Origin: an uncultured Ardenticatenaceae bacterium
GTDB taxonomy: Bacteria; Chloroflexota; Anaerolineae; Promineifilales; Promineifilaceae
NCBI GenBank assembly: GCA_964467705.1
Contig: CAYXUZ010000011.1
Span: forward strand, 572-64,571
DNA length: 64,000 nucleotides
Direction of reading: 5' to 3'
Part shown: one piece after another, positions 1 through 64,000 of the stretch
How positions within the stretch are numbered: the stretch's first letter is position 1
Layout: the number at the start of each line of letters is the position of its first letter
Program-made: the position numbers and the translations under genes
Notes under the pieces: generated by a model
Database searches by the model: none
Told to the model about the DNA's origin: nothing
What the model saw: only the letters and a program-made list of their open reading frames with translations

Positions 1-173
1 CTGTGCGCAGTTTGGCTGAGACCCCGCGACCATCAGGTGTGAAGAAGCTGGCAGGTAGCCAACGAGATTGGCGGATTCGTGTTGGTGATTATCGCGTTTT
101 ATACGAGGTTGATGACCAGCAAGAAGTGGTTACCATTTGGCGTATTGCCCATCGCCGCCAGGTCTACCGCTAA
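1..173 (+). CDS. RelE/ParE-family type II toxin, C-terminal fragment (5' end outside window)
   Basis: Frame 3 reads ...VKKLAGSQRDWRIRVGDYRVLYEVDDQQEVVTIWRIAHRRQVYR*, stop TAA 171-173. The RIRVGDYRVxY...V.I..I.HR pattern is the conserved RelE/ParE core. Confidence 0.7.
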   Translation, partial: VRSLAETPRPSGVKKLAGSQRDWRIRVGDYRVLYEVDDQQEVVTIWRIAHRRQVYR

Positions 174-364
174 GCCAACTTTCACGCACAAAACCACCAT
201 CCACCTTATCGCCGAAGGGGCACGGCCGTGACGTGGTGAAAAAGCAGGTTCCGGTGGGCAAAGGTGGGGCGGCGCGGTGGGGACACCGCCGCAGCCACCA
301 CCACCGCAATCAGAAGACCGCGCCGCAGCAGCATGGGGGTGAGGGAGTGAAGGAGTGCAAATAT

Positions 365-1528
365 TTACCGTAATCCCGTTAAGCTGCGGGCAATGACCAT
401 ACGCTGGATTTCGCTGGTGCCTTCGTAGATTTCAGTAATTTTGGCGTCGCGATAGTACCGTTCCAGGGGCATCTCTTTGCTGTAACCCATACCGCCATGA
501 ATCTGAATCGCTTCTTTGGCGCAGAAGTTGGCCGTTTCGCTGGCAAACAGTTTAGCCATGCTGCTTTCCAGGGAGTACCGTTTGCCGGTGACGGCCGCTT
601 CCTTTTTGGCCAGACATGCCTGGTAAATGAGCAAACGGCTGGCCTCGACGCGCGTTTTCATATCCGCCAGTTTTTGCTGGATCATTTGAAACTGGCCGAT
701 CTTCTGCCCAAACGCTTCCCGTTCTTGCGCATAGGCAATAGAGGCTTCCAACGCAGCTTCGGCAATACCCTGCGCCTGGGAGGCGATACCAATGCGCCCG
801 GCGTCCAGTACCGTCATGGCAATTTTGAACCCTTCGCCTTCCTGTCCCAGCCGATTTTCTACCGGGCAGTGGTAGTTGTCGAAGATGATTTCACTGGTGG
901 CGCTGGCGCGGATGCCCATTTTGGGTTCCGTTTTGCCCCGTTCAAAACCGGGCTGGTCAGTCTCAATGAGGAAGGCGGTGATGCCGCTGGCTCCCTTTTC
1001 GGGGTGGGTGGGGGCGAACAACACAATGATATCGGCATAGGGGGCGGATGTGACCCAGGATTTACGGCCGTTGATCACATAATGTGTCCCGGCTTCATTC
1101 AACACGGCGCGGCTTTTCATGTTGCCCGCATCGCTGCCGCTCATCGGCTCCGTCAGGCTGTAGGCGCCAATCTTTTCGCCACTGGTCACGGGCACAAGAT
1201 ACTTTTGCCGTTGGGCTTCCGTGCCATACTTCATAATGCCGTGACAGTAGAGCGAGTTATTCACCGACATGATGGTGCCATGACTGGCGTCGGCTTTGCA
1301 GATTTCGATGAGGGCCAGGGCATAGGCCAGCGTGTCCATGCCGATCCCGCCATACTGCTCCGGCACTTCAATGCCCATAAAACCTAACTGCCCCATTTTG
1401 CGCACTGTCTCAATGGGAAATTCGCCCGTTTCGTCGTGATGGGCGGCGATGGGGGCAATTTCCTGCTGGGCAAAGCGGCGTGCTTCTAGCTGAATCATGC
1501 GATGTTCTTCAGTGATAAAGTCAAACAT
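365..1528 (-). CDS. Acyl-CoA dehydrogenase (short/branched-chain type)
   Basis: 387-aa ORF. Motifs GAYSLTEPMSGSDAG, GEGFKIAMTVLDAGRIGIA and C-terminal ITEIYEGTSEIQR are typical of FAD acyl-CoA dehydrogenases. Confidence 0.95.
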   Translation of the reverse strand: MFDFITEEHRMIQLEARRFAQQEIAPIAAHHDETGEFPIETVRKMGQLGFMGIEVPEQYGGIGMDTLAYALALIEICKADASHGTIMSVNNSLYCHGIMKYGTEAQRQKYLVPVTSGEKIGAYSLTEPMSGSDAGNMKSRAVLNEAGTHYVINGRKSWVTSAPYADIIVLFAPTHPEKGASGITAFLIETDQPGFERGKTEPKMGIRASATSEIIFDNYHCPVENRLGQEGEGFKIAMTVLDAGRIGIASQAQGIAEAALEASIAYAQEREAFGQKIGQFQMIQQKLADMKTRVEASRLLIYQACLAKKEAAVTGKRYSLESSMAKLFASETANFCAKEAIQIHGGMGYSKEMPLERYYRDAKITEIYEGTSEIQRMVIARSLTGLR

Positions 1529-1554
1529 AGTGGGAACCTCCGTGGTTAGTAATA

Positions 1555-1625
1555 GTGAACAGTGAGCGGTAGGCAGTGAGCAGTAGATCGTTCACCGCTC
1601 ACTGCCCCCTACTAACTGCTCACTG
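1555..1625. repeat. Word hairpin: two copies of CAGTGAGC followed by two copies of GCTCACTG
   Basis: The CAGTGAGC cores lie inside CAGTGAGCGGT (1560-1570) and CAGTGAGCAGT (1574-1584). The complementary GCTCACTG cores lie inside ACCGCTCACTG (1594-1604) and ACTGCTCACTG (1615-1625). The 11-mers pair 1:1 and 2:2 (interleaved); the 8-nt cores can also pair nested. The element sits between two minus-strand genes and overlaps the last codons of 1592-2347. Confidence 0.8.
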
Positions 1626-2347
1626 ATAACAGTCATCATAAACTTCTCAAAATCCTGTGGTGTTAACTCAAAGCCTTCCAGCCAGCGGCGTTGTTCGGCC
1701 AGCCATTGTTTGCCGTCTTTCCCGGCCAACACATCGGCGGGGATTTTTTCGGGACGACTGGGCATGGAGAGGTAGCGGCTGCGGACGTCGGTGGCGTAAA
1801 CGTCGGCGGGGTAGATTTCATGGAAGTGGACACGGCCGTGTTGCGCAATCATCCCCTCTGCTTTTTGGGGAGCGACATAGGTGTAAACAATGACCCGATT
1901 TTCCCCTTCCTGCACCTGCATTGCCAGACAAACCCACTTTTCAGGCACACGCCGTTCACGCCCGCCCCGTTTGTACCCTTTAAGGATGAAGCGCCAGTAC
2001 AATTGATTCATGTTGCCGTTCCAACTGAGGCTGTAGGTGGGCGAATCCATGTCTTGTACCTGGATGCCTTTTTCATCCAGTGTCAGCACCCGGCCGCTGT
2101 GCCAGACGCGCTTGAGACCGTGTTCGATGGCCCAAACAGCCGCCAACGCCAATATCAGGGAACCAGAACAAGCGATGATAAATGTGAAATCTACGAGACG
2201 ACGAGGGGCCACTGCCGGCCATGCGGTATTGAAAAAGATAAAAAAGACGATGATAAACACGAATAAAAGCAGCAGTACGGCCGTGCGCACGCCACTATGT
2301 TCTTGATCTGCATGAAGCACAATGCCAGAGGAAGAAGTAGGTGCCAT
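1592..2347 (-). CDS. Hypothetical membrane protein (2 TM helices plus soluble C-terminal domain)
   Basis: 251-aa ORF. Hydrophobic segments VLLLLFVFIIVFFIFF and IIACSGSLILALAAVWAI. No family recognised. Confidence 0.5.
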   Translation of the reverse strand: MAPTSSSGIVLHADQEHSGVRTAVLLLLFVFIIVFFIFFNTAWPAVAPRRLVDFTFIIACSGSLILALAAVWAIEHGLKRVWHSGRVLTLDEKGIQVQDMDSPTYSLSWNGNMNQLYWRFILKGYKRGGRERRVPEKWVCLAMQVQEGENRVIVYTYVAPQKAEGMIAQHGRVHFHEIYPADVYATDVRSRYLSMPSRPEKIPADVLAGKDGKQWLAEQRRWLEGFELTPQDFEKFMMTVISEQLVGGSER

Positions 2348-2420
2348 GACCCTATTTGTAATCTGCTATGGCAATTCTGGCAACATTCTTGTCTGGTACG
2401 GCCGGATACGCAGGGCTATA

Positions 2421-4196
2421 ATGCTCGCAATCCATTCACGGATTAGGGAGAATGATGTGTTAAACCCCGAGCGGCTGCGCTATGAGGCGGCCATCAATGA
2501 CTTTAAGCGGGCGCGCAAAAAGGCGGCTTTTCAGCAGATGATGGCCCGTTTGCGCGGCCAATCGGCCGATTTGTTGGCCTATGAAGATGTGTGTCACCAT
2601 GTAAAAGCGGCTGATGCCGTCAAACAAGGTGTGCAGGAAATTCCCCTGGATGCTATTGTGGGCAGTGTGGGGCGGTATAAGGATTTTACCCGCGATTTTC
2701 TGCCCAAACATGATAGTGATATTGAACGGTGGGCGAGGGTGCGCACGGCCGTGATGGACATGGCCGGTATGCCCCCTATTGACGTGTACAAAGTGGGTGA
2801 AGTGTATTTTGTGATTGATGGTAACCACCGTGTTTCTGTGGCCCGCGAGATGGGCGCCAAAACCATCACCGCCCATATAACCGAGGTGAAGATTCGCGTG
2901 CCGCTGCTGCCGGATGATGACCCCAACGAAATTATTTGCAAGGCGCGATATGCTGAATTTCTGGAGCAGACGAATCTCAATGAATTGCGGCCAGAAGCTA
3001 ACCTGTATATGACTTTTTGCGGTCATTACCGTGCGCTGCTGGCGCAAATTGATGTGTGTCGGGAACAGAAAGAGCCGATTATGGGCCGCGAATTAAGCCA
3101 TGCAGAAGCCGTGTGCCGCTGGTATGACGAAGTTTACCTGCCGGTCATTCGCATCATACGTGAACAAGGCATCTTGCGGTATTTTCCCGAACGCACAGAA
3201 GCCGACCTCTATGTGCTGCTTTCGGAACGGCGTGAACAGTTGGAAAGTTCTTTGGGGTGGGAAATCCAATTGGATAAAGCCGCCTCTACTCTGGCCGTTT
3301 CCGACCAGAGGCGGGGGTTGGGGCGGTTGTGGCAGGCTTTGACGCCGCCGGAATTAGCCGATGGCCCGGAGCCGGGTACGTGGCGCAAGTTCCAGATTAG
3401 CCGCCAGACGAACCGGCTTTTTGTTGATTATCTGGTGGCGCTTAGTGGGCGTGAGGCAAACTGGCCGATGCTGGCGCAGGTGATTCGCCTGGCACAGCGG
3501 GAATCGGATAGGCTTTTAGGGTTGCATGTGGTCTCGGATGCGGCAAAGGCCAATAACAAGCGTGTGTCTGCCATTGCGGAACGATTTCAACAGATGTGTG
3601 TGGAAGGGGGCGTGGTTGGAGAGTTTGCTGTGGAGGTGGGTGATGTAGTGGAGATCATCACTAAACGCTCGGTGTGGGCGGATCTGGTGGTTTTGGGGCT
3701 GGAAAACAGGCCGGGTAAAGGTGGGCAAGGTGCGGTACGGCCGTCTGCCCGCCTGGGCAATCGGACTATGCAAATGATTCAACGCTCACCACGCCCTATT
3801 CTGGCAATTCCTACGGATGCCGTCTGTGATCTGGATCGGGTGTTGCTGGCTTATGATGGCAGCCCCAAAGCAGATGAAGCGCTGTTTGTGGCTACGTATC
3901 TCAAATTACGGTGGCCGCTGGAACTGGTGGTGGTAACAGTGGAGACGGAGTATACGACGACGGTCGCTTTAGAACAGACGAAGGAGTACCTGGCCGACTA
4001 CGGAATTGACGATGCCGTTTTTGTTTTGCGGCAGAAGCCCATAGCCAAAGCTGTGTTGGACACGGCCGTTGCTCACCAAAGCAACTTCCTCATCATGGGT
4101 GGATTTGGCTTCCGCCCCGTCAAACACCTTGTATTAGGCAGTACAGTAGATGACATTTTGCGTCATTTTCCACACCCGATTTTGATTTGTCGTTAG
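2421..4196 (+). CDS. ParB/sulfiredoxin-like domain protein with C-terminal universal stress protein (Usp) modules
   Basis: ATG 2421 avoids overlap with the upstream gene. VIDGNHRVSVAREMGAKTI is a ParB/Srx-type motif. The central region (WYDEVYLPVIRIIRE...RTEADLYV) resembles DUF4032 from memory. The C-terminus LVLGSTVDDILRHFPHPILICR is Usp-like. Confidence 0.7.
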   Translation: MLAIHSRIRENDVLNPERLRYEAAINDFKRARKKAAFQQMMARLRGQSADLLAYEDVCHHVKAADAVKQGVQEIPLDAIVGSVGRYKDFTRDFLPKHDSDIERWARVRTAVMDMAGMPPIDVYKVGEVYFVIDGNHRVSVAREMGAKTITAHITEVKIRVPLLPDDDPNEIICKARYAEFLEQTNLNELRPEANLYMTFCGHYRALLAQIDVCREQKEPIMGRELSHAEAVCRWYDEVYLPVIRIIREQGILRYFPERTEADLYVLLSERREQLESSLGWEIQLDKAASTLAVSDQRRGLGRLWQALTPPELADGPEPGTWRKFQISRQTNRLFVDYLVALSGREANWPMLAQVIRLAQRESDRLLGLHVVSDAAKANNKRVSAIAERFQQMCVEGGVVGEFAVEVGDVVEIITKRSVWADLVVLGLENRPGKGGQGAVRPSARLGNRTMQMIQRSPRPILAIPTDAVCDLDRVLLAYDGSPKADEALFVATYLKLRWPLELVVVTVETEYTTTVALEQTKEYLADYGIDDAVFVLRQKPIAKAVLDTAVAHQSNFLIMGGFGFRPVKHLVLGSTVDDILRHFPHPILICR

Positions 4197-4203
4197 TCAG
4201 GGA

Positions 4204-4623
4204 CTATGTGGGCGCCCACACCTTTTCCCCATTCAAAATACGCTGAATGTGTTCGCCAAAAAGAGGCCCGTTAATGGGCTTCCCTAAAAAGCCATTGAAA
4301 CCAGCTTCACGGGCGTGTGCCACATCTTCACGCATCACATTAGCGGTAACTGCTACTACGGGTATGGCTGCCAACGCTTCATCCTGGCGCATTTCTGCCA
4401 GAATGGCGTAGCCATCTTTTCCCGGAAGTTGCAAATCCAGCAAAACTAGGTCTACACCACGGGGCAATAACGAGCGCAAAAAAGGGAGAGGGTCTTCCGG
4501 CAGCATGAAGATATTGTCACCTGCTACCCCTTCTACTTGCAGCAGTTTGCGCGTAACCATGCGGTTGTTTTCATCATCTTCAACTATCAAAACTCGGACA
4601 TCAGCCAGCGATGGTTTATTCAT
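4204..4623 (-). CDS. Stand-alone response regulator receiver domain (CheY-like)
   Basis: 139 aa. VLIVEDDENNR, phospho-acceptor context DLVLLDLQLPGKDG, and VVAVTANV...GKP. Confidence 0.9.
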   Translation of the reverse strand: MNKPSLADVRVLIVEDDENNRMVTRKLLQVEGVAGDNIFMLPEDPLPFLRSLLPRGVDLVLLDLQLPGKDGYAILAEMRQDEALAAIPVVAVTANVMREDVAHAREAGFNGFLGKPINGPLFGEHIQRILNGEKVWAPT

Positions 4624-4768
4624 AAGGCTGTAGTATAACGATGCAGCTAAAAATGTGTAGCGCCCTGTGATTATTCATGTTACGAAGCCGGATGTGAGTA
4701 ACAGTTGAAGTGAGACGATATTTTGATAAGCTAGTGTCAGATTGCGCAAAAAGGTATCAACTATTCTT

Positions 4769-5110
4769 ATGATTACACCAGCGGGAAAAGAGTGCCGTTT
4801 TTACTATCAAGATTTTCATCGAGGACATTCCTTGCAGGAGTGCCGCCTGGCGCAGGCGAACCCAAAGTCGAAAGCGTGGAAGCCCGGTGATTGCCAGCAA
4901 TGCCCGGCGCCGGAGATTTTGCTGGCGAACAGTAGCCCTAACCTGGTATTAGAGGGGGCGATCAAAGAAAGTTTTATGGGCATAAATCGGCGCATGGAAG
5001 TGAGCGCGTTTTGCAGTAAACATCTGGTGGATGTGCCGGAACCGCAGGTGGGCTGCAAGCAGTGTGCATTGGAAAAGCCGGGCTTGCGTGAGTTATTTGG
5101 CGAGGGGTAA
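4769..5110 (+). CDS. Hypothetical Cys-rich small protein
   Basis: ORF with ATG at 4769. Cys pairs (CRFYY...ECRL, CQQC, CKQC) suggest a zinc-ribbon-like protein. No family recognised. Confidence 0.4.
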   Translation: MITPAGKECRFYYQDFHRGHSLQECRLAQANPKSKAWKPGDCQQCPAPEILLANSSPNLVLEGAIKESFMGINRRMEVSAFCSKHLVDVPEPQVGCKQCALEKPGLRELFGEG

Positions 5111-5151
5111 CCTGAACGAAAGCCAATCAATAGTAGGAGATAACAAAGTTC

Positions 5152-5874
5152 ATGTTGAAGGCTATTTTGTTTGATCTGGATGATACGCTATTGGGCAATC
5201 ATGTAGATACGTTTGTCCCCCGATATTTCAAGTTGCTGGGGGCATATGCCGCTGAACTACTGCCTGCCGAACAACTCATTCAGGCGTTGCTGACGTGTAC
5301 GGAATTGACTATTCAAAATGTGGATGGTACCAGGAGTAATTATGACGTTTTTTGGGAGGCCTTTACGGCGCGAACGGGATTGAATACGGCCGTTGCCGAA
5401 CCCTTTTTTGCTCGTTTTTATGAAGAGGTATTTCCACAATTGCAGGTGGTGACAACGGTACGGTCGTCGGCTCGCCCTCTGGTGCAGCAATGTCTGAACG
5501 CCGGGTTAAAGGTAGTCGTTGCCACCAACCCCTTGTTTCCGCGGGTAGCCATTGAACAGCGTTTGGCCTGGGCCGGCGTACCCCCGTCTGAATTTGATTT
5601 TGCCTTGATAACAACAATGGAAAATATGCACATGACCAAACCGCACCGTGCCTATTATGCTGAAATTGTGCGGCGAATCGGCTGTGAACCTTCGCAAGCC
5701 TTGATGGTGGGGGATAGTTGGAATAATGACATAGCGCCCGCGGCGGCGCTTGGGATACACACATTTTGGACACCGCCCGCGGAAGACCTGGCTCCTGATC
5801 CGGCACTGTTATCGGGATGGGGTTCCCTTGATGATTTGCGGGTGCGTCTGCAAGGTGGGTGGTTGTTAACGTAG
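5152..5874 (+). CDS. HAD-superfamily hydrolase
   Basis: N-terminal ILFDLDDTLL (DxDxT) and distal MVGDSWNNDI motif. Confidence 0.85.
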   Translation: MLKAILFDLDDTLLGNHVDTFVPRYFKLLGAYAAELLPAEQLIQALLTCTELTIQNVDGTRSNYDVFWEAFTARTGLNTAVAEPFFARFYEEVFPQLQVVTTVRSSARPLVQQCLNAGLKVVVATNPLFPRVAIEQRLAWAGVPPSEFDFALITTMENMHMTKPHRAYYAEIVRRIGCEPSQALMVGDSWNNDIAPAAALGIHTFWTPPAEDLAPDPALLSGWGSLDDLRVRLQGGWLLT

Positions 5875-6861
5875 CCTACGGCCTAAGTGGGCAACCTCCT
5901 GCCGTAATCTGGCAATAGCAGCGGCGCTTTGCTGGTCATTAAATAGTTGATGATGGTGTTTTTTGTATGCCAGTTCGCTGCACCGGTGAAAAAAATGGGC
6001 TGCCTGCCGGTTGGCCTGCCACCCTTTGGTTAATAACATTTCCAGACTGAAGAATAGTCGCTGATGACCAGAACAAGCCAGCCGATATTGGCTGACCGTC
6101 AATGTGTTTTGGGCGATTTCTGACGCCAGATAACGCTTGATCCAGTTTCTTTCCTGGATGAGCGCCCAAAGGATGATAACCAGCAGCAGGCAGATGCCCC
6201 CCCAATCAAACAGAAAGCTGAAGCAGACCAGGACGTTGTTACTGGCCACAGTGAGATTGTGCATAAAGTGGAGGAACACGGCCGTGCCCCAACCCAATAC
6301 AGGCGCTATCCATTTCACCACCGTCCGGGGAGAGAGACGGGCGACGGCGATCCCCAGGCCGGTGAAGCTGGAAAAGAGTGCATGGTTCAGACCAAAGATG
6401 ACGGTACGCAGCACCACGTTGATTCCCCAGGCTGCCGCTCCCCCGCTCCAATACTCATTCATAAAATAATACACGTTTTCCACCATAGCAAACCCTAATC
6501 CGACCATTGCGCCGTAAATGATGCCATCAAGTGGGCTGTCAATCTCTTGCCGCCAGAACAGGAAAATGGCTAACAAAACCAGGCCTTTGATGCTTTCTTC
6601 CACAACGGGGGCAACAAAAATGGCAACGGCCGTGTCTGCATAGGGCCCATCACGAACCAATACGTACACGGGCAGCCCGATAACCGTGTTAAATAGCAAA
6701 GCCAGCAGAACCCCGGGTATGGCCCCCCAAAAAAAAGTGGCTGCCAACAGCCAAAAGGGTTCTTTCTCATAGCGGTCAACCCAATAAACAATACTTACAT
6801 AAAAGAGGGTAGGAACGATGGCAGCAATGATGGAGACGATGAGCAGGGCTGAATCAGACAT
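5866..6861 (-). CDS. PrsW-family intramembrane metalloprotease
   Basis: Polytopic membrane ORF with VVEESIKGL, GLNHALFS and FLHFMHN motifs. ATG 6861 chosen to avoid overlap with queA. Confidence 0.8.
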   Translation of the reverse strand: MSDSALLIVSIIAAIVPTLFYVSIVYWVDRYEKEPFWLLAATFFWGAIPGVLLALLFNTVIGLPVYVLVRDGPYADTAVAIFVAPVVEESIKGLVLLAIFLFWRQEIDSPLDGIIYGAMVGLGFAMVENVYYFMNEYWSGGAAAWGINVVLRTVIFGLNHALFSSFTGLGIAVARLSPRTVVKWIAPVLGWGTAVFLHFMHNLTVASNNVLVCFSFLFDWGGICLLLVIILWALIQERNWIKRYLASEIAQNTLTVSQYRLACSGHQRLFFSLEMLLTKGWQANRQAAHFFHRCSELAYKKHHHQLFNDQQSAAAIARLRQEVAHLGRRLR

Positions 6862-6868
6862 GTGGGGG

Positions 6869-7972
6869 TCACACGATAAGCATGGCGTCGCCAAAAGAAA
6901 AAAAGCGATACCGTTCGGTTATGGCGGTGTTGTAGGCTTGCCGTGCCAGTTCTTGTCCGGCGAAAGCGGATACTAGCATGAGCAAACTTGATTGTGGCAG
7001 ATGAAAGTTAGTGATCATCATATCTATTGCCCGGAAACGATAGCCAGGGTAAATGAAAAGGTCAGTTGCACCTTCAAAGGTCATCACCGGACGCCAGGGA
7101 CAAAGATCGCCGGTTTCCCCAGAAATGTCCCTCTGGCTGATAGTTTGCAGGCTGTCGGTAATGCCGGCACTGCGGCAGGCGGCTGTTTCCAAAGTGCGCA
7201 CGGCCGTTGTGCCCACGGCCACAACTTTCCCTCCTGCAAGTTTGGCGTCATTAATCCGCCGGGCTGTTTCTGGTGTCAGGCTGGCCCATTCACTATGGAT
7301 GGTATGATCAGCTATGCGCCTGGCGTCAACGGGTTTGAAGGTATCTAGTCCCACATGAAGTGTAACAGTCTCTAACAAAACACCTTGATTGCGTATAGCC
7401 AGTAAGAGGTCGCCAGTAAAATGCAAACCCGCTGTAGGTGCAGCAGCCGAACCCAGCGGCTGTGCGTAGACTGTCTGGTAACGAGTTGCATCGGTCAATG
7501 GATGGTGAATGTAAGGGGGCAGGGGAGTATGTCCGATTTCATCTAAAATATCATCAATGGGCTGACTAAATGTTATTTCACGGCGTGGGCCATCAAATAC
7601 GGCCGTCACCGTAGCCAAAACTTCTGTTTCTTTGCCATCATGCCCGGTAAGGCGCATGTTTGCGCCTTCACCCAGCCGCTTGCCACCGACTAATGCTTGC
7701 CAGCGTGTATCGTCCAGCCTGGAAAGCAGCAGTATCTCCACTTTTCCACCACTCTGCTTACGGCCGTATAACCGCGCTGGCATGACCCGGCTGTTATTCA
7801 CTACCAGCACATCACCTGGCTGTAAATAATCTTGAATATCGGCAAAACGCCGATGCTCGATACGGCCGTCAGTCCGATTGACTACCATCAAGCGACTGGC
7901 ATCACGCTGCGGCAACGGCCGTTGCGCAATCAATTCTGGTGGTAGTTCATAATCAAAATCATGAGTAAACAT
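6869..7972 (-). CDS. queA: S-adenosylmethionine:tRNA ribosyltransferase-isomerase
   Basis: 367 aa. FDYELPPELIAQRPL...RDASRLMV N-terminus, and TAGLHFT and FFSFGDAMLI motifs. Confidence 0.93.
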   Translation of the reverse strand: MFTHDFDYELPPELIAQRPLPQRDASRLMVVNRTDGRIEHRRFADIQDYLQPGDVLVVNNSRVMPARLYGRKQSGGKVEILLLSRLDDTRWQALVGGKRLGEGANMRLTGHDGKETEVLATVTAVFDGPRREITFSQPIDDILDEIGHTPLPPYIHHPLTDATRYQTVYAQPLGSAAAPTAGLHFTGDLLLAIRNQGVLLETVTLHVGLDTFKPVDARRIADHTIHSEWASLTPETARRINDAKLAGGKVVAVGTTAVRTLETAACRSAGITDSLQTISQRDISGETGDLCPWRPVMTFEGATDLFIYPGYRFRAIDMMITNFHLPQSSLLMLVSAFAGQELARQAYNTAITERYRFFSFGDAMLIV

Positions 7973-8020
7973 TTTCTTGCCCGTGTTCTGATTATAGCAT
8001 TATCAGCAAGCTGGTCAGCG

Positions 8021-9037
8021 TCACTTCCTGGTTGGCGCCAGTTCGATCTGGATGAAGTCGCCAGCCGTCACCTGCAAGCTACGCATCGGCTCCAGGTACC
8101 GTTCGGTCGTAGTGATACTGGCGTGGCCCAGCATCTGCTGGATTTGCCGCAAGTCAGCGCCACCCCTCAACGCCAATGCCGCTGCTGTTCGACGTAGATC
8201 GTGGGCCGCCAATGCGGCTTCACCTTGTTGGTTCACAAACCCGGCGGCCAAGACATGCTCAGCCACAATGTTGTAGATGGCCTGGGGCGTCAGATAACCA
8301 TCGGTCTGATAACCACCTTTGGTGCGCACCTGTCCAGCCAGATTTCCATCTTTATTTAGGGCGCGAAAGACACGGCCGTGTCTCACCCCCGACGCCTGCG
8401 CCCAGCTATCCAATGCCACTTTCACCCAGGGTGGAATGCCCACTGAACGCACCCGGCTACCCTTGCCCACCAGGTCAATGATGGCCCACCGGCCGTCACG
8501 CTGTTGCACCATTGGCCATGACAGCGAGGCAACCTCTGCCCGCCGCAGGCCAGTGCCAAGCATCACCGCCAGAACTGCCTGGTCGCGGACCGCTTTCAAC
8601 GCCGGAATTTCCTCCCGTTGCCAGCGATAAACTGGCGTATTGATCAGTTTCTCTGCTTCTTCTTTCGTCAGCCAGTTGCCGGCGCGCACCCCTTCCTGCC
8701 TCACGCCTTTGACACGCTCCACACCATAAGCCAGGGTGGGAGCTACCAGGCCATTGTCAGCAGCCTCGGCCGCGAGCTTTCGTATAGCTGATAATGCCTG
8801 ATTGATGCTGCTGCGACTTTTGCCCACGTTCAACATCTCTTCGCGGTAGGCATTGATGGTCGCTTTGCTGAAACCAGGACGGCCGTTGCTATCATACCAC
8901 TCCAGAAAATCGAGTAGCGCGCGGCTGTAAGCTCGCTTACTGTGCGGACTGTCCACACTTTGCGTCACCAGGTCAATGATGGCGTACCAATCATCTTGGG
9001 GAATGAGAACCATACTTTGTGTATCCACGAGAGCCAT
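8021..9037 (-). CDS. Tyrosine recombinase / phage-type integrase
   Basis: GTGLRRAEV, HDLRRTAA and LGHASITTTERYL supply the R...HxxR...H...Y catalytic signature. Confidence 0.9.
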   Translation of the reverse strand: MALVDTQSMVLIPQDDWYAIIDLVTQSVDSPHSKRAYSRALLDFLEWYDSNGRPGFSKATINAYREEMLNVGKSRSSINQALSAIRKLAAEAADNGLVAPTLAYGVERVKGVRQEGVRAGNWLTKEEAEKLINTPVYRWQREEIPALKAVRDQAVLAVMLGTGLRRAEVASLSWPMVQQRDGRWAIIDLVGKGSRVRSVGIPPWVKVALDSWAQASGVRHGRVFRALNKDGNLAGQVRTKGGYQTDGYLTPQAIYNIVAEHVLAAGFVNQQGEAALAAHDLRRTAAALALRGGADLRQIQQMLGHASITTTERYLEPMRSLQVTAGDFIQIELAPTRK

Positions 9038-9134
9038 ATTATGTTAATTTAAACTCTTTGTCAATAGCTTTTGTTAAGGATTATTATCATAAGCTATATG
9101 TGCGCGATTAGTGTAATTGAGGCACAATGGTGAA

Positions 9135-9911
9135 ATGGTAGATGGGGAACAATCAACACCCGCCGGATGGGAAACCTGGCTGGAGGGAATCATTTCGGTC
9201 ACGGCGGCTGTAGCCTCAAGCAGTCGGCCTGTTCATGCTGTGTACATTCGGCAAGATGCCCGGCAGCGGCACGACCGTAAGCTGGCGCTGCTGGTAGACA
9301 CGGCCGTCGCCGCCGAAGTTCCGGTGCAGTGGGTAGACGAGGCTTTCATTAGCCAACATGCCAGCGGTGCTAGCCACGGCGGCGTTCTGGCACGTGTCGG
9401 GCCGCGCCGATTTGTCCGTTGTGATGATTTATTGGCAGGTACGGCCGTGCCTTTTGTGGCTATGCTGGACGGCATCGAAGACCCGTTTAACTTTGGTCAG
9501 GCGGTGCGGGCACTTCATGCTGCCGGGGCGAATGGGCTGGTGCTGCGGCCACGAAACTGGCTGTCGGCGGCAGGCACAGTAGCGCGGGCCTCAGCGGGGG
9601 CGTCGGAATGGCTACCGACGGCCGTGGCCGAAACGGCCGAAGAAGCCGCCACCTTTTTTCGTCAGCAGGGGCTAACTATCGCCTGTGCCAGCCATAATGA
9701 GGCGGCCTCTATCTATGAAGCGGATTTGACACGGCCGTTATTCTTGCTCATCGGTGGTGAAAAACGGGGCATTACCCGCTCTTTTTTGCGCCAGGCTGAC
9801 TTGCGTTTGCAGATACCATACGGCCGTGACAACTTTCAACAATCGTTAGGTACAGCGGCGGCAACGGCCGTGATCAGCTTTGAAATTATGAGGCAGAGGA
9901 AACGTGTTTAA
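9135..9911 (+). CDS. SpoU/TrmH-family RNA 2'-O-methyltransferase
   Basis: DGIEDPFNFGQAVRALHAAG, LLIGGEKRGI, LRLQIPYG...SLGTAAATAVISFE. ATG at 9135. Confidence 0.85.
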   Translation: MVDGEQSTPAGWETWLEGIISVTAAVASSSRPVHAVYIRQDARQRHDRKLALLVDTAVAAEVPVQWVDEAFISQHASGASHGGVLARVGPRRFVRCDDLLAGTAVPFVAMLDGIEDPFNFGQAVRALHAAGANGLVLRPRNWLSAAGTVARASAGASEWLPTAVAETAEEAATFFRQQGLTIACASHNEAASIYEADLTRPLFLLIGGEKRGITRSFLRQADLRLQIPYGRDNFQQSLGTAAATAVISFEIMRQRKRV

Positions 9912-9977
9912 GAATTCATGTACTCAGGTGTTGAAGTACACACACCTAAACACATGAACACTCAAACACTTAAACAC

Positions 9978-11276
9978 ATGAACAAACCCGAAAAGCATCC
10001 CCGCCTGATACGCCTGCTCAATATCCTGATTCCGCTCATGCTTTCCATTCTGGCAGTTTTTGTGACATTGGAAATAGCCTTTCACCTCTTCTACCAGCTC
10101 ATCCCCCTTGAGGTGTGCGCCGCCGACCCCATCATCGGCACATATTACTGCCAACCCTACTTCGAATACGACAAACCCATCCGCTACGGCTACAAATACA
10201 TACCCGGCTTCCGGTTGGAAGGCATATGGGACCCGGCTAATCCTTTCCTGGCCAATAGCGAAAACAGCACCGCGCCTACCCCTCGTGATGATGCCTTTCC
10301 CTACCTGTTTGAAACAGACGACATGGGTTTCCCCAATAAACCCGGCCCCTGGCAAGACTCCTATGATATTGTGATTGCCGGCGACTCTTTCACTATTCGC
10401 ACTGCGCCACAAACCTGGATGGAACTCTTGGCCGAACAAACCGACACTGACATTCTAACGTTGGGCGCGCCCAGTTGGAGCACACTCAACGAGGTTGAAG
10501 CCACTAAACAATTTGGCCTGGACAAAAACCCGGAGTGGGTACTGCTCATGTTTTTTGAGGGGAACGATCTGGTCAATACCGGTCAATATCTGGAACGGCG
10601 CGATAGTGGCCTGGACTGGCGTGAATTTGATATGCAAGGGGTGTCGTTGCGCCGCCGCCTGATAACACCTCACTTTTTTGGTTATCTTTGGGGCAAGTTA
10701 TTCCCACATGAGGCAGCCGAACCAGCAAAATATCGCTACCCTGTGGCAGCCAGTACCGAAGTTGGGGAGATTGAAACGGTGTTTAAGGAGGTACATTTGT
10801 TGCCGCTTAGCGCCGATTATGACACCCTGGCTCATTCAGACGAATTCGCAGCGATGAAAGAGGGATTATTGGAACTTCAGGCATTAACCGCCGCACAAGG
10901 AGCGCGGCTGCTGGTGGTCTATATTCCCAGCAAAGAACATGTGTTGTGGTCGCGGGTGTGGGACGAGGCTGATGTGAATAATGTGTTGGAGCGCACGGTC
11001 ACAGCACGGTTGAGCGAGGGGGATCACGGCCGTCTGCTCTTCGACCCCGTTTACCTGAGTTATGACCAATTCACGGAAAACCAGCGCTCTCAAGAGCAGT
11101 TGCTTACCGATTTTACGGCCGAAGCTGGCATTGATTTCCTCAACCTTACCCCCATTTTCTGGCAGAAAAGTATTGAAGCAGGTGAACTATACCATTTCGC
11201 CGACCCTCACTGGAACCAGGCCGGTAATCAACTTGCAGCCGATGCCATCGCGGCTTATCTGGAAGAGGCCAGATAG
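9978..11276 (+). CDS. Membrane-anchored SGNH-like protein resembling AlgX/AlgJ O-acetyltransferases
   Basis: N-terminal TM helix, IVIAGDSFT (GDS) and FADPHWNQAGNQLAA (DxHW motif of AlgJ/AlgX-like proteins). The start at 9978 lies after an AAACAC word repeat. Confidence 0.55.
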   Translation: MNKPEKHPRLIRLLNILIPLMLSILAVFVTLEIAFHLFYQLIPLEVCAADPIIGTYYCQPYFEYDKPIRYGYKYIPGFRLEGIWDPANPFLANSENSTAPTPRDDAFPYLFETDDMGFPNKPGPWQDSYDIVIAGDSFTIRTAPQTWMELLAEQTDTDILTLGAPSWSTLNEVEATKQFGLDKNPEWVLLMFFEGNDLVNTGQYLERRDSGLDWREFDMQGVSLRRRLITPHFFGYLWGKLFPHEAAEPAKYRYPVAASTEVGEIETVFKEVHLLPLSADYDTLAHSDEFAAMKEGLLELQALTAAQGARLLVVYIPSKEHVLWSRVWDEADVNNVLERTVTARLSEGDHGRLLFDPVYLSYDQFTENQRSQEQLLTDFTAEAGIDFLNLTPIFWQKSIEAGELYHFADPHWNQAGNQLAADAIAAYLEEAR

Positions 11277-11281
11277 ACATT

Positions 11282-12520
11282 TTACGGCACGCCACACGGC
11301 CGTGCCCACCCCGCCAATAGCCAACAAGCCATATCCTGCGCCAGCCATGCCTGCGCATCCACCCACACCCCGTTCACCAACAAATCCCAATGCAGATGAT
11401 TGCCGGTAGAAAGACCGGTAGTGCCCACTGCGCCGATCACCTGCCCCGGCTGCACCTGCTCACCCGGCGCGGCCAAAACTTCAGACATATGGTAAAAGCC
11501 GGTATAAATCCCCAACCCATGATCAATGATGACCGTCCCGCCACGTACATACAGCGGTTCGGCCACAACCACCGTGCCCGCAGCCGGCGCAAACACGGCC
11601 GTACCCCCATACGCCGAAAAATCTACCCCCTCATGGTAGCTGCTGAACGGCCCACCATTGTACGAACGGCGCGCCCCAAACGGCGACGAAATTTCCAGGT
11701 AATCACTGATGGGTAGCTGGAACGAGGCATCCCATTGCGGTTCAGGACTGTTTTGTTCCCAGATGGCAAACAGGCGCTCCCGCTCCTGGCGAATGGACTC
11801 CTGGTCAATTTCGGCCGCCGTACCCGTCAGGGTGATGGATTGGTATTCCCACAAATCCGGGTCTTCAAACTGCCAGGGCTGTGACCAGAGCGGCCCCTGC
11901 CCCACCTGGATGGTCAGTTCCGGTTGGCGACGGCCGTAAAAAGCCCCCGTGCCCGTCAATGCCAGCCAACGGCCGTCGGCCGTAAAACTATCCATCGCCG
12001 CTCCACCCAACGCCGCCAGCACCGGCTCATCGCCAGCAACTGCCCCGCGCAGCCCCAACGCCTGCCCCGGCTGCGCCACCTGTTGTGACAATTCCAACCC
12101 GGTCAGGCCCACCGGCCATTCCCGCGGCGGCGTCTGCCCGCCGGGGGCAAAAAGCGGCGCATACAACAAGGGGCGATAAGGTGATTCCAGCCCATTTTGC
12201 AGCGCCAGTTGCCAGGGGGATTGGTTGTGGGACACGGCCGTTGCCAGCACATTCCCATACGGCCGTGTCAACACCCCCATCCGTTCCCCGCCAGAACCGG
12301 GAATGGTGACGGCCGTGCCAATCACCGGCTGCCGCTGCCGGTTCAACTGCGGATTCACCGCCTGCAAATCGGCCACCGACACGCCGTACCGATACGCCAA
12401 TGCCCGCCAGGTATCCCCCACATTCACGGTATGAGTCACATTATTTTCCTGAGCAGCTAACGGCCGTGTTCCCCACGCCACACACCAAACTATCAAACAA
12501 ACATAGGCCCATCTTTTCAT
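11282..12520 (-). CDS. Secreted LysM-domain M23 metallopeptidase
   Basis: Signal peptide MKRWAYVCLIVWCVAWG, LysM (HTVNVGDTWRALAYRYGVSVADLQAVNP), and M23 motifs HEGVDFSA and GNHLHWDL. Confidence 0.9.
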   Translation of the reverse strand: MKRWAYVCLIVWCVAWGTRPLAAQENNVTHTVNVGDTWRALAYRYGVSVADLQAVNPQLNRQRQPVIGTAVTIPGSGGERMGVLTRPYGNVLATAVSHNQSPWQLALQNGLESPYRPLLYAPLFAPGGQTPPREWPVGLTGLELSQQVAQPGQALGLRGAVAGDEPVLAALGGAAMDSFTADGRWLALTGTGAFYGRRQPELTIQVGQGPLWSQPWQFEDPDLWEYQSITLTGTAAEIDQESIRQERERLFAIWEQNSPEPQWDASFQLPISDYLEISSPFGARRSYNGGPFSSYHEGVDFSAYGGTAVFAPAAGTVVVAEPLYVRGGTVIIDHGLGIYTGFYHMSEVLAAPGEQVQPGQVIGAVGTTGLSTGNHLHWDLLVNGVWVDAQAWLAQDMACWLLAGWARPCGVP

Positions 12521-12611
12521 GCCGGGAATGTATCCTTTTCGTCTGCCTTGCACAAACGCATAGCCCGTTATAGTATCCACCACCCATGCTATTCTCAGTA
12601 GTTCAAAATGG

Positions 12612-12667
12612 GCGGAGTGGGCATCCTCAGATGCCCACCGGTGGGCATCTGAGGATGCCCACTCCGC
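12612..12667. repeat. Perfect 56-bp palindrome in a divergent promoter region
   Basis: GCGGAGTGGGCATCCTCAGATGCCCACC (12612-12639) is followed immediately by its exact reverse complement (12640-12667). Each arm contains its own GGGCATC/GATGCCC sub-hairpin. Confidence 0.95.
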
Positions 12668-12744
12668 TTTGATCTACACATTCTTGATTTCTTTTCTTTG
12701 CACCCTTTGCAACTTTGCACCTTTGCGTCAAAAAAGGAGTTCCC

Positions 12745-13518
12745 ATGAACCAATTTGATCTCACCGGAAAAGTAGCCCTCATCACCGGAGCCTCACGCGG
12801 CATTGGGCAGGCGATTGCCGAAGCGTATGCCGCCGCCGGGGCCAGCGTTGTCCTCGCCAGCCGCAAACAAAGCGGTGTAGACGAAGTGGCCACCCTGATC
12901 AACAGCCAGGGTGGCAAGGCATTGGCATTGGCGGCCCATACGGGGGAGCAAACGGCCGTAGACGCCCTCATCCAGCAAGCCGTCAACACGTTCGGTGGCA
13001 TTGACATTCTCGTCAACAACGCCGCCACCAACCCCCACTTTGGCCCGATTATGACCGCCGAAGAGAGCCATTGGGACAAAATTCTGGATGTGAACGTGAA
13101 AGGGTACTTCCGCGTCGCCAAAGCGTGTGCGCCCATCATGCAGCAGCGCGGCGGCGGCAAGATCATCAATATGGCTTCAATCGCCGGTAAAAAGCCGCAG
13201 CCCGGCATGGGAATCTACTGCGTCAGCAAAGCGGCCGTACTCATGCTCACCGAGGTCTTGGCCGTGGAACTGGCAAACGCCAACATTCAGGTGAACGCCA
13301 TCGCCCCCGGTTTCATCAAGACCCGCTTCAGCCAGGCCATTTGGGGCAACGAACAAATCAACAGCATGGTCATGAAGACCATCCCCCAGGGACGTATGGC
13401 CGAACCGGAAGAATTAACCGGCATCGCCCTCTACCTGGCCTCGCCCGCTTCCAACTTCACCACCGGCAGCACCTTCCTGATTGACGGCGGGCAGTTTATT
13501 AGCAGCGGCATTGGCTAG
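12745..13518 (+). CDS. Short-chain dehydrogenase/reductase (SDR)
   Basis: AAAGGAG RBS 12733-12739. [12 protein letters not shown] (TGxxxGxG), NNAA, and YCVSKAA (YxxxK). Confidence 0.93.
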
Positions 13519-13523
13519 GAGCA

Positions 13524-13597
13524 TGACAAGGTGACAGGATGAAGGGGTGACAAGGTGACAAAAACATCACCCCGGCACCGTGTCACCATGTCACCTT
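13524..13597. repeat. Word hairpin built from GGTGACA / TGTCACC words
   Basis: TGACAAGGTGACAGG...GGGGTGACAAGGTGACA on the left, TGTCACCATGTCACCTT on the right. The same words recur inside moeA at 50478-50516. Confidence 0.8.
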
Positions 13598-13613
13598 ATC
13601 AATTACAGCAATC

Positions 13614-14459
13614 ATGACAGACCACAAATTTATTGCGATTGAAGGCGTCATCGGCGTGGGCAAAACGACACTGGCGCGGCTGCTGCCGCCCTATTTCCCC
13701 AACGCTTCCGTTTTGCTGGAAGTGTTCGAAGAGAACCCATTTCTAGCCGACTTTTACCAAAACCGGGCGCAATATGCGTTTCAGACTCAAATCTTCTTCT
13801 TGCTCAGCCGTTATCACCAACAGCATGAAGCCGTGCCGACTGCTTTGCAGCAAGGCTATCTGGTTTCAGATTACACCTTTGCCAAAGACGAGCTATTTGC
13901 CTGGCTGAATTTGAAGGATGATGAACTGGCGATGTACGGCCGTGTCCATGCCGCCCTCGGTGACAAAATCCCCAAACCCGACCTCATCGTCTACCTGCAA
14001 GCCGACCATGAAGTTGTGATGCGCCGCATTGCCCAACGCGACCGCCCCTACGAACGGGACATGGACCCGGAATACATACGCCAATTGGCCGCCGCCTATG
14101 AAGCCTGGCTGAGTAATTTGCAGGACACGGCCGTGCTCATCTTGCCCGTCAACGACCTCGACTTCCTCTCCCAACCAGACGATGTGGCCTACGCTGCCGC
14201 CCAGATCAAGGAGGTGTTGGACAAACAAACACCCACCCACATTCTCCCCGAAACCACCTGGACGCTGCCGGTGGACGGCCGTCTACCCACCCTCCAGAAC
14301 TTCCACCGCCAACTGGACGCCGCGCCGCCACCTGACGCGCAAGGAAACCGCGCCGCCCTGCGCCACGAACTGGCTGACCTTCTCATCCATCTGCTGAAAC
14401 TGGCTAACGCCACCGGCATTGACCTGGAGCAGGCTTATCTGGAAAGGGTGAAGACGTAA
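13614..14459 (+). CDS. Deoxynucleoside kinase with a short MazG-like helical C-terminal extension
   Basis: P-loop IAIEGVIGVGKTTLARLL, RIAQRDRPYERDMD. The tail ELADLLIHLLKLANATGIDLEQAYLERV resembles the MazG EExGD helix pair. Confidence 0.8.
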   Translation: MTDHKFIAIEGVIGVGKTTLARLLPPYFPNASVLLEVFEENPFLADFYQNRAQYAFQTQIFFLLSRYHQQHEAVPTALQQGYLVSDYTFAKDELFAWLNLKDDELAMYGRVHAALGDKIPKPDLIVYLQADHEVVMRRIAQRDRPYERDMDPEYIRQLAAAYEAWLSNLQDTAVLILPVNDLDFLSQPDDVAYAAAQIKEVLDKQTPTHILPETTWTLPVDGRLPTLQNFHRQLDAAPPPDAQGNRAALRHELADLLIHLLKLANATGIDLEQAYLERVKT

Positions 14460-14553
14460 TCCGCGACCAGTAATCGTCGGAATACGGATTGCGGTTTACG
14501 GGTCACGAATTACGCTTTATACTGCCTACTATCAATTGCGGAGAATAAACAGA

Positions 14554-15144
14554 ATGGCAGAGACAATGATTTTCCCCACCGAAGAAGTCGTGGGGCCAAA
14601 ACAAGGTCACTGGACATATGACGATTACCTCAAGTTGCCGGATGACGGCCGTCGGTATGAGATCATCGAAGGAGTATTATACGTGACCAACGCCCCCGGA
14701 CTTGACCACCAATTTACCGTCTTTGAAATCGCCCGGCAGATGGGCAACTTTGTCATCGAACATAAATTAGGCTACGTCATTACCGCCCCTTTTGAAGTTC
14801 ACCTAGCCGAATATTCTCGCCCTGTTCAGTCTGACGTCCTCTTCATTCGTGCTGAACGTTGGCCTAAGTCCGGCGCTAAATTTTTCACGGGCGCGCCTGA
14901 TCTCATCGTGGAAGTTCTCTCCGACAGCACCGGTCGCACCGATCAATCGGTTAAATTCACTGCCTATGAACAAGCCGGTGTGCCTGAGTATTGGATCGCC
15001 AATCCCAAAACCCGTTCCGTTCAGGTCTTCACCCTATCCGGTCAGGAATACGCCCTGGTCAATCAGTTCATCGGTGAAGAAATCATCCAATCCCACATTT
15101 TTCCCGGCCTGCAAATCACCACCCACACGCTATTCAATCAATAA
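14554..15144 (+). CDS. Uma2-family (DUF820) putative endonuclease
   Basis: YEIIEGVLYV, PDLIVEVLSDST, KFTAYEQAGVPEYWIANP. ATG at 14554. Confidence 0.85.
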   Translation: MAETMIFPTEEVVGPKQGHWTYDDYLKLPDDGRRYEIIEGVLYVTNAPGLDHQFTVFEIARQMGNFVIEHKLGYVITAPFEVHLAEYSRPVQSDVLFIRAERWPKSGAKFFTGAPDLIVEVLSDSTGRTDQSVKFTAYEQAGVPEYWIANPKTRSVQVFTLSGQEYALVNQFIGEEIIQSHIFPGLQITTHTLFNQ

Positions 15145-15185
15145 CCAGGAATTGGTTCAATCTTGGAGATTGAACCAATTCCTGG
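15145..15185 (+). terminator. 18-bp perfect stem hairpin immediately after the Uma2 stop
   Basis: CCAGGAATTGGTTCAATC (15145-15162), loop TTGGA, GATTGAACCAATTCCTGG (15168-15185). No U-tract. Confidence 0.55.
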
Positions 15186-15287
15186 CCGATTCCAGTACCG
15201 AAGTCCGGTTTAGCCCACCTCCATCGTCTGTTACCATCTGCTCCGTGTAGAAGAAGTCTGGCAACTCGCCATACAAAGGAGCAGAAC

Positions 15288-17918
15288 ATGAAACGGTTAT
15301 CCTGGTTTATTTTTCCTGCAATTTTTAGTTCCCTCATCATTTTTATCCTGGTCACGGCCGTGACTTTTGCCGACACGCGCACCGTCAACGGCGGTTTGCC
15401 CCCCCTCATCTTTGTCGCCCGCGCTCACCTGGCCACCGAAGACACCATCTTCCAGAATGAAGTTGGCCCAGCCGGGCAATTTGGCACCGGCCTGCCCAAA
15501 TATGCGCCCGGCAGCCGCCTGGTGCAGCGGGACACCGACGGCACATTGCACGTTTACAACCTGCCCGGTCTGGCAGATGTACAGTCCCCGGATGTCAACT
15601 TCGCCGCTACCAAAATTGTTTTTGCCGGGGCCAGAACCATTGATCCTACCAGCCCGGATTACGGCTGGCGCATTTACGAAGTAAACGTGGGTGACTTCAA
15701 CGGCGCGAGTCTGGTCCAACTCACCCATTCTGACCGCAGCATCACTATTCCCAACGCCCACTTGTGGGGTAATGCCCAAACCTACGGCGATTACCATGAC
15801 CTGTTTCCGGCTTATCTGGCCGACGGCCGTATCGCCTTCAACTCCTCTCGCTATCCCACCCGCGCCCATTACGACGGCCGTGAATCCTTCAACCTCTACG
15901 TAATGAACGGCGATGGCTCCAATCTCCACCGCATCACCACCGAACGCGCCGGCGTTTTGCATCCCACACCGCTGCCGGACGGCCGTATCCTGCTCTCCCG
16001 CTGGTGGAACCAGTTCAACCAGCCCTCCGAAACCGGCATCTACAACCGCATAGACAACGCCGACCACAACGTCACCTTGCCCGATGGCACCGTCATCCTG
16101 GCAAACCCCGACGCCACCTTCAACCCGCCGCTGGCCATCCTGCCCGGCGGTTTTGAGGTGCGGTCAGCCCCCAACACCTGGCACCTGATGACCGTCAACC
16201 CTGATGGCACAGAGTTCCAACGTTTCGCCTGGACACCCTGCTGCTCCTGGAATCTGACCAACGATTCTGGGAGTGGTGATACCTATGCCGCCGCCCAACC
16301 GGCCGTTGTTTTGCACAACGGCCAGCTTTTTGTGGCCTATACCATGCAGCCTGACCAGACAATGGTTCATTCCACGCTCAAGTCCGGCATCCGCATCGCC
16401 CGTCCCGGCGTGGAAATGCTCTACGCCAACGCCGTAGACGCGCTGGCGGGATTGAGCTACGACAAAGCGTGGAACCAGGGGGATGATTCCGGGCCCTATG
16501 CGCTCCATCCGGCGGGGCTACCCGACGGCCGTGTCCTCTACTCTCAATCCGAAGAAGACAACAACCTGCCCACCAGCGGCACGTATGGCGGCTTCGACTT
16601 GCAAGGCTCCAACCTCCGTTACCGCCTGTGGACAATGAACATTGACGGCGCGGGACAGACGCCCGTTGCCATTGACCTGTCACCGTTCGGTTTGGGTACG
16701 GCCGATCTGATGGACGCCACCCCCATCGTCGCCCGCGTGGGCTGGGCATCCCTGCCCGACGCCTTCACCCAGATTGCCAGCGATGACCCGGTGCAGGGCA
16801 ACGTGCCCAACACCCTGCCCGCCTACTGGTTCAGCCAAAACGGGATAGGAGATATTGAATTAGCCACCATTCATAACCCCAACATCTACGCCAACCCTTC
16901 CCTTTTCACCCCCTACGTCAATAATTCACCGCCGCCCGGCAGCGTCGCCTCGGCCGAATTGTGGATTGACGCCAACCAGTTTACCGGGGCCTATTGTTAC
17001 AACGATTGGCCCAGTCCCTGCGCCAACTTCCGCGCCGATGACCAGGTACGCGCCATTCTCTGGGACGAAGTGGAAGTCACGCCGGGTGGGGCTTTTACGA
17101 TGTCTGTACGCGCCGATGTGATGGGCTTTTTTGTGCTGCGTGACGCCGAAGGGCGGCTGGTGCGCGGTTGGGATCGTGGCTACACCACCGTTGCCCAGGG
17201 CAGCGCCTGGGCGCGCCCAGGCGAAACCGTCACCTGCACCGGCTGCCATATGGGACACGTCAGCGGTTCGTTGGATGACGTGCTGGCCGACGCGGAAGCA
17301 GGCTGGCAAAACGTCTCCCCCTATGCCCTGGCCGACGCCAGTTCCCACCGTCCCGGCGACCAGTACAACAGCTTTGGCCCGGAGAAGATCAATGACCGGC
17401 GTGGTTGGATTCCCCGCCCGGCGGGTGGCCCCCCGGCCCCGTTTTTCGACGAAGCGTACCGGGAGCCGTACCAGGATGATGAGTTGGGCTGGCTGACGGA
17501 GGATGGGCACACCGCTGGCGAATGGGTGGAACTGACCTGGCCCATCACCATGCGCGTCAAACAAATCCGGCTGGTTGGCCCACCGCCGGACGGCGGCGAC
17601 TGGAACGGTTTTGGCGAACCGACCCAATACGGGCCGTTTTATGTGGACAATGCCACCCTCAACTTATATCTGGATGATGTACTGGTAGACGGCCGTGCCA
17701 CTGGCCGTATTGAACCACTGGACAATGGTGGCACACTCATCACCTTCCCCACGCCAGTGGAAATCAACCGGCTGCGCCTGACGGTAGATGCCGTCACCGG
17801 ACGCTGGTATTGGGATGAAGTGGCCGCGCTGAATGAAATCGAGGTCATCGGACAGGCGGCCGAAGCCTGGCCGTTGTTAGAGATTTCTTACACCTACCTG
17901 CCCATCATACAACGGTAG
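15288..17918 (+). CDS. Large secreted beta-propeller (PD40/TolB-like) protein with one CxxCH motif and a discoidin-like C-terminal domain
   Basis: Signal or anchor helix at the N-terminus. Repeated DGRIAF / DGRILLSRW / DGRVLYSQ propeller-blade motifs. VTCTGCHMGH (CxxCH). C-terminal GEWVELTW...LNEIEVIG resembles the F5/8 type C domain. Confidence 0.6.
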   Translation: MKRLSWFIFPAIFSSLIIFILVTAVTFADTRTVNGGLPPLIFVARAHLATEDTIFQNEVGPAGQFGTGLPKYAPGSRLVQRDTDGTLHVYNLPGLADVQSPDVNFAATKIVFAGARTIDPTSPDYGWRIYEVNVGDFNGASLVQLTHSDRSITIPNAHLWGNAQTYGDYHDLFPAYLADGRIAFNSSRYPTRAHYDGRESFNLYVMNGDGSNLHRITTERAGVLHPTPLPDGRILLSRWWNQFNQPSETGIYNRIDNADHNVTLPDGTVILANPDATFNPPLAILPGGFEVRSAPNTWHLMTVNPDGTEFQRFAWTPCCSWNLTNDSGSGDTYAAAQPAVVLHNGQLFVAYTMQPDQTMVHSTLKSGIRIARPGVEMLYANAVDALAGLSYDKAWNQGDDSGPYALHPAGLPDGRVLYSQSEEDNNLPTSGTYGGFDLQGSNLRYRLWTMNIDGAGQTPVAIDLSPFGLGTADLMDATPIVARVGWASLPDAFTQIASDDPVQGNVPNTLPAYWFSQNGIGDIELATIHNPNIYANPSLFTPYVNNSPPPGSVASAELWIDANQFTGAYCYNDWPSPCANFRADDQVRAILWDEVEVTPGGAFTMSVRADVMGFFVLRDAEGRLVRGWDRGYTTVAQGSAWARPGETVTCTGCHMGHVSGSLDDVLADAEAGWQNVSPYALADASSHRPGDQYNSFGPEKINDRRGWIPRPAGGPPAPFFDEAYREPYQDDELGWLTEDGHTAGEWVELTWPITMRVKQIRLVGPPPDGGDWNGFGEPTQYGPFYVDNATLNLYLDDVLVDGRATGRIEPLDNGGTLITFPTPVEINRLRLTVDAVTGRWYWDEVAALNEIEVIGQAAEAWPLLEISYTYLPIIQR

Positions 17919-17951
17919 GCTGTTTTCTACCCAAATCGGGTGAAGTGGTTT

Positions 17952-17994
17952 ATGCTACGGATACGGCCGTGACGGACGGCCGTATCCGTAGCAT
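17952..17994 (+). promoter_or_regulatory. Perfect 19-bp-stem hairpin carrying two ACGGCCGT copies and occluding the start codon of the next gene
   Basis: ATGCTACGGATACGGCCGT (17952-17970), loop GACGG, ACGGCCGTATCCGTAGCAT (17976-17994). The ATG of the downstream CDS is at 17993-17995. Confidence 0.7.
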
Positions 17995-19021
17995 GAACGA
18001 GCAACAAGAAGCCCTAACCCCATCGGCCAACTCCCTCTATGAGCTACAAAGCCTGTTAGCGACCCACTACAATTTACAAGAACTCCGCACGCTGGCTTTG
18101 CGGTTCAATCTCGACCTGGAAGATGTGGGGGGCGAAACCAGAGCCGACAAGGCACGTGAACTGACGCTGCTATTTGCCCGGCAAAACAGGTTGACAGAGT
18201 TGTTGACTGCTTTGCAGGAAGAACGTCCGCATGTCAACTGGCCCCACCCCACCCAAGTGGTTGTACCTGTTGTTGAAAAGTGGATATTCTCTCATTGGCT
18301 ACGCGAAAATATATTGGTGATTGGCGGACTGACCGTTGTGCTGCTGTTGAGCATGACGGCCGTGTGGTGGCTGAACGGCCGTGACTCAGACCCAGCCTGG
18401 CATACCGTATCTGGCGGTACCGCCATTTTGGGCACAGCTTCTGAGTTTTGCACACTCCCCGTCCAGCCCTTTCAAATTCAACGTGCCGAGGTGCGCAATC
18501 AGGATTATCTCAACTGTGTTCAGGAAGAGAACTGCGCCCCACCACCGCTCTGGCAAGTTGGCGAAAACGGCTGGACGTATCCGGCAGGCGAGGCTGACCA
18601 CCCCGTCTGGGGGATTAGTTGGAACGATGCCGCTGCTTATTGTGAATCAATTGGCGCACGGTTACCTGACGAGGCGGAGTGGGTGTTTGCCGCCCGTGGT
18701 AATCGCACCGCCAATTACCCCTGGGGGGATGCGTTTGATGGGGCGCTGGGCAATCTGGCGGAATCTGGCAACGGCCGTGATCTGGCTGTTTCCGTGAGTG
18801 CTAACCGCTGCCAGAATCAGCCGGTGTGTGACCTGGTAGGCAATGTGCGTGAATGGGTGCAGGACACGGCCGTGAACGCCTGTTACACCGGCGATGGCAG
18901 CGGCCAGCACATCAGCAAAGGTGGCTCATTTGCCGACAGCGCCGCCACTATCACCCTCTGGACACGGATGCAAAGTGACGAACAACCCTACGTTGGTGTA
19001 CGCTGCGTCCGCGACCAATAA
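17993..19021 (+). CDS. Transmembrane protein: N-terminal effector-associated (death-like) helical domain, TM helix, extracytoplasmic FGE-sulfatase (SUMF1/EgtB-like) domain
   Basis: The N-terminus LYELQSLLATHYNLQELRTLALRFNLDLEDVGG...KARELTLLFARQNRLTELLTAL fits EAD-type adaptor domains. TM helix ILVIGGLTVVLLLSMTAVWWL. FGE motifs HPVWGISWNDAAAYC, RLPDEAEW, GNVREWVQD, GVRCVRD. Confidence 0.75.
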   Translation: MNEQQEALTPSANSLYELQSLLATHYNLQELRTLALRFNLDLEDVGGETRADKARELTLLFARQNRLTELLTALQEERPHVNWPHPTQVVVPVVEKWIFSHWLRENILVIGGLTVVLLLSMTAVWWLNGRDSDPAWHTVSGGTAILGTASEFCTLPVQPFQIQRAEVRNQDYLNCVQEENCAPPPLWQVGENGWTYPAGEADHPVWGISWNDAAAYCESIGARLPDEAEWVFAARGNRTANYPWGDAFDGALGNLAESGNGRDLAVSVSANRCQNQPVCDLVGNVREWVQDTAVNACYTGDGSGQHISKGGSFADSAATITLWTRMQSDEQPYVGVRCVRDQ

Positions 19022-19026
19022 TCCCC

Positions 19027-19944
19027 TTAAAAATTGGCCTGGACCAACTGAACAAAGCCCTGTACGTTAGCCAACTGGGCAGATGATACGCTCAGAAAAC
19101 GAGTCAGGGGATAGTGCGTGTCATACCACGCCTGTGAAAGCGGGCCATTGCCGCTGTTCCAGGATTGCGGATCAATACACACAACTAACGGCCGTTTGTG
19201 GGCCACAGTTTGCCCTAACAATTGGCTGCCCAAACCCGCATCATCGGCGCTGCCGCCAACAGTCCAACGGGTACTGGCCGCCACATCAGCCGCTTGCCGC
19301 CATTGAAAGGGCGTTGCATTTTTTGGCAGCAAAATGTAGATACGGTCATAATCTTCACGGGCACACAAACCGGCCACACAAACCGAGCCGACGCCATTGC
19401 TGACCACTGTGGTTGAACCCGGCTCAAACGCTGTACTGCGGACAAAGATAGTGACTTCTTCGCTCTGGGCTACGGCCGTGACGGAAGCCCGCACCGGCAC
19501 ATTATACAGCACATCGGTTAACGCCCACTGCACCGACTGGCTTTGCCCATCCGTACCGCCAAACGGGTCAATGCCCAGCCCCACCACCAGACTACGTGGC
19601 CGTTCTTGTTCACCGCCGTCCGGGATGACCAGGAAGTCCATGGCCACGTTCACCAACATTCCAGGCGCTTCCACACGAACCGATTGCCAGACGCCGGCGT
19701 CATAACGGCCGTGACTAAAAAATCCCTGACGCAACACACCATCTACTTCCACGGGCACGAACTCAACTTCGCCAAAATCATTGTCCTCGGCTACCCAACC
19801 TGCCCAACCGGGGGCGACTGGTTCGTCACCGTCCATCACCATTTCCAGATTTTCGGCTGCCAATAGATAGGGAATGCGCTGCACAGGGTCCGGGCCAGGG
19901 CCTTCCTGCTCAGGGTCTATGTATTGTTTAACATCATCGTTCAT
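19027..19944 (-). CDS. Hypothetical protein with a conserved C-terminal domain of unknown function
   Basis: 305-aa ORF. The C-terminal pattern REDYDRIYILLP...TVGGSADDAGLG...IDPQSW...WYDTHYP recurs in uncharacterised proteins (from memory). Confidence 0.5.
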   Translation of the reverse strand: MNDDVKQYIDPEQEGPGPDPVQRIPYLLAAENLEMVMDGDEPVAPGWAGWVAEDNDFGEVEFVPVEVDGVLRQGFFSHGRYDAGVWQSVRVEAPGMLVNVAMDFLVIPDGGEQERPRSLVVGLGIDPFGGTDGQSQSVQWALTDVLYNVPVRASVTAVAQSEEVTIFVRSTAFEPGSTTVVSNGVGSVCVAGLCAREDYDRIYILLPKNATPFQWRQAADVAASTRWTVGGSADDAGLGSQLLGQTVAHKRPLVVCIDPQSWNSGNGPLSQAWYDTHYPLTRFLSVSSAQLANVQGFVQLVQANF

Positions 19945-20037
19945 CGTGACACCTCCATTTGTTTGAAATAAGCAATCATGAGCACACTATAACCGATCAT
20001 CGTTGATGATCCGTTGATTTGATTCCTCTTCTACCAC

Positions 20038-20065
20038 AAGCCCCAACCAGGGGCTTTGTTGTTTT
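20038..20065 (+). terminator. Intrinsic-terminator-like hairpin in the 5' leader of the 20135 gene
   Basis: AAGCCCC (20038-20044), loop AACCA, GGGGCTT (20050-20056), then TGTTGTTTT. Preceded by a second small hairpin, GATCATC-GTT-GATGATC, at 19995-20011. Confidence 0.4.
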
Positions 20066-20134
20066 CCAAACTGATGTATTATTTAGAAGTTCAACGTTTT
20101 GGGATTAGTTATACTTCTGATAAAGGAGAAAATC

Positions 20135-21289
20135 ATGTCAATTGGCCCCCTACAAATGGTGATTATCGGATTTGAAAACGACGACTACGCCCGCGAGATC
20201 GTCGCCGAGCTAAGAGCCGCTCGACAAAAAGGCAGCATTCGCCTGTTTGATATGCTCTACCTGATCAAACACGCCGACGGCGCTGTGTCCAGCAAACAAG
20301 TCACTGACCTGACTCCGCAGGAAAAAGAGACGTTTGGGCATTTGGTCAGCCGGGTGATTGGGCTGGGCGCGGACAGTGTGGTGCAAAACAACATTGACGA
20401 ACTGGCCGCGTCACTGAAGGATTCCGATGCCGACTATGGTCTAACGGAGGCAGAACTGCAAAATCTGGCGGCAAAGGTTCCCAACGGCCGTTCCGCTATT
20501 GCCGCTCTATTTGAACATCACTGGGCGGTCAATCTACGTGAAGCCATTGTCAAGGCGGGTGGGCAGTTGTTGGTGAATGCTTATATCAACCCGGACACCT
20601 TGAAGGCCGCCAGCCATCAATTAAATTATGTGCTGGATGCGGTGAATCGGGTGGAGGCAACCGCCATTGATGAAGCTGCCGCCATCCGCGCCGGGGCGCA
20701 GGCAGATGCAGAGGCCGCCCGTGCCGCCGCCGAAGCTGCTACCCAACAACGATTGGAAGCGGAAAAAGCGGCCGCCGAAGCAGAAGAAAAGGCCCGGCGC
20801 ATCAAGCAGGCGGCCGCACTGCAAGCCCTGTCAGCCTTAAAAGCGGCCAAATTGGTAGCGGCCGAAGCGGAAGAAGAGGCCATGAAGGCCCTATCCGAAG
20901 CGGAGTTGATCAAGATGACGGCCGCTGACGAAGCGACGCTGGCTATGACGGAAGCGAAGGTGGAAGAAGAGCGCGCACGGCAAGAGGCAGCAGCGCGTAT
21001 TGCGGAAGCGGAGGCGATGGAAGATGCGGCTTTTGCCCAGGCGGAAGCGGTGCGCCGCGCCGCCCAGCGGCAGGAAGCAGAGGCCATTGCCAATGCCGAA
21101 CTGGTGGTGTCGGCCGCGAAGGAGATGGAGGCGACGGCCGTGCTCAAAGCGATCCGCGCCCTGGTTGCCGCCGACATTGTGCAGCAGGCCGCCGAACAAC
21201 GGGCGATTGAGGCGATTGTGGCGGCCAATGTGGTGGAAGAATTAGCAGCCCGGAAAGCGGCCGCGGGCTTGTTGGGGGCGGGAATATAG
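20135..21289 (+). CDS. Protein with a small N-terminal globular domain and a long Ala/Glu-rich coiled coil
   Basis: AAGGAG RBS at 20122. The N-terminus GPLQMVIIGFENDDYAREIVAELRAARQKGSIRLFDMLYLIKHADG resembles DUF1269/DUF6325-type domains (low certainty). Residues from about 190 onward are AAEAEEKA-type repeats. Confidence 0.5.
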   Translation: MSIGPLQMVIIGFENDDYAREIVAELRAARQKGSIRLFDMLYLIKHADGAVSSKQVTDLTPQEKETFGHLVSRVIGLGADSVVQNNIDELAASLKDSDADYGLTEAELQNLAAKVPNGRSAIAALFEHHWAVNLREAIVKAGGQLLVNAYINPDTLKAASHQLNYVLDAVNRVEATAIDEAAAIRAGAQADAEAARAAAEAATQQRLEAEKAAAEAEEKARRIKQAAALQALSALKAAKLVAAEAEEEAMKALSEAELIKMTAADEATLAMTEAKVEEERARQEAAARIAEAEAMEDAAFAQAEAVRRAAQRQEAEAIANAELVVSAAKEMEATAVLKAIRALVAADIVQQAAEQRAIEAIVAANVVEELAARKAAAGLLGAGI

Positions 21290-21308
21290 GAAGTGGGTGA
21301 ATGGGTAA

Positions 21309-22646
21309 TTACCCATTCACCACCGCATGAGCATAGACAAACATGGCCGCACTCCAGGTGAGGGGGGCTTCAGATTCATACCAGCGTGTTTTCAGGTAAC
21401 GGCCGTCCTCACCATACACTTCATGCACCACCCCATCCCGCACAATGACCTCGGCCATTCGGTCAAGCAGTTCAGCGGCTTCGTCTGGTCGCCCGGCGCG
21501 TGTAGCGGCAATGACGTGCCAGCTTCCCAACCAAAGCCAGGCCGCCGATGTGTGGTAGTGAGCAATGCCCCCCAGTCTGTTTTCCAGAGCAATGTGTTCA
21601 CGGCCGTACGGTTGATTTGTGCATTTAGCAGGCACGGGATCGGCCATGCCAAATGCGGCCATATTGTCCAGGATGGCGGCTGCCTGCTCCGGCGTCGCCA
21701 GACGCCAGGCAATTGCCAACAGGTTGCCATCGCTGCTGAGGATGTGCCGGAACTGACGGCTGGTGATAAAAAATCCCTGGCTTTCATCCCAAAAGTGGCG
21801 GTTGATGGCTGCACACAGCGCCTCTGCCCGCACTTCAAAGGCAACGGCATCTTCGCCAAAACCGTAACGTGCCGCGTCCAGGGCAAATTCGCGCAGCGCC
21901 TTCCAATAGAGGACGTTGGTATAATTCACTGCCCCTTTGCGAATGACGGAATCGGCCCAATCGGTATAGGCGCCCTGGTGCAGCAAGCCATCGGCCTGCA
22001 ATGCCTGGCTTTCTACCCAATGTAATGCCTGCTTTAGAGCCGCCCAATGCTTCTGAGCAAACCGTTCGTCCTGATAACGCCGCAGGTAGTTGAGGGCGGC
22101 AATTACCAGCAGGCAGTTACCATCCAGAGAAATGGTGTGATGAGCGGTCTGGTATTTAGGGCGCAGGGGGGCGTGGGTGGGCTGCTGCCGGGCAAAAAGG
22201 GAGTGCAGATAACGGTCAACAACGCTGGTGGAGTGAATTTTGACGGGGAAACGGCCGTCTGCTCTTTGATAGTGCAAATATAGCTCCAACGTCTCTTTCA
22301 GTGCCCGCTGTTCCCCCATTTCTGCCAGGCCAAAGCTGGCAAAGCCAAAGTCACGCGCCCACGGTTCGCGGAAGTTGCGCCAGCCGGCCCATAAGATTGT
22401 TTTGCGTGTACCATCCGGCAGGTGGCGCTCTTCAATGCCAGCGCGGACATTTGCCTCAGCGATGTGGCGGGCCAACTGGGTGGGGGGCACGGCCGTGTCT
22501 GATTCCCCCGGCGAGGTATGCAGCCGGGCTGCCAGCCCCGGCTGCCGAAGCAGCCGCCGCCAATAGGTGTACAGTTGCGAAACCACAAAACCCAGAAGAA
22601 AGGTGACAAAGAGAGAGAGGTACGGCCGTTGACGCATGTTCCCCAT
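21309..22646 (-). CDS. Six-hairpin (alpha/alpha)6 glycoside hydrolase, amylo-alpha-1,6-glucosidase (GDE_C)-like
   Basis: N-terminal TM helix (YLSLFVTFLLGFVVSQLY), then WAGWRNFREPWARDFGFASFGL, YTDWADS and AAWLWLGSWH motifs. The upstream 44 codons of the ORF are probably not translated. Confidence 0.65.
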   Translation of the reverse strand: MGNMRQRPYLSLFVTFLLGFVVSQLYTYWRRLLRQPGLAARLHTSPGESDTAVPPTQLARHIAEANVRAGIEERHLPDGTRKTILWAGWRNFREPWARDFGFASFGLAEMGEQRALKETLELYLHYQRADGRFPVKIHSTSVVDRYLHSLFARQQPTHAPLRPKYQTAHHTISLDGNCLLVIAALNYLRRYQDERFAQKHWAALKQALHWVESQALQADGLLHQGAYTDWADSVIRKGAVNYTNVLYWKALREFALDAARYGFGEDAVAFEVRAEALCAAINRHFWDESQGFFITSRQFRHILSSDGNLLAIAWRLATPEQAAAILDNMAAFGMADPVPAKCTNQPYGREHIALENRLGGIAHYHTSAAWLWLGSWHVIAATRAGRPDEAAELLDRMAEVIVRDGVVHEVYGEDGRYLKTRWYESEAPLTWSAAMFVYAHAVVNG

Positions 22647-22803
22647 TTTACCAAAAACCCTCACCCTAGCCCTGCTTTGAGGGGGGCAAATGGGGTGGAA
22701 TAGTGGCCGAAAAGAGTGTTGAGCGGCAGGTATTTCCGTGTACAATGGGGACAGTCGGGGGAATACAGTATCAACCACACAGGCACGTAAGCAGGAGGTT
22801 CAT

Positions 22804-25077
22804 ATGAATAAAGCGACTTTTGTTTCATTCTCTACCAATGTCAATCTGGATGCGCTGCCAGCCGGATCGGCGTTTAAGGCGATTTGGACGGTGCGTAACT
22901 CTGGAACAACCATCTGGGGAGAGGGTTACACCATCACCCATATCAACGCTAACAAAGGCAGCCAATTGCTGACCGTCAAGGCCACTTATACGCTGGCCGA
23001 AGTCGCTTCCAAAACCAGCGTGAACCCCGGCGAAAATGTAGAGATTACCCTGGAGATGACCGCCCCGGCGAAAGCCAATCATCGCTTTTTCACCGACTGG
23101 CAGTTGAAAGACCCACAGGGCAAGTTGTTTGGTGACATCATCTGGCTGCGCCTGGTAACAACGACACCGCCGCCTAAGGTCGAAGAAAAACCAGCGCCGG
23201 GCGGGCAGAAGATAAACAACAGCAAATATATTGACGACCACAACATTCCTGATGGCACGCCAATTCAAGAGGGCAAGAGTTTTACCAAGCAGTGGGTGGT
23301 GAAAAATAACGGCGATCTGCCCTGGACGACGGCTTACCGGCTGGTGTGGGTGGGTGGTGAATCGCGCATGGCCGGTTCGATGAGCCATACTGTGCCGGAA
23401 GCGCAGCCGGGTGAGGAAGTGGTGCTTTCTGTACCCATGATTGCCCCACCAGCGCGGGCGGAGGCGTATACCAGTTCATGGCGCATCCATGATGAGCAGA
23501 ACCGGGCCTTTGGTGATTCGTTTTGGGTGAAGATTCAGTCTACGGCGAATGTGGAGGGGTTTGGTATACGGCCGTACTGCCAAAACGATCCACAATGGAA
23601 AACCCTCAAACTAGGGCACGGTCAGAAAACATTTGGCGAATTTGGCTGCCTGCTGAGTTGCATGGCCATGATGCTCACCGGTTTTGGCGAAAATTACACC
23701 CCGCTCTCGTTGAACAATGCCCTACTCAACCGCCCCGCCGGGCAGGGGTTCGACGCTTCCAACGTGTTTTTCATCTCCCCGGCCGCACTCATTGACCACG
23801 TAAAGTTCTATGATAATTGGACGCCGTTGCCGAACACAGGCGCAACCTTTGCCAAACTTGACCCCAACCTGCTTGGCCGCATTGACCAGGAAATTGCCGC
23901 CGGGCAGGCAGTAATTTTGCAGGTGGATCAAGACCCCACCGACCCGTACACCTATGGCACAGAGCAGCATTGGGTGTTTGTGCTGGCGAAACAGGGGAAT
24001 GATTATCTGGTACTCGACCCGACCGACGGCCGTCCCGTCTCCTTGCTCACGCGGTATGGCTATGCCGGGCGTTCACTGGCCGAGGCGGTCAAGTCGGCAC
24101 TCATTTATCGTTCGGATCGGGTGCGGATTCAGCGCGGGGCGCAGCCGCCGGCCGTGGAACCGGTGAAAGAGAGTACGGCCGTGAGTGCCATTGGCCCCAC
24201 CGATGGCGAATTGAAATACACCGGGCCGGCCTGGGAGTTTGGCAAGATGCTCAAAGGGGTGCATGACCGCGCCAACCGCCACCCGGTGCAGGCTGATTGG
24301 GACCTGGCACGAGGCAAGTTCGAGTCGGTGAAGGTGATGAGCGGCGTTTCGGTGGAGGAGATGCAAAATTATCAGGCCAAGTTTTACATGTGCCGGTTGT
24401 TTGAGAGCTGGAACGGCCGTCATGTGCCGGTGCAAGATTTTGTGAATACCGTCGCCAACGACATTGAACGGCTGGTGAATGCGGGCGTCACCTATTTTGA
24501 ATTTCACAACGAGCCAAACCTGACGCATGAGGGGCTGCGCTACAAAGGGGTGGCTGGCTCCTGGAGCAACGGCGCGGAGTTTGCCCAATACTTCATGGAA
24601 GGGCGCAAGCTACTGCGGCAGCGCTTCCCTGGCATTAAAGTGGGCTTTCCCGGCCTGTCGCCGGGGGCGGATGCGGAATATCAGTTTGGGCATGATCGTG
24701 GCTTTCGGCTGAACGATGTCACCTTTTTGCAGCAGGCGGAAGCGGCCGTACGCGCCGCCGATTTTCTGTGTGTCCATGCCTACTACATCTCCATGCAAGA
24801 GGTGGAGACGGAAGCGATTGCTCTGGTGAAAAAGTACCGGCGCATGTTCCCGGACAAGTTGATGTTTGTGACCGAGTTCAGCAACCCTGACCCACAAATG
24901 AAGACGCCGATCATTGACAAAGGCAAACAGGCCAAACGGTTCTATGAGTTATGCAGCCAGATTCCCGGCATGGGCGCGGCTTATTATTTCATCATTTCCG
25001 GTTCGGGCTGGGATCATCAGGCATTGCGGCGGGACGCGGACGGCCGTTCGCTGGGCATCATTGAGCAAATGTTGTAG
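22804..25077 (+). CDS. Multidomain protein: two NBR1-like Ig domains, a peptidase C39-like domain, and a clan GH-A TIM-barrel glycosidase-like domain
   Basis: GGAGG RBS. Two repeats of the W.V.N.G...W pattern (FKAIWTVRNSGTTIW; FTKQWVVKNNGDLPW). PYCQNDPQWKTLKLG...FGCLLSCMAMML resembles C39-like domains. FEFHNEPN and MFVTEFS are the acid/base and nucleophile Glu motifs. Confidence 0.6.
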   Translation: MNKATFVSFSTNVNLDALPAGSAFKAIWTVRNSGTTIWGEGYTITHINANKGSQLLTVKATYTLAEVASKTSVNPGENVEITLEMTAPAKANHRFFTDWQLKDPQGKLFGDIIWLRLVTTTPPPKVEEKPAPGGQKINNSKYIDDHNIPDGTPIQEGKSFTKQWVVKNNGDLPWTTAYRLVWVGGESRMAGSMSHTVPEAQPGEEVVLSVPMIAPPARAEAYTSSWRIHDEQNRAFGDSFWVKIQSTANVEGFGIRPYCQNDPQWKTLKLGHGQKTFGEFGCLLSCMAMMLTGFGENYTPLSLNNALLNRPAGQGFDASNVFFISPAALIDHVKFYDNWTPLPNTGATFAKLDPNLLGRIDQEIAAGQAVILQVDQDPTDPYTYGTEQHWVFVLAKQGNDYLVLDPTDGRPVSLLTRYGYAGRSLAEAVKSALIYRSDRVRIQRGAQPPAVEPVKESTAVSAIGPTDGELKYTGPAWEFGKMLKGVHDRANRHPVQADWDLARGKFESVKVMSGVSVEEMQNYQAKFYMCRLFESWNGRHVPVQDFVNTVANDIERLVNAGVTYFEFHNEPNLTHEGLRYKGVAGSWSNGAEFAQYFMEGRKLLRQRFPGIKVGFPGLSPGADAEYQFGHDRGFRLNDVTFLQQAEAAVRAADFLCVHAYYISMQEVETEAIALVKKYRRMFPDKLMFVTEFSNPDPQMKTPIIDKGKQAKRFYELCSQIPGMGAAYYFIISGSGWDHQALRRDADGRSLGIIEQML

Positions 25078-25080
25078 AAG

Positions 25081-25140
25081 GTGGCAAGTGGCAAGTTGCA
25101 GGTGGCAGGTGATGATTTGCCACCTGCAACTTGCCACTTG
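25081..25140. repeat. Word hairpin (GTGGCAAG / TTGCAGGT words), 23-bp perfect stem
   Basis: CAAGTGGCAAGTTGCAGGTGGCA (25085-25107) pairs perfectly with TGCCACCTGCAACTTGCCACTTG (25118-25140). The same word family occurs at 52429-52500. Confidence 0.9.
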
Positions 25141-25193
25141 TTCACCACCAAACCATAATACGCGGCAAACTATTCCTGAAAAGAAGGACAGCT

Positions 25194-26270
25194 ATGGACA
25201 TCAAAATTCTCCCCCTGGATGAAACAAAATTAAAAACGCCGCCAACCGATGATTTTGGCTTTGGCAACAAGTTTAGCAACCGTATGTTTAGCCAGAAGTA
25301 CACGCCGGAGTTGGGATGGCACGACGCCACCATTGGGCCTTATGCGCCGTTTAGTTTAGAACCGGCTACGGCCGTGTTCCATTACGCCCAGGAAATCTTC
25401 GAAGGCACCAAAGCATATCGCCGCCCGGACGGCAACATCAACCTGTTCCGCCCCTGGGAAAATATGCGCCGCTTCACCAACTCCGCCCGGCGTATGGCCA
25501 TGGCCCCGGTGGACGAGGAAGAACATCTGGCGGCCATTATCAAACTGATTGAACTGGAACAAGAATGGGTGCCAACCTATCCGGGGGCGACGCTGTACAT
25601 CCGCCCCACGATGATCGCCACCGATGCGGCATTGGGTGTTCATGCCAGCCACAGTTATTTGCATTTTGTGATTGTGGGGCCGGTGGGGCCGTACTTTAAG
25701 GGCGGGTTCAGCCCGGTGCCGGTCTATATTTCCGACAAGTACCGCCGGGCAGTACGCGGCGGTGTGGGCGACGCCAAGACGGGTGGCAACTACGCCGCCA
25801 GCCTGTTGGTGGGCGAAGAAGCGCAGGCCAAAGGGTATTCGCAGGTGTTGTGGCTGGATGCGATTGAAGGACGCTACATTGAAGAGGTGGGGGCAATGAA
25901 TATCTGCTTTGTGTATGAAGGGCACAAGATTGTGACGCCGCCGCTGACGGGCAGTATCTTGCCGGGGGTGACGCGCCAATCGGTGCTGGAGTTGGGGCGC
26001 GACCTGGGGTATGAGGTGGCCGAAGAGATGATTGATGTCCACGACATGCTGTCCGACATTCAGTCGGGCAAGATTACGGAGGTGTTTGGCTGCGGCACGG
26101 CCGCCGTCATTGCTCCGGTCGGTAAATTCGGCTTCGAGGAAAAGGAATACATCATCAACGATTACCAGAGCGGCCCCGTGTCTAAACATTTATATGACGA
26201 GTTGACGGGGATTCAGTACGGCCGTATTCCTGACCGCTTCGGCTGGACATTGACGATCACCGTACCCTGA
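25194..26270 (+). CDS. ilvE: Branched-chain amino acid aminotransferase
   Basis: 358 aa from ATG 25194. HYAQEIFEGTKAYR, GVGDAKTGGNYAASL, LTGSILPGVTRQSV. Confidence 0.92.
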   Translation: MDIKILPLDETKLKTPPTDDFGFGNKFSNRMFSQKYTPELGWHDATIGPYAPFSLEPATAVFHYAQEIFEGTKAYRRPDGNINLFRPWENMRRFTNSARRMAMAPVDEEEHLAAIIKLIELEQEWVPTYPGATLYIRPTMIATDAALGVHASHSYLHFVIVGPVGPYFKGGFSPVPVYISDKYRRAVRGGVGDAKTGGNYAASLLVGEEAQAKGYSQVLWLDAIEGRYIEEVGAMNICFVYEGHKIVTPPLTGSILPGVTRQSVLELGRDLGYEVAEEMIDVHDMLSDIQSGKITEVFGCGTAAVIAPVGKFGFEEKEYIINDYQSGPVSKHLYDELTGIQYGRIPDRFGWTLTITVP

Positions 26271-26390
26271 ACTTATGATGATTTTTTGAGCAATGAATCA
26301 TCTGATCTAATAGCTAGGCGGCACACAGAATTGGACAATATCTATCGTACGATGGCCCAATACTAAAGACAGGAATAAAGGCGCAACACT

Positions 26391-27005
26391 ATGAAGGAGT
26401 TGAGTGTTTGGGTAGATCAGTTTTACGGAGGAATCATCGGGCATGGAATGTTTGTTCGTTCGCTGTGTCCAGAGAAGACACCCACTGAACCTCTCGGCAA
26501 ACTTATAAGGTGGCTTCAGCCAGGTACTTCCTATTTTGATCGGGGGGATCTGCCATTAAGCTATTGTAAGGTCAGTAAACCTGAGGCAATTTTTCATTTG
26601 TTTTCACTAGGAGAGGCTGCTTGGGGAGCATTTCACAACGCACATTCACTCAATGAACTAGATTTTCAACCCAAATTGGCTGGAATAGTTGTTGTAATTG
26701 AGCGGGAATCCGTCATGATGAGTCTGGAGAGAAAGTCTAAGAAGGGCATAAATTCAATATCGTCTTTGGGGACAACGCATTTTTCGTGGTTTGAGAAACA
26801 AAGGTTACCATATGTCATCGCAGCTACGGGATATCAGGACGCGAAAGCAGAATTGGAATTTCTCCGTACAGCTCTGGCTCTGACTTCCAACATTCCTATG
26901 ATTCCTGGACCATCTCTGTGGCAGGGTGACCCCTTGCTGTTTGACACCGAACATGCCAACCAGGTTCTGTTTGCATTGTATAAGGAAATAAAACATGGTA
27001 TTTGA
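26391..27005 (+). CDS. Hypothetical protein, possibly a degenerate small-GTPase-like fold lacking a P-loop
   Basis: Lower-GC patch. IFHLFSLGEAAWG, AGIVVVIERES and LPYVIAATGYQDA line up with the switch II, beta4 and NKxD positions of MglA/Ras-like GTPases. No GxxxxGK(S/T) is present. Confidence 0.35.
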   Translation: MKELSVWVDQFYGGIIGHGMFVRSLCPEKTPTEPLGKLIRWLQPGTSYFDRGDLPLSYCKVSKPEAIFHLFSLGEAAWGAFHNAHSLNELDFQPKLAGIVVVIERESVMMSLERKSKKGINSISSLGTTHFSWFEKQRLPYVIAATGYQDAKAELEFLRTALALTSNIPMIPGPSLWQGDPLLFDTEHANQVLFALYKEIKHGI

Positions 27006-27504
27006 GAACCTCTACCAGGAATTGGCGCGGGGGATGGAGATTATCCCGCTGTTGGTGGCGGAGATGACGCAGGCAGAAGCGCAGGTGAAGCCCGCGTCAG
27101 AGTCATGGTCGGCGTTGGAAGTCATCTGCCATCTGTATGATGAGGAGCGTGAAGATTTCCGGCAGCGGCTGGACATCATGCTGCACCGGCCACAAGAGCC
27201 GCTGCCAGACATTGACCCACAGGGCTGGATCACCAGCCGCCACTACAACCAGCGCGATCTGGCCGAAATGGTGCAAAAGTTCACGGCCGAACGCACCCAA
27301 TCACTGGCCTGGCTCAAAGGACTGGCCGCGCCCAACTGGGAGGCGGTGTATACCAACCAGTGGGGTTCTATGAAAGCGGGTGATATGTTTGTCGCCTGGG
27401 TGGCACATGATAATTTGCACACCCGTCAACTGGTGGAACTGCGCCGCCACCGCCTGCTCAACCTGACCACGCCGTATGATGTGGGGTATGCGGGAGATTG
27501 GTAA
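26995..27504 (+). CDS. DinB-family protein
   Basis: ALEVICHLYDEEREDFRQRL and WVAHDNLHTRQL are the His-containing helices typical of the DinB_2 four-helix bundle. Confidence 0.8.
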   Translation: MVFENLYQELARGMEIIPLLVAEMTQAEAQVKPASESWSALEVICHLYDEEREDFRQRLDIMLHRPQEPLPDIDPQGWITSRHYNQRDLAEMVQKFTAERTQSLAWLKGLAAPNWEAVYTNQWGSMKAGDMFVAWVAHDNLHTRQLVELRRHRLLNLTTPYDVGYAGDW

Positions 27505-27506
27505 AT

Positions 27507-27565
27507 CGTGATGCGTGATGCGTGACCCGTGAGGATTCTTCACGAATCGCGCATCACACATCATG
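27507..27565. repeat. Word hairpin (GTGATGCG / CGCATCAC words)
   Basis: CGTGATGCGTGATGCGTGA ... GATTCTTCACGAATC ... CGCGCATCACACATCATG. Confidence 0.7.
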
Positions 27566-27579
27566 TCTGGTTCTATGCT

Positions 27580-27954
27580 ATGAAAATGTCCAAAATAGAA
27601 GGCGGGGTGCGTACCGTACTGGCCTTTAACGAGGCGTTTAACCGGCATGATGTGGCCGGGATGATGGCGTTGACGAGTGACGACGGCCGTTTCGAGAACA
27701 CCTTCCCCGCCCCCGATGGCACTGTGTACACCGGAAAGGCAGCGGTGACCCAGTTCTGGCAGGAATTTTTTCAGAACTCCCCCCAGGCGCATATTGAAAT
27801 TGAGGAGATTTTTGGGTTGGGTTTTCGCTGCGTCATGCGCTGGCGGTATGAATGGGTGGACGAGGCCGGAAACAAAGGGTATGTGCGCGGCGTGGACATT
27901 TTCCACATAAAAAACGGCCTCATTACCGAAAAGCTGTCCTACGTGAAGGGGTGA
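27580..27954 (+). CDS. SnoaL/NTF2-like protein
   Basis: LAFNEAFNRHDVAGMMALTSDDGRFE and FHIKNGLITEKLSYVKG. Start is either ATG 27580 or 27586. Confidence 0.75.
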   Translation: MKMSKIEGGVRTVLAFNEAFNRHDVAGMMALTSDDGRFENTFPAPDGTVYTGKAAVTQFWQEFFQNSPQAHIEIEEIFGLGFRCVMRWRYEWVDEAGNKGYVRGVDIFHIKNGLITEKLSYVKG

Positions 27955-28232
27955 TGGCGCCTGAGGATAGTGTGAAAATGAAAACACCAACGTCAGAAAC
28001 GCTGTGGCTGGAAATCAAAACCTCCCTGGAGGAGCAAAGGAATTTCATCAATGAGGAGATCCGCAACTACCCGCCGCCGATTCCCGCCTGTGATGCCCAG
28101 TTTAATTTCCTTCTGGAAGAGCGGGCACGGCTGACGACAGAACTGAACCGGCTGCAAGAAATTACCGGACAAAATACAGATGACACCTCCGCACGCATCA
28201 TATCTAACGCCTCAACCATCACTCGTACTTGA
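27954..28232 (+). CDS. Small hypothetical coiled-coil protein
   Basis: The ATG overlaps the upstream stop (ATGA), suggesting translational coupling. No family recognised. Confidence 0.4.
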   Translation: MAPEDSVKMKTPTSETLWLEIKTSLEEQRNFINEEIRNYPPPIPACDAQFNFLLEERARLTTELNRLQEITGQNTDDTSARIISNASTITRT

Positions 28233-29445
28233 ACCGCCAGAGGCCAATGCCCAGGAACACGGCCGTAAAACCCAACAGCACCAGCACTTCCGGCAGCACG
28301 GCCGTCACCCCCCACCCCCGCGTAATAATGTCCTGAAAACCGCTCATCGCCCAATAAATCGGCGACAGTTTGCCCACTGTTTGCAGCCAGTCCGGCACAA
28401 TCTCCAACGGCCACCACGCCCCGCCCAACGCCGACATGGACAGCACTAGCACCGTGCCTAACGCATTCGCTTGCGCCAGCGTCTTCACCAATGCGGCCAT
28501 CATCATGCCCAGACCAGACATCGCCAGGGCAAAACTGACCACCATCAGCGCCAGCGCCGCCGGAGAGTTACCCCAGGCTACATCAAAAAACAGCGCCCCG
28601 GCCACAATCAGAATCACCATCTGAATGACACCTGCCGCCACAATGCCCATCAGCTTGCCGCCGATAATGCTGCCCTTGCGAATGGGCATCACCGCCAACC
28701 GGCGCAGTGTGCCCCACTGCCGCTCCTGAATCAGCACCGCCGCCCCGCCCAACATGCCAAAGGTGGCAAACATCGCCATCATGCCCGTCGATGACTGGTC
28801 AATGCCGCTGGGGATCACCTCGGCCGCATTCACCACCAGTTCGTCCTCGTTGATTTGCACGGCCGTTGGCGGCTGCTGCCAGGCCGCCCGCGCCAACGTC
28901 ACTGCTTCCAACTGGTAACTTTCCGAGTCCACATCCTGCTTAAACAAGCCTAACTCAGCGGCAACGGCCGTAGAAATGGCCGACACCCGCAGCAACCCCG
29001 TCAACTGGCTGATGGCCGCATTGACCGCCTCCGTCACCGGCTGCACGTCCCGTGTGTTGGCCGGGTCGCTGTAAAAATCCAGGTCAACACCCTGCCCCGC
29101 CGCCAGCCGTTGGCTAAAATCCGCCGGAATCACCAATGCCGCCGTGACATCCCCATTTTCCACCTGGGTCACGGCCGTTGCCCGCTCCCCCTCTTGTACG
29201 ACCAGATTCGGGTCAACCTGCAAATTCTCCAGCAACAGCCCGCCCCAATCGCCGTTGTCCTCATTCACCACCGCTACCGTCCAGGTCACGGCCGTGCTGC
29301 TCGTATTATCGCCAAATCCCCCGGTTGCCTGCCCCACCAAAAAGGTAAACAACAGCGGCATGGCAACCTGAAAAACCAACGTCGCCCGCTCCCCATACGT
29401 CAGCCGCAAATAATGAACCATCATGTCAAAGGTATTGCGTACCAT
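28219..29445 (-). CDS. ABC-2 type transporter permease
   Basis: 408 aa. N-terminal TM helix, large extracytoplasmic loop, and 5 C-terminal TM helices. Paralogue of the adjacent split gene. Confidence 0.85.
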   Translation of the reverse strand: MVRNTFDMMVHYLRLTYGERATLVFQVAMPLLFTFLVGQATGGFGDNTSSTAVTWTVAVVNEDNGDWGGLLLENLQVDPNLVVQEGERATAVTQVENGDVTAALVIPADFSQRLAAGQGVDLDFYSDPANTRDVQPVTEAVNAAISQLTGLLRVSAISTAVAAELGLFKQDVDSESYQLEAVTLARAAWQQPPTAVQINEDELVVNAAEVIPSGIDQSSTGMMAMFATFGMLGGAAVLIQERQWGTLRRLAVMPIRKGSIIGGKLMGIVAAGVIQMVILIVAGALFFDVAWGNSPAALALMVVSFALAMSGLGMMMAALVKTLAQANALGTVLVLSMSALGGAWWPLEIVPDWLQTVGKLSPIYWAMSGFQDIITRGWGVTAVLPEVLVLLGFTAVFLGIGLWRFKYE

Positions 29446-29450
29446 CGTCC

Positions 29451-30721
29451 TTACCTCTTCATCCGCCGATCAAACTGCCACAACGCTGCCAGGAAAAAGA
29501 ACCCGCCAATGCTCAACAGCACGGCCGCCGGTAACAGCACATCGGCCAGCCCACCTTCATAAATCGTCAACGCCGTCAGCCCATCAATGCCCCAGCGGTT
29601 AATGGTGATCTTGCTCAACTGATCCAGCCAGGCCGGAAAGTTTTGGGCGTTGACAAAATTGCCACCTAACGCCGCAAACACCAACGAAATGACCGAACCA
29701 AAGATGGCGGCCTGATTTGCATCCTTCGCAAACGCGGCAATCAACATCCCCAGGCCGGTATAGGCCAGCACTATCGCCAGCACCATCAGCGCCAACCCTG
29801 CGGCCGAGTTCCCCCAATTAAGTTGAAACAGCAACCGTGAGGCAAACACAAAGACCACAAACTGGATAATTCCGGCCAGAAAAACGCCGCCTACCTTACC
29901 CATCAAAAGTTCGCTGTGGCGGATGGGGGTGGTCAGCAGCCGGGGCAGTGTGCCCGCCTTTTCTTCTTCCAAAATAGAGCGGGTGCTGTCCATCATGGCA
30001 AACATCAGGAAAAGAATGCCCATGCTGGGCGCAAAAAAGGCAAACGGGCTGATTTCCACCGGCTCCTCTTCTTCGCCTACCGGAATCTGGCGCAGGGTAA
30101 TGGCCGCACCCCGGTTGGTCGCGCTCTGGTTTGTTCCACCCAACTGTGTGCCAATTCCTCCAGCACCGTTCCTAACTGCGTTAAGGCTGGCCCTAACACG
30201 GCCGTTTGCCCCATTAACTGCTCCACCGTCACCTGCGCCCCAATCGCGCCCGTGTTAAAGCTGTTGGTAATCTGCACCACAATGCCGCGCACAATATTCG
30301 GCGTGATGGTGGAACTGGGATCGGCGTAAAAGGCAACAATAGCTGGCGATGGCGAGTCGGTGTTGCCGCGCACGGCCGTCGAAAAGCCTACCGGAATATG
30401 CACCACCGCCCGCGCCTCCCCCTGCTGCACGATAGCCCGCGCCTCGTCCAGGTCAGCCATCTCCGTCACCAGCAGCAGTTCCGCCAACTCACCCGCCTGC
30501 ATCGCCTCTACAAACTGCACCCCCATTTCCCCTTCGTCATCATTCACCACCAGCACCGGAATCTGGTCAAAGGGCACACTGCTGCCGCCCATCAAAAAGT
30601 TGCCAAACGACGCGCCAATGATGAACGACAGCACCAACGGCGCCAGAATCATCAACAACAGCGCATTCCGATCCCGAAATGTAATGCTCAAATCCTTCCA
30701 GGTAATCGCCAAAATTCTCAT
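29451..30721 (-). pseudogene. ABC-2 type transporter permease interrupted by a frameshift near 30115-30140
   Basis: ORF 30077-30721 encodes the N-terminal TM helix plus loop (MRILAITWKDLSITFRDRNALLLMILAPL...). ORF 29451-30143 encodes the C-terminal TM bundle in another frame. Together they match the 408-aa paralogue. Confidence 0.6.
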
Positions 30722-30798
30722 AGTACCTCACCATACAGAAACAAATTTAACGCAGAGTCGCAGAGAAAACCTTCGCGTATCTTCGCGCTCTTCGCGGA

Positions 30799-31758
30799 TC
30801 AGTCCCGCAGCGCTCGCCCTGTCAGGTGCAAAAACACCGCTTCCAGGTCTGGCTCTTGAATTTCCAGCTTGCGAATGGGCAAGCCCTGCCCGGCAATGTG
30901 CTGAATGACGACCGGCAGCAGGGCATTGGCATCTTCGGCTTGCAGCAGCAAACGGCCGTCCACCTCCCCATCCACCTGATGCACCCCCGGTAGCGCCGCC
31001 AACGTCTGCTGCAAATCCCCGTTCGCCCCATCAGGCAGCCCCACATCCAGCCGCACCGTGTCATAATGCCCCACCATCGCCGTCAATTCATCCAGCGTGC
31101 CCAATGCAATCAATTCGCCATGATCAATAATGCCAATGCGATGGCTCAGTTCTTCCGCCTCTTCCATGTAATGGGTGGTATACAGCACCGTCAGCCCTTG
31201 TTGGTTGAGTTCCTGCACCGTGTCCAGAATGCGTCGGCGGCTTTGGGGGTCAATGCCCACCGTTGGCTCATCCATGTACAGCACTTTGGGATTGTGCAGC
31301 AGCCCCACGGCGATGTTGATACGCCGTTTCATGCCGCCGGAGAAGGTTTCCACCTTGTCGTTGGCTCTATCCGTCAGACCGGCAATATCGAGTACGGCCG
31401 TGACCCGTTCCTTCAACTTATCCCCGCGCAGCCCATACATGCGCCCCCAAAACTGCAAATTCTCGCGGGCGCTGATGGCATCATACAGAGCAATCTCCTG
31501 CGGCACCACGCCAATCACCTGCTTCACTGCCTTCGCCTCGCGGGTAATAGCGTGTCCATCAATCACCGCCTCGCCGCCAGAGGGGGCCAACAACCCACTG
31601 AGCATGGCAATGGTCGTACTCTTGCCCGCCCCATTTGGCCCCAACAGGCTAAAAATCTCCCCCTGCTGAATGGCAAAAGAAACACCTTTCACCGCTTCCG
31701 GCCCATCCGGCGGGTTATACTGTTTACGCAAATCACGGGTTTCCACAATGACAGACAT
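30799..31758 (-). CDS. ABC transporter ATP-binding protein
   Basis: Walker A GPNGAGKST, signature FSGGMKRR, Walker B LYMDEPTVGID. Confidence 0.95.
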   Translation of the reverse strand: MSVIVETRDLRKQYNPPDGPEAVKGVSFAIQQGEIFSLLGPNGAGKSTTIAMLSGLLAPSGGEAVIDGHAITREAKAVKQVIGVVPQEIALYDAISARENLQFWGRMYGLRGDKLKERVTAVLDIAGLTDRANDKVETFSGGMKRRINIAVGLLHNPKVLYMDEPTVGIDPQSRRRILDTVQELNQQGLTVLYTTHYMEEAEELSHRIGIIDHGELIALGTLDELTAMVGHYDTVRLDVGLPDGANGDLQQTLAALPGVHQVDGEVDGRLLLQAEDANALLPVVIQHIAGQGLPIRKLEIQEPDLEAVFLHLTGRALRD

Positions 31759-31773
31759 ATTTTTCTCCTGAAA

Positions 31774-31848
31774 GTGATCGTGTGTTTGTGTGTTTTCGTT
31801 CTTGCGTGATCACTCAAACACGAACACACAAAATCACACAAACACAAG
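31774..31848. repeat. Word hairpin (GTGTTTGTG / CACAAACAC words) centred on GTGATCAC
   Basis: GTGATCGTGTGTTTGTGTGTTTTCG ... GTGATCAC ... AAACACGAACACACAAAATCACACAAACACAAG. Confidence 0.75.
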
Positions 31849-31906
31849 TTTAACGGCCGTGCCCCCACCGCAGATGTGCCAGAAGTCACATCCAGGTCAC
31901 TATGAC

Positions 31907-31958
31907 CGATTACGGATTACGGGTTACGAACTACGGATTACCGGGTTACAGGGCGATT
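31907..31958. repeat. CGGATTAC-word repeat block
   Basis: CGATTACGGATTACGGGTTACGAACTACGGATTACCGGGTTAC. The same word family occurs at 14460-14520, 32927-32997, 35864-35925 and 45420-45450. Confidence 0.8.
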
Positions 31959-32411
31959 TAGCGCGCGGTCGGCCAGGCCAGGGCCAACCACCATCACCAG
32001 CGCGGCAATGGCCTTGCCGCGTTGGGTGACGGCAAATACATCCGCGTACCCCACCGAAGCACAGGTAGCAATGTAATAAAACGAATCTATGTAGGTGTTG
32101 ATTTTGGGGTTTTCCACCCGTTCAGCAGCATAAAAGGCCGCTGCCGCTGCCCCCAAAAAGCCAAAGGCAGCTTCCATGGGATTGCCTTCTGCCCAAGTTA
32201 GAAAACGATCTTCCCAGGCGTCTCGCTGCTGAAAAAAAACGCCCAGATACGCCTGCACCTGCTCACCGGACACGCCCAACCAGACCTGTAACAGGTCAGA
32301 CAAAGCTGTAGGTAGAGGCACGGCCGTGCCCCCTCCATTCCCTTTTTTTGTTGGCGGAAATAACTGATCTAAAGCTGCTTGCTGTTCTGAGGTCAACATG
32401 GCAATAGTCAC
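31938..32411 (-). CDS. Minimal 2TM potassium-channel-like protein with variant selectivity filter SVGYAD
   Basis: TM1 MEAAFGFLGAAAAAFYAAE, pore helix plus filter YIDSFYYIATCASVGYADVF, TM2 GKAIAALVMVVGPGL. A GTG start overlaps the upstream stop (GTGA); an alternative ATG is at 32399. Confidence 0.6.
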   Translation of the reverse strand: MTIAMLTSEQQAALDQLFPPTKKGNGGGTAVPLPTALSDLLQVWLGVSGEQVQAYLGVFFQQRDAWEDRFLTWAEGNPMEAAFGFLGAAAAAFYAAERVENPKINTYIDSFYYIATCASVGYADVFAVTQRGKAIAALVMVVGPGLADRALNRPVTR

Positions 32412-32926
32412 AACTCGGCATCTCGGCCCGCTGCCCGCACTTCCTCACGGGCAGCGGCCATATCTTCACGCCGGGCAATTTGCTCTTCGCGTTCGGCCAG
32501 TTCGTGGTGTAGGGTCACGGCCGTTTTGTCCAACTCCCGCTGTAGCGTTTGCATCTGTTCCCGCATTGCTACATTTTCCTCGCGTGCTTTCAAATGAGCA
32601 GATTGGCTCATAATCGCCGCCATTCGCTGTTGCAACCTGTCAATCTCAGCCTGTAAGGCAGCAATTGTCTGCCCAAACGCCCGGTGTTGTTCTTCCAGTT
32701 CAGCGGCATATGGTTGTCCCTGCGCTTGCGCTGTGCGCCAGATGGCTTCGGCCTGCTTTTCACGGGTCAGCGCCAGCGCCAACTCATTTTTCAAGGCATC
32801 CAACCGCTTTTGGGCTTGCTGAATATGGGCAGCAGTAGGGTCAGGCACGGCCGTGTCCGATTCTTCGCTAAAGAGATCAGTCACGGCCGTTTGCACCACC
32901 CGCCGCACCTTCGCCCACAATCCCAT
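32408..32926 (-). CDS. PspA/IM30-like coiled-coil protein
   Basis: The N-terminal amphipathic helix MGLWAKVRRVVQTAVTDLF resembles PspA/Vipp1 helix 0. The remainder is heptad coiled coil. Confidence 0.6.
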   Translation of the reverse strand: MGLWAKVRRVVQTAVTDLFSEESDTAVPDPTAAHIQQAQKRLDALKNELALALTREKQAEAIWRTAQAQGQPYAAELEEQHRAFGQTIAALQAEIDRLQQRMAAIMSQSAHLKAREENVAMREQMQTLQRELDKTAVTLHHELAEREEQIARREDMAAAREEVRAAGRDAEL

Positions 32927-32997
32927 GTCAATTACCAATGGTCAATGGTCAATTGCCAACTGACCGATTACCAATAACGGATTACCGATTACGGATT
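32927..32997. repeat. Word repeat block (CAATGGT / CGATTAC words)
   Basis: CCAATGGTCAATGGTCAATTGCCAACTGACCGATTACCAATAACGGATTACCGATTACGGATTC, between the flotillin stop and the pspA-like start. Confidence 0.7.
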
Positions 32998-35037
32998 CCC
33001 CGCCGTTGCCCGCAAGTAGAAATCGTCAAAGGGCAGGTCACGGATAATGGGGAGTTGGGACACGGCCGTTTGCGCTTTTTGCACGGCCGTATCATCCGGC
33101 AACTTTTCGCTCAACAATTGCAATGCCTCACCCACCGTTTTGCCTTTCAACTTATTCACATTCAAATGCTGCTCCGCCTTCTGCACAATTTCCGGCACCA
33201 ACAGCGCCAGTTCCGCCACATTTGTCCCCGCATTGGCCCCATTGGCCGCTTTGGTCAGGCTATCATCCCCGGTATTCCCCGTAACCCGGTTCAGCAACTG
33301 CTGGCCTGCTTCCAAGACCGGTGCAGGCGTATTCTTCAACACCTCGCCCAAGCCATCAGACAACGTGACCATGCGCAGCAGCGAGGCAGCGGCATTGGGA
33401 TCACCAATCATCTTGATATTCATCGAGGCCAGCGCCTTCGCCAACGCTTCAGACTTCGCCACCTCAATCTGCACCTGCGCGTCCAACTGCAATTTCAAAA
33501 TTTCCACGCGCTGCGCCACCCCGTCAAAGGCTGCCAACGCTTCCGCTTTGGCTTTGGCCCCTTCCGCTTCCGCCAACGCTCTGGCCTTCACGGCATCGGC
33601 CTCTTGCATCGCCGCTTCCGCCTTCGCCCGCAACACATCCGCATCCGCCAGACCAACGGCCGACGCCTGCGCTTTGGCCGCCTCGGCGCGCAGCTTTTCC
33701 GCTTCCGTCTCCGCCTGCGCCTGGGTGCGAATCGTTTCTGCCTGTTTCAGCGCCGCTTCGGCTTCGGCTGCCGCACGAGCTTTGAGGGCGGCTGCTTCCG
33801 CTTCCGCTTCGCGCTGTTTGCGCAGCGCTTCCAGTTCAATGCGGTTCTTTTGCTCAATCATTGCCTTTTGCGCTTCCCGCTCCGCCTGAATGGTACTGAT
33901 TTTAGCTTCGCGCTGCGCCTGTTGGGTGGCTTCCACCGTTTTCACGGCCTGAGCTGCTTCTTCTCGTTTCGCCAGCACCAGCAGGCGCTCCTCTTCGGCT
34001 CGTTCGCGCTCTTGTTCCGCCTGCACCAGGGCAATCTGGCGCTGCTGGTCGGCCAGTTCCAATGTCTGGCGGCGGGTCAACTCGGTTGACATCACCTCTT
34101 GCTGGTTGCGCTCGTTTTGCACGGCCAGCTCTTGCGACTTCCCCATTTCTAGCAGGGCCACTGCCCGCTCTTTGGCAATCCGCGCCTGCTCCGATTTCTG
34201 CTCTTCTTCAAACACCTTTTGGTCAGCCTGCGCTTTCTCGGTAGCCTGCATGGTGCGCACTTCGCGCTCTTGTGTCGCTGCTGCCAGTGCCAGATCACGG
34301 TCCAGGTCTAACCGCTGGCGGGCCGTTTCCGTGTCCTTTTTCTTAATTTCAATCTCCATCTTGCGCTCGATGTCATTGCGCTCCCGTAGCGCCTGTTGGA
34401 TCACTTGCGCGTTGGCGCGGGCCACCTGTGCGCCGAACACATCGTCGGTGCCAAAGGAGCCTTGCCGCGCCGCCCGCAGCGTGAGGATGGAGACGGATTC
34501 CAACGTCAGACCGTTTTCTTCCAGGTCAGCTTTGAGCCGGTTTTGCACTTCCTCGATGAACTTTTCTCGCTCTTGATGCAGGCTCATCAGGGTGAAAGTG
34601 GCGGCTACGTCGCGTAGCGCGCCGTCCAGTTTGGCGTCTACCAATTCTTTCACGGTAGCCCCATCCACCTGCTTGCCGCCAATGGTGCGGGCGGCGTCCA
34701 CAATGCCGTCAATGGTGGGGCTGACTTTGATGTAAAAGATAACCTTGATGTCGGCATATTGGGGATCAATGGTGAGCAGGGCGGTTTCGCCGGTACGCTC
34801 AATTTCGATGGCCATGGTGTTCAGGTCTACCCAGGTGAATTCGTGAATGGTGCGGAAGACCCAACCGCCACCGTTCATCACGACTTTGGGCGGGGCGGTC
34901 GAGCGCCCCAGACCGCCGGTACGGACAAAGGCGCGGTTGGGCGGCGTCTTGACATAGGCGCGTAGGATAGAAAAGAACAGGATGATGCTAAACAGGACAG
35001 CCACAAAAATGATGGCGGCAGGGATTAAAACTTGCAT
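32989..35037 (-). CDS. Flotillin (SPFH/band-7 domain) protein, YqiK/FloT-like
   Basis: 682 aa. N-terminal TM helix, SPFH domain (TMAIEIERTGETALLTIDPQYADIKVIFYIKV), and a long Ala/Glu flotillin coiled coil. Confidence 0.9.
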   Translation of the reverse strand: MQVLIPAAIIFVAVLFSIILFFSILRAYVKTPPNRAFVRTGGLGRSTAPPKVVMNGGGWVFRTIHEFTWVDLNTMAIEIERTGETALLTIDPQYADIKVIFYIKVSPTIDGIVDAARTIGGKQVDGATVKELVDAKLDGALRDVAATFTLMSLHQEREKFIEEVQNRLKADLEENGLTLESVSILTLRAARQGSFGTDDVFGAQVARANAQVIQQALRERNDIERKMEIEIKKKDTETARQRLDLDRDLALAAATQEREVRTMQATEKAQADQKVFEEEQKSEQARIAKERAVALLEMGKSQELAVQNERNQQEVMSTELTRRQTLELADQQRQIALVQAEQERERAEEERLLVLAKREEAAQAVKTVEATQQAQREAKISTIQAEREAQKAMIEQKNRIELEALRKQREAEAEAAALKARAAAEAEAALKQAETIRTQAQAETEAEKLRAEAAKAQASAVGLADADVLRAKAEAAMQEADAVKARALAEAEGAKAKAEALAAFDGVAQRVEILKLQLDAQVQIEVAKSEALAKALASMNIKMIGDPNAAASLLRMVTLSDGLGEVLKNTPAPVLEAGQQLLNRVTGNTGDDSLTKAANGANAGTNVAELALLVPEIVQKAEQHLNVNKLKGKTVGEALQLLSEKLPDDTAVQKAQTAVSQLPIIRDLPFDDFYLRATAGNP

Positions 35038-35079
35038 GGGTTCCTCCTATGTGGAAACAAGGCGATTTGGCAAATCGCG

Positions 35080-35784
35080 TTACGATTTTTTATCAATGGA
35101 CACGGCCGTATACCGTTTTTTAGCCGCGTCATAATCCACCAGCACCACTTCTGACTTGCCGTCAATCGGCTCGTCGTCACCGGTTATGGCAAAGACGTTG
35201 ATCAACGTGCCACCCTGGTCACGTACCCGTACCAAACCATATTTGCCATCCACACGCGGGCTGATGACTGCGCCACGCCGCCCCACTAACCCGGCAGCCG
35301 ATGTGGCAGTGGTGTTGATAGACGGCAGGAGACGGCCGATTATTCGGGCCACACGAGATGAGATTAAACCACCAAAAATAAAGGCGAGGGGAAAGACCAA
35401 CACCAGCCCCCAGGCTGGGTAACTGCCTAAAATGGTTTCTAGCAGGGTGTTGAGCGTCCAACCAATCACGGCCATACTGCCCAGTAAAACAACCAGTACA
35501 ACCATCAATGGTGCCTTGCCTATGCCCAGAAAAGCCAATACAGACAGTGAATCAAAACCACCATCCGCATCAAGGTCGGCGTCTATGTCCACATCGGCGT
35601 CGGCATCAAAGTCAAGGTCTATGTCGGCGTCCAGATCGGCGTCAAAGTCGGCATCGAGGTCAGAATCACCATCTCCACCCAGGCCAATGAGTTGCAGCAT
35701 CGCCAGGAGTCCACACACCAGCAGCATCAGCGTAAAGGGCAAGTTGTACCAACTAAACAGCGTAGGGAAGGTTTCGGTTAACAT
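35080..35784 (-). CDS. NfeD-like membrane protein (YqiJ/DUF1449 type)
   Basis: TM helices flank an acidic DLDADFDADLDADIDLDFDADADVDID tract. C-terminal OB-like GRRGAVISPRVDGKYGLVRVRDQGGTLINVFA. Sits directly upstream of flotillin, as in yqiJK. Confidence 0.75.
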   Translation of the reverse strand: MLTETFPTLFSWYNLPFTLMLLVCGLLAMLQLIGLGGDGDSDLDADFDADLDADIDLDFDADADVDIDADLDADGGFDSLSVLAFLGIGKAPLMVVLVVLLGSMAVIGWTLNTLLETILGSYPAWGLVLVFPLAFIFGGLISSRVARIIGRLLPSINTTATSAAGLVGRRGAVISPRVDGKYGLVRVRDQGGTLINVFAITGDDEPIDGKSEVVLVDYDAAKKRYTAVSIDKKS

Positions 35785-35863
35785 GGTGTGAACATTTTAC
35801 CAGCAATTGTTACGCAGGTGTATACGGGAACGGGGGATTTGCGGTTGTAACCGTGACGTGTAA

Positions 35864-35925
35864 GCCGTAATCCGAAGTCCGCTATCCGTAATCCGACAAC
35901 GGATTACCGATTACGGATTACGAGG
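35864..35925. repeat. Word hairpin (GTAATCCG / CGGATTAC words)
   Basis: CCGTAATCCGAAGTCCGCTATCCGTAATCCGACAACGGATTACCGATTACGGATTACG. The core GTAATCCG-ACAA-CGGATTAC is perfect. Confidence 0.8.
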
Positions 35926-36934
35926 ATAGATAGGGATAGGCAAGGAACAGATTTTCGAGAACAAGACGGCCGTTTGCATTATGCTCCAACTGCCACAGGG
36001 CCAGGGTGGTTTGTTTGAGGCTGGCGAGTACGGCCGTGTCCGATACATTATTTGCTGTCTGGCGAATGGCCTCTATCTGGTCAATGTTGGTAATATGGAC
36101 ACGAGTGCCGCCACTCTGCGCCAGTATGTTTACATCCCGCCACCAACTGACCCATGTTTGTAGCACGGCGGGCGCGGATTCCGGTTTGTTCGCCAGTTTG
36201 TCGGCCAGTTGGAAGCGGCGCACCCGGCTGCCCCCCAACGCCTCCTGCAACTGCGCCAGGTGAGTGGACCGTTCCTGTAACAAGGCGGGGTCTTGGGCCG
36301 CCCGCACGGCCCACCCCAGACGGCCGTCCGCCAGATGGGCCAGCAGTTCGGCTTTCTCTTCCTCTACCCGCCACTGGGTGGTCAGACTTTGTTCGATGAG
36401 TTCGGTGGGTAACGGCCGTAAATTAAGCGTGCGGCAGCGGGAAGAGATGGTGGGCAGCAACGTATCGGCATCTGTGGCCGTCAGGATGAGTACCACGCGG
36501 GGCGGTGGTTCTTCCAATGTTTTGAGGAAGGCATTGGACGCGCCAATGGTGGCCACATCAAACCGCTTGAGGATGGCTACTTTAAAACGGGCTTCATACG
36601 CGGAAAGGTTTAGCTCTTGCTGCAATTGGCGAATGGTTTCAATTTTCAGCGTTAGTTTGCCTCGCCCGCTCACTTCCGGCTCAACCAGGCGCACATCAGG
36701 ATGACGGCCGTTGCCAATGAGCGTACAGGCGCGGCACAAATGGCCGGGTTGGCATGAGCCATCAGCTTCACCCGTGCAGTTGAGCGCCTGGGCAAAGGCG
36801 CGGGCCAGAGTGGTCATGCCCACCTGGTCGGGACCGGTGATGAGGTAGGCATGTCCGTTACGGCCGTGTACCAGACTTTCTCGCAACATTGTCACCGCCC
36901 ACTCATGCCCGATTACGTTTTGCCAGTTGCTCAT
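35918..36934 (-). CDS. holB: DNA polymerase III delta-prime subunit
   Basis: GHAYLITGPDQVGMTTLARAFAQALNC, the zinc-module Cys cluster CQPGHLCRAC, and VVLILTATD...TISSRC. Confidence 0.88.
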   Translation of the reverse strand: MSNWQNVIGHEWAVTMLRESLVHGRNGHAYLITGPDQVGMTTLARAFAQALNCTGEADGSCQPGHLCRACTLIGNGRHPDVRLVEPEVSGRGKLTLKIETIRQLQQELNLSAYEARFKVAILKRFDVATIGASNAFLKTLEEPPPRVVLILTATDADTLLPTISSRCRTLNLRPLPTELIEQSLTTQWRVEEEKAELLAHLADGRLGWAVRAAQDPALLQERSTHLAQLQEALGGSRVRRFQLADKLANKPESAPAVLQTWVSWWRDVNILAQSGGTRVHITNIDQIEAIRQTANNVSDTAVLASLKQTTLALWQLEHNANGRLVLENLFLAYPYLSS

Positions 36935-37079
36935 ATATGCTATTTTAGAGGCAAAGTAATGAATTGGGCAATTTGCTGTTTCTCTACTGCGGGTCTGCCT
37001 TGAATATCAATACCATTAGAAAGGGGTTTTGTACCCGGTAAGAAGCATGTAATAGTTTTGCCTCTTCACGTTATTCATA

Positions 37080-37108
37080 TTGACAAAAAGTTGTTCGTTT
37101 CCTATTAT
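37080..37108 (+). promoter_or_regulatory. Near-consensus sigma-70-type promoter for the 37156 gene
   Basis: TTGACA (37080-37085), 17-nt spacer, TATTAT (37103-37108), in an AT-rich divergent spacer. Confidence 0.45.
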
Positions 37109-37155
37109 CTCCGTCTGATCTTATACTTGCTCATTTATTTTTGAAGAGGTTATAT

Positions 37156-37638
37156 ATGTTTATGACGACACTGATGGAAATTAGAGCGGGAGATGATATT
37201 ATCGAGCATCTTCCCTTCAAGCCATATCGCAACTCAATTGAGCGGCGCGCCATGCAGTTTTTACCGGGGCCAGATGAGCCTCAATCAACCAATATCCAAA
37301 CCCCCTGGGGTGAAACGTTGCTGTGCAAATTTGGCGATTACATTGTGAGTGAAATGAATGCACCGAAAGATCGTTGGCCGGTAGATCGAGAGATTTTTGA
37401 GGCCAGTTATCTGGAATTAGAGCCAGGAAGTTATGTGAAACGGCCGTTGACTTATCTGGTTCCCTTGACCAACATCACAGCCGATCCCAATCAACAAGTG
37501 GTTATCTACACAATGGAAGGCCGTGTCACCGTCCGCGCTGGAGATTTTTACCTGGCGCGGGGCATCCAGGGTGAAATTTGGCCCTACCCCAAAGACAAGG
37601 CCGAGACCAGCCTGATTCTGGCAGATTTTTTAGAATAA
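37156..37638 (+). CDS. Hypothetical protein (two small beta-rich repeats with GDY/GDF motifs)
   Basis: GAAGAGG RBS. LLCKFGDYIVSEMN...WPVDREIFEASY and VTVRAGDFYLARG...IWPYPKDK. No family confidently recognised. Confidence 0.5.
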   Translation: MFMTTLMEIRAGDDIIEHLPFKPYRNSIERRAMQFLPGPDEPQSTNIQTPWGETLLCKFGDYIVSEMNAPKDRWPVDREIFEASYLELEPGSYVKRPLTYLVPLTNITADPNQQVVIYTMEGRVTVRAGDFYLARGIQGEIWPYPKDKAETSLILADFLE

Positions 37639-37648
37639 CGACAACTAC

Positions 37649-37682
37649 AAAAAAAGCCCGGTGTTATGCCGGGCTTTTTTTT
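37649..37682. terminator. Bidirectional intrinsic terminator shared by convergent genes
   Basis: A7 tract, stem AGCCCGG (37655-37661) / CCGGGCT (37669-37675), then a T8 tract. Confidence 0.8.
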
Positions 37683-37692
37683 GTTTATTTCC

Positions 37693-39981
37693 TCAAGACG
37701 CGGCTCGTGGCCGGTCAAATTTCGTGATGTTCAGGTGTTCCATCACGCCACCCATGTGTCGCATCTGGTTAACCATGTGATTTACCAACAACCCATCCAT
37801 ATCTTGCTGACCACTGGTATTTCCATCCCACAGGGCAATCATTCTCACCCGGTCAATACCCAAAACAAGTGATGAGTAAAGCGCCCACCGGTTATTCCGC
37901 TCATACAAATTGTCTCCCTTTTTCACTTTGCCCAGGCGTTCCGGCTGGAAGCGGATGTTCACCAGAGGGTGATTACGCAGGGCATAATATCGCTCCACCC
38001 AACGCTCGCCACCGTAGCTAATAAATTGTTTGATATACAAGGGTTCTGCGTAAGGAAGGTAGATATTCACTTGTAGGCCACGCTCCAGGCAGCACTCAAC
38101 AAAAATAATATCGCTGCCACAAGAGACGCCTGCGAGATATGCCCGGTCATTGGCGTCGGCTTTTGATTTGTCCAATGCATCGTTTATCTGTTTACGCACG
38201 GTGTCTTCAAGGTCGGATGGGAAGCGCTTGACGGCCCGGTCTGGGCGGTCCAACATGTGTCCAGTAAAAACGAAGGAGCGCACGGCCGTCGTCACGGCCG
38301 TTTTGCTCTGATCATCCACCAAATCATCTTTCTGAATGCGCGCCAATTCGGCCTGCAAGGTCTTCATGGCCGCATCCACATAAATCTCGCGCATGTCCAA
38401 TGCTTTCAAAATCCTTAGCTGCTGCAATTCAGATTCTAAAAAGAAGGCATTTTTGCGGGTGGCCGTTAGCGCCTTCCGGTAAGCACGAATCACCTGGCGT
38501 GGCCGCTCGGCCGTCATAACCCGCAAATTTGCCAATGAAACCAATGTCCAATAATCGCTGGTCTCGTTCTGAATACGAGCCTCCAGAGAAAAGGTTAGCG
38601 CCCCCACCAGACTGGGTAGCGTCTCCCGCACGGCCGTGATCTCCGGGTCTGGGTCTTCCTTATCGTCAAACTCATCAGCCAGTTTCACCAGAATCGTAGC
38701 CAAAGTATACGCATTCACCGCCGGATAATACTGGTTCAAATCCCAATAATACCCCCGCAAATAGGTCTGGTAAGACATCAACAACCAATGGTAACTCTCA
38801 AACGCTTCCTGCAATCGCTGCCGGTCATCGGCCGTGTTGATCCAGGACTCCATCCACATGTCCTTATAGATGCGCCCCAGGTAAGCGATTGCTTCCGTAT
38901 CGTGCGGATCATCTGCCAACAAGGTTTCCAGTTTCACAATCGCTTCATCCACCCGGCCCAACCTGTTCAGAAAATAAGCCTCTTGCCGTCGAAAGTCTGC
39001 ATTGTTGTTGTTGATTTCCAATCCCTGGCGATATTGTTGCAGCGCTAATTCATCCCGCCCCATGCTGCGTAGCGCGCGCCCCGCTTCGGCTACCGCCTCC
39101 TCCTTGATGAGCGGATTGCTAATCTCTTCTGTAAGCACCAGAATATCGCCAATACGCTTTTCCCGCTGGGCAATGGTCACGCGCTCTCTCCATTCGTTAT
39201 ATTCGCGCCAAAATCCGGTAGCTAATGGCGTGCGCAGGGTACTCCGGTCGGCTTCCGCCAGACCAGTAAGCAGATTAAAGATGGGGCTGTGAATGGCTTC
39301 GGCATCCGAGGCATACGTGTCGCGGCAGACACGAGCAATAGCCTGCCGATCTTTCTCCAGAAATTCGGGGTCGGGCACACCGTCCGCATTGGTATGGTAG
39401 GGGATGGTACGCACGTTGAAAATGTCAAACGGCATGTAAGCACGCCCTGATTGGATATGCACGACACCCCGTTTCCGAAAAGCATGGCGTACCCCCAATT
39501 CATAAAAGACATTGGCGTTATCAATGCTCATATCGGCAATGACCAGATCAGCCAGCAGCAATTCCTGAAACATGTCGGTGAGAATATCGCCGCTGACGGT
39601 TTCTTCATCAGCGCGGAAGGCTTCAAAGCCAGCTTCTTCCAGAACCGGTTTGATGAGGTCGGCATAAATAGCATTAAAATCAAGTGTCTGCCCCTCAAAC
39701 CCTTTCTTCTTACCAAAGGGCATCACTACAAAGGCGTGGGGACGAGAAGTTGGCCCTTTGTCATCCATTTTGTGCGTTTCTTCAAAGAGTTCTTGTAACG
39801 ATGTTTCAGTTTCTTCAACTGGCTGTGGTAAGCTGGCTTTTGCCTGCCCTGCTAGCGTGGCCTGGGCGGGGGGCTGAGTGACAGTAGTGGTTGGTGTAGC
39901 CTGTTTTTTGCGCACGGCCGTGCCCTTCCCATTGGCGCCTTCTGCAATTTGCAATGTGGATTCCTTTGTGTCATCTACCAT
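37693..39981 (-). CDS. Three-module protein: NDT/TIR-like N-glycosidase-fold domain, TPR (ASK1/DUF4071-type) region, C-terminal SLOG-like nucleotide-binding domain
   Basis: ATG 39981 is preceded by GGAGG (39989-39993). NDT-like region (about 39409-39741): FVVMPFGKK...LLADLVIADMSIDNANVFYELGVRHA. TPR/DUF4071-like region (about 38329-39246): LALQQYRQGLEIN, AYFLNRLGRVDEAIVKLETLL, YYPAVNAYTLATIL. SLOG-like region (about 37729-38280): SFVFTGHMLDRPDRAVKRFP, AYLAGVSCGSDIIFVECCLERG, VRMIALWDGNTSG. Confidence 0.65.
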   Translation of the reverse strand: MVDDTKESTLQIAEGANGKGTAVRKKQATPTTTVTQPPAQATLAGQAKASLPQPVEETETSLQELFEETHKMDDKGPTSRPHAFVVMPFGKKKGFEGQTLDFNAIYADLIKPVLEEAGFEAFRADEETVSGDILTDMFQELLLADLVIADMSIDNANVFYELGVRHAFRKRGVVHIQSGRAYMPFDIFNVRTIPYHTNADGVPDPEFLEKDRQAIARVCRDTYASDAEAIHSPIFNLLTGLAEADRSTLRTPLATGFWREYNEWRERVTIAQREKRIGDILVLTEEISNPLIKEEAVAEAGRALRSMGRDELALQQYRQGLEINNNNADFRRQEAYFLNRLGRVDEAIVKLETLLADDPHDTEAIAYLGRIYKDMWMESWINTADDRQRLQEAFESYHWLLMSYQTYLRGYYWDLNQYYPAVNAYTLATILVKLADEFDDKEDPDPEITAVRETLPSLVGALTFSLEARIQNETSDYWTLVSLANLRVMTAERPRQVIRAYRKALTATRKNAFFLESELQQLRILKALDMREIYVDAAMKTLQAELARIQKDDLVDDQSKTAVTTAVRSFVFTGHMLDRPDRAVKRFPSDLEDTVRKQINDALDKSKADANDRAYLAGVSCGSDIIFVECCLERGLQVNIYLPYAEPLYIKQFISYGGERWVERYYALRNHPLVNIRFQPERLGKVKKGDNLYERNNRWALYSSLVLGIDRVRMIALWDGNTSGQQDMDGLLVNHMVNQMRHMGGVMEHLNITKFDRPRAAS

Positions 39982-39994
39982 AAGGTTGCCTCCA

Positions 39995-42235
39995 TTAACC
40001 CTGTTCATCCTGGGCTGCTTTGGCTAATGCCTGTTTAATCGCTTCGTCCGAAACCTGTAAGCCCTTTTCTAACAGGCGATCCACAGCATCGTCAACGGCC
40101 GTATCTGACGCCGATCCATTTGTTGGCTCAGTTTGTTCACCATTTTCCGGCCCGCTGCCAGCTTCAGAGGTGAACTGAATTGGATATTTAATGTCCGGTG
40201 TGGCTTCGTAGGTAACATTAGCCCATTGCTCGTGTACGGCCGTACCCATGTCCTCAATAACCGCCGTAACGGGGGTAAAAGTGACCACAAATTTGACCTG
40301 TTCACCCGCCTTTTGGCGGAGTGCCGCCGCTTCTGTCACGGCCGTTTCCACTACTTCTTGGCCTGTTTCCACCCAAGCGGCCGCCTCGGCCGCAACCGCA
40401 TCGCGGGCCTCGGCAGACTGGGTAACGGCTGCATCCATAGCCTCTTGAGCAGTCTCTGACCAGGCTGCCGCTTCTTCAGCAATGCTTGTCGCGGCAGTTT
40501 CACGGATAGCGGCCGATTGGGCCGCGGCCGTGTCTACCGCATCTTGGGCTGTCTCTGACCAGGCCGCAGTCTCCGCAGCCACGGCAGCAGCCGTGCCTTC
40601 TCGCACAGCGCCAACTTCGGCAATAGCTTCAGCGGTGCTTTCCACTGCCGCTTCTCGCCACGCAGACGCTTCTTCCAGGGCCATATCCCGGCTGGCTTCC
40701 ATAGCCAGCCGAGTGGCATCTGCCTCAGCCGCCGCCGCTTCGGCCGTTTCGGCCATACTCTCGCGGGCCGCCACCGATTGAGCGGTTGCCATTGTCATGG
40801 CTTCTTGCGCTGCCTGTCCCCAGGCCACGGCTTCAGCGGCCGTGGCCGCACGGGCAGTGGCAGATTGGGACCCGGCCGTGTCCACCGTCTCTTGGGCGGT
40901 CTCCCCCCAGGCGACAGCTTCGGCGGCGGCGGCTTCGCGCACAACAGCAGATTGAGCAACAGCAGCAGCGGCGCTATCCTGTGCTGTTTCACGCCAGGCA
41001 GCCGCTTCTTCCAGAGCCGCGTCCCGGCTTGTTTCCAGGGCCATGCGGGCGGCAGCAGCTTCACTGGCCGCCGCATCAACCGATTCACCAATGGTCTGGT
41101 TGAGTGCCATCGCTTCGCTAGACACGGCCGTGACCATACCAGACACCGTTGCCGCTGCATCTGTGGCCACAGCTGCCAACTGCTCTGTAGCCTGTGCAAA
41201 AACGGCCTGCGATTCCGCGAGTAGTTTCTTCTGCAACTCTGCATGTGTTGAAGCCGACACCTGTATCATTTCTTCAACCAGTTTTTTATCTTCATCCTCA
41301 ACACCAGCCAGTGTCTCTTGCATCGAGCGCAGCCACTCACTATTTTGGGCAAACATCAGATTTTCAGTAGCCAGTACCATCTTGTAAAATTCCGAGTCTG
41401 TTTGTTCGGTGCTGGATAATGCAAACCAATAATCGCGGATAATTGCCAGCTCCAATTTTACTTTACTGTAATTGGCAATGGTTTGTTCACGGTTACGCAA
41501 TTCTTCCCATCCGGTCAGGGCTGCCGCAAGCGAGGCGGTTAGCGCGACCCAAACAGCAAAAGGGCCACCCAGAGCAGCCAGCAATGAGCCGGCTCCACCC
41601 ATCAATAAAATTGCAATCGTCAGATTACGTTTGGCTTTGCCCAGCCGCACAATGCGTCCTTCATGCCAGGAAAGTTGTTCTTGTAAACGGTATCTCATGT
41701 ACTCTTCTGGCGTGAGGTCGGCAAAACCAGGATCACTGTTAGGATTGTCGGGAGAATAATAAAGGGGCAAAACACCGCGGTAAGGTTCAGTATCTAGCTT
41801 TTGACCGCTGGCCTTGTATATCTGACGCTGGATATTGGCCAGCCGATTGCTGAGCCACTTATTGCGGTCGGGATACTGTTTTAGCACCGTGCGGTAAATG
41901 TAGATTTCCTTTTTGATCTCTTCTGCCCCGGCACGCATGGCCAGCCAACGGCCGTCGCCCAACTCCCGACTGGTGAAGGCAGCAAGGATTGAACCCGCCA
42001 GTGGTGTGAGAATCAGCATCACTTTCAGTGCAGCTTGTGCTGTGACGGGAAATTCTGGACTATACACATCGGTAACGATTGCCAAAACAGTAGCCACAAT
42101 ACCCAGGATTGCTACCCATTTACGCAGTCTTAGATGGCGTTTGCTTAGTTTGTCGGCATTTGTGTCCAGTTCAGCATGGTGCATCCACGCCTTCTCTAAA
42201 ATAGCCGGGCGGCTGATCTCGGTTGCTGATTCCAT
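39995..42235 (-). CDS. Membrane protein with two tandem SLATT-like 2TM modules and a C-terminal Trp-marked Ala/Glu repeat region
   Basis: AGGAG RBS. Module 1 (about 41861-42193): WVAILGIVATVLAIVTDV / ALKVMLILTPLAGSILAAF, then RWLAMRAGAEEIKKEIYIYRT. Module 2 (about 41411-41713): LTIAILLMGGAGSLLAALGG / FAVWVALTASLAAALTGW, then REQTIANYSKVKLELAIIRDYW. Repeats lie at 40310-41083. Confidence 0.65.
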   Translation of the reverse strand: MESATEISRPAILEKAWMHHAELDTNADKLSKRHLRLRKWVAILGIVATVLAIVTDVYSPEFPVTAQAALKVMLILTPLAGSILAAFTSRELGDGRWLAMRAGAEEIKKEIYIYRTVLKQYPDRNKWLSNRLANIQRQIYKASGQKLDTEPYRGVLPLYYSPDNPNSDPGFADLTPEEYMRYRLQEQLSWHEGRIVRLGKAKRNLTIAILLMGGAGSLLAALGGPFAVWVALTASLAAALTGWEELRNREQTIANYSKVKLELAIIRDYWFALSSTEQTDSEFYKMVLATENLMFAQNSEWLRSMQETLAGVEDEDKKLVEEMIQVSASTHAELQKKLLAESQAVFAQATEQLAAVATDAAATVSGMVTAVSSEAMALNQTIGESVDAAASEAAAARMALETSRDAALEEAAAWRETAQDSAAAAVAQSAVVREAAAAEAVAWGETAQETVDTAGSQSATARAATAAEAVAWGQAAQEAMTMATAQSVAARESMAETAEAAAAEADATRLAMEASRDMALEEASAWREAAVESTAEAIAEVGAVREGTAAAVAAETAAWSETAQDAVDTAAAQSAAIRETAATSIAEEAAAWSETAQEAMDAAVTQSAEARDAVAAEAAAWVETGQEVVETAVTEAAALRQKAGEQVKFVVTFTPVTAVIEDMGTAVHEQWANVTYEATPDIKYPIQFTSEAGSGPENGEQTEPTNGSASDTAVDDAVDRLLEKGLQVSDEAIKQALAKAAQDEQG
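40310..41083 (-). repeat. About seven degenerate 29-32-aa protein repeats (A.AAAW.ETAQ...DTA..QSA..R) inside the SLATT-like gene
   Basis: EEAAAWRETAQDSAAAAVAQSAVVRE / AEAVAWGETAQETVDTAGSQSATARA / AEAVAWGQAAQEAMTMATAQSVAARE / EEASAWREAAVESTAEAIAEVGAVRE / AETAAWSETAQDAVDTAAAQSAAIRE / EEAAAWSETAQEAMDAAVTQSAEARD / AEAAAWVETGQEVVETAVTEAAALRQ. Confidence 0.8.
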
Positions 42236-42430
42236 ATAAATCTCTCCTGGTATGAAATTGAAATTGTACGTCTAATGAATTTATGCCGAATTGCTATTCG
42301 CCTGATAACGCCACATTGGCAGGTTGGTGGTGAACAGTAGGGTACTTGTGAGACCGGTATGCGCCTATAGTCTGGTAGTACCGGGCTTGGGCTTCTTGCA
42401 GCAAGCACATTTTGCGCTTTTTGGAGCAAA

Positions 42431-42444
42431 ATGTCAATTGACAT
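42431..42444. promoter_or_regulatory. Perfect 14-bp palindrome ATGTCAATTGACAT, candidate operator
   Basis: Lies in the 265-nt divergent spacer between the SLATT operon (start 42235) and the 42501 gene. Contains TTGACA on both strands. Confidence 0.3.
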
Positions 42445-42500
42445 AATGGTCATAACACGAGTTGTGCCTTACCCGACAAGGGCTGATACAATCCGGGGCT

Positions 42501-43325
42501 ATGAACAATTCACGTTTATTGATTACCATCCTCTCAATTCTGGCCCTCTTGCTGTTTGTAAGCGGGGGGGTACTGCTGTATCTGGGGCTACAGACAGCAG
42601 AAGCAACCGAAGCAGATGCTACGGCCGTAGCCGTGCCTACCCAAAACATCGAAACGGCCGTCGCCGGAACAGTAGCGGCTGTGGCCACCGCTTCGGCCAC
42701 ACCGGCTACACAAATTGCTGAACAGCCACCGACAGCATTAGCAACGGCTACCAACGCCATCCCACCTACCGTAACACCCGTACCCACTATCGCTGCGACA
42801 GACACACCTGTGCCAACAGACACACCACCGCCAACAGAAACGCCAACGGCCGTGCCCCCCACCAACACACCCGTACCGGTGATCTTGCCTACCGCTACCG
42901 CAACACCCGTACCCCCCACCAATACGCCGGCCCCCCCTGCTGGTCCCCAACCGGGTAATCATAGAGGTCTGATTGCCACCAATTTTGCCTTGCAAGATTG
43001 GCGCACAAATCCCACCGTCAACGGCGAAATCTGGTATGAGTGGACCATTGCCAACACCTCAGGCGCTGGCGTACCCTATTCCACAATTGGCGTCTTGCCA
43101 CGCAAAGACGGCGTAGACCGCCCCCAGTGGTACCAAAATAACTGGGGCGGTAACAATGATGTCATGCCGCCAGAAGGTCTAAGCTGGCCCTCCTGGCTTT
43201 CATTACCGGAACCTGGAAATTACACATTGCGGGTCGTTGTCTGCTTTGATGGATTCCAAACCTGTTTGAATGGACAGGGAACATTCCACACATTATCAAA
43301 TGAGATTCCTATTACCATTCGGTGA
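42501..43325 (+). CDS. Membrane-anchored extracytoplasmic protein with a Pro/Thr-rich linker
   Basis: N-terminal anchor LLITILSILALLLFVSGGVLLYLGL, PT-rich linker (TPVPTIAATDTPVPTDTPPPTETPT...), and a globular C-terminal domain of unknown family. Confidence 0.55.
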   Translation: MNNSRLLITILSILALLLFVSGGVLLYLGLQTAEATEADATAVAVPTQNIETAVAGTVAAVATASATPATQIAEQPPTALATATNAIPPTVTPVPTIAATDTPVPTDTPPPTETPTAVPPTNTPVPVILPTATATPVPPTNTPAPPAGPQPGNHRGLIATNFALQDWRTNPTVNGEIWYEWTIANTSGAGVPYSTIGVLPRKDGVDRPQWYQNNWGGNNDVMPPEGLSWPSWLSLPEPGNYTLRVVVCFDGFQTCLNGQGTFHTLSNEIPITIR

Positions 43326-43372
43326 TTTGTAGAAATTGGGGCCAGGGGCAGGCCCCGATTTCTGTATAAATA

Positions 43373-45415
43373 ATGAAGCTCTGGTTGTTGCGGCTGGCAA
43401 AAATCATCACCGGCCATTGGCTGGAGATTTTGTTGTTATTCATGGCGGCATTGGCCGGGGTGAGTGTGGTTGCCTGGCTGGCGACCCGCTTAAGCGGGGG
43501 GCAGTTAGTCGGGTGGTTGATCGTCACGGCCGTTATTCTGACCTTTACCATTGAGATAAGCCGCTACCGCACCTTCCAACACCTGAACGTGCTGCGCCGA
43601 CAGGCCGAAGCCAGTGGCGCGCTCGGCCAGGAAATCACCGCCAACCCGGATTTTGAGAGCTTGCTGGCCGATATTACCCATTTGCTAAAATTACAGTTTC
43701 AGTTTGATTATGTGGGACTGTTTTTGCTAGAAAAAGACCTCTCCATTTCGCGCATTTCCCAGGTGGGTGCTGTGTCTCATTCCTATAGCATTGGCGCTTA
43801 TCTGGACGGCCGTCAGGCCATGGGGGCGGCTGCCTGGCAGCAAGAAACGGTGTGCGCCAACAATGGTATTTGTGATCTACCCGGTATCAACCCCCATTTG
43901 CTGCCCCGGATGCGTTCAGAATTGGCGCTTCCCCTGGTAGCCGGGCAAAAGTTGATGGGTGTGTTGGATATTCAAAGCCGGGATGTGATGGCCTTTGAAG
44001 CGGATCATATTCTGGCTTTGCAATCATTGGCCGCACAAACGGCCGTAGCCATTCGCAACGCCGTCCTTTACCAGCGTGAATCTGGGCGGCGGCACATGGC
44101 CGAAACACTGTATGAAATTGGTCTGGCCCTCTCTGGCACGCTCAACCGCGAAGAAGTATTAGGCAACATCTTGGAGCAATTGGCTACAGTCGTTCCTTAT
44201 GATCGGGCCGCGCTCCTTTTGCACGAGAATAGCGAATTGGAAATTGTGGCCGCACGGGGCTTTCCCGATCATACCCAACCTCTGCAAATACGCATTTCCC
44301 TGAACACAGGCGACGAAAACGACATTTACCTCATCATTCATCGGACACAAAAACCATTGGTCGTACCCGATGTTTCTAAACAGCCAAACTGGACGCATGT
44401 GACTGGGCTGCCTGAGGCCAAATCATGGCTGGGTGTACCCCTTATTCATGAAAAGCAAGTCATCGGCATGTTATCTCTTGTTCGGGAACGAGATGAGGCC
44501 TACAGCCAGGAAGACACCTCGCCGGCCACCACATTTGCCGTGCAAGCCGCCGTAGCCTTGCACAATGCTGAACTATATAACCGCATTGACCAGTTCAATC
44601 GGCAACTGGCCTATGAAGTGGAAAAGCGCACAGAAGCCGTTATTCAACTGGCACGGTTAGATCAGGCTAAAACCGATTTCATTAATGTAGCCGCACACGA
44701 GCTGCGCACACCGCTGACAACGATCCGCGGATACAGCCAAATGCTGCTTCAGGAGTCGGATATTGCCCAAAACAACTATTTTAATGAGCTGGTGACTGGT
44801 ATTTTCCAGGGCGCAATCCGGCTGCATGAAGTAGTCAACAATATGCTGAACGTAGCCAAAATTGACAATCAGGCATTAGAGTTGCATTTTCAGCCGCTTT
44901 CGTTAGGACATTTGTTGGAACGGGTGCATCTGTCACTGGCGGAAGCGTTGGCGCAGCGCAATCTGTTGTTAGCCATGGAGCCGATGACGGCCGTGCCAGA
45001 CATTGAAGGCGATGTGGAAGGATTGCGTTCTGTCTTCTCCCATCTTTTGCTTAACGCCATCAAATACACGCCAGATGGTGGGCGTATTACCATCACCCAT
45101 GCTCTGCTGCCAGGTCAAGAGGGAGACACGGCCGTGCCCGGTTATGTTGAAATTATCATCAGCGATACAGGCATCGGCATTCCCCCCGATGCACGTGAAC
45201 TTATCTTTTCCAAATTCTACCAGACGGGGCAGATTGCCCTGCATTCCAGTGGTAAGACCAAATTCAAAGGTGGCGGTTCTGGCTTAGGGCTGGCTATTGT
45301 ACGGGGCATTGTGGAAGCCCACAACGGCAAAGTATGGGCTGAAAGCGCCGGGTATGATGAAAACGCCTTGCCCGGCAGTCATTTTCATGTGGTATTGCCG
45401 GTCGTTCAGCCGTAG
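43373..45415 (+). CDS. Sensor histidine kinase with two GAF domains
   Basis: N-terminal TM helices, GAF-like regions, H-box AAHELRTPLTTIRGY, N-box LLNAIKYTPDGG, G-boxes DTGIGIP and GGSGLGLAIV. Confidence 0.9.
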   Translation: MKLWLLRLAKIITGHWLEILLLFMAALAGVSVVAWLATRLSGGQLVGWLIVTAVILTFTIEISRYRTFQHLNVLRRQAEASGALGQEITANPDFESLLADITHLLKLQFQFDYVGLFLLEKDLSISRISQVGAVSHSYSIGAYLDGRQAMGAAAWQQETVCANNGICDLPGINPHLLPRMRSELALPLVAGQKLMGVLDIQSRDVMAFEADHILALQSLAAQTAVAIRNAVLYQRESGRRHMAETLYEIGLALSGTLNREEVLGNILEQLATVVPYDRAALLLHENSELEIVAARGFPDHTQPLQIRISLNTGDENDIYLIIHRTQKPLVVPDVSKQPNWTHVTGLPEAKSWLGVPLIHEKQVIGMLSLVRERDEAYSQEDTSPATTFAVQAAVALHNAELYNRIDQFNRQLAYEVEKRTEAVIQLARLDQAKTDFINVAAHELRTPLTTIRGYSQMLLQESDIAQNNYFNELVTGIFQGAIRLHEVVNNMLNVAKIDNQALELHFQPLSLGHLLERVHLSLAEALAQRNLLLAMEPMTAVPDIEGDVEGLRSVFSHLLLNAIKYTPDGGRITITHALLPGQEGDTAVPGYVEIIISDTGIGIPPDARELIFSKFYQTGQIALHSSGKTKFKGGGSGLGLAIVRGIVEAHNGKVWAESAGYDENALPGSHFHVVLPVVQP

Positions 45416-45542
45416 CTGGCAATCGGATTGCGGTTCACGGATTCAGGAAAGTTGACAGTCTTCCCCCTAACGGGTAGGATAACATGTCGGGCATATCCCA
45501 GATCGGGTATGCCTGCATTTTTTATCAACGAAGGAGAACCCC

Positions 45543-46046
45543 ATGCGTCGTGAAGTTCTCACGTGGTCTGATGTAGACAAATTGATTGATTATTTAACGC
45601 CGCAGATTCACGGCCGTTATGACAGTATGGTCATCATTACACGCGGCGGCATCATACCGGGCGGACTGTTGGCCGAGGCCCTCAACATCACCTATGTATT
45701 GACCGCCTCCGTGCGTTTCCCGGCTGACTTCCCCGGCCTGCAAATTCCTGGCCCAGAAAAATATGCCATTCCTGAATTTATTCAATTTCCGGCTGACGCC
45801 GCGTTAGCCGGACGGCGGGTATTGGTAGTGGATGATGTCTGGACGAAAGGGCGCAATATGGTCACAGTCGCCAATCGAATTGACGCCGCTGGCGGAACGC
45901 CTGATACCTGCGTGCTGCATTACAAACCATCCACCTCCCTTTATCCTGGCATCACACCTACTTATTATGCCGCCGTTACCGATGCCTATATCATCTACCC
46001 CTGGGAATTGGATCGTGGCCCGGAAGTACTCGGCGTCTGGAATTAA
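45543..46046 (+). CDS. Phosphoribosyltransferase (purine PRT-like)
   Basis: PRPP-binding motif RVLVVDDVWTKGRNM. Confidence 0.8.
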   Translation: MRREVLTWSDVDKLIDYLTPQIHGRYDSMVIITRGGIIPGGLLAEALNITYVLTASVRFPADFPGLQIPGPEKYAIPEFIQFPADAALAGRRVLVVDDVWTKGRNMVTVANRIDAAGGTPDTCVLHYKPSTSLYPGITPTYYAAVTDAYIIYPWELDRGPEVLGVWN

Positions 46047-46080
46047 ATAAGCCAGGCCACACATTTCAAAGTGCATCCAA

Positions 46081-46108
46081 AAGGCCGCTGCCAGAGCAAC
46101 GGCCTTTT
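46081..46108 (+). terminator. Intrinsic-terminator-like hairpin between convergent genes
   Basis: AAGGCCG (46081-46087) ... CGGCCTT (46100-46106), followed by TTTA. Confidence 0.55.
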
Positions 46109-47154
46109 TAGCAGGTAAGGTAAAGGGTAATCTCGCTGCGGTTGTGGAAAAGCTGCCGCGCGCCGACGAGGGTATAAACGGGGCGAAGAACGGCGAGCGC
46201 CTGATTGACGATCATTTGCCGGCCGGACGGCCGTCCCTCCTCCATCTTATCCCCTTCTGGTAGTTTCAACGTCATCAGGGCGCAGCCGTGCCGGTGCAAA
46301 AAAGGGGCAAAGGCTGCCATCAACTCTGCTGAATAGCGGGCATCCAGTCGCATATCATTCACCAGCAGATCAAAGCGGTCAGGCTGCTGCTGCAAGTAGG
46401 CTTCGGCCGTCTGGCGCAAGTGGCGCACATTCTTGTCCTGGTAAAGAGAGGGGTGCAAGGCAGCCGGGTCTACGGCCGTGACAAACTGCCCCTGTTGCCG
46501 CAAAATGCGCGTCCAGCCGCCTGGCGCAGCACCCAGATCCAAAGCCACGCCGCCAGCCGGTAACTGAATGTGAAAAACCGATAACGCTTCCAGCAGCTTA
46601 AACTCCGCCCGGCTGATTTGCCCCGGCTGCCGGGCGAAGCGGTGCATCCCCCCAGCCCAATCAGACAAGTTTTGCGCCGCCAGAGATATGCCAGCATAAG
46701 CAATTTCTTCTGTAATGACGAGGGAGAGAACTTGTAGCGGCTGGCGCACATCCAACGGCGCACCGGTGTGCTGTTGCAAATTATGGGCCACGGCCGTGTT
46801 CACATCAAATGGCTTATACAGCAAATCCCCAAGAATGCGCGTCTGCACTGAAAAAGGAAGATCGTCATCGAACCAGGCTGCCAGATCAGTGCCTACCACT
46901 TCGGCCAACAAAGGTACATCTGCTGCCAGTCCGGTGATGGGCAACGCCAGATGCACAGGGCAAATATGGCGGGCAAAGATAGGGGGCTGCTGCCGCCATT
47001 GTTCAGCCAGGGTGAAAAAGTTCACGGCCGTGACGGCCCACACACCCTCCGCCAGTACAGCAGATTGCGCCGACGGCTGCACCTGCGCCAACTCCGCCCA
47101 GGCCAGGTCAATAAAGTGAGGATTGGCGGTGAGAATTAAGGATGGAGTTTGCAT
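46108..47154 (-). CDS. FtsJ/RrmJ-type SAM-dependent RNA methyltransferase with an RlmM-like N-terminal domain
   Basis: GGVALDLGAAPGGWTRIL and FDLLVNDM motifs in the C-terminal half. The N-terminal half is THUMP-like. Confidence 0.75.
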   Translation of the reverse strand: MQTPSLILTANPHFIDLAWAELAQVQPSAQSAVLAEGVWAVTAVNFFTLAEQWRQQPPIFARHICPVHLALPITGLAADVPLLAEVVGTDLAAWFDDDLPFSVQTRILGDLLYKPFDVNTAVAHNLQQHTGAPLDVRQPLQVLSLVITEEIAYAGISLAAQNLSDWAGGMHRFARQPGQISRAEFKLLEALSVFHIQLPAGGVALDLGAAPGGWTRILRQQGQFVTAVDPAALHPSLYQDKNVRHLRQTAEAYLQQQPDRFDLLVNDMRLDARYSAELMAAFAPFLHRHGCALMTLKLPEGDKMEEGRPSGRQMIVNQALAVLRPVYTLVGARQLFHNRSEITLYLTC

Positions 47155-47190
47155 GAGATTGGAGATAAGCAGATCGGGTAACCTCTTCTC

Positions 47191-47883
47191 TTACCCTTCT
47201 GCCTGGGTCTCCCCTTCTCGCGCCACACCAGGGCCACGCCCGTCGGTTCGTTCCAGGCCGTGCAGGTGTTCGACACGGCCGTGAAAGTGTAGCCGCCAAG
47301 TCTCGCGCGACGGATGCTCTACATATTCAAAGTGGGCTATGCTAGTGTTTTTGCTCCACACCTCGCAGCGGCGGAAGGGGCCAATGTTAAACATATGGTC
47401 AAAGGCCAGTTCAATAACACCACCATGGCAGACCACCATCACCGTTTGCGTCCGGTGTTTTTCAATCATTTCCTCCACAAAGTGACCGATACGCACCCGA
47501 AAGTGCATCAGTGATTCACTGTCTGGGCGAGTAGGCGTTAAGGGGGCAAACGGCCGTTCACTGCCCCAAAATGGGCCATAATCCGGCAAATCATCATTTG
47601 GCCAGGGGGTATGATCCAGCCGGTTATTCCCCACTTCGCGCAGCCGGTCATCTGGCGTAATGGGTAATTGATAAGCGTGGGCAATGGGTGCGGCCGTTTC
47701 CAGCGCCCGCCGCATAGTACTGGCATACAACACATCGAGAGTCGCTATTTCACCCGGCAGCCAATCGGCTAACGCCTGTGCCTGCTGCTGCCCCAATGGC
47801 GTCAAACCTTCATCCCGATTGCCGCCGCTCCATTCTCGCAAATTGACAAAACTTTCACCATGCCGCACAAAATATAAATGCAT
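47191..47883 (-). CDS. Histidine phosphatase (phosphoglycerate mutase-like) family protein
   Basis: The N-terminus LYFVRHGES (RHG motif) and the distal VCHGGVI. Confidence 0.85.
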
Positions 47884-47951
47884 ATACTTACCTCAGTTTC
47901 AATAATGTAGTCAGATTATGCCACAAGACAAGGGTAATCTGTAAAAAAGCT

Positions 47952-48653
47952 ATGCTAGAAATCATTGATCTGAGTCAAGAAATCTTTTCAGGTATGCCTA
48001 TATTTCCCGGCTTACCAGAGGTAACGATCACAATGCACGTCTCGCACGAGGAATGGGAAGGTATTACCGACAGCGCGGTGGTTTCCCCGGCTGTCAATCG
48101 GCTGGAACTGGGTGAACACACCGGTACCCATGTAGACGCGCTGAATCATATGGCACGGCCGTATCGTGATCACTCCATAGACACGATGCCGCTTACCATG
48201 TTTTATACCGAAGGCATTTGCCTTGACCTGTCGGGCAAGCGGCTGCGAGAATTGATTGAGGTGATTGACTTGGAACGAGCGTTGGTCACGGCCGTGCAGG
48301 AAATCAGGCCAGGCGATACCGTTCTGCTCTACACCGACCATTATCGCCGCGCCTTTGGCACGGCCGATTGGCCGCATGGCCCCGGCATCAGCAGCGCCAG
48401 TGCCCGCTGGCTGGGGCAGCAAGGGATTGCCGCCTTTGGCGTAGAGACAATGGCCCCTGGCGTACGCGGCGTGTCTAACCGAGAAGTGCATCACATTTGC
48501 GGGGAGATGGGCTTCACCCATTACGAAAATATGATCAACCTGCACCAACTCATCGGCCGGGGGCGTTTCCAATTCATCGGCCTGCCACTGAAAATACGCG
48601 GCGGCACCGGCTCTCCGGTGCGGGCCGTGGCCGTGTTTGAGGGGCACTTATGA
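47952..48653 (+). CDS. Cyclase-family protein (kynurenine formamidase-like)
   Basis: HTGTHVDALNH metal-binding motif. Confidence 0.85.
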   Translation: MLEIIDLSQEIFSGMPIFPGLPEVTITMHVSHEEWEGITDSAVVSPAVNRLELGEHTGTHVDALNHMARPYRDHSIDTMPLTMFYTEGICLDLSGKRLRELIEVIDLERALVTAVQEIRPGDTVLLYTDHYRRAFGTADWPHGPGISSASARWLGQQGIAAFGVETMAPGVRGVSNREVHHICGEMGFTHYENMINLHQLIGRGRFQFIGLPLKIRGGTGSPVRAVAVFEGHL

Positions 48654-48964
48654 ACCACATGCCATATCCAGGCCAAAGGCTGAAAATAACAAACCCTGAT
48701 TACATTGTTCTCAGCGAAGAGTGGGTGGTGCTTACTGTGGAGTATCCAACCATTATATTTTCCTGCACCAAATGGTGGGATTACAATGCCATCACCATGC
48801 AGGGGCAAACGTCGGAAACGGTAAGTGGGAATATCGTGAAAGCAGATGATGAAGAGATCATTGTGGCCTTCGTGCGTTATTCCGGCCAGGCTGAAGTGGG
48901 GCTGGCGATTCGCGGCGACCAGGCGACTTATCTGAGCCGTCTGGAACCGCAACAATATGCCTGA
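48650..48964 (+). CDS. Hypothetical protein
   Basis: 104-aa ORF whose ATG overlaps the upstream stop. No family recognised. Confidence 0.4.
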   Translation: MNHMPYPGQRLKITNPDYIVLSEEWVVLTVEYPTIIFSCTKWWDYNAITMQGQTSETVSGNIVKADDEEIIVAFVRYSGQAEVGLAIRGDQATYLSRLEPQQYA

Positions 48965-49057
48965 CGGCCGTACTGGTCATACTCCCTTGACTAACAAATT
49001 GCGGTAAACTTATGGCTGTTGAACAGCCAACAGCAGCTAAATCAGGAGAACAGCCAG

Positions 49058-49549
49058 ATGCTTGAAATTCAATTCCGCCCTGCCCACGTCAAGGACGAAG
49101 CTCAGCTTCAAGCCATCCGCCACGCCGCCTTTGCGCCTGTGTTCACCTCGTTCCGCGCCCTCCTCGGCGACGAAATCTACGACCTGGCGCAACGGCGGCA
49201 CGATGAAGCCCAGGGAGGATACCTGACGTCACTGTTGGCAGCGGATTCTGGATGGGATCTGTACGTAGCGCAATTGGGTAACGAAATCGTCGGCTTCGTG
49301 TCTGTCCAGTTTAACCGGGAAACACTTGTGGGTGAGATAGGTCTGAATGCGGTTGACCCGGCGTGGGCCGGCCAGGGGATTGGCGCGGCGATGTATGAGT
49401 TTGTACTGGCGCGCATGAAGGAGGCGGGGATGCAGGTAGCGACTGTTTCCACCGGGGGTGACCCCAGCCACGCCCCGGCCCGACGCGCTTATCAAAAGGT
49501 AGGATTTGACGCGGCGGTCCCCAGTGTGTGGATGTGCCGCAAGCTCTGA
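49058..49549 (+). CDS. GNAT-family N-acetyltransferase
   Basis: The acetyl-CoA site GLNAVDPAWAGQGIGAAM (Q/RxxGxG/A) and the C-terminal ARRAYQKVGF. Confidence 0.85.
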   Translation: MLEIQFRPAHVKDEAQLQAIRHAAFAPVFTSFRALLGDEIYDLAQRRHDEAQGGYLTSLLAADSGWDLYVAQLGNEIVGFVSVQFNRETLVGEIGLNAVDPAWAGQGIGAAMYEFVLARMKEAGMQVATVSTGGDPSHAPARRAYQKVGFDAAVPSVWMCRKL

Positions 49550-51582
49550 TGGAACAGGAACGACACATTTACCTGGAAGACATTCCGCTGGATGAGGCAT
49601 GGGCGGCCTGGCGAACAGCGTTAGCCGAAGCAGGATTATGGCAGCCTTTGAAAGCAGAAGAAGTGACGCTGGCCGAGGCCAACGGCCGTACCACCGCCAC
49701 TGCCATCTGGGCCAGACTTTCCTCCCCACACTACCACGCCAGCGCCATGGACGGCTTTGCCGTGCGCGCCGAGGACAGCCACACCGCCACCGAAACCAGC
49801 CCCGTCCGCTTGACGCTGGTGGACGATTTTGATCCCGCCAACACCTCCGACCTGCGCCCGGCTAAAGCGGTCAACACCGGCCATCCCCTGCCCACCTGGG
49901 CCAACAGCGTGGTGATGATTGAACATACGCAGCCGGTAAGGGACGAACACGGCCGTGCCGCCATCGAAATTCGCGCTTCCTTACCACCCTGGCAGCATGT
50001 CCGGGCCATGGGCGAAGATATGGTGGCTACAGAGTTGGTACTGCCCGCCAACCATACCCTGCGCCCGGTGGATTTGGGCGCGCTGGCCGGGTCGGGGCAC
50101 ACGGCCGTAACCGTCTACCGCCGTCCCCGTGTGGCCATCATCCCCACCGGCTCCGAACTCGTCGCCCCGGAAGATGTGGCCCGCAACGGCCCCTATCCCG
50201 GCCAGATCATCGAGTACAACAGCCTGGTGCTGGCCGCCCAGGTGGAAAATTGGGGCGGCCAACCCACCCGTTGGCCGATAGTGCCCGATGAATTTGCGGC
50301 CATTCAAACGGCCGTGCGCCAGGCCGCCCGCACCCACGACCTCATCCTGCTCAATGCTGGCTCCTCCGCCGGTTCCGAAGATTACACCGCCCATGTAGTG
50401 CAATCGCTGGGCACATTGCTGGTGCATGGTGTGGCGGTTCGCCCCGGCCATCCAGTCATTTTAGGCATGATCCAATCTGACAAAGTGACAAGGTGGCAAG
50501 GTGACACGGTGACACCCTCCCACCCCATCGCGCCCATCATCGGCGTCCCTGGCTACCCGGTCAGCGCGGCACTGACGGGCGAGATTTTTGTAGAGCCGCT
50601 GCTGGCGCGGTGGCGGGGGCAACCACCGCACCAGCCGCAGACTCTCACGGCCGTGCTCACCCGCAAAGTGGTTTCCCACACCGGCGATGACGATTTTGTG
50701 CGCGTGGCGGTGGGCAAAGTGGGCGGGCGCACCCTGGCCACGCCCATCAGCCGGGGGGCGGGCGTCATCTCCTCACTGGTACGGGCGGATGGCATTATGC
50801 GCATTCCCCGTTTTAGCGAAGGGGCGGATGTGGGCACGGCCGTGACCGTCCACCTCTACCGCCCCGCCCACGAGATCGCCAATAGCATCCTGGCCATCGG
50901 CAGCCACGATCTCACGCTCGATCTCCTGGCCCAATTTCTGGCCGAACGCAGTCAACATCGGTTAGTATCCGCCAATGTGGGCAGCCTGGGCGGGCTGGTG
51001 GCGCTGCGACGCGGCGAAGCCCACCTGGCAGGTTCCCACCTGCTTGATCCCGCAACGGGCACATACAACATCAGCTACATCCACCAATACCTGCCCGGCG
51101 AGAACATCATGCTGGTCACGCTGGTTGGCCGGGAACAGGGGTGGATGGTGGCAAAAGGTAATCCCAAACGGGTGCGTGGTTGGGCAGATGCCGCTAACGA
51201 GGATGTGCAAATTGTGAACCGGCAACGGGGGGCGGGCACACGGGTGCTGCTGGATTATGAATTGGGCAAATTAGGGATTACGCCGGAGCAGGTGCGGGGC
51301 TACGGCCGTGAAGAGTACACCCATCTGGCTGTGGCTGCGGCCGTTGCTTCTGGCACCGCCGACGCCGGGTTGGGCATTCGCGCTGCCGCCCGTGCGCTGG
51401 AGCTAGACTTTGTGCCCCTGGCACATGAGCAGTATGACCTGGTGATTCCGCAACTCTATTTTGAAGGGGAACTATTACGGCCGTTGCTGGATTTATTGCA
51501 CGACGCGGATTTCAGGATGGCTGTGGCTACTATGCCCGGTTATGATATTGCCCCAATGGGGCAGACCAGGAGTGTTAGGTGA
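49549..51582 (+). CDS. moeA: Molybdopterin molybdenumtransferase MoeA fused to a C-terminal periplasmic-binding-protein-like domain
   Basis: ATGA overlap with the GNAT stop. MoeA motifs SPHYHASAMDGFAV, IIPTGSEL, LLNAGSSAGSEDY, HGVAVRPGHP, GVPGYPVSA. C-terminal IGSHDLTLDLL...GSLGGL...ADAGLGI is PBP-like. Confidence 0.85.
   Translation: MEQERHIYLEDIPLDEAWAAWRTALAEAGLWQPLKAEEVTLAEANGRTTATAIWARLSSPHYHASAMDGFAVRAEDSHTATETSPVRLTLVDDFDPANTSDLRPAKAVNTGHPLPTWANSVVMIEHTQPVRDEHGRAAIEIRASLPPWQHVRAMGEDMVATELVLPANHTLRPVDLGALAGSGHTAVTVYRRPRVAIIPTGSELVAPEDVARNGPYPGQIIEYNSLVLAAQVENWGGQPTRWPIVPDEFAAIQTAVRQAARTHDLILLNAGSSAGSEDYTAHVVQSLGTLLVHGVAVRPGHPVILGMIQSDKVTRWQGDTVTPSHPIAPIIGVPGYPVSAALTGEIFVEPLLARWRGQPPHQPQTLTAVLTRKVVSHTGDDDFVRVAVGKVGGRTLATPISRGAGVISSLVRADGIMRIPRFSEGADVGTAVTVHLYRPAHEIANSILAIGSHDLTLDLLAQFLAERSQHRLVSANVGSLGGLVALRRGEAHLAGSHLLDPATGTYNISYIHQYLPGENIMLVTLVGREQGWMVAKGNPKRVRGWADAANEDVQIVNRQRGAGTRVLLDYELGKLGITPEQVRGYGREEYTHLAVAAAVASGTADAGLGIRAAARALELDFVPLAHEQYDLVIPQLYFEGELLRPLLDLLHDADFRMAVATMPGYDIAPMGQTRSVR
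50478..50516 (+). repeat. In-frame block of GTGACA / GTGGCAAG repeat words inside moeA
   Basis: TGACAAAGTGACAAGGTGGCAAGGTGACACGGTGACACC encodes (S)DKVTRWQGDTVT. It lies between the conserved PGHPVILG and GVPGYPVS motifs. Confidence 0.75.
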
Positions 51583-51614
51583 CTTGAAGTTCAAACTCTG
51601 ACCTCCCCCCTGGC

Positions 51615-52406
51615 TTATTGATCACCTCTATAATAAGAGCTGACAATTTTATCGAGAGCGTAAATGGCATGTGACGGCCGTACCACTGTCTCCGCTATCC
51701 CCATTTTAGCTAACATCCGTTTGAGAATCTGGTTTGCCAGCGGCGTGGGATCACCAATGACTGTGCGCCGCTCCAAAAAATCCACAATCAACTGCACATC
51801 CTCACTGCTCAGCCGGTCTACCGGCCACTGTTCGGCCAGGCTTTCCGTTTCACCGGGGGCGCGCAGCGACGGCCGTGTCTGGGCCACACGGCTGCTCTTA
51901 TCCAGCGTCGCCAGCGTAATCTCCGCCTGCTCCCGCACCACCAGCGTGCCCGCTGCCAGGTCGCCCAACCGCCGGGACTGCCCATCCACAAACATGGTGA
52001 TGATGCCCAGGCCATAGGCAAACGGCAGAAAATCCACCAGCCGCACCAGATTGCGGATGATGGATTCGCTGATGGTGATCGGGGTGCCATCGCGCCGGAT
52101 GACACGCAGCTTCATCACCTTCTTGCCAGGGCTGCTGCCATTCCAGCGCATCTCAAAAAAGATGTAATAGCTGCCCAATATGGCAAATACCAACAAAATA
52201 TAGATAGCGAGAAAGAGACTACGAAGTTGTTCAGAGGGGCTACCGAATAAAAGTCCCATTCCAAACAAAGCCACCAATTCCAGTCCGATGATGAGCAGCG
52301 AATCTATCAGCGCGGCCATAAAGCGTGAGCCAATGCCCACCACCTCGTGGCCAAACATGACATTTTCCGGCGTGTCAATCTGGAGAAATTCGTCAGGTGA
52401 ACTCAT
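51615..52406 (-). CDS. RDD-family membrane protein
   Basis: GSRFMAALIDSLLIIGL and TM helices. ATG 52406 chosen downstream of the repeat-derived ORF extension. Confidence 0.75.
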   Translation of the reverse strand: MSSPDEFLQIDTPENVMFGHEVVGIGSRFMAALIDSLLIIGLELVALFGMGLLFGSPSEQLRSLFLAIYILLVFAILGSYYIFFEMRWNGSSPGKKVMKLRVIRRDGTPITISESIIRNLVRLVDFLPFAYGLGIITMFVDGQSRRLGDLAAGTLVVREQAEITLATLDKSSRVAQTRPSLRAPGETESLAEQWPVDRLSSEDVQLIVDFLERRTVIGDPTPLANQILKRMLAKMGIAETVVRPSHAIYALDKIVSSYYRGDQ

Positions 52407-52428
52407 GCGCCAATTGTACCTTCTATAG

Positions 52429-52500
52429 TGGCAAGTGGCAGGTTGCACGTAGCAGGTATTTACTTGCCACCTGCCACTTGCCATCTGCAACCTGCTACCT
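52429..52500. repeat. Word hairpin of the GGCAAGTGGCA / TGCCACTTGCC family in a divergent spacer
   Basis: GTGGCAAGTGGCAGGT (from 52429) pairs with ACCTGCCACTTGCCA. Also GCAGGT/ACCTGC words. Related to 25081-25140. Confidence 0.8.
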
Positions 52501-52515
52501 GTGTATAATTGCCCC

Positions 52516-53481
52516 ATGAATGCCGAACAATTTTACCAATCCCGCCGCGCCGACTGGCAGCGGTTGTCCAGCCTGCTTGACCGCAGTCAGACCAATATCG
52601 GCCAGTTGTCGCCGGATGAGGTGAAACAAATGGGGCAACTCTACCGGGCGGTAACGTCTGATCTGGCGCTGGCGCAGCGGGAGTTTCCGCGCCATCAGGT
52701 GACGGCGTATTTGAACCAGTTGGTGGCGCGTGGTCATGCCATCATTTACCGCAGCGAGCCACTGGCGCTGCATAAAATCACGCGGTTTGCAAAGGTGACG
52801 TTCCCGCGTATGTTCCGGGAGACGTGGCCGTTCCAACTCACGGCCGTGCTCCTCCTGCTTGTCCCCGCTTTATTGGCCGGTCTGTGGCTGAACTGGCGCA
52901 TTGATTCGGCAAATTGGCTGATGCCAACGGCCGTGCAAGCCCTCATCCCCATGATTGAAGAGCAAGAGTTGTGGGTGAACATTCCGGTGGCGGAACGGCC
53001 GTATACCTCCACCTTCATTATGACCAACAACATCCGCGTTGCCGTCCTCGCTTTTGCCGGGGGACTGACCGCCGGATTGCTCACCATCTATGTGCTGCTG
53101 TTCAACGGACTGCTGCTGGGGGCTGTCACCGGTGTTACCGCCCATTACGACGTGGGCTTTGAACTGTGGACCTTTGTCATCGGGCACGGCGTCATTGAAC
53201 TGACCACCATCTACATCGCCGGGGCGTCCGGGCTGATGATGGGTTGGGCCATCATCCATCCCGGCCTGCACCGCCGCCGTGACGCGCTGACCCAGGCCGC
53301 CCGCCGCGCCGTCGTCCTGATTGGCGGCTGCATCCCGCTGCTGGTCATCGCCGGGATTATTGAAGGCTTCATTTCGCCCAACGAAAACATCCCCGTGGCC
53401 ATCAAGTGGGCGGTGGGCATAGGCACGGGGATTGTGTTGTATGCTTATCTTTTGTTAGGCGGTAAAGAGGGAAGAACATAA
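52516..53481 (+). CDS. SpoIIM-like (DUF95) membrane protein
   Basis: IMTNNIRVAVLAFAGGLTAGLLTIYVLLFNGLLLGAV and HGVIELTTIYIAGASG. Confidence 0.75.
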   Translation: MNAEQFYQSRRADWQRLSSLLDRSQTNIGQLSPDEVKQMGQLYRAVTSDLALAQREFPRHQVTAYLNQLVARGHAIIYRSEPLALHKITRFAKVTFPRMFRETWPFQLTAVLLLLVPALLAGLWLNWRIDSANWLMPTAVQALIPMIEEQELWVNIPVAERPYTSTFIMTNNIRVAVLAFAGGLTAGLLTIYVLLFNGLLLGAVTGVTAHYDVGFELWTFVIGHGVIELTTIYIAGASGLMMGWAIIHPGLHRRRDALTQAARRAVVLIGGCIPLLVIAGIIEGFISPNENIPVAIKWAVGIGTGIVLYAYLLLGGKEGRT

Positions 53482-53484
53482 GTT

Positions 53485-53856
53485 ATGAATCACGGCAGAC
53501 GCGCATATGAGGGCTTTGACATAGTTCCAGAAACCAACACAGATGGATGGTGTTTTGGAGCTATTACCGTTTACGGTGGAACTGATTGTTCCTGCCCGCC
53601 TGGTGGGTGCGTAACAGGTGATGGCTTTGTCGAGGCTCCAGATGGGTCGCGAGCCGGAATTGTATGGAGTGTTGGTGAGTTTGAACCTTTCCGCATTGGC
53701 GAACCTGATCAAGACAGATGGGGCATCTTCGAAGTGCCCTTCGCACGACAGGTCAAGACGACACACGATCTGGTCTATTGCTTTCGAGAAGTACTTCCCT
53801 ACCTTCAACAAGAGTTCGAAACAACAAGAGGCGCGGGGGCTGACGCTGGTCGTTAG
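53485..53856 (+). CDS. Hypothetical protein
   Basis: 123-aa ORF in a lower-GC patch free of ACGGCCGT. No family recognised. Confidence 0.4.
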   Translation: MNHGRRAYEGFDIVPETNTDGWCFGAITVYGGTDCSCPPGGCVTGDGFVEAPDGSRAGIVWSVGEFEPFRIGEPDQDRWGIFEVPFARQVKTTHDLVYCFREVLPYLQQEFETTRGAGADAGR

Positions 53857-53936
53857 CGGGTTAAAGTGAGTAGTACCTCGCCAAACTAAATTTGTGGATC
53901 TCGTAGGAACGGCTTATGAAAGTTAGGAAAATGTTT

Positions 53937-54033
53937 CGGTAATCCGTGCCTGGCGAATAAATTCGCGGCTACACAAAGCGAAGGTCGGCTTTGCTCTTTG
54001 TAACCGCGGTTTCAACCGCCGAGTTTATTACCG
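53937..54033. ncRNA. Candidate structured RNA or REP-like element (closing stem plus three internal hairpins)
   Basis: CGGTAAT (53937-53943) pairs with ATTACCG (54027-54033). Internal hairpins: GCGAAT-AA-ATTCGC, CGCGGCTACACAAAG...CTTTGTAACCGCG, and GCGGTT-TC-AACCGC. Strand unknown. Confidence 0.3.
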
Positions 54034-54084
54034 AGTCTCCGCGCTTCTGCGTTATTTCAGGAATTTCAACAATGGTCGTGTATT

Positions 54085-54999
54085 TTGTTTAAGGATTCCC
54101 CCCATCTGCGGGCGGCGCTGCAAGCGCTGTTTGTTACCTTTCTCTGGTCAACTTCCTGGGTGCTCATCAAGTTTGGCCTGGAAGAGATTCCGCCGCTGAC
54201 TTTTGCCGGACTGCGGTATATGCTGGCTTTCCTGGTTCTGCTGCCATTTTTGTGGCGGCAGCCGGTGGAGGGCCAACGGCCGTCCCGCCTCCCCCCATCT
54301 CTCACCACCCTCACCAAAGCCGATTGGCTGCGTCTGATCCTGCTGGGCGTCGTCTTTTACGCCATCACCCAGGGGGCGCAGTTTGTGGCCCTGGCATATG
54401 CGCCCGCCGTGAGTGTGACCTTGATCTGGAGCTTCACGGCCGTTGCCGTCGCCCTGCTCGGCATTGTCACATTGGGCGAACGGCCGAATGGGGCGCAGTG
54501 GGTAGGCATGTTGCTGGCGTTAGCGGGCGCGGTACTTTATTTTTACCCGTTTGGCCTGGCGGAAGCGCAGTTTGTGGGCCTGTTGGCGGCGCTGGTGGGC
54601 ATGTTGTCCAATTCGGTGGCGGCGGTGTTGGGGCGGTATGTGAACCGGGGTGGGCGGTTACGGCCGTTGACCGTCACCGTCGTCAGTATGGGCGTGGGGG
54701 CGCTGATTTTGCTGGCGGCGGGCATTGCCAGTCACGGCATCCCGGCGCTGCGCTGGCAAAGCTGGGCCATCATTGTCTGGCTGGCGGTGGTGAACACGGC
54801 CGTGGCCTTCACCCTGTGGAACCATACCTTGCGCACCCTCTCCGCCATGGAATCCACCGTCATCAACAATACCATGACGGTGCAGATTGCCATTTTGGCG
54901 GTGTTGTTTTTGGGGGAAACGCTGGACGGCCGTGAACTGTTGGGTTTGACGGCCGTTGTCGCCGGCACATTGATCGTGCAGATTCGCCGCAGCAAATAG
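54085..54999 (+). CDS. EamA/DMT-family transporter
   Basis: Ten-TM profile with duplicated EamA halves (ALFVTFLWSTSWVLIK...; AAVLGRYV...). Confidence 0.88.
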   Translation: MFKDSPHLRAALQALFVTFLWSTSWVLIKFGLEEIPPLTFAGLRYMLAFLVLLPFLWRQPVEGQRPSRLPPSLTTLTKADWLRLILLGVVFYAITQGAQFVALAYAPAVSVTLIWSFTAVAVALLGIVTLGERPNGAQWVGMLLALAGAVLYFYPFGLAEAQFVGLLAALVGMLSNSVAAVLGRYVNRGGRLRPLTVTVVSMGVGALILLAAGIASHGIPALRWQSWAIIVWLAVVNTAVAFTLWNHTLRTLSAMESTVINNTMTVQIAILAVLFLGETLDGRELLGLTAVVAGTLIVQIRRSK

Positions 55000-55090
55000 A
55001 TACACGGATTTGACGGATCAAACGGATTGTCGCGGATAAATCAAAAATCCGTGTTCATCCGTCAAATCCGCATCATCCGTGTATCTATTT
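54994..55090. repeat. 97-nt word hairpin (ACGGAT / ATCCGT words) filling a convergent gene gap
   Basis: The outer arms AAATAGATACACGGAT (54994-55009) and ATCCGTGTATCTATTT (55075-55090) are perfect complements. Inner words: TTGACGGAT / ATCCGTCAA. Confidence 0.85.
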
Positions 55091-55092
55091 CT

Positions 55093-56418
55093 TTAGAGCA
55101 TTGTTTTGGCTTTGAGTTCCAGGTAGCGATTGATGACGGCGATGGAAAGCTGGTTGGCAGGCACATCCAGCGTCAGCACGCCGCGATTGCGCAGCGTGTC
55201 CAGCGCCACTTTGCGTTCGTCCAGCAGTTGGGCGGCGGCGGCGCGCTGGTAGACGGTTTGGGAATCCACCGGGCGCTGCCGGGCGGCCTGCACTACATCG
55301 GGATCACTAATTGTCACCACCAGCGGCAGGCTGCGCCGCGCCAGTACGGACACATGCGAGACCAATGCATCCATGCTCACCCCGCCGCTTAAATCGGTAA
55401 AAATGACGATGAGGGCGCGTTTGCGTTGTTTGGTTGCCAGGTAACTCAGGGCGCGCCGGTAATCGGACTCCACCGGCTCAGCTTCTACGGCGTAGAGCAG
55501 TTCCAACATGCGGTAAAACTGGCCGCGCCCCTGCCGGGGAGCCAGATATTGGCGCACGTCCTGGGCGAAGCTCATCATGCCCACTTTGTCCCCCTTGCCG
55601 CTGGCGACGTAGCCGAGCAGGAGGACGGCGTTGATGACGTAGTCCAACTTGGCCATGTGGGCCACGGGACTTTGCATCATGCGGCCTACGTCTAGCAGGG
55701 CGACCACGTTTTGGCTGCGTTCGGTCTGGTATTCGACGGTGACGGGGCGGTGGCGGCGGGCGGTGGCTTTCCAATCAATGCGGCGGTATTCGTCGTCGGG
55801 CAGGTATTCGCGCAGACGCTCAAATTCGGTGCCTTCGCCGAACTGGCGGGTGCTGCGCAGGCCAAGTTCTTGCAGCCGGTTGCGGCGCAGCAGCAGATCG
55901 TAGCGGCGCACGTCGAGCAGGTTGGGGTATACCTTGACGGCTTCGTCCAGGTCGGCGCGGCCCTGGCGCATGATGAGACCCAGCGGGCCAGGCCAGCGCA
56001 GGTTGAGTTTGCCAAAGGTGTAATCGCCGCGGCGCAGGGGGTGGACGTGGTAGGTGGTTTGCCATTGTTGGCGGGCGGGCACACGGCCGTATACCACCCG
56101 CATATCTACGCCAAACTCATCCGGCGGCTCGTCCCGCGCGGCAATGGCGATGGAGCGCGGGCTGCGGTTGCGCACCGTCAGGGTGATAGGGTTGTCTGCG
56201 CCCAGGCTGAGTTTGTCATCGTGGTCGCGGTGAACGTCAAAACGGTGGGTGAGGGGCTGCGCCAGCCGCCAATCTAGCGCCAAGAGCAACAGCAGCAGGA
56301 TGATATAGGCCAGCCCCACCCATTGCAGCAGCGGCGCCCAGGTTCCCGCCGCGATGATGGGCGCAGCCAGGAGAAGGATCAGGAGGCCGCGGTTGGTGAT
56401 GTGCATGGCTCGATGCAA
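55093..56418 (-). CDS. DUF58-family protein (vWA-like, MoxR partner)
   Basis: LREYLPDDEYRRIDWKATARRHRPVTVEYQTERSQNV is the DUF58 signature. Two N-terminal TM helices. Confidence 0.88.
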   Translation of the reverse strand: MHRAMHITNRGLLILLLAAPIIAAGTWAPLLQWVGLAYIILLLLLLALDWRLAQPLTHRFDVHRDHDDKLSLGADNPITLTVRNRSPRSIAIAARDEPPDEFGVDMRVVYGRVPARQQWQTTYHVHPLRRGDYTFGKLNLRWPGPLGLIMRQGRADLDEAVKVYPNLLDVRRYDLLLRRNRLQELGLRSTRQFGEGTEFERLREYLPDDEYRRIDWKATARRHRPVTVEYQTERSQNVVALLDVGRMMQSPVAHMAKLDYVINAVLLLGYVASGKGDKVGMMSFAQDVRQYLAPRQGRGQFYRMLELLYAVEAEPVESDYRRALSYLATKQRKRALIVIFTDLSGGVSMDALVSHVSVLARRSLPLVVTISDPDVVQAARQRPVDSQTVYQRAAAAQLLDERKVALDTLRNRGVLTLDVPANQLSIAVINRYLELKAKTML

Positions 56419-56452
56419 GACCCTAAGGGTTTTCAGAAACCCTTAGGGTCTT
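56417..56452. repeat. REP-like hairpin AAGACCCTAAGGGTTT-TCAG-AAACCCTTAGGGTCTT (copy 1)
   Basis: 16-bp perfect stem between the MoxR stop and the DUF58 start. A near-identical copy is at 62440-62473. Confidence 0.9.
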
Positions 56453-56462
56453 GGCCGATTCC

Positions 56463-57419
56463 TTACCGGGGCACTTCTACCTGGCGCAGCAGGCGGCGGA
56501 CGACGGCGTCGGGATTGAGACCTTCGATTTCCGCTTCCGGTTTGAGCAGGATGCGGTGGCGGTAGACGGGTAAGGTGACGTATTTCACGTCATCCGGCGT
56601 CACATAATCGCGCCCTTGCAGGGCGGCGTAGGTTTTGGACGCCAGCAATACATGGGTGGCGGCGCGGGTGCTGGCCCCCAATGTGAGGTCGGGTGACTGG
56701 CGGGAGGCGGCGGCCACCTGGGCGATGTACGTCAGGATGCCATCTTCGACGACGACCTGGTTGATGGCCTGCCGCGCGGTCACGATGTCGGCGGCGGGTA
56801 AGGTCACTTGCAGCCCGGCGGCGGCCAGATCGTGGGCGTCGAAGCCGTGATGGTAGCGACGCAGCACTTCGATGTCGTTGTCGAGTGTGCCGTAGGGAGT
56901 GAGGACTTTGAATAGGAAGCGGTCTAGTTGCGCTTCGGGCAGGGGGTAGGTGCCTTCGTATTCGATGGGGTTTTGGGTGGCGATGACCATGAAGGGGGGC
57001 GGCAGCAGGTAGCGTTCGCCTTCCAGGTTGATTTGCCGCTCTTCCATCGCTTCCAGCAGGGCGGATTGGGTTTTGGCGGGGGCGCGGTTGATTTCGTCGG
57101 CAAGCAGGATTTGGGTGAAGATAGGCCCTTTTTTGAGGAAGAATTGGCCGCTGGTGATGTCGAAGACGCTGGTGCCCAGGATGTCTGAGGGCATGAGGTC
57201 GGGCGTGAACTGGATGCGGGTGAATTGGGCCTGCACCAGATGGGCCAGGGTTTTGGCCATGAGGGTTTTGGCCGTTCCCGGAACCCCTTCCAGCAGCACA
57301 TGTCCGCCGGTGAGCAGGGCAATGGTGAGCAGTTCAAAGGGTTCTTCCAGGCCAACCAGGACTTTATCTGCTTCCTGGCGCAGTTGTTGGGCGATGGGTT
57401 GGAGGGCTGTTGGGTTCAT
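56463..57419 (-). CDS. MoxR-family AAA+ ATPase
   Basis: Walker A GVPGTAKT, Walker [11 protein letters not shown], and [24 protein letters not shown]. Confidence 0.93.
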
Positions 57420-57880
57420 AGCTTCAATATCTTGTAAATGATGAGGATGCCGGCCACAAAGACGAGAAACGATAGAATTTCAAGGTTTATCTCATTGCTT
57501 GTGCCAACAGCTCCTTGAGAGAATGTTTCTGCTTCAAATTTGAGCAGCACGTACAAGAACATGCCGGCGATAAACCCGACAATGCCGATAACCAGGGCGG
57601 TTAGTCGCCCCATGATATGGGTCAACCGGGCTACCAGGCCCAGTCTGATCAGGATTTTGTTCGCCAGATGGTAGAACAAGACGATTGTTCCAATGGGTAT
57701 CAGAATGTCTTTTATGGTGAGGACAAGCATGGACTCTGATTCAATGATGAGGGTTTCAAGCCAGGTAGAAACGCCTAAAGCGAGACCCAGAGCAAACCCT
57801 TTACAGAAGTTGGCGATGAGGGCAATGGTAAACGTCTGAACTTTATGGCTGGCTTTTTTATCCGCGACTTCTAATTCCAT
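57416..57880 (-). CDS. Hypothetical polytopic membrane protein co-transcribed with MoxR
   Basis: 154 aa, about 4 TM helices, lower GC. Its stop overlaps the MoxR start. Confidence 0.5.
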
Positions 57881-58059
57881 TTTTTTTGACCTCCGTGTAT
57901 TGTTCCCCTACGGCCGTCGCATTTCTGCCGGCAGGAATGTTGTGCCCACTATACCCCATTTTGTCAGGTTCAAACAATCACTTTGGCAGACCACAATGGC
58001 GCACGGCCGTACCCATCCCCCACATGCCACAAAACAATGGTTTCCCGGTGCAGATGAGG

Positions 58060-58094
58060 AGAGAAAACCTGACAGGCCTCAAACGACCTGTCAG
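58060..58094 (-). terminator. Intrinsic terminator downstream of the dehydrogenase gene
   Basis: On the minus strand: CTGACAGG-TCGTTTGAGG-CCTGTCAG, followed by GTTTTCTCTCC. Confidence 0.6.
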
Positions 58095-58107
58095 ATTTTG
58101 TGTCAGT

Positions 58108-59547
58108 TTATGCTTTTTGGGGGATGGCCTGGGGAGAGAGACCGTTAGGTGAGGGAGCGGCGGCGGTTTCTTTTTGCAGTAACGGGCCGCCGACGGCCAG
58201 GAAGTCATACCCTTTCTCAACCAGGGTCATGTAGTCGGGAATCATGCGACGGCCGTCAATGACCAGATAGGGCGGCTTGACCGCTTTTTCAATGGTGCGC
58301 GAGAGACCACGAAACTCTTCCCAGTCGGTGGAGATAAACACGGCATCTGTGCCTTTGAGCGCATCCTGCACCGTCTCATGGTAAGTAATGCGCTCGAAAA
58401 GGTGATTCTTTTCCGGGTTGAACCAATATTCCTGGGCGGCCTGCATGGCCAGCGGATCATAGGTGCGGATTTCTTTTACACCTTTGCTCAAGAGGGATTC
58501 CACCGCTTTGAGGGCGGCCGAGTCGCGCATATCGTTGGTACGTTTTTTGAAGGCCAGCCCCAAGAGGGCTACCGTTTTCTGGTTGAAGTTGAAGTGGGCT
58601 TCATGCACGGCGCGGTCAATCAGGTAGGTTTTCTGGTATTCGTTGATGTTATAGACGGCTTGCAACAGGTCGGTGGAACAACCGGCCTGGTTGAGCTGGT
58701 AGATGAGAGATTGGATGTCTTTGCCAAAGCAGCTACCCCCAGCGCCGTTGCTGACGTAGGAACCCCAGGTGCTAATACGGCCGTCGGCCGTCACCCCAAT
58801 CTTCAAATCCTCCATGCGCACATTGGGCAGGTTTTCGGCCACCCGTGCCCCAACGCCATTCCAGAAGGAGATATAAGTCAGCAGCAGGGTGTTGCCCATG
58901 TACTTGATGGCTTCGGCCGTTTCCGGCGTCGTTTCCACATACTTGATGCGCACATGGTTGACAAATTGGGAATACACCCGGCGCAAAATCTGGAAATCTT
59001 CAGCTGTATCCGCGCCGACAACAACACGGTCGGGGCGACGAGAGCCGTCAATGGCGTTGCCCTGCGCCAGGAATTCCGGGTTGGAGGCGACGCCGAAGTT
59101 TTCCACGCCATGTTCGGCCAACACGCGCTCCAACAGGCGGGCGGTGCCGATGGGCACAGTGCTTTTGTTGACCAACACGACCCGGTTTTTGGTAGGGCGG
59201 TCGGCTAATAATTTGGCAACATCGTTGGCCGCTTTCAGGTAATAGCTCAGGTCGGTGGAACCGTCCCGGTTGGGCGGGGTGTTGATGCACATGAAGAAGA
59301 CGTCGGTTTCGTCAATGACCTGGCTGATGCTGCTGGTGAAGTGCAAGTAACGGCCGTGTGTCTCCTGAATGGCCTCATATAAACCGGGCTCGTTCACGTA
59401 ATACTCAATTTGCGCCCGGTCGCCACTTTCATAGGCGGCGATCTTCTTGGGGTCAATGTCGTAGGCATACACCTCATGCCCCGCTTCTGCCAGGATGGCG
59501 GCGTGTGGTAAACCCACAAAACCTGTGCCGACAACGATTATTTTCAT
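58108..59547 (-). CDS. UDP-glucose/GDP-mannose dehydrogenase family nucleotide-sugar dehydrogenase
   Basis: N-terminal Rossmann MKIIVVGTGFVGLPHAA, catalytic GGSCFGKD, and LGLAFKKRTNDMRDS. Confidence 0.92.
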   Translation of the reverse strand: MKIIVVGTGFVGLPHAAILAEAGHEVYAYDIDPKKIAAYESGDRAQIEYYVNEPGLYEAIQETHGRYLHFTSSISQVIDETDVFFMCINTPPNRDGSTDLSYYLKAANDVAKLLADRPTKNRVVLVNKSTVPIGTARLLERVLAEHGVENFGVASNPEFLAQGNAIDGSRRPDRVVVGADTAEDFQILRRVYSQFVNHVRIKYVETTPETAEAIKYMGNTLLLTYISFWNGVGARVAENLPNVRMEDLKIGVTADGRISTWGSYVSNGAGGSCFGKDIQSLIYQLNQAGCSTDLLQAVYNINEYQKTYLIDRAVHEAHFNFNQKTVALLGLAFKKRTNDMRDSAALKAVESLLSKGVKEIRTYDPLAMQAAQEYWFNPEKNHLFERITYHETVQDALKGTDAVFISTDWEEFRGLSRTIEKAVKPPYLVIDGRRMIPDYMTLVEKGYDFLAVGGPLLQKETAAAPSPNGLSPQAIPQKA

Positions 59548-59566
59548 TACGATTTACTCCTTAATT

Positions 59567-59635
59567 GGGAGATTGGAGATTGGAGATGAGAGATTGTTAG
59601 TCGCAATCTCTCATCTCTAGTCTCTCATCTCTGAT
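59567..59635. repeat. Word hairpin (GGAGAT / ATCTC words)
   Basis: GGGAGATTGGAGATTGGAGATGAGAGATTG ... CAATCTCTCATCTCTAGTCTCTCATCTCTGAT. Confidence 0.8.
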
Positions 59636-59781
59636 TTTTCATGCTCTGGGATTTGAAATGTCACGGCTTTCCCCGCCGGATTCAATCGCTCGATTATACA
59701 CACACTGCACCGGGCAGGCGCAGCATGGATAAGGAAACAGGAAAACCCTTATGAACCGGCTTAATGGGGGAAGGGAATCGG

Positions 59782-61083
59782 TTAACGGTGGCGGCGGGCG
59801 AGCCAGAAGAGGCCGCCGCCGGCTATGAGTACACCCAGGATCGCCAGAGGCCATACGGCCGTACCCACCTCAGTAGTGTCCGGTTCTGGCGTGGTCGTTG
59901 GTGTGGGCAGGGGCGGCTGGTTGGTAGCCGTGGGCGGCACGGCCGTTGCCGTTGGCGTGGCGGTGTGGGTGAAGGTAGGAGATGATGTGGCGGTGGGCGC
60001 GATGGTATTGGTTGGCAGTGGTGTATGGGTGGTGGTGGGCGTGGCAGTCAGGGCGGCGGTGATAACCGGCGCTTCCCCGGCGCGGAACCAGCCGGTGGTA
60101 CTGTCCGTCAGGAAAAATTCCAGCAACATCTCGCCCACCTTGGTATTACCGCTGCGCGAGGGGTGGGTGCAATCTTCGATCATATCCTCGGCCAGCCAGA
60201 CACGGCCGTCGCTGCGCTCATTCTCCCCATCCATCCACAAATACGGCCCCCAACTCAGATAAGGCGCGACCACCTCACCTCTGGTCGGGTCGAAATTTAA
60301 GGCCGGGTCGCCATTGATTTGCCGCTCAATCAGCCACTTGACGGCAAAAGCGGTCTCGTAAGCCACCGGCTCCGGGCTGAGGCCACGTTCGTAGGTGTAG
60401 GAGCGGGTGCGGCTGGAAAGGTAGACCATTTTGAGGTTGGGGAAACGATTTTTTAGTTCGCGCACAATCGTTTCCAAATAGCCTTCTAGCTCCTGCGCCC
60501 GGTCGGGAAATTCGCCACCACGTGTGACCGTTTGTTTGATCCAGGCTACCTGCACCTGTTCGGGGGTAACGCGGGCGTGGTTTAACGAACCGGCCAGATT
60601 GGTCCACACATCGGTGTCGGCTGCCGCCCACCGGTCGGCGGTGCGCCCACCTTGCGCCCCGTTCACGGCCGTGACGTGTGGATTAACTACCGGATTCAGA
60701 TGGAGCAATTCCAAAAAGGCGTGAAATTCCGAGGTGGTGTTGGACATGCCGACGGAAATGAGGACGATACGGCCGTCCGCGTCCGGTTCGCCTGTTTCGT
60801 CCAAGGGCACAATGGAGGCGGCAATCGTTTGCCCGGCAGTTTCGTGAGCGGGGGGACGTTGGTTACGGCCGTTGGGATACAGACCACCCGTGAAGCCTGT
60901 CGCCTGCCCATCCATGCGCACATATTCGGCCGTGCCCAGGTCGGTTAATGGTGTGGCCACGGGGATGAAGGGGCCGGCGCAGATTGTCTCTTGGGCATTG
61001 GCAACGTGTGGAGTGGGTTTGACGGCCGTGCCACTTCCCAACAAGACCAACAGGATAATGAGAAAAAGTCGTCTACTTATCAT
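59782..61083 (-). CDS. Secreted esterase-like protein (SGNH/SASA-like, tentative) with PT-rich linker and C-terminal TM anchor
   Basis: Signal peptide MISRRLFLIILLVLLGSG. IVLISVGMSNT resembles the GQSNM motif. PT-rich tract, then WPLAILGVLIAGGGLFWLARRHR. The upstream 85 codons of the ORF are probably untranslated. Confidence 0.45.
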   Translation of the reverse strand: MISRRLFLIILLVLLGSGTAVKPTPHVANAQETICAGPFIPVATPLTDLGTAEYVRMDGQATGFTGGLYPNGRNQRPPAHETAGQTIAASIVPLDETGEPDADGRIVLISVGMSNTTSEFHAFLELLHLNPVVNPHVTAVNGAQGGRTADRWAAADTDVWTNLAGSLNHARVTPEQVQVAWIKQTVTRGGEFPDRAQELEGYLETIVRELKNRFPNLKMVYLSSRTRSYTYERGLSPEPVAYETAFAVKWLIERQINGDPALNFDPTRGEVVAPYLSWGPYLWMDGENERSDGRVWLAEDMIEDCTHPSRSGNTKVGEMLLEFFLTDSTTGWFRAGEAPVITAALTATPTTTHTPLPTNTIAPTATSSPTFTHTATPTATAVPPTATNQPPLPTPTTTPEPDTTEVGTAVWPLAILGVLIAGGGLFWLARRHR

Positions 61084-61212
61084 TTGTCTATCGCCGCGCA
61101 CATCCAGACATCTGATTTCTTTGAGAAATCGGATGTCTGGCCTTGCCATCGCGTGTAAAAAACAGGATTTGCAGGATAATACAACAGAAGCAACTTGCAA
61201 AACAGGAAGATT

Positions 61213-62436
61213 ATGACGGAACTGACAACAAATAGTAATCCAATAGAGACGTATTCTTCGGATGTAGAGATTGTGCAGGTGGATGGAGGGCCCGAAGCAA
61301 CTTCGGGCCGCACCTTCATCATTGTTGGCACCGCCCACATCTCACAGGAATCCACCGATCTGGTGCGCCGGGTGATTGAGCAGGAACGGCCGGATGTGGT
61401 TTGTGTGGAACTGGATGAACAGCGTTACCAGACGCTTGCCAACCAGCGCAAATGGGAATCGCTCGATTTGCGCCAGGTCATTCGCCAGAAACAGATGATG
61501 ACTCTCATCATCAACCTCATGCTCTCCTCATACCAGAAACGGTTGGGGCAAAAGCTGGGTGTGGCCCCCGGCACAGAACTGCTGGAAGCGACCAAAGTTG
61601 CCCAGGAATTGGGCATCCCCGTAGAACTGGTTGACCGCGATGTGCGCATCACCCTGCGCCGCGCCTGGAACAGCATGTCCTTTTGGGAAAAGAGCAAATT
61701 GCTCAGCGCCGGCCTGGCCGGGATGATAGAAGGGCAAGAAATCACGGAGGAGCAACTGGCCGAATTGCGGCAGACGGACGTGCTGACGGAGTTGATGCAG
61801 GAGTTGGGGCGCTTTATGCCCAAGCTCAAAACCGTGCTGATTGATGAGCGGGATACCTACATCACCCAGAAAACGTTGGCAGCGGAAGGGCAAAAGGTGG
61901 TGGCGGTGGTAGGCGCAGGGCATATGCAGGGCATTCGCCAATTGCTGGCAGCAAATCAACCCCAGGATTTATCACCGCTTGAGACCATCCCCCCACCTTC
62001 CAAAACAGGCACGATTATCGGTTGGGGGTTGCCGCTGTTGATGGTGTTGATGTTGGGGTACATTGGCGTGACGCAAGGGGCAGCGGCCTTTGGGCAAAAT
62101 CTGGCGTACTGGATTCTGGCGGGCATGATCCTGTCGGCCATAGGTGCAATTGCGGCGCTGGCCCATCCGTTGACGGTGCTGGTAGCCTTTCTCACCGCGC
62201 CGTATGCCACGCTGAATCCGCTGATTGGCGTGGGCTATATTGCGGCGCTGGCGCAGGTTTATCTGCGGCCGCCCACCGTGAAACAGTTGCAGACGGTGGG
62301 GGATGATGTGAGCGTGCCCGGCCAATGGTGGCGCAACCGGCTGCTGCGGGTGATGTTGGTGTTTGTGTTTACGACCATTGGCAATTTGATCGGCAATTTT
62401 TTGGGGGCGAGTGAGATTATCCGTAACTTGTTTTAG
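61213..62436 (+). CDS. TraB/GumN-family protein
   Basis: FIIVGTAHISQESTDLVRRVIEQERPDVVCVELDEQR and VVGAGHMQG. C-terminal TM helices. Confidence 0.85.
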   Translation: MTELTTNSNPIETYSSDVEIVQVDGGPEATSGRTFIIVGTAHISQESTDLVRRVIEQERPDVVCVELDEQRYQTLANQRKWESLDLRQVIRQKQMMTLIINLMLSSYQKRLGQKLGVAPGTELLEATKVAQELGIPVELVDRDVRITLRRAWNSMSFWEKSKLLSAGLAGMIEGQEITEEQLAELRQTDVLTELMQELGRFMPKLKTVLIDERDTYITQKTLAAEGQKVVAVVGAGHMQGIRQLLAANQPQDLSPLETIPPPSKTGTIIGWGLPLLMVLMLGYIGVTQGAAAFGQNLAYWILAGMILSAIGAIAALAHPLTVLVAFLTAPYATLNPLIGVGYIAALAQVYLRPPTVKQLQTVGDDVSVPGQWWRNRLLRVMLVFVFTTIGNLIGNFLGASEIIRNLF

Positions 62437-62439
62437 CTT

Positions 62440-62473
62440 AGACCCTAAGGGTTTTTAGAAACCCTTAGGGTCT
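62440..62473. repeat. REP-like hairpin AGACCCTAAGGGTTT-TTAG-AAACCCTTAGGGTCT (copy 2)
   Basis: Differs from the 56417-56452 copy only in the loop (TTAG vs TCAG). Lies between the TraB stop and the next start. Confidence 0.9.
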
Positions 62474-62480
62474 TCGGTTG

Positions 62481-63287
62481 ATGATGATGAAGTGGCTCAA
62501 ACGAATTTTGTTGGGGTTAGGGGGAATGATTGCCGTCGTGATTGTAATCTTCACGGCCGTGATTGTGTATGATTCGCTGTTTGGTCACGACTCGACGGAG
62601 TATACGAATGTGACGTTTACGGATGCGGCGGGTCAGGAATTGCATGGGTATCTGGCGCTGCCGCAGGGGGAAGGGACACACCCGGCGGTGTTGCTCATCC
62701 ATGAATGGTGGGGACTGAATGAAGGGATGCTGGTGCTGGCGGAGGCGCTGGCGGCCGAGGGGTATGTGGTGCTGGCGGCCGATGCGTATCGAGGACAGGT
62801 GACAGACAAGTTCCCCCGTGCCATTTATCTGCGATTAGGCACACCGGAAGAGCAGGTGTTTAATGATATTGATGCGGCGTTGGCTTATTTGCGCAGCCGC
62901 CCGGAAGTGGATGATGAGCGTGTGGCTTCAATGGGCTTTTGTTTTGGCGGCGGCCATTCGCTGCAATTGGGGATGCGTCAGTCGGAAAATCTGGCGTTGA
63001 CGATTTTGTATTATGGGGCGGTGGTAACGGAGCCGGATTTATTACGGCCGTTGACCGGTAATCAACCCGTCCTCGGCATCTTTGGCGCGGAGGATGCTTC
63101 CATTCCCACCGCCGATGTGCTGGAATTTGAAGCCGCCCTCAACAGCCTGAACATCCCCAATGAAATCATCATCTACGAAGGGGTAGGCCATGCTTTTCTG
63201 AATGAAGAAAACTACGACGAACCGGGCGCAGCGGGCGACGCCTGGCAGCAAACGCTGGACTTTTTGGCGACGAGTCTCAACGAGTAG
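62481..63287 (+). CDS. Dienelactone hydrolase family protein
   Basis: N-terminal anchor, HPAVLLIHEWWGLNE, nucleophile context MGFCFGG, and GVGHAF. Confidence 0.88.
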   Translation: MMMKWLKRILLGLGGMIAVVIVIFTAVIVYDSLFGHDSTEYTNVTFTDAAGQELHGYLALPQGEGTHPAVLLIHEWWGLNEGMLVLAEALAAEGYVVLAADAYRGQVTDKFPRAIYLRLGTPEEQVFNDIDAALAYLRSRPEVDDERVASMGFCFGGGHSLQLGMRQSENLALTILYYGAVVTEPDLLRPLTGNQPVLGIFGAEDASIPTADVLEFEAALNSLNIPNEIIIYEGVGHAFLNEENYDEPGAAGDAWQQTLDFLATSLNE

Positions 63288-63305
63288 TCAGCCAGAAGAA
63301 AGAGA

Positions 63306-63358
63306 ATCCACAGATTCCGCAGATTTCACAGATAAGAAAATCTGTGCCCTCTGTGGAT
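63306..63358. repeat. Word hairpin (CACAGAT / ATCTGTG words)
   Basis: ATCCACAGATTCCGCAGATTTCACAGAT ... AAAATCTGTGCCCTCTGTGGAT. Outer stem ATCCACAG/CTGTGGAT. Confidence 0.8.
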
Positions 63359-63380
63359 AAGTTTTGAAGGAGTGTAGCCT

Positions 63381-64000
63381 ATGACCGATTCGCATGTTCA
63401 AACCCATTACCGTACTTGCAATTTATGTGAGGCGATGTGTGGCCTGGAGATTAAGGTGGAAGGGCAGCACATTCTCTCGATCAAGGGGGACAAGGATGAC
63501 CCGTTTAGCCGGGGGCACATTTGCCCGAAGGCGACAGCGTTGGGGGATATTTACCATGACCCGGACAGGTTGAAGTATCCGGTGCGGCGCACGGCCGTTG
63601 GCTGGGAGCGCATCAGTTGGGAGGAGGCGCTTGACGAGGTGGTCAGTAATATCCAGCGCATTCAGGCGACACACGGCCGTAACGCCATCGGCGTCTATCT
63701 GGGCAACCCCAACGTGCATAATCTGGGTCTCATTTTGTACAACGCTCCCTTCATCCGCAGTTTGAAGACCAAGAACCGCTTCTCGGCTACGTCGGTGGAT
63801 CAACTGCCGAGCCAGTACGCCGCCTATCTGATGTTTGGGCATCAGTTGTTGTTTCCAGTGCCGGATGTAGATCGCACGCACTATTTTTTGATGCTGGGGG
63901 CAAATCCGCTGGCCTCGAATGGCAGTTTGATGACGGCCGCAGGTATTGAGAACCGGCTCAAGGCATTGCAAAAGCGGGGTGGGAAGCTGGTGGTGATTGA
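63381..64000 (+). CDS. Molybdopterin oxidoreductase (formate dehydrogenase/BisC-like), N-terminal part; continues beyond the window
   Basis: GAAGGAG RBS. The frame stays open to the window edge. The 4Fe-4S motif is CNLCEAMCGL...GHICPK, followed by GVYLGNPNVHN and LMLGANPLASNGS. Confidence 0.88.
   Translation, partial: MTDSHVQTHYRTCNLCEAMCGLEIKVEGQHILSIKGDKDDPFSRGHICPKATALGDIYHDPDRLKYPVRRTAVGWERISWEEALDEVVSNIQRIQATHGRNAIGVYLGNPNVHNLGLILYNAPFIRSLKTKNRFSATSVDQLPSQYAAYLMFGHQLLFPVPDVDRTHYFLMLGANPLASNGSLMTAAGIENRLKALQKRGGKLVVI

Follow-up and report, generated by a model that had tools for sequence, protein, structure and literature searches.

ACGGCCGT, a highly iterated palindrome with a clade-wide CGGCCG core and lineage dialects in Promineifilales-like Chloroflexota

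Why does one palindromic octamer recur throughout 64 kb of DNA from an uncultured Ardenticatenaceae bacterium, and what spreads it? The original prediction, made from the letters of this whole stretch (the window), counted about 154 copies of ACGGCCGT, some 80-fold over expectation. The exact count is 155 per 64 kb (2.4/kb), whereas 100 dinucleotide-preserving shuffles of the window gave 1.32 +/- 1.15 copies with a maximum of 6. On both strands 310 occurrences were seen against Markov expectations of 2.9, 2.6, 5.6 and 11.8 at orders 0, 1, 2 and 3, that is, observed/expected (O/E) ratios of 107, 117, 56 and 26. The strong excess was therefore right and only its figure was slightly conservative, composition giving about 105-117-fold. 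Markov-corrected octamer z-scores, computed within the window, leave ACGGCCGT as the sole outlier, ranking first in both count and z-score (z = 87). The remaining high-scoring octamers all overlap it, the runner-up palindromic octamer has 6 copies, and 155 of the 211 CGGCCG hexamers are contained in ACGGCCGT. No unrelated octamer shows a similar enrichment.

Regarding the distribution (Table 1), predicted genes of both strands contain 150 whole copies (97%), a further 4 lie between genes and 1 crosses a gene end (48964). All three frames are used within genes: ACG-GCC-GTn 77 times, nAC-GGC-CGT 52 times and nnA-CGG-CCG-Tnn 21 times. Spacers hold fewer copies per length, as their lower G+C predicts; in the window clade the pooled non-coding/coding density ratio was 0.73, close to the 0.56 expected from G+C alone, in the Leptofilum group it was 0.50 (0.43 expected), and once G+C is accounted for the fold-enrichment in spacers equals that in genes. 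The predicted occurrence on both strands, in spacers and in all frames was therefore confirmed.

The imprint on the proteome that had been foreseen was also found. Thr-Ala-Val (TAV) is the top over-represented tripeptide of the window proteins (78 against 10.4 expected) and DGR follows (26 against 4.5). The word spells TAV exactly in 77 of the 78 cases, although this is one of 16 possible spellings and codon usage alone would give it in ~15%; likewise it spells 52 of the 55 [D/N/H/Y]-Gly-Arg tripeptides, for which the product of codon fractions predicts ~5%. The near-alike tripeptides SAV, TAI and TGV are fewer than expected. The example given, SKTAVTTAVRS, is present in gene 37693-40008(-), whose product has the Pfam domains TPR-S and MAP3K_TRAF_bd and a weak PADLOC match to a TIR effector, so the label "SLOG-like" attached to it is unsupported. 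The word is constrained as DNA and not as a protein motif, because the three frames give three different peptides, the spelling is near-exclusive and spacers are equally enriched after correction for G+C. Selection on proteins or codons, favouring Thr-Ala-Val or Asp-Gly-Arg as a motif or as a codon pair, would account for these being the two most over-represented tripeptides. Nevertheless, it is already refuted and we give it practically no credit: a single octamer yields unrelated peptides and stands in spacers too, TAV avoids its other spellings, and sister lineages over-use AAA or PAG, each according to its own palindrome.

The high copy number could also suggest an assembly artefact, or a mobile or repetitive element (REP, MITE or CRISPR-like) that has multiplied. 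This possibility can be set aside as refuted too. The flanks are variable, with weak single-base preferences and no long conserved flank, and therefore the copies do not derive from a longer repeat. Nearly all of them are in frame within ordinary genes, the window has no Rfam or tRNA features, and more than 30 MAGs, each assembled independently, have the word at orthologous codons.

Table 1. Coordinates of the ACGGCCGT array and of individual sites in the window (columns refer to the MoeA alignment; fractions count ACGGCCGT-lineage orthologues)
Feature	Position	Strand	Remarks
ACGGCCGT array	222..63680		155 dispersed exact copies, first 222-229, last 63673-63680; spaced 412 bp apart on average (coefficient of variation 0.90) and never closer than 12 bp
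Intergenic copies	222..229, 31853-31860, 57910-57917, 58003-58010		4 of the 155 copies
Tight pair, 12 bp apart	38282..38301	-	TAV-T-TAV in the TPR-S protein; copy coordinates and peptide SKTAVTTAVRS
Further close pairs	17963/17976, 18356/18375, 33062/33083, 54926/54949, 12234/12259		copy coordinates
Block syntenic with L001 and L003	49528..57419		20 ACGGCCGT copies, all conserved
MoeA-fusion gene copy, N-G-R, nAC-GGC-CGT	49682..49689	+	column 157; word in 22/26; non-HIP orthologues mostly L-G-R; L018 (CCGGCCGG lineage) P-G-R spelled CCGGCCGG
MoeA copy, T-A-V, ACG-GCC-GTn	50308..50315	+	column 1161; word in 25/26; non-HIP orthologues E-A-V or D-A-V; Promineifilum loci A-A-V spelled GCGGCCGT
MoeA copy, Y-G-R	51302..51309	+	column 2332; word in 11/26; non-HIP orthologues Y-E-R
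MoeA copy, L-R-P-L, nnA-CGG-CCG-Tnn	51477..51484	+	column 2507; word in 13/26; GCGGCCGC lineages hold GCGGCCGC there; non-HIP orthologues L-A-P-L or L-Q-P-L
Decayed site ATGGCTGT, M-A-V	51517..51524	+	22/26 relatives have ACGGCCGT (T-A-V) there

The sites are strongly conserved among relatives. In the syntenic block (7.3 kb aligned, 86.5% identity) all 20 copies are kept, whereas only 38.6% of octamers in general are. In 14 more pairs compared, with identities of 79-92%, 273 of 308 sites were retained, and at ~70% identity 38-55% of sites remain as against 9-10% for controls. The comparison of orthologues that had been proposed was run on the MoeA alignment, and it revealed amino-acid replacements accompanying site creation (LGR to NGR, EAV or DAV to TAV, YER to YGR, GDR to NGR). 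These alignments show that sites arose through amino-acid replacement, and the DNA-level process is strong enough to alter proteins. The decayed site differs from ACGGCCGT by two C-to-T changes, one per CpG. Where relatives differ at sites, two changes to T were seen at each of C2, C5 and C6; there is no single hot cytosine, and therefore a 5-methylcytosine signature is not visible.

The near-matches tell the direction of change. For one-mismatch variants at positions 2-3 (mirror 6-7), O/E ranges from 0.0 to 1.0 in the window clade and from 0.3 to 0.9 in the Leptofilum group, most values being 0.3-0.6; those at the central positions 4-5 are near or over background (0.6-1.9), and enrichment is limited to the outer position (A to T, 5.5-fold), which agrees with the pattern that Elhai describes for HIP1. 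Ratios of exact to one-off copies were 7:1 and 4:1. Tolerable positions are saturated and near-matches depleted. Adjacent copies show no mutual exclusion: at least one copy occurs in 47 of the 56 genes, counts per gene are Poisson-like (chi-square p = 0.12), as is the spacing, and some copies stand only 12-25 bp apart, which argues that the process is site-autonomous and not density-limited. The original list of causes took no side; it can now be narrowed to a directional process that acts site by site on near-matches.

These observations also bear on whether the copies might be selected, each weakly beneficial, as sites for an abundant dimeric nucleoid-associated protein of chromosome structuring or segregation. 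The positional conservation would fit, and the palindromy together with a weak symmetric extended context, GGnC-ACGGCCGT-GnCC (about 16 bp in total), suggests a dimeric protein whose footprint exceeds the usual methyltransferase site. However, saturated positions, close copies and Poisson-like spacing do not suggest an architectural role that depends on density or spacing, and repeated switches of the flanking base with wholesale turnover of sites would require a protein co-evolving with thousands of sites. We regard this explanation as improbable.

Such switches are seen within a single clade of the MoeA tree, where the core CGGCCG has O/E of 3-12 as against 0-2 elsewhere in the tree. The window itself belongs to Promineifilaceae-like Chloroflexota. 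Its lineages use ACGGCCGT (A..T), GCGGCCGC (G..C, the NotI word), CCGGCCGG (C..G), RCGGCCGY (R..Y) or the bare hexamer, and the peptide imprint differs by dialect (TAV, AAA, PAG). Second-shell base preferences vary among lineages as well, and the GCGGCCGC sites are mostly in alignment columns other than those of ACGGCCGT sites. Word density is 1.5-2.4/kb, and most copies occupy tolerant positions within genes. On mobile-element-like contigs the density is 3-4/kb, at or above that of the chromosome, which fits a process acting on any DNA that replicates in these cells.

An uptake or recombination signal, in the manner of the Neisseria DUS, the Pasteurellaceae USS or Chi, has to be weighed here: the machinery of natural transformation or recombination would recognise the word, which would spread because uptake or recombination into the chromosome favours fragments bearing it. 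DUS and USS stand at ~1 per kb; they accumulate where coding DNA tolerates them, leave a peptide imprint and form lineage dialects of a conserved core, and a drive-like origin has been proposed for them. The density, the genic tolerant positions, the imprint and the excess of perfect over one-off copies make up this same syndrome, and the dialects round a conserved core recall those of the Neisseriaceae. Moreover, recent reports on HIP1 describe enhanced transformation and a correlation with DNA-transfer genes. However, neither Chi nor the known uptake sequences are symmetric, DUS and USS often being paired in terminators, whereas ACGGCCGT and every dialect are strictly palindromic. No excess of the word was seen in spacers or in terminator-like inverted pairs, and the word-rich mobile-element-like contigs are not readily explained by homologous replacement via transformation. 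Therefore, we consider an uptake signal rather unlikely.

The explanation that we favour, with a probability of about 45%, is that ACGGCCGT is the word recognised throughout the genome by a symmetric, sequence-specific DNA protein, a putative modification enzyme of the EagI/NotI class, the word being spread by a site-autonomous bias of repair or recombination. EagI reads CGGCCG and NotI reads GCGGCCGC, which are exactly the clade core and one dialect, and the palindromy and this core fit a methyltransferase-type recogniser; moreover, strand discrimination based on hemimethylation needs a palindrome. We infer that the recogniser is a modification enzyme and that the directional step is strand choice in repair or recombination. 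The word would most likely be the target of a resident (orphan) enzyme. After replication or during strand invasion, a fully modifiable or hemimodified word would flag the template strand for a mismatch within or beside it; since the word-bearing strand would serve as template, errors or heteroduplexes completing the word would be kept and those breaking it reverted. This ratchet would in effect be biased gene conversion, turning each near-match tolerable to the encoded protein into a perfect site and then holding it. Static sequence data fit either such a mechanistic drive or weak selection that acts site by site in a large population.

Cases of CGGCCG methylated at the fourth base (4mC or 5mC) occur among environmental MAGs, and in cyanobacteria methylated HIP1 boosts transformation in a homology-dependent way, as predicted if strand choice favours the marked strand. 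The search for a methyltransferase that had been suggested gave no enzyme linkable to ACGGCCGT in the window: none of the 56 predicted proteins, compared with Pfam or NCBIfam, was a DNA methyltransferase, a Vsr-type nuclease or another candidate reader. No candidate reader, Vsr genes included, was found in ~850 kb of CGGCCG-enriched DNA of relatives either, a result that is uninformative rather than negative at only ~20 kb sampled per genome. In E. coli (Dcm/Vsr), biased mismatch repair linked to a methyltransferase is documented to make the cognate word more frequent and its deamination product rarer (CCWGG, CTWGG). However, that effect is modest, not 100-fold, and classical very-short-patch repair (T:G to C:G) acts on T:G mismatches only; it cannot suffice alone, the A.T flanks being beyond its reach. 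Host genomes normally avoid the targets of their active restriction systems, whereas here the word is ~100-fold enriched. To our knowledge, no enzyme is known to have the specificity ACGGCCGT or CCGGCCGG.

The closest likeness is with HIP1 (GCGATCGC) of cyanobacteria, also an 8-bp palindrome and a single outlier word dispersed over genes and spacers. HIP1 reaches 300-2,700 per Mb with O/E of 55-228, and ACGGCCGT, with 2,400 per Mb and O/E ~100, falls within this range. Both are conserved above control octamers, have a 6-bp core of the type II methyltransferase kind that is little enriched outside the 8-mer, deviate by one base chiefly at outer positions, and have palindrome-preserving lineage-specific extensions. 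They differ in the core (CGGCCG instead of CGATCG) and in the phylum, and as ACGGCCGT has no GATC, enzymes of the DmtA/DmtC type cannot be partners. At positions 2-3 and 6-7, one-off variants do not exceed background here but are common in many cyanobacteria, and the flank pair switches (A.T, G.C, C.G, R.Y) inside one clade here, unlike HIP1. A 10-kb-scale periodicity has been reported for HIP1, for comparison with which a 64 kb array is too short. Alternative cyanobacterial HIPs, namely the GGCGCC type (Calothrix PCC 7103), GCsGC (Cyanothece PCC 7822), rCCGGy (Oscillatoria PCC 10802) and GGGATCCC (Synechococcus OS-A/B'), indicate that the iterated word is replaceable per lineage and tends to match the specificity of the resident methyltransferase; those are sporadic single genomes, whereas here one core is clade-wide with several dialects, each in several genomes.

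The HIP-like, DNA-level reading of a new word thus holds: ACGGCCGT is a highly iterated palindrome, a second independent case of the unexplained HIP1 phenomenon with another word and in another phylum. No description of it, or of any HIP in Chloroflexota, was found in the searchable literature, in line with the original prediction, which knew of no description of the word. Enrichment of the CGGCCG core is a trait of a whole Promineifilales-like clade and not of one genome. EagI and NotI are examples of proteins that read CGGCCG, NotI with an outer G.C pair and EagI with none; the core specificity would be common to the clade, and the recogniser's reading of the flanking base pair would have shifted between lineages.

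The original prediction had put the copies of ACGGCCGT, the 8-bp palindrome with a CGGCCG core flanked by A and T (hereafter the word), at about 154; an exact search of the window gave 155, equivalent to 2,420 per Mb. In 100 dinucleotide-preserving shuffles of the window we found 1.32 ± 1.15 copies, with a maximum of 6. The observed to expected ratio (O/E) on both strands was 107, 117, 56 and 26 under order 0, 1, 2 and 3 Markov models respectively, the higher-order expectations being inflated by sub-words of ACGGCCGT itself. It is the commonest octamer in the window and the one with the top z-score (87). The remaining outliers are all overlapping shifts of it and the runner-up palindromic octamer has only 6 copies; therefore, the word alone stands out, its count is well above 100 and there is no general enrichment of unrelated octamers. 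The A and T flanks were present on 155 of the 211 CGGCCG hexamers in the window.

To place the copies, genes were called with a simple, self-trained model, which gave 56 genes over 92% of the window. As predicted, the word lies in genes of both strands, in spacers and in all three frames: 150 copies (97%) are in genes, 4 in spacers and 1 across a stop codon, and the frames ACG-GCC-GTn, nAC-GGC-CGT and nnA-CGG-CCG-Tnn account for 77, 52 and 21 copies respectively. At least one copy is found in 47 of the 56 genes, and the counts per gene are compatible with Poisson expectation (chi-square p = 0.12). The spacing is near random, with a mean of 412 bp, a coefficient of variation of 0.90 and a minimum of 12 bp; six pairs are closer than 30 bp. 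The window spacers taken alone hold 0.8 copies per kb against 2.5 in coding sequence. This spacer depletion disappeared after pooling and G+C correction, the spacer to coding density ratio being 0.73 in the window clade and 0.50 in the Ca. Leptofilum group, where G+C predicts 0.56 and 0.43. Only the 8 bp are fixed and the flanks vary, so the copies are not pieces of a longer repeat. There is a weak symmetric context, GGnC-ACGGCCGT-GnCC, none of whose flank positions exceeds 0.2 bit in the window clade, and its 3' C's persist across the three frames. REP and MITE elements are extragenic, with an imperfect palindromic unit of 20-40 bp, which differs from an intragenic word of fixed length. The tests that we ran exclude repeat elements and artefact as the source of ACGGCCGT.

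The window carries ordinary chromosomal genes, among them those for an acyl-CoA dehydrogenase, QueA, a tyrosine recombinase, HolB, MoxR/DUF58, UDP-glucose dehydrogenase and a MoeA fusion, and scans of it for tRNA genes and Rfam matches returned none. Several other features are collected in the table. The apparently split ABC-2 permease is either a frameshift/pseudogene or a sequencing error. The protein that had been read as SLOG-like turned out to be the 771-aa TPR-S protein, in which the domain scan gave no SLOG domain.

Features with their coordinates (positions in the window, except for the last line)
Feature	Position	Strand	Description
Exact copies of ACGGCCGT	222-63680		From first to last copy
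Uma2-family protein	14536-15144	+	Putative restriction endonuclease (PF05685); matches PADLOC candidate system PDC-S03
876-aa protein	15288-17918		No confident family; precedes the EAD7 protein
EAD7 protein	17945-19021	+	EAD7 (Effector-associated domain 7) and FGE-sulfatase
ABC-2 permease	29451-30721	-	Two overlapping ORFs
Permease ORF	30077-30721	-	PF12698 profile positions 4-131
Permease ORF	29451-30143	-	PF12698 profile positions 139-347
Two adjacent large genes	37693-42235	-	By look a candidate conflict/signalling pair; first 771 aa, TPR-S and MAP3K_TRAF_bd, weak PADLOC TIR-effector match at residues 88-208; second 746 aa, SLATT_1 two-transmembrane effector domain
MoeA fusion	49528-51582		Used to find relatives
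Altered word site	51517-51524		ATGGCTGT
Methyltransferase in L201	10757-11716	-	320 aa, DPPY-type (beta-class N6/N4) DNA methyltransferase, directly downstream of MoeA

The word leaves a clear imprint on the proteins, just as had been proposed for TAV and DGR. TAV is the most over-represented tripeptide of the window (78 against 10.4 expected), followed by DGR (26 against 4.5). In 77 of the 78 cases TAV is spelled with ACGGCCGT, where codon usage predicts about 15%, and [D/N/H/Y]-Gly-Arg is spelled nACGGCCGT in 52 of 55 cases, where the product of codon fractions predicts about 5%. The chemically similar SAV, TAI and TGV are all under expectation. The frame and spelling tests thus exclude protein-level selection for TAV or DGR.

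A search of species-representative genomes with the MoeA-fusion protein gave 80 loci. The nearest, at 84-87% amino-acid identity, belong to the Chloroflexota/Anaerolineae MAGs CFX8, CHL1 and CFX4, and the next to Ca. Leptofilum, "Promineifilaceae" and "Ardenticatenaceae" MAGs. In the NCBI taxonomy Ca. Leptofilum belongs to Chloroflexota; Ardenticatenia; Promineifilales, and the window organism is a member of the Chloroflexota, Ardenticatenia/Promineifilales-like. A metagenome scan for strain-level relatives, on which the polarity of recent site gains and losses could be read, gave best matches of only 72-83%, and the exact-protein look-up of the window MoxR gave no record. In about 30 of the MAG loci ACGGCCGT is the top octamer, at 1.0-2.3 per kb, and ACGGCCGT or GCGGCCGC also occurs in five further metagenome contigs. 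CGGCCG with an O/E of 3-12 is limited to one clade of the MoeA neighbour-joining tree, which as a single-gene tree is indicative, and the Anaerolineales- and Caldilineales-like outgroups have an O/E of 0-2.

Within this clade the core is constant and the flanking pair is not. Most enriched lineages have A...T. Three loci (L020, L021 and L219) have G...C, that is GCGGCCGC, the NotI site, with 25, 45 and 26 copies respectively, and 70 of the 85 cores in the first two are of this form; L018 has C...G, that is CCGGCCGG, with 52 copies in 22 kb (52 of 80 cores); L026 has R...Y, the degenerate RCGGCCGY. In nine other loci (L034, L041 and L059 from Promineifilum sp. MAGs, together with L023, L025, L027, L030, L028 and L043) the bare hexamer is enriched, with an O/E of 3-8, up to 7 per kb and little or no flank preference; in Promineifilum sp., whose G+C is 64-69%, there are 5-7 cores per kb. 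Bare-hexamer enrichment could represent an ancestral or a relaxed form of the phenomenon. Representative genomes are NZ_OZ244997.1, JADJXK010000002.1 and NZ_CBDCWX010000005.1 (Ca. Leptofilum) for ACGGCCGT, JACKCB010000002.1 for CCGGCCGG, JAHDWJ01 and JAGNBF01 for GCGGCCGC, and CP070708.1 and OZ252150.1 among the relatives lacking enrichment. There is also a second shell: C-ACGGCCGT-G is favoured in the window clade, AA-ACGGCCGT-TT in the Leptofilum group (A at -1 in 69%) and C-...-G in the other two dialects. Which tripeptide is in excess, by 5-7-fold, depends on the lineage. TAV reaches 135 in the window clade, where 19 are expected (132 are spelled by ACGGCCGT), and 364 in the Leptofilum group, where 59 are expected (346 by ACGGCCGT); AAA reaches 72 in the GCGGCCGC lineage, where 15 are expected (61 by GCGGCCGC), and PAG reaches 18 in the CCGGCCGG lineage, where 3 are expected (17 by CCGGCCGG).

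We analysed the near-matches in two pools: 126 kb made up of the window plus the three relatives closest to it, and 381 kb from 23 loci of the Leptofilum group. Where the single mismatch fell at positions 2-3 or their mirror positions 6-7, the O/E was 0.0-1.0 in the first pool and 0.3-0.9 in the second, mostly 0.3-0.6; variants at the central positions 4-5 were near or above background (0.6-1.9). The only enriched one-offs are at the outer position, namely TCGGCCGT/ACGGCCGA (5.5-fold) and GCGGCCGT (1.3-2.7-fold). The ratio of exact to one-off words was 7:1 and 4:1 in the two pools, compared with 0.1 in 517 kb of non-enriched relatives. Essentially all the positions where the protein tolerates it are already ACGGCCGT and the near-misses have been absorbed; the constraint is on the DNA and it is saturating.

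Orthologous genes in relatives were compared, as had been suggested. We aligned MoeA by codon across 79 orthologues, including those of 26 genomes of the ACGGCCGT lineage, and the word is shared at columns 157, 610, 1161 and 2553 by 17-25 of these 26. The non-enriched orthologues carry other residues at the word columns, LGR for NGR, EAV or DAV for TAV, YER for YGR, GDR for NGR and AAV for TAV. The CCGGCCGG lineage uses its own word to spell PGR at column 157, where the amino acid tracks the flank base of the lineage. The GCGGCCGC sites are mainly in other columns than those of ACGGCCGT, and therefore dialect change was accompanied by site turnover.

Once present, the sites are kept far more often than background octamers. 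Between the window and L001/L003, two relatives' loci at 86.5% identity, 20 of 20 words were conserved, compared with 38.6% of all octamers, and in 14 more pairwise comparisons (79-92% identity) 273 of 308 sites were kept, against 21-59% for controls. Even against the Leptofilum group, at 70% identity, 38% of the sites remain (10% for random or composition-matched octamers), and for all the pairs below 75% identity the figures are 55% and 9%. The word sites that differ between relatives are few, and in these small counts there is no one preferred change and no single hot cytosine. One of them is the altered MoeA site in the table, where 22 of the 26 relatives have ACGGCCGT; here both CpG cytosines of one strand have become T, changing T-A-V to M-A-V.

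Taken in the sense of Robinson 1995 and Elhai 2015, ACGGCCGT has every testable trait of a highly iterated palindrome (HIP). It is a lone extreme outlier, within the usual hundreds to thousands of copies per Mb and tens- to hundreds-fold O/E; it is dispersed through coding and non-coding DNA with no longer unit; its sites are conserved in excess of control octamers; and it is shared clade-wide, in more than 30 MAG loci, with lineage derivatives, the outgroups being without any. It is not HIP1 proper, which is GCGATCGC, with a CGATCG/GATC core, in cyanobacteria, whereas the word here has another core and belongs to Chloroflexota; ACGATCGT has 0 copies in the window. Thus, the original reading of a HIP1-like behaviour of a different word was correct in outline, and the finding is real and strong. 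That reading knew of no earlier description, and our full-text literature searches, whose coverage excludes subscription-only papers, likewise found none of ACGGCCGT or of any HIP in Chloroflexota. We put at roughly 60% the probability that this is an undescribed, order-wide HIP family of Promineifilales-like Chloroflexota filaments, with a conserved CGGCCG core, a flank pair repeatedly switched (A.T, G.C, C.G, R.Y) and a site-autonomous drive that rewrites proteins.

The same word could instead be an uptake or recombination signal, which we regard as unlikely. It resembles the DUS/USS uptake sequences in density, in proteome imprint and in having dialects; however, those are asymmetric and over-represented in terminators and in inverted pairs between genes, while ACGGCCGT is a strict palindrome with 4 of 155 copies intergenic and no such excess. 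A Chi-type hotspot is asymmetric and co-oriented with replication, and does not fit because a palindrome has no orientation. A genome that carries an active type II restriction system avoids the palindrome which that system recognises, unlike here, where the word is enriched about 100-fold. It is still less probable, and rather remote, that the copies were selected as binding sites for a protein that structures the chromosome. In static sequence comparison a mechanistic drive and weak selection at each site would look alike.

What the data require is a symmetric recogniser, in which the part that reads CGGCCG is conserved and the reading of the adjoining one or two base pairs can evolve, and a directional, site-autonomous process by which near-matches are completed and perfect words retained, blind to coding status and bounded by protein tolerance. 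Our tentative candidate, at somewhat short of even odds, is modification-linked strand choice with a putative modification at the word, which generalises Elhai's HIP1 ratchet. A hemimodified palindrome would let the two strands be told apart and so allow strand choice at the word. Replication errors that complete the word would then escape mismatch correction, causing an asymmetry between gain and loss; if they do escape, the enrichment of about 100-fold, which is similar in magnitude to the correction factor of mismatch repair, would match this asymmetry. We favour strand choice because palindromy is a prerequisite of strand discrimination by hemimodification, because the enriched neighbours are outer-position one-offs only, as a ratchet predicts, because the core and one dialect are classical type II specificities, and because mobile elements bear the word. 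It would also account for the observation that methylated, homologous HIP1 sites raise transformation in Synechococcus. Nevertheless, Elhai's HIP1 version has a G next to the methylated C and saturates at one site per kb, whereas here the flank is not always G and there is no sign of such a limit.

The mobile DNA comes from a scan of IMG/VR for two ACGGCCGT copies 4-34 bp apart, in which many matches were due to chance. Five contigs, L101 (IMGVR_UViG_3300033417_000002), L157, L081, L096 and L182, have 3-4 copies per kb, a density equal to or above that of the host. L101 encodes ParA, an FtsK-like ATPase, a transglycosylase, RadC and a P22-antirepressor-domain protein, and L157 encodes ParB. 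These contigs look like putative mobile elements of the ACGGCCGT clade, not proven phage.

Regarding the enzyme that strand choice would need, Pfam, NCBIfam and PADLOC searches over 56 of 56 window proteins gave no DNA methyltransferase and no Vsr, the methyltransferases present being of RNA type only (SpoU, FtsJ). We also scanned six-frame translations of 3.1 Mb of loci with regular expressions for m5C motifs IV/VI, Vsr GCFWH and [DSN]PP[YFW]; no core-recognising methyltransferase was found in the window or in the relatives' loci (about 20 kb per relative). The sole match in a word-bearing contig was the DPPY methyltransferase of the metagenome contig L201, which bears ACGGCCGT. It was rejected as the driver because the other word-bearing loci have no counterpart, and it is probably a strain-specific system. 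The Uma2-family nuclease was tried as a HIP partner because the family is expanded in cyanobacteria; CGGCCG-enriched DNA amounting to 846 kb contained just 2 homologues, so there is no association. In the portion of the Nanomotif supplement considered here (bioRxiv 10.1101/2024.04.29.591623), CGGCCG is methylated at its fourth base as 4mC in anaerobic digester bin 1.215 and as 5mC in ZymoFecal bin 2.196. Core-modifying enzymes therefore do occur in the wild, in unrelated environmental and faecal MAGs; the motifs ACGGCCGT, GCGGCCGC and CCGGCCGG are absent from the same part of the tables.

HIP1 has been known for three decades and its origin and function are still debated, with mismatch-repair strand marking, a recombination hotspot and an uptake signal all proposed, partly because it was essentially a single word in a single phylum. 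The present case is a second, independent instance with another core, as extreme as HIP1, and its chief value is that close relatives supply several natural "specificity mutants", which gives comparative leverage on the problem. A gene family that tracks both core enrichment and flank dialect would be the driver, and since many of the MAGs are nanopore assemblies, methylation at the word can be read from existing data. The word also serves in binning, and in tying mobile elements to these hosts, as a sharp compositional marker. Furthermore, a DNA-level process able to impose a 5-7-fold tripeptide excess on a proteome, and to force convergent amino-acid replacements at orthologous positions, bears on phylogenetics and on tests of selection in these lineages. 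If our reading is true, dialect switches would offer a phylogenetic handle on the machinery through the co-variation of gene and motif, and HIPs would be a general product of recognisable molecular machinery and not a cyanobacterial curiosity.

Follow-up and report, generated by a model that had tools for sequence, protein, structure and literature searches.

An EAD7-TM-FGS protein of a Chloroflexota bacterium as a predicted membrane receptor-adaptor with a convergent partner gene

A gene in the window, by which we mean the whole 64,000-nucleotide stretch of DNA analyzed here, encodes what is probably a membrane receptor-adaptor, in which an outward-facing FGE-sulfatase (FGS) domain would act as a sensor and recruit EAD7-tagged effectors or NTPases in trans. 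The gene (positions 17993 to 19021, + strand) specifies a 342-amino-acid protein, P0001, and was delineated by its open reading frame, Pfam matches to EAD7 and FGE-sulfatase, an AlphaFold2 model with a mean pLDDT of 87, and comparison with an orthologue, L021, from a sister genome (dN/dS of 0.14). Its architecture belongs to a known, computationally predicted kind: Kaur et al. 2021 (PMC8195603; eLife 10:e70394) proposed that FGS domains are invader sensors and that EADs are homotypic adaptors, and a 2026 preprint describes FGE-sulfatase-like sensors in defense-associated STANDs. Within the literature that we searched, the EADs and FGS sensors of bacterial conflict systems are computational predictions only; neither an experiment on homotypic binding of EADs nor a report of an FGS ligand in a defense context was found. 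P0001 is about the smallest object that holds both parts, with a sensor, one transmembrane (TM) helix, one adaptor, and no NTPase, and relatives in which the same sensor is fused to TIR, CHAT, or trypsin provide natural controls. It makes two questions testable: whether EADs are Death-domain-like homotypic recruiters, and whether bacterial immune or suicide pathways can be triggered from outside the cytoplasmic membrane.

Domain organization and predicted topology

The open reading frame ends at 19021 on the + strand and could start at either a GTG at 17945 or an ATG at 17993. Because the ATG is conserved in L021, the 91%-identical orthologue, in which the GTG is replaced by CTG, the coordinates 17993 to 19021 given in a preliminary description of this DNA hold. 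The gene and its convergent partner (see below) are both under purifying selection (dN/dS of 0.14 and 0.13, respectively), and the strongest constraint within P0001 falls on the EAD7 domain (dN/dS of 0.03 versus L021).

In the AlphaFold2 model, P0001 consists of four helices (residues 12 to 77), a disordered linker (78 to 96), a long helix (97 to 129), and an FGS fold (136 to 342). The EAD7 adaptor domain (residues 20 to 79; positions 18050 to 18229, + strand) is a four-helix bundle, with helices at residues 12 to 25, 28 to 37, 50 to 63, and 67 to 77, and is modeled with pLDDT values of 87 to 96 in the full-length model. It matches the Pfam family PF19960 with 52.4 bits (cutoff, 32; E = 4.5e-14); residues 1 to 99 alone score 55.7 bits, and the match to EAD1 is weak (15 bits). 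The domain is small, nonenzymatic, and all-alpha, in keeping with the EAD principle of Kaur et al. (2020, 2021). The proposal that the N-terminal helical part is an EAD was thus borne out at a curated threshold and can be narrowed to EAD7. The accompanying label "death-like" is weakly supported: the top Foldseek matches of the EAD7 model are indeed CARD and Death domains (caspase-9/Apaf-1 CARD, ankyrin DD, NOD1 CARD, and Fas-FADD), but none is significant (E values of 0.59 to 9; TM-scores of 0.35 to 0.48), and the model shows four helices, not the six of Death-fold domains. For EAD7, Kaur et al. give HHpred p-values of 2.3e-4 to bDLD1, 9.4e-4 to Pyrin, and 1.1e-3 to DED.

The juxtamembrane segment and single TM helix (residues 97 to 129; positions 18281 to 18379, + strand) have a hydrophobic core at residues 107 to 125, the sole such segment in the protein (Kyte-Doolittle value of 2.35 over 19 residues), and form one continuous helix in the model; the preliminary description likewise noted one TM helix. 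Just a 30-residue linker and this helix lie between EAD7 and FGS, where the STAND NTPase-FGS conflict systems of Kaur et al. 2021 have a central STAND, KAP, or GTPase NTPase. The FGS domain, of the FGE-sulfatase/C-type-lectin fold (residues 136 to 342; positions 18398 to 19018, + strand), is predicted to be extracytoplasmic and noncatalytic. Both its Pfam match (PF03781, residues 156 to 340, 109.7 bits; cutoff, 23.3) and its closest fold match in Foldseek, SUMF2/pFGE (1y4j; E = 4e-15), agree with the preliminary description of a complete domain; bacterial and human FGEs follow, and 80 PDB entries match at E values of 1e-3 or less. The best PDB sequence match is 7spq, which has the molecule name "Serine/threonine kinase ToxD" and is titled a toxoflavin biosynthesis protein in Foldseek.

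P0001 is predicted to be a single-pass membrane protein with its N terminus inside and its C terminus, the FGS domain, outside. The positive-inside signal is weak in P0001 itself, which has two K/R residues before the TM helix versus one after it; the proposed orientation comes from its relatives, from the distribution of cysteines, and from the cytoplasmic-type TIR and CHAT domains that replace EAD7 in relatives. In the relatives, the stretch of 20 residues that precedes the TM helix contains four to seven K/R residues, and no acidic residues except in the TIR relative, versus zero to three K/R residues after it. Cysteines number zero in the N-terminal part and eight in the FGS domain of P0001, and zero to three versus six to eight in the corresponding parts of the relatives. 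These observations agree with the topology suggested at the outset, in which a binding domain outside would be coupled to an adaptor inside.

The C-terminal region of FGS is hypervariable in DGR systems. In the family alignment of P0001, this region is the most conserved part; a blastn search of the genome revealed no TR-like repeat of the 3' end of the gene, and RVT_1 (reverse transcriptase) had no match in this 96%-complete genome. We therefore rejected DGR diversification: conservation extends to the counterpart of the VR, and neither a reverse transcriptase nor a TR was found, and thus P0001 is not a diversifying anti-invader receptor.

Exchangeable N termini and a convergent partner gene

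Among the relatives of P0001 (36 to 53% identity), the juxtamembrane helix, the TM helix, and the FGS domain are constant, and the N terminus is EAD7, trypsin, CHAT, or TIR. The trypsin-, CHAT-, and TIR-TM-FGS proteins (P0004, P0005, P0006, L040, L041, and L043) are homologous to P0001 in all three constant elements and have the same convergent partner of ~300 amino acids, but their N-terminal part is an enzyme that serves as the effector in cis; that of P0001 is an adaptor only. We define an X-TM-FGS cassette as a gene that ends in juxtamembrane-TM-FGS together with an adjacent, convergent gene of the partner family downstream. Convergent pairing was observed in 13 of 13 loci (the window, L021, L035, L036/L037, L038, L039, L040, L041, L042, L043, L044, L045, and L048), with the two genes 0 to 56 bp apart or overlapping; in the window, the gap is 5 bp. 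A search with the N-terminal region for further EAD7-TM-FGS proteins returned only the near-identical P0002, and in a class-wide genome search, all matches outside the source genome started at residue 109 or later; as a short, divergent EAD7 would not extend a local alignment, these proteins may carry one nonetheless.

The trypsin-, CHAT-, and TIR-TM-FGS cassettes with their partner are, as far as we found, undescribed: PADLOC matched only their trypsin or TIR parts, and the supplement text of Kaur et al. 2021 contains none of the strings Trypsin+TM+FGS, TIR+TM+FGS, or Caspase+TM+FGS. Some relatives have surroundings of the conflict type: one lies near Trypco1, a trypsin-NACHT gene, and a lone EAD7 gene; another lies near a type I restriction-modification (R-M) system and CHAT. 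Both the swapping of N termini and the convergent partner are new points beyond the preliminary description.

The partner gene in the window (positions 19027 to 19944, - strand) encodes a 305-amino-acid protein of an uncharacterized family, which was recognized by its convergent homologues in all of these loci and its dN/dS of 0.13 versus the L021 locus. Its homologues are 39 to 50% identical, or 79 to 90% in the closest lineages, and the family was found in one genome among the 401 sampled from the class. The protein has neither a signal peptide nor a TM segment. Searches against Pfam returned nothing at E values of 10 or less, those against PDB only spurious globin matches, and those against PADLOC, PHROG, phage genomes, and IMG/VR contigs no match, so that no viral copies were found. 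The two halves of the partner belong to superfamilies with members among cell-wall enzymes (LysM, M23, and C39-like proteins, for instance). Some distant M23/LysM relatives lack signal peptides, which suggested a phage-lysin-like origin; this origin is unsupported, given the lack of PHROG, phage-genome, or IMG/VR matches. Homology to the nearby C39/GH protein (positions 22801 to 25074) was rejected (hhalign probability of 0.2%). The strictly coinherited partner represents a new lead on the recognition target of the FGS domain or on its restraint.

EAD7 repertoire and related systems

The preliminary description expected that the same EAD would occur elsewhere in the genome, on an NTPase or effector, and named beforehand what would speak against an EAD, namely, an N terminus with neither an EAD match nor paralogues. 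We found the 52.4-bit match and 23 paralogues: the source genome has 24 EAD7 open reading frames above the cutoff, P0001 and 23 on other contigs. The NTPases linked to EAD7 are KAP, NACHT (three times), nSTAND1, TPR-STAND, and AAA, and the linked effector-type domains are TIR (twice), SIR2, CHAT, Ham1, and PT-HINT, with REC in addition; the EAD principle of multiple copies in one genome, with an NTPase or core set and an effector set, is thus observed here. Of 151 genomes sampled from the class, only 26 have EAD7, and the source genome has the most copies in this sample; the sister genome that contains L021 has 28 EAD7 matches.

P0001 is the sole EAD7 match on its 65.8-kb contig, and an adjacent cognate EAD copy, which is typical but not obligatory (Kaur et al. 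2020, 2021), is lacking. The absence of a STAND NTPase and of a matching EAD partner, noted at first for the window, in fact extends to the whole contig. Attempts to name the cognate partner through similarity failed, since the closest EAD7 paralogue in the source genome is just 40% identical and none stands out.

Kaur et al. 2021 list two comparable architectures, EAD7+nSTAND1+TM+FGS and bDLD3+FGS; the NTPase-less EAD7-TM-FGS form and the partner gene are not listed. The first (e.g., KAA3662250.1) is listed in the supplement and shares with P0001 the EAD7 domain at the N terminus, the FGS domain at the C terminus with a TM helix ahead of it, a Chloroflexi host, and many EAD7 paralogues, and a split version is present on contig C130 of the source genome, where an EAD7 gene overlaps the nSTAND1-TM-FGS gene that follows it. 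In contrast to this architecture, P0001 has no NTPase and hence nothing for a nucleotide-dependent switch or oligomerization, its FGS module is of another subfamily, which is the one accompanied by the convergent partner, and it has no DGR. The bDLD3+FGS protein of Symploca sp. (NET60852.1; Fig. 2I of Kaur et al. 2021) resembles P0001 in that a small alpha-helical adaptor is joined directly to FGS, with no NTPase, and in that a second adaptor copy resides on an effector (PNPase+bDLD3). However, its adaptor is bDLD3 rather than EAD7, its cognate adaptor gene is adjacent, while the EAD7 copies are dispersed in the case of P0001, and the listed architecture has no TM helix, with FGS treated in that paper as an intracellular sensor. 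The Ser/Thr kinase-TM-FGE-sulfatase receptors of the source genome (contigs C49, C73, C117, and C17) also link a cytoplasmic signaling domain through a single TM helix to an FGE-sulfatase ectodomain; they differ in that their output is phosphorylation, that no partner gene accompanies them, and that the identity of their FGS domains to that of P0001 is only ~30%. In its architectural logic, P0001 further resembles the metazoan death receptors Fas and TNFR1: a binding domain outside is connected through one TM helix to a cytoplasmic homotypic adaptor, small and helical, for the recruitment of caspase- or TIR-type effectors. Their ectodomain fold is unrelated to FGS, and the likeness is one of analogy, with homology not demonstrated.

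As a receptor-adaptor, P0001 would sense an invariant envelope-side ligand through its outward FGS domain; this ligand might be the partner protein, a component of the cell wall, or a structure of an invader. Clustering driven by the ligand, or release from it, could gather the four-helix EAD7 domains in the cytoplasm, and homotypic EAD7-EAD7 contacts might then recruit EAD7-tagged TIR, SIR2, CHAT, or Ham1 proteins or NACHT, KAP, or nSTAND1 proteins encoded elsewhere. The outcome could be NAD+ depletion or proteolysis, or the affected cell of the filament could stop growing or die. Whereas relatives carry an effector fused straight to the sensor, the adaptor version would connect this sensor to a pool of effectors encoded across the genome. 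Against this reading stand the lack of a nearby EAD7 partner or NTPase, the low identity of the nearest paralogue, the weak positive-inside signal of P0001 itself, the conserved C-terminal region of FGS, the absence of PADLOC matches, the immediate neighbors in the window, which are not defense genes, and the partner protein, which lacks both a signal peptide and a TM segment that would bring it to an extracytoplasmic FGS domain. More tentatively, it is conceivable that TM-FGS and its ~300-amino-acid partner form an undescribed two-gene envelope-surveillance cassette of Chloroflexota, with a cytoplasmic plug-in site for a death effector (trypsin, CHAT, or TIR) or an adaptor; the EAD7 version would then be a true bacterial counterpart of the death receptor, an NTPase-free homotypic relay of an extracellular cue to ~23 EAD7-tagged NADases, proteases, and NLR-like proteins.

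Alternative roles and gene surroundings

Could P0001 instead be a membrane-anchored enzyme of the FGE family (formylglycine-generating, sulfoxide-synthase-like, or another oxidase), with a helical N terminus that plays no adaptor role? This is highly improbable. Apart from PF03781, the family matches to which it could appeal are weak, with NCBIfam scores far under the cutoffs (55 of 420 bits for SenA, 45 of 360 for EgtB, and 17 of 400 for OvoA). The copper-binding catalytic pair of FGE (human C336 and C341) is located between the GGS motif and the C-terminal GFRC motif. Residues 312 to 337 of P0001 (FADSAATITLWTRMQSDEQPYVGVR) include no cysteine, i.e., there is none between G311 and C338, and throughout the family alignment, the stretch that separates the GGS motif from the C-terminal GxRC motif is likewise free of cysteine. 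The PDB entries 2aft and 2afy are titled as the C336S and C341S mutants, consistent with a catalytic role of both residues. Because the cysteine pair is missing, the FGS domain of P0001 is most likely a ligand binder rather than an enzyme. The DinB-like iron-binding domain of EgtB and OvoA is absent as well, the N terminus being a very strongly constrained EAD7 domain, matched above the curated threshold and followed by the TM helix, and the best structural match, pFGE, is an inactive paralogue. Identity as a catalytic FGE, EgtB, or OvoA was rejected on the grounds of the missing cysteine pair, the NCBIfam scores, and the match to pFGE.

The direction of signaling, i.e., whether P0001 is at the sensor or the effector end, is not readable from sequence. 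An activated cytoplasmic EAD7-NTPase might, through EAD7, recruit P0001, whose outward FGS domain would then act on the envelope, for instance by binding or cross-linking wall or sheath glycans or, together with the partner, by altering permeability. Kaur et al. 2020 classed FGS with effector domains and held that EAD7 primarily recruits effectors, and both the cell-wall-enzyme superfamilies of the partner halves and the conserved, nondiversifying FGS domain would fit. We nevertheless consider a place at the effector end quite unlikely: the relatives fuse TM and FGS to trypsin, CHAT, or TIR without an NTPase, and these enzymes need a regulatory input for which FGS is the sole candidate; the domain has no catalytic cysteines; and the 2021 paper and the 2026 preprint recast it as a sensor. 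A housekeeping receptor for envelope or cell-cell signaling in a filamentous bacterium also seems unlikely, if a little less so. FGS would then monitor the wall or sheath of the cell itself, in the manner of the Ser/Thr kinase-TM-FGS proteins, of which the source genome has at least four, and EAD7 would be a general docking module. The gene surroundings in the window are syntenic with L021, a stable chromosomal context, and defense genes were not found among the immediate neighbors; purifying selection acts throughout, the FGS domain is invariant, and the partner superfamily is tied to cell-wall enzymes. On the other hand, the swapped TIR, CHAT, and trypsin domains and the EAD7-linked TIR, SIR2, CHAT, NACHT, and KAP domains are hallmarks of conflict and suicide systems; the cassette is rare and patchy (given the 1 in 401 genomes of the class with the partner family), which suits accessory defense genes, and elsewhere it adjoins an R-M system and NACHT genes. 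The receptor-adaptor role remains our preferred reading of P0001.

At the 5' end of the gene lies a leader hairpin with a 23-bp perfect stem and two copies of ACGGCCGT (positions 17948 to 17998, + strand), identified by RNA folding (-52.9 kcal/mol; z = -9.8), comparison with L021, and a genome-wide hairpin count. Rfam contained no known RNA family matching the hairpin. The possibility that it is a generic genome repeat was rejected, as just eight long paired-octamer hairpins were counted in the genome, of which it has the longest exact stem. Its arms are unchanged in L021 and its loop differs. The 3' arm includes the ATG at 17993.

Gene model and domain structure of the putative membrane receptor

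An open reading frame on the plus strand ends at 19021 and may start at a GTG (17945) or an ATG (17993). The ATG is retained in L021, the locus of a 91%-identical orthologue from a Chloroflexota MAG, where the GTG reads CTG; the 342-residue product of the ATG (P0001, here the receptor) is therefore the best gene model. The preliminary description had assigned the N terminus to the effector-associated domains (EADs), followed by one transmembrane (TM) helix and a complete FGE-sulfatase/C-type-lectin-fold domain (FGS), and each of these elements was recovered: residues 20 to 79 match Pfam EAD7 (PF19960; 52.4 bits against a cutoff of 32), residues 107 to 125 are the sole hydrophobic segment, and residues 156 to 340 match PF03781 (109.7 bits). 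An AlphaFold2 model built from 40 homologues (mean pLDDT, 87) comprises a four-helix domain at residues 12 to 77, a disordered linker at 78 to 96, one long helix at 97 to 129, and an FGE-fold domain at 136 to 342. The same description had called the EAD death-like, which is no more than suggestive: four helices make up the EAD7 model, and its top Foldseek matches are CARD and Death domains, including Fas-FADD, none of them significant (E ≥ 0.59). Kaur et al. obtained a profile-profile P value of ~1e-3 for EAD7 against Pyrin and DED.

A rival reading would make the receptor an enzyme. NCBIfam models for SenA, EgtB, OvoA, and GldK match it, all far below threshold, and a Foldseek search of the PDB returned SUMF2/pFGE, an inactive FGE paralogue, as the top match (E = 4e-15), then CalU17, ToxD, FGEs, and EgtB. 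The catalytic pair of human FGE, C336 and C341, is presumably sited in the stretch from the GGS motif to the GxRC motif at the C terminus; PDB entries 2aft and 2afy are titled as C336/C341 mutants. The receptor has no cysteine in this stretch, which leads us to read its FGS, from the sequence, as a putative noncatalytic binding domain. DGR diversification of the FGS was rejected: there is no TR-like repeat and no reverse transcriptase, and the FGS's C-terminal region is conserved more strongly than any other part of the family.

Exchanged N termini and a conserved convergent partner

Among 5.8 billion proteins searched, the EAD7-FGS combination was shared by only P0002 (89% identity) and P0003 (46%). 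The next-best matches were trypsin-FGS proteins (P0004 and P0005) and a TIR-FGS protein (P0006), 47 to 53% identical by local BLASTP over about two-thirds of the query; in MAFFT alignments, trypsin-FGS and TIR-FGS relatives are 36 to 45% identical to the receptor overall. The juxtamembrane helix, the TM helix, and the FGS are homologous across the whole alignment, the N-terminal modules are unrelated, and additional family members bear CHAT or trypsin N termini. Among the relatives, the 20 residues N-terminal to the TM helix hold 4 to 7 Lys/Arg; acidic residues occur among them only in the TIR relative (four). Past the helix, the next 20 residues hold 0 to 3 Lys/Arg. Cysteines number 0 in the N-terminal part versus 8 in the FGS of the receptor, and 0 to 3 versus 6 to 8 in the family. 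Since TIR, CHAT, and EAD7 are cytoplasmic-type modules, N-in/C-out is the topology consistent with these sequences, as was proposed at the outset (adaptor inside, FGS outside), with a charge signal that is weak in the receptor itself.

On the minus strand, the gene of a 305-residue protein (19027 to 19944) stops 5 bp from the receptor gene. At all 13 loci examined that encode a related X-TM-FGS protein (X being the exchangeable N terminus), the window included, this partner gene is convergent and abutting, and the flanks are otherwise unrelated. X is EAD7 at L021, L038, and L045; trypsin at L035, L036/L037, L040, L041, L042, and L048 (with Trypco1 upstream in three); CHAT at L043; TIR at L039; and a short N terminus at L044. 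Partner homologues are 39 to 50% identical, and 79 to 90% identical in the two closest lineages. Compared with L021, dN/dS is 0.13 for the partner and 0.14 for the receptor (EAD7, 0.03; FGS, 0.10), ratios which indicate that purifying selection acts on both genes of the cassette. The partner family is small and mostly found in Chloroflexota-type MAGs; just 1 of the 401 genomes sampled from the class has it, it is absent from IMG/VR and phage genomes, and its distant relatives (27 to 31% identity) have no FGS neighbor.

Pfam gave no match to the partner, and a profile search of 1.8 billion representatives placed each of its halves in a larger superfamily. The N-terminal half is beta-rich and has an NLLxNGxFE-type start in common with secreted proteins that bear LysM (33% identity over 144 residues), and the C-terminal half, of ~85 residues, has an invariant GGSADDAG motif and recurs with M23, C39-like, GH, PKD, and Ig domains. 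The partner may be a ligand, coreceptor, inhibitor, or substrate. It has neither a signal peptide nor a TM segment, and this missing export signal is the chief puzzle.

Individual loci differ in detail. At L045:992-2048 (Anaerolineae MAG JAAUPW010000156.1), the orthologous EAD7-TM-FGS gene breaks into two frames where the FGS begins, and the partner, 79% identical to that of the window, has a C-terminal extension. Two cassette relatives have surroundings that are defense-island-like: one adjoins Trypco1, a trypsin-NACHT-HEAT gene, and a lone 87-residue EAD7 gene (L036:6497-9665 and 14231-14494), and the other adjoins a type I restriction-modification system and a CHAT gene (L041:5914-9982).

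The EAD7 repertoire and a possible signaling route

The preliminary description had expected the same EAD on NTPases or effectors elsewhere in the genome, and such paralogues are abundant. The source genome (6.49 Mb, 96% complete, 280 contigs) has 24 EAD7 ORFs above the cutoff, 23 of them on other contigs. EAD7 is joined there to NTPases (a KAP NTPase, three NACHT proteins, two with multi-TM C termini, an nSTAND1 split into two frames, an NB-ARC-like/TPR protein, and an AAA-type NTPase) and to effector-type domains (TIR twice, SIR2, CHAT, Ham1/ITPase, PT-HINT, and a receiver domain); nine proteins, several membrane-anchored, have no other recognizable domain. The EAD7 of the receptor shares no more than 40% identity with any paralogue, so that its cognate partner cannot be named. 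Within the class, EAD7 has a patchy distribution: of 151 genomes sampled, 26 have it, and among these the source genome has the highest copy number (25 matches), with 23 in a genome of the same family; the genome of L021 has 28.

We propose, as the most likely mechanism, that the FGS, facing outward, would bind a constant ligand and that the one TM helix would relay clustering, or ligand release, to the module in the cytoplasm. TIR, CHAT, or trypsin in this position would be an effector switched on by proximity, and EAD7 would, by homotypic assembly, recruit effectors or NTPases of the dispersed EAD7 pool. Such a mechanism follows the principle of Kaur et al. that EADs take the same architectural slots as effectors, extending it to an NTPase-less membrane-spanning sensor. 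The receptor could also be read as the effector end of a pathway or as a housekeeping envelope receptor. Kaur et al. (2020, 2021) assign the FGS an effector or sensor role and describe EAD7 as an adaptor that recruits, and a 2026 preprint noted FGE-sulfatase-like sensors in defense-associated STANDs; PADLOC gave no match to the receptor.

Strict membership in the STAND-FGS class is ruled out, as the receptor has no NTPase. The supplementary tables of Kaur et al. include EAD7+nSTAND1+TM+FGS, EAD7+TIR+FGS, and bDLD3+FGS, and have no entry for EAD7+TM+FGS, EAD7+FGS, Trypsin+TM+FGS, TIR+TM+FGS, or Caspase+TM+FGS. No description of the partner family or the cassette was found in the literature searched. 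The EAD7-TM-FGS gene belongs to a known, computationally defined kind, and its conserved partner is newly recognized.

Several other EAD7 loci of this genome deserve mention. At C130:8954-13605, an EAD7 coiled-coil gene shares 4 nt with the start of the gene for a 1,020-residue protein with nSTAND1, coiled-coil, TM, and FGS parts; the pair is a split form of the EAD7+nSTAND1+TM+FGS architecture of Kaur et al. (2021). An EAD7-nSTAND1 gene close to a contig end (C73:27742-28982) is broken into two overlapping frames mid-EAD7, which could reflect a frameshift, a pseudogene, or an assembly error. A common segment, G-D-x-x-Y-G-D-K...I-T-A-S-G-x-G-I-A-I-G, is found at C5:77639-78418 and in two proteins of one contig, the first an EAD7 protein of unknown function and the second a cytoplasmic FGS protein (C17:4256-5290 and C17:11403-12188); this segment could represent another adaptor or filament-forming module that they share. 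Two more EAD7 proteins are membrane-anchored (C53:1997-3118 and C60:2141-3106), one consisting of EAD7, a TM helix, and a ~110-residue C-terminal domain of unknown type and the other of N-terminal TM helices ahead of EAD-like repeats; tethering to the membrane is thus recurrent in the EAD7 network of this genome.

Leader hairpin, iterated octamer, and upstream gene

A perfect 23-bp hairpin (17948 to 17998) contains two copies of the octamer ACGGCCGT and covers the ATG of the receptor gene. Its predicted fold reaches -52.9 kcal/mol over a 92-nt stretch (z = -9.8); the arms are the same in L021, and the loop differs. Rfam gave no match to it, and comparably long paired-octamer hairpins number only eight genome-wide. 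No T-run follows the hairpin, which therefore resembles an element of translation or RNA stability more than a terminator.

The octamer itself, a palindrome present in 14,148 copies in 6.49 Mb (one per ~460 bp, roughly 140 times chance), is by far the most frequent 8-mer of this Chloroflexota genome and, as a highly iterated palindrome, is HIP1-like. Many ORFs read it as Thr-Ala-Val, and copies in the window include those at about 17963, 17975, 18356, and 18866. Upstream, 15288 to 17918 encodes an 876-residue protein with an N-terminal signal-anchor-like segment and a weak match to the hydrazine synthase alpha middle domain; this gene lies outside the cassette and is syntenic with L021 only.

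Follow-up and report, generated by a model that had tools for sequence, protein, structure and literature searches.

A TIR-less, SLOG-fused Thoeris-like module in an Anaerolineae bacterium

What might a SLATT-family membrane protein do beside a glycosidase-like sensor protein, at a locus from which the TIR gene of its relatives is missing? The two genes lie in 64,000 nucleotides of DNA from an uncultured Ardenticatenaceae bacterium (the window), which make up almost all of one 65.8-kb MAG contig. An earlier note on this DNA had read the pair as a nucleotide-signalling conflict system, a reading that we consider right. The pair is confirmed: it forms a genuine and conserved operon in a member of the Chloroflexi (Anaerolineae). 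Its features, counted from the first nucleotide of the window, are:

37156-37638, plus strand: small ORF, 160 aa, weakly PGDYG-like, conserved third member of the cassette
37649-37681, both strands: bidirectional intrinsic terminator (A7-15-bp stem-T8), serving gene 2 and the convergent small ORF
37693-39981, minus strand: gene 2, 762 aa, DrHyd (MilB/NDT-like glycosidase) plus TPR-S repeats plus SLOG, as assigned below
37714-38286, minus strand: predicted C-terminal YpsA-like SLOG domain of gene 2, aa 566-756 (AlphaFold2 and Foldseek)
38302-39231, minus strand: helical linker and TPR-S/DUF4071 (ASK1-type) repeats of gene 2, aa 251-560
39232-39759, minus strand: putative N-terminal Rossmannoid glycosidase domain of gene 2, aa 75-250
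39989-39993, minus strand: Shine-Dalgarno GGAGG of gene 2, within the 13-nt gap past the gene 1 stop
39995-42235, minus strand: gene 1, tandem SLATT membrane protein, 746 aa, ThsH-like, predicted pore-forming effector
40316-41275, minus strand: Ala/Glu-rich extension of gene 1, aa 321-640 (35% Ala)
41333-41701, minus strand: SLATT module 2 of gene 1 (SLATT_1), aa 179-301, TM3 and TM4, from profile matches
41861-42160, minus strand: SLATT module 1 of gene 1 (DUF4231/SLATT_3-like), aa 26-125, TM1 and TM2, from profile matches
42244-42248, minus strand: Shine-Dalgarno AGGAG of gene 1, ahead of ATG 42235
42409-42437, minus strand: promoter-like site TTGACA-17 nt-CAAAAT (10/12 matches; a consensus match only)

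Layout of the operon and its SLATT protein

Two reading frames were found on the minus strand, at 39995-42235 (746 aa) and 37693-40008. The first ends in TAA (39997-39995) and, after 13 nt, gene 2 opens at ATG 39981 to give its 762-aa product; no Shine-Dalgarno sequence precedes the alternative in-frame ATG at 40008. Such spacing suggests translational coupling of the two genes. The promoter-like site lies about 175 nt 5′ of gene 1, and the A7-stem-T8 hairpin, with 15 pairs, is the strongest terminator-like site of the region. The coordinates, both Shine-Dalgarno sequences and the terminator had been described in the earlier note and were all found again, together with every peptide motif that it quoted. 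It had missed the small convergent ORF and the Ala/Glu-rich repeat half of gene 1.

Gene 1 belongs to the SLATT superfamily: it passes curated thresholds, carries a two-TM hairpin in each module and is associated with nucleotide-signal genes. Module 1 matches PF14015 (DUF4231) with E 1.2e-6, above the gathering score (29.3 bits, cutoff 24.7), and SLATT_3 with E 2.6e-5. Module 2 matches PF18181 (SLATT_1; E 2.1e-19, 70 bits, threshold 26.3), and gene 1 also matches NF033634 (E 4.5e-18, 65.5 bits, threshold 41). Kyte-Doolittle analysis places the hydrophobic helices in a 2+2 pattern, at aa 39-60 and 68-88 and at about aa 204-224 and 222-240, and with the PF14015 and SLATT_1 profiles this bears out the tandem SLATT arrangement proposed before. 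The extension contains about seven A-W-x-E-T-A-Q-type repeats, 29-33 aa apart, at the protein level only, as Tandem Repeats Finder reported no tandem repeats in the gene 1 DNA. It is confined to the TIR-less clade to which the window belongs, typical homologues being about 440 aa long. Against the closest relative (L004), gene 1 has a dN/dS of 0.075, and its extension one of 0.115.

The three parts of gene 2

The N-terminal domain of gene 2 is best described as a putative MilB/NDT-like glycosidase, with a predicted catalytic Glu and an N-x-N loop. Its key residues, M87-P-F-G, N155-A-N157 and E161 in YELG (codon 39499-39501), correspond to M11, N80, N82 and E86 of BcTpr, and E161, N155 and N157 are invariant across 119 sequences. 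The domain aligns with a ThsI-like protein of an E. coli plasmid at 31% identity (E 3e-27), with the motif kept and ADLVIADMSIDNANVFYELGVRHA paired with ADIVVADISTSNANAIYELGVRHA. This homology and the invariant Glu uphold the earlier proposal of an NDT-like N-glycosidase. PADLOC PDLC00733 is matched by all 81 of 81 gene 2 orthologues. Further, aa 76-493 match plasmid 'TRAFs-binding' proteins (27-31% identity), which are encoded in operons alongside TIR and DUF4231. The earlier statement that the pairing resembles no named system therefore falls, as the DrHyd-TPR-S core is known as BcTpr/ThsI, SLATT is known as ThsH, and the plasmid operons have both alongside TIR.

Pfam leaves the N-terminal domain unrecognized, with 3 of 81 members matching Nuc_deoxyrib_tr, at E 0.13. 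A PDB profile search with it gave an insignificant DNPH1 motif match only (E 1.2), and Foldseek of the whole gene 2 model against the PDB returned TPR proteins only. Mean column identity in the domain is 85%, and identity across the bacterial class runs from 73 to 95%, with a median of 81%. The dN/dS of gene 2 is 0.05.

The middle of gene 2 (aa 251-560) is all-helical in its model, with pLDDT >90, and contains the ASK1-type TPRs that had been suspected: gene 2 matches TPR-S PF20308 at E 1e-12 and, over aa 345-530, MAP3K_TRAF_bd/DUF4071 PF13281 at E 6.5e-8, above the gathering score. The C-terminal domain is predicted to adopt a Rossmannoid SLOG fold, in keeping with the earlier assignment. Modelled alone with AlphaFold2, the window fragment standing first in an alignment of full-length homologues, it reached a pLDDT of 91.9. 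The best Foldseek match was YpsA (2nx2; E 1.2e-5, TM 0.59/0.67), and further matches were ShosA, the SLOG domain of ThsA in its 3'cADPR-bound structure, the Moco carrier protein, LOG and DprA, all of them SLOG members; a PDB profile search with the domain returned nothing.

The SLOG motifs of gene 2 are FxFTGH, G618xxxG622-S-D624 and W718-D-G720. The signature of the YpsA clade is a substrate-binding G-x-D/E after strand 2 (PMC6459960), and in our model G622-S-D624 (consensus G-S-E) falls in the stretch that joins strand 2 to helix 2, a match by position only. The domain also matches the SLOG domain of a Rhodococcus SLOG-patatin protein (E 1e-12), whose gene adjoins a DUF4071/TPR-S gene and a STAND-WD40 gene; the N-terminus of the STAND-WD40 protein has a weak TIR model match (E 1.3e-4). 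The TPR-S-SLOG unit is the constant element, and its partners vary among DrHyd, TIR, patatin, STAND NTPases and a sigma-54 activator.

Related loci and competing explanations

In 74 of 80 related loci the gene immediately upstream of gene 2 is a SLATT gene, and in at least four the two form a single ORF (SLATT-DrHyd-TPR-S-SLOG), which agrees with the operon coupling first proposed. In about 46 of the 80 Anaerolineae loci a TIR-WD40 gene stands upstream, within a larger cassette of Peptidase_C39-SH3, membrane-anchored TIR-WD40, SLATT, gene 2 and a convergent small PGDYG-like ORF. The TIR protein of these relatives is a TM-anchored WD40 fusion of about 1000 aa, its WD40 part probably extracellular. 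One clade has the cassette-head genes replaced by a dCache-HAMP-GAF and a cNMP-binding protein. In three loci (L005, L043 and L072) the TIR gene has moved to the cassette's other side and other strand, and the small ORF is directly 3′ of it on the same strand.

The window's clade retains SLATT, gene 2 and the small ORF only. A family TIR HMM, tblastn and Pfam scans of the neighbours found no TIR in the 64-kb window, so a defining Thoeris component is missing; nor was a TIR found within 10 kb on either side of the locus in the closest relative (L004/L086, 245-kb contig). The earlier note had called the pair self-contained and without a named defence gene nearby. Both statements describe the window's local state, but mislead for the family, in which most members are five-gene cassettes with TIR-WD40; the window itself has a third conserved gene. 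That small ORF keeps its position in 58 of the 80 loci, with an identity of about 50%. PF14083 matches 16 of its 59 members (best E 6e-5), and a PDB profile search with it returned nothing. Mere vertical synteny was rejected as the reason for its conservation, since the farther flanks (DAGK, Helicase_C_3) are common to 2 loci and the ORF to 58. Its dN/dS is 0.096. In the TIR-less clade each of the three genes falls in the range 0.05-0.11, which indicates strong purifying selection; a degenerate remnant was rejected on this ground.

The neighbours of the operon (holB, an SPFH/NfeD pair, a GAF histidine kinase and a PRTase 5 kb away) do not make a defence island. The window carries 155 copies of ACGGCCGT, against 1.3 expected by chance, and exactly 9 lie in 37693-42235; at 2.0 per kb in the operon against 2.4 per kb for the window, the density is host-like, and the earlier description of the operon as long resident holds. 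GC content and composition are likewise host-like, and recent horizontal acquisition was rejected on GC content and ACGGCCGT density. Distribution within Anaerolineae is apparently partial, with 244 species genomes detected. IMG/VR viral contigs held no orthologue of whole gene 2; Firmicute prophages carry homologues of its N-terminal domain alone.

We propose, as a probable rather than a secure reading, that the locus is a chromosomal Thoeris-like module that signals by NAD-derived nucleotides and ends in growth arrest or cell suicide. The two proteins would probably be produced 1:1 through translational coupling, with the C-terminus of gene 1 and the N-terminus of gene 2 both on the cytoplasmic side. 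Gene 2 would act as a cytoplasmic enzyme-sensor: its DrHyd glycosidase, by way of the predicted catalytic Glu161 and the N155/N157 phosphate-binding loop, may cleave NAD+ or a related nucleotide, and the TPR-S and SLOG unit would restrain the glycosidase, with a small ADP-ribose-type molecule as the predicted ligand. When the signal appears, gene 1 is predicted to oligomerize and permeabilize the membrane. For most relatives, the membrane-anchored TIR-WD40 protein at the operon head would be the source of the signal. Since the window locus has no TIR, the signal here would be the product either of the gene 2 glycosidase (BcTpr is reported to work in this way) or of a TIR encoded elsewhere in the genome. 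Against this model stand the class-wide N-domain identity of 73-95%, unusually high for an immune protein, the position of the locus outside a defence island, the lack of a TIR in the 64-kb window, the TPR-only Foldseek result for the whole gene 2 model, and the conflicting accounts of the DrHyd-TPR protein in two preprints (below).

It is possible, if on the whole doubtful, that the cassette is instead an 'institutionalised' physiological switch of conflict-system descent, governing programmed cell death, dormancy or membrane/NAD homeostasis on envelope or extracellular cues in filamentous Anaerolineae; its biochemical mechanism would be as above, and its trigger and biological role would differ. 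The median N-domain identity of 81%, the retention of the whole cassette across the class, the chromosomal non-island setting with host-like composition and ACGGCCGT density and the lack of whole-gene orthologues in viral contigs are consistent with such a switch. So are the partners that resemble envelope or extracellular sensors (Peptidase_C39-SH3, TIR-TM-WD40 and, in one clade, dCache-HAMP-GAF with cNMP-binding). The SLOG protein YpsA offers a precedent, having gained a cell-division role in Firmicutes (PMC6459960), and Kaur et al. 2020 tied such systems to multicellular prokaryotes (PMC7159879). However, ThsH, ThsI and BcTpr, which are all the characterized homologues, all serve phage defence, the distribution in Anaerolineae (244 species genomes) is apparently partial, and the modular, swappable content of the cassette head is typical of defence systems.

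More speculatively, and we think it unlikely, the locus may be a self-priming, TIR-independent circuit. DrHyd would make an ADPR-type messenger, TPR-S-SLOG would read it back for feedback or amplification, and the lengthened double-SLATT protein would permeabilize the membrane, the whole serving filamentous Anaerolineae as a domesticated, conserved switch of cell fate, towards altruistic death or dormancy of cells in the filament, and not as mobile phage defence.

We consider it improbable that the window copy relies on a trans-acting TIR (ThsB) encoded elsewhere in the genome, which would make it an ordinary combined type VII and VIII Thoeris effector pair with a relocated TIR gene. The TIR gene has already been relocated in L005, L043 and L072, and the window is a small part of the genome. 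Nevertheless, neither the 64-kb window nor the 10 kb on either side of the locus in the closest relative yielded a TIR, and the BcTpr survey met stand-alone DrHyd-TPR cores without a TIR more often than any other arrangement, at 29 of 78 (bioRxiv 10.1101/2023.05.26.542521). Housekeeping nucleotide salvage, with gene 2 as an NDT- or LOG-type hydrolase and gene 1 adjacent by accident, is highly improbable: both families contain housekeeping enzymes and the neighbourhood, with its PRTase gene, is a housekeeping one, but the pairing is kept in 74 of 80 loci and fused in several lineages, gene 2 has no significant match to housekeeping NDT or LOG Pfam models, and hallmarks of conflict systems are present, namely the TPR-S sensor repeats and, in relatives, partners with TIR, patatin and STAND domains.

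Comparison with known systems

The operon that we favour as a signalling module is a TIR-less, SLOG-fused, Thoeris-like one, a stripped-down relative of TIR-based Thoeris. The first two-thirds of gene 2 are homologous to ThsI/BcTpr, and gene 1 corresponds to ThsH. The DrHyd-TPR-S core was reportedly described computationally by Burroughs and Aravind in 2020. Experimental work on it has dealt with BcTpr, from the BcTir/BcTpr system of B. cereus; the N-terminal domain is MilB-like, N82A and E86A abolish NADase activity and defence function, and the protein binds cADPR with a Kd of 1.9 uM (bioRxiv 10.1101/2023.05.26.542521). A SLATT effector is ThsH of type VII Thoeris, whose signal is canonical cADPR (bioRxiv 10.64898/2025.12.03.692087), and ThsI is the 'CMP hydrolase + TPR' effector of type VIII (ThsI preprint). 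Both respond to cADPR, and rare operons have both. The role of the DrHyd-TPR protein is disputed, as a signal maker in the BcTpr preprint and as a receiver only in the ThsI preprint.

The TIR-less clade is a natural experiment on whether the DrHyd-TPR-S family (ThsI/BcTpr) needs a TIR partner, and the loss of TIR from the locus, with glycosidase, sensors and SLATT under strong purifying selection, bears on this dispute. Hypotheses on how an ADPR-type signal is read arise from the SLATT::DrHyd-TPR-S-SLOG fusions and from a TPR-S-SLOG unit that stays constant while its outputs (glycosidase, patatin, TIR, sigma-54 activator) are swapped; both also suggest a possible two-step signalling cascade. 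In a broader context, conservation across filamentous Anaerolineae and the receptor-like TIR-TM-WD40 partner touch on the proposed link with multicellularity. The ASK1 regulatory region has its bacterial counterpart in DrHyd plus TPR-S, and an unusually conserved, soluble version bearing SLOG could be a structural model. The likeness of gene 2 to the N-terminal regulatory region of animal ASK1/MAP3K5 is the PF13281 match, a relation by Pfam model only, PDB sequence and fold searches with gene 2 having returned no ASK1 chain; unlike ASK1/MAP3K5, gene 2 has no kinase domain and ends in SLOG. The SLATT pore effector, for which activation by a nucleotide second messenger is presumed, recalls CBASS with SLATT/2TM effectors. 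CBASS itself was rejected, as there is no CD-NTase/SMODS cyclase among the window neighbours or the related cassettes examined.

Like type VIII ThsI/BcTpr, gene 2 has a putative MilB/NDT-like glycosidase (M-x-F-G, N-x-N, YELG Glu) followed by TPR-S/DUF4071, and plasmid ThsI-type homologues are likewise operonic with SLATT/DUF4231 genes. In contrast to those systems, gene 2 starts with a disordered stretch of 75 aa and ends in an additional YpsA-like SLOG domain. The window has no adjacent TIR (ThsB) gene, and the locus, which is chromosomal, is confined to Anaerolineae and shows far higher conservation. As in type VII Thoeris, a SLATT-family 2TM effector adjoins a nucleotide-signalling partner, and in about 46 of the 80 relatives TIR directly precedes SLATT. 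Here, however, SLATT is duplicated in tandem (DUF4231 and SLATT_1) and followed by 320 aa of Ala/Glu-rich repeats, it is partnered directly by the DrHyd-TPR-S-SLOG protein and not by TIR, and the relatives' TIR protein is a TM-anchored WD40 fusion in place of a small ThsB. Type I ThsA (SIR2-SLOG) and the TIR-associated SLOG-patatin proteins share with gene 2 a YpsA-like SLOG domain, which in them senses NAD-derived signals. In gene 2 neither SIR2 nor patatin is attached to this domain, which follows TPR-S on a glycosidase protein; the membrane effector is a protein of its own here and N-terminally fused in some relatives.

The operon and its two proteins

Both minus-strand reading frames proposed in the earlier note are present, and its account of their signals holds: a gap of 13 nt, with GGAGG in it, separates the TAA of gene 1 (39997-39995) from ATG 39981, an AGGAG stands at 42248-42244 ahead of ATG 42235, and a hairpin of A7, a 15-bp stem and T8 (37649-37681) lies at the operon end. 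An alternative in-frame ATG of gene 2, at 40008, lacks a Shine-Dalgarno sequence. The GC content of the operon is normal for the window.

Features of the locus
42437-42409, minus: promoter-like site, TTGACA-17-CAAAAT, a consensus match
39995-42235, minus: gene 1, ORF of 746 aa, ATG 42235
37693-39981, minus: gene 2, ORF of 762 aa, ATG 39981
37156-37638, plus: small ORF, ~160 aa, window member of a convergent cassette ORF

The palindromic octamer ACGGCCGT, correctly counted at nine copies in the operon, occurs 155 times in the 64-kb window against 1.3 expected from shuffles, or about once per 410 bp, and is in this genome a hyper-abundant palindrome resembling HIP1. Its copies sit within genes as well as intergenically; two of them, 4 nt apart, make a hairpin within gene 2 (38282-38301).

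Gene 1 carries SLATT_1 at aa 179-301 (Pfam E 2e-19; NCBIfam E 4.5e-18) and, when aa 26-125 are scanned alone, DUF4231 above its gathering score and SLATT_3 weakly, and hydropathy gives 2+2 TM helices. The claim of a tandem SLATT protein is therefore correct, and every peptide motif that had been quoted is found in the two proteins. Homologues of gene 1 are as a rule ~440 aa long, compared to 746 aa in the window, the length being due to an Ala/Glu-rich stretch at aa 321-640 (35% Ala, 13% Glu) in which about seven repeats of A-W-x-E-T-A-Q type recur every 29-33 aa. No DNA-level repetition was found in this region, which has a dN/dS of 0.115.

The AlphaFold2 model of gene 2 (pLDDT 80.7, pTM 0.76, 119 homologues) contains a Rossmannoid domain (aa 82-224), helical repeats (256-557) and a second alpha/beta domain (569-750). 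Foldseek with the whole model returned TPR proteins only, and a Pfam scan of the N-domain gave no match. PADLOC model PDLC00733 ('Effector, TIR') is matched by 81 of 81 gene 2 orthologues (best E 2.4e-8), and the DNPH1 catalytic motif ADVVVAEV...VGYELG aligns with the N-domain, below significance. Plasmid-encoded 'TRAFs-binding domain' proteins share 31% identity with the N-domain (E 3e-27); in the alignment MPFGKK of gene 2 faces MGFGKK and ADLVIADMSIDNANVFYELGVRHA faces ADIVVADISTSNANAIYELGVRHA. The aligned residues are the counterparts of M11, N80, N82 and E86 of BcTpr, a ThsI-type B. cereus protein whose N-domain has been modelled as MilB-like and in which N82A and E86A abolish both NADase activity and defence (bioRxiv 10.1101/2023.05.26.542521).

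Homologues of the N-terminal glycosidase domain of gene 2 alone (32-38% identity over aa 74-233) occur in temperate Firmicute phages: Javan37 of Streptococcus (L092:2498-3193), phiEf11 of Enterococcus (L093:2465-3385) and 40 others. In Javan37 the gene is flanked by cro and the repressor gene within the lysogeny module, and one of the phage homologues weakly matches Nuc_deoxyrib_tr.

Pfam places TPR-S (PF20308, 1e-12) and MAP3K_TRAF_bd/DUF4071 (PF13281, 6.5e-8) at aa 313-530. The C-terminal domain, modelled alone (pLDDT 91.9), best matches B. subtilis YpsA (2nx2, E 1.2e-5, TM 0.59/0.67), followed by ShosA, the 3'cADPR-bound SLOG domain of ThsA, Moco carrier protein, LOG and DprA, SLOG-superfamily members throughout. 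G622-S-D624 falls at the position of the YpsA-clade G-x-D/E ligand-binding signature (PMC6459960), a positional match. This SLOG domain has 1852 relatives among 1.84 billion representative proteins. In all eleven longer relatives scanned for domains SLOG stands behind TPR-S, while the other partner varies (glycosidase; TIR plus glycosidase; AAA_35 plus TIR; patatin; nSTAND1; C-terminal sigma-54 activator), a pattern in which TPR-S-SLOG behaves as a constant unit, presumably a ligand-reading one, with exchangeable outputs. P0299, a 1212-aa protein of the representative library, joins the pair in a fusion with a sigma-54 enhancer-binding AAA+ domain, which suggests that the pair can drive transcription in place of an enzyme or pore.

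The cassette and its variants

Full-length homologues of gene 2 number in the thousands, nearly all in Anaerolineae/Chloroflexota MAGs. With one genome scanned per species, relatives were found in 244 genomes, and the best 80 loci were taken for analysis. In 74 of the 80 a SLATT gene of the same strand immediately precedes gene 2; five of the other six offer too little contig on its upstream side, and L038 has its sole SLATT-like match downstream. The two genes are fused into one ORF of ~1090 aa at four loci (L052, L059, L068, L080) and in proteins P0081 and P0242, in the order DUF4231-SLATT_1-glycosidase-TPR-S-SLOG. About 46 of the 80 loci have a larger operon around the pair.

Gene order of the canonical cassette
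Position 1: Peptidase_C39_2-SH3 protein, ~480 aa (at least 47 loci, median 63% identity)
Position 2: TIR protein, ~1000 aa; TIR domain, one TM helix, then WD40 propellers
Position 3: SLATT
Position 4: gene 2
Position 5: convergent ~160-aa ORF (58 of 80 loci)

Genes beyond it (DAGK, Helicase_C_3) are common to two loci only, so the arrangement is a cassette rather than mere inherited synteny. The TIR protein of L088 (5625-8648) and about 45 other loci has an N-terminal TIR, positive charges before a TM helix at ~aa 208-235, a coiled-coil-like stretch and, last, ~14 WD40 repeats, a layout that would place the propellers extracellularly, like an inverted Toll-like receptor. The TIR-WD40 gene is cleanly deleted in some variants, such as L091, and in L006-L017 and L035 is replaced by ParA-like, methyltransferase, dCache-HAMP-GAF and cNMP-binding proteins, apparently an exchange of the input module. 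The four replacement genes (for example L090:3137-9974), seen in one Anaerolineales clade, directly precede SLATT, and the cNMP-binding protein has 166 aa.

The clade of the window (the window and L001-L004) has neither TIR nor peptidase and a lengthened SLATT protein; no TIR was detected in the 64-kb window by family HMM or tblastn. Gene 2 (dN/dS 0.05; glycosidase domain 0.037), gene 1 (0.075) and the small ORF (0.096) are all maintained in this clade. The small ORF is weakly PGDYG-like and in L005, L043 and L072 lies directly downstream of a TIR gene on the same strand.

Divergent from gene 1 are a 287-aa family-less protein with a weak DUF3185 match (42462-43325, plus) and a double-GAF histidine kinase (43373-45415, plus). 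They adjoin the operon only in its closest relatives (L001, L004) and are therefore probably neighbours rather than cassette members. A classic SPFH-NfeD pair (32989-35784, minus), in which a flotillin-like SPFH/Band-7 gene (682 aa) precedes one for a YqiJ/NfeD-type membrane protein, lies 2 kb from the operon, past holB; this adjacency is not kept in relatives. At 22738-25077 (plus), 15 kb off, a 779-aa protein with N_BRCA1_IG Ig-like repeats, Peptidase_C39_2 and a glycosyl-hydrolase core is distantly paralogous (33% identity) to the cassette-heading Peptidase_C39-SH3 gene.

A proposed mechanism

Beyond the domain identities, homologies, gene coupling and fusion and selection established at the locus, we somewhat favour a Thoeris-like model. 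By analogy, TPR-S-SLOG and the SLATT protein would bind an ADPR-type messenger, after which the glycosidase would deplete NAD+ or nucleotides, or convert and amplify the signal, and SLATT would oligomerise and breach the membrane. Where the cassette is canonical, the signal probably comes from the TIR-TM-WD40 protein; in the window clade it would come either from the glycosidase or from a TIR gene located elsewhere. It is rather unlikely, by our estimate, that the same machinery has been domesticated for a non-phage role, an idea that three features favour: the glycosidase domain, 73-95% identical across the class, is the best-conserved portion of the cassette, the locus sits among housekeeping genes, and the partner genes have the look of envelope sensors. 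The locus offers a natural test of whether the ThsI/BcTpr/ASK1-type module is independent of TIR.

Relation to known systems

The pairing of genes 1 and 2, which the earlier note did not recognise as any named system, maps onto named, partly characterised ones, those with the effectors ThsH and ThsI/BcTpr. The combination of both effectors is seen in plasmid operons of E. coli (IncP pKMi029_2) and Rhizobium (pCC511_4). On a Rhodococcus plasmid the gene order is STAND-WD40, DUF4071/TPR-S, SLOG-patatin; the first is nSTAND1 by Pfam with an N-terminus weakly matching a TIR model (E 1.3e-4), and the SLOG domain of the last is homologous to that of gene 2 (E 1e-12). The list of 'Tpr core' partners is said to originate with Burroughs & Aravind in 2020, by way of the 2023 BcTpr preprint. 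It comprises TIR, YspA (SLOG), patatin, LSDAT and calcineurin, and for BcTpr itself the preprint reports NADase activity yielding a cADPR isomer, as well as binding of cADPR (bioRxiv 10.1101/2023.05.26.542521). Type VII Thoeris joins a TIR to the SLATT effector ThsH and type VIII a TIR to ThsI, 'CMP hydrolase and TPR'; canonical cADPR activates both, and operons with both effectors are rare (bioRxiv 10.64898/2025.12.03.692087). Thoeris-like TIR/DrHyd/SLOG/SLATT nucleotide signalling is known as a general kind. In the literature searched, this particular variant appears not to have been described; it is marked by the fusion of DrHyd-TPR-S, the glycosidase and repeat core, to SLOG together with a double SLATT partner, by loss of TIR, by the additional PGDYG-like gene and by class-wide conservation.
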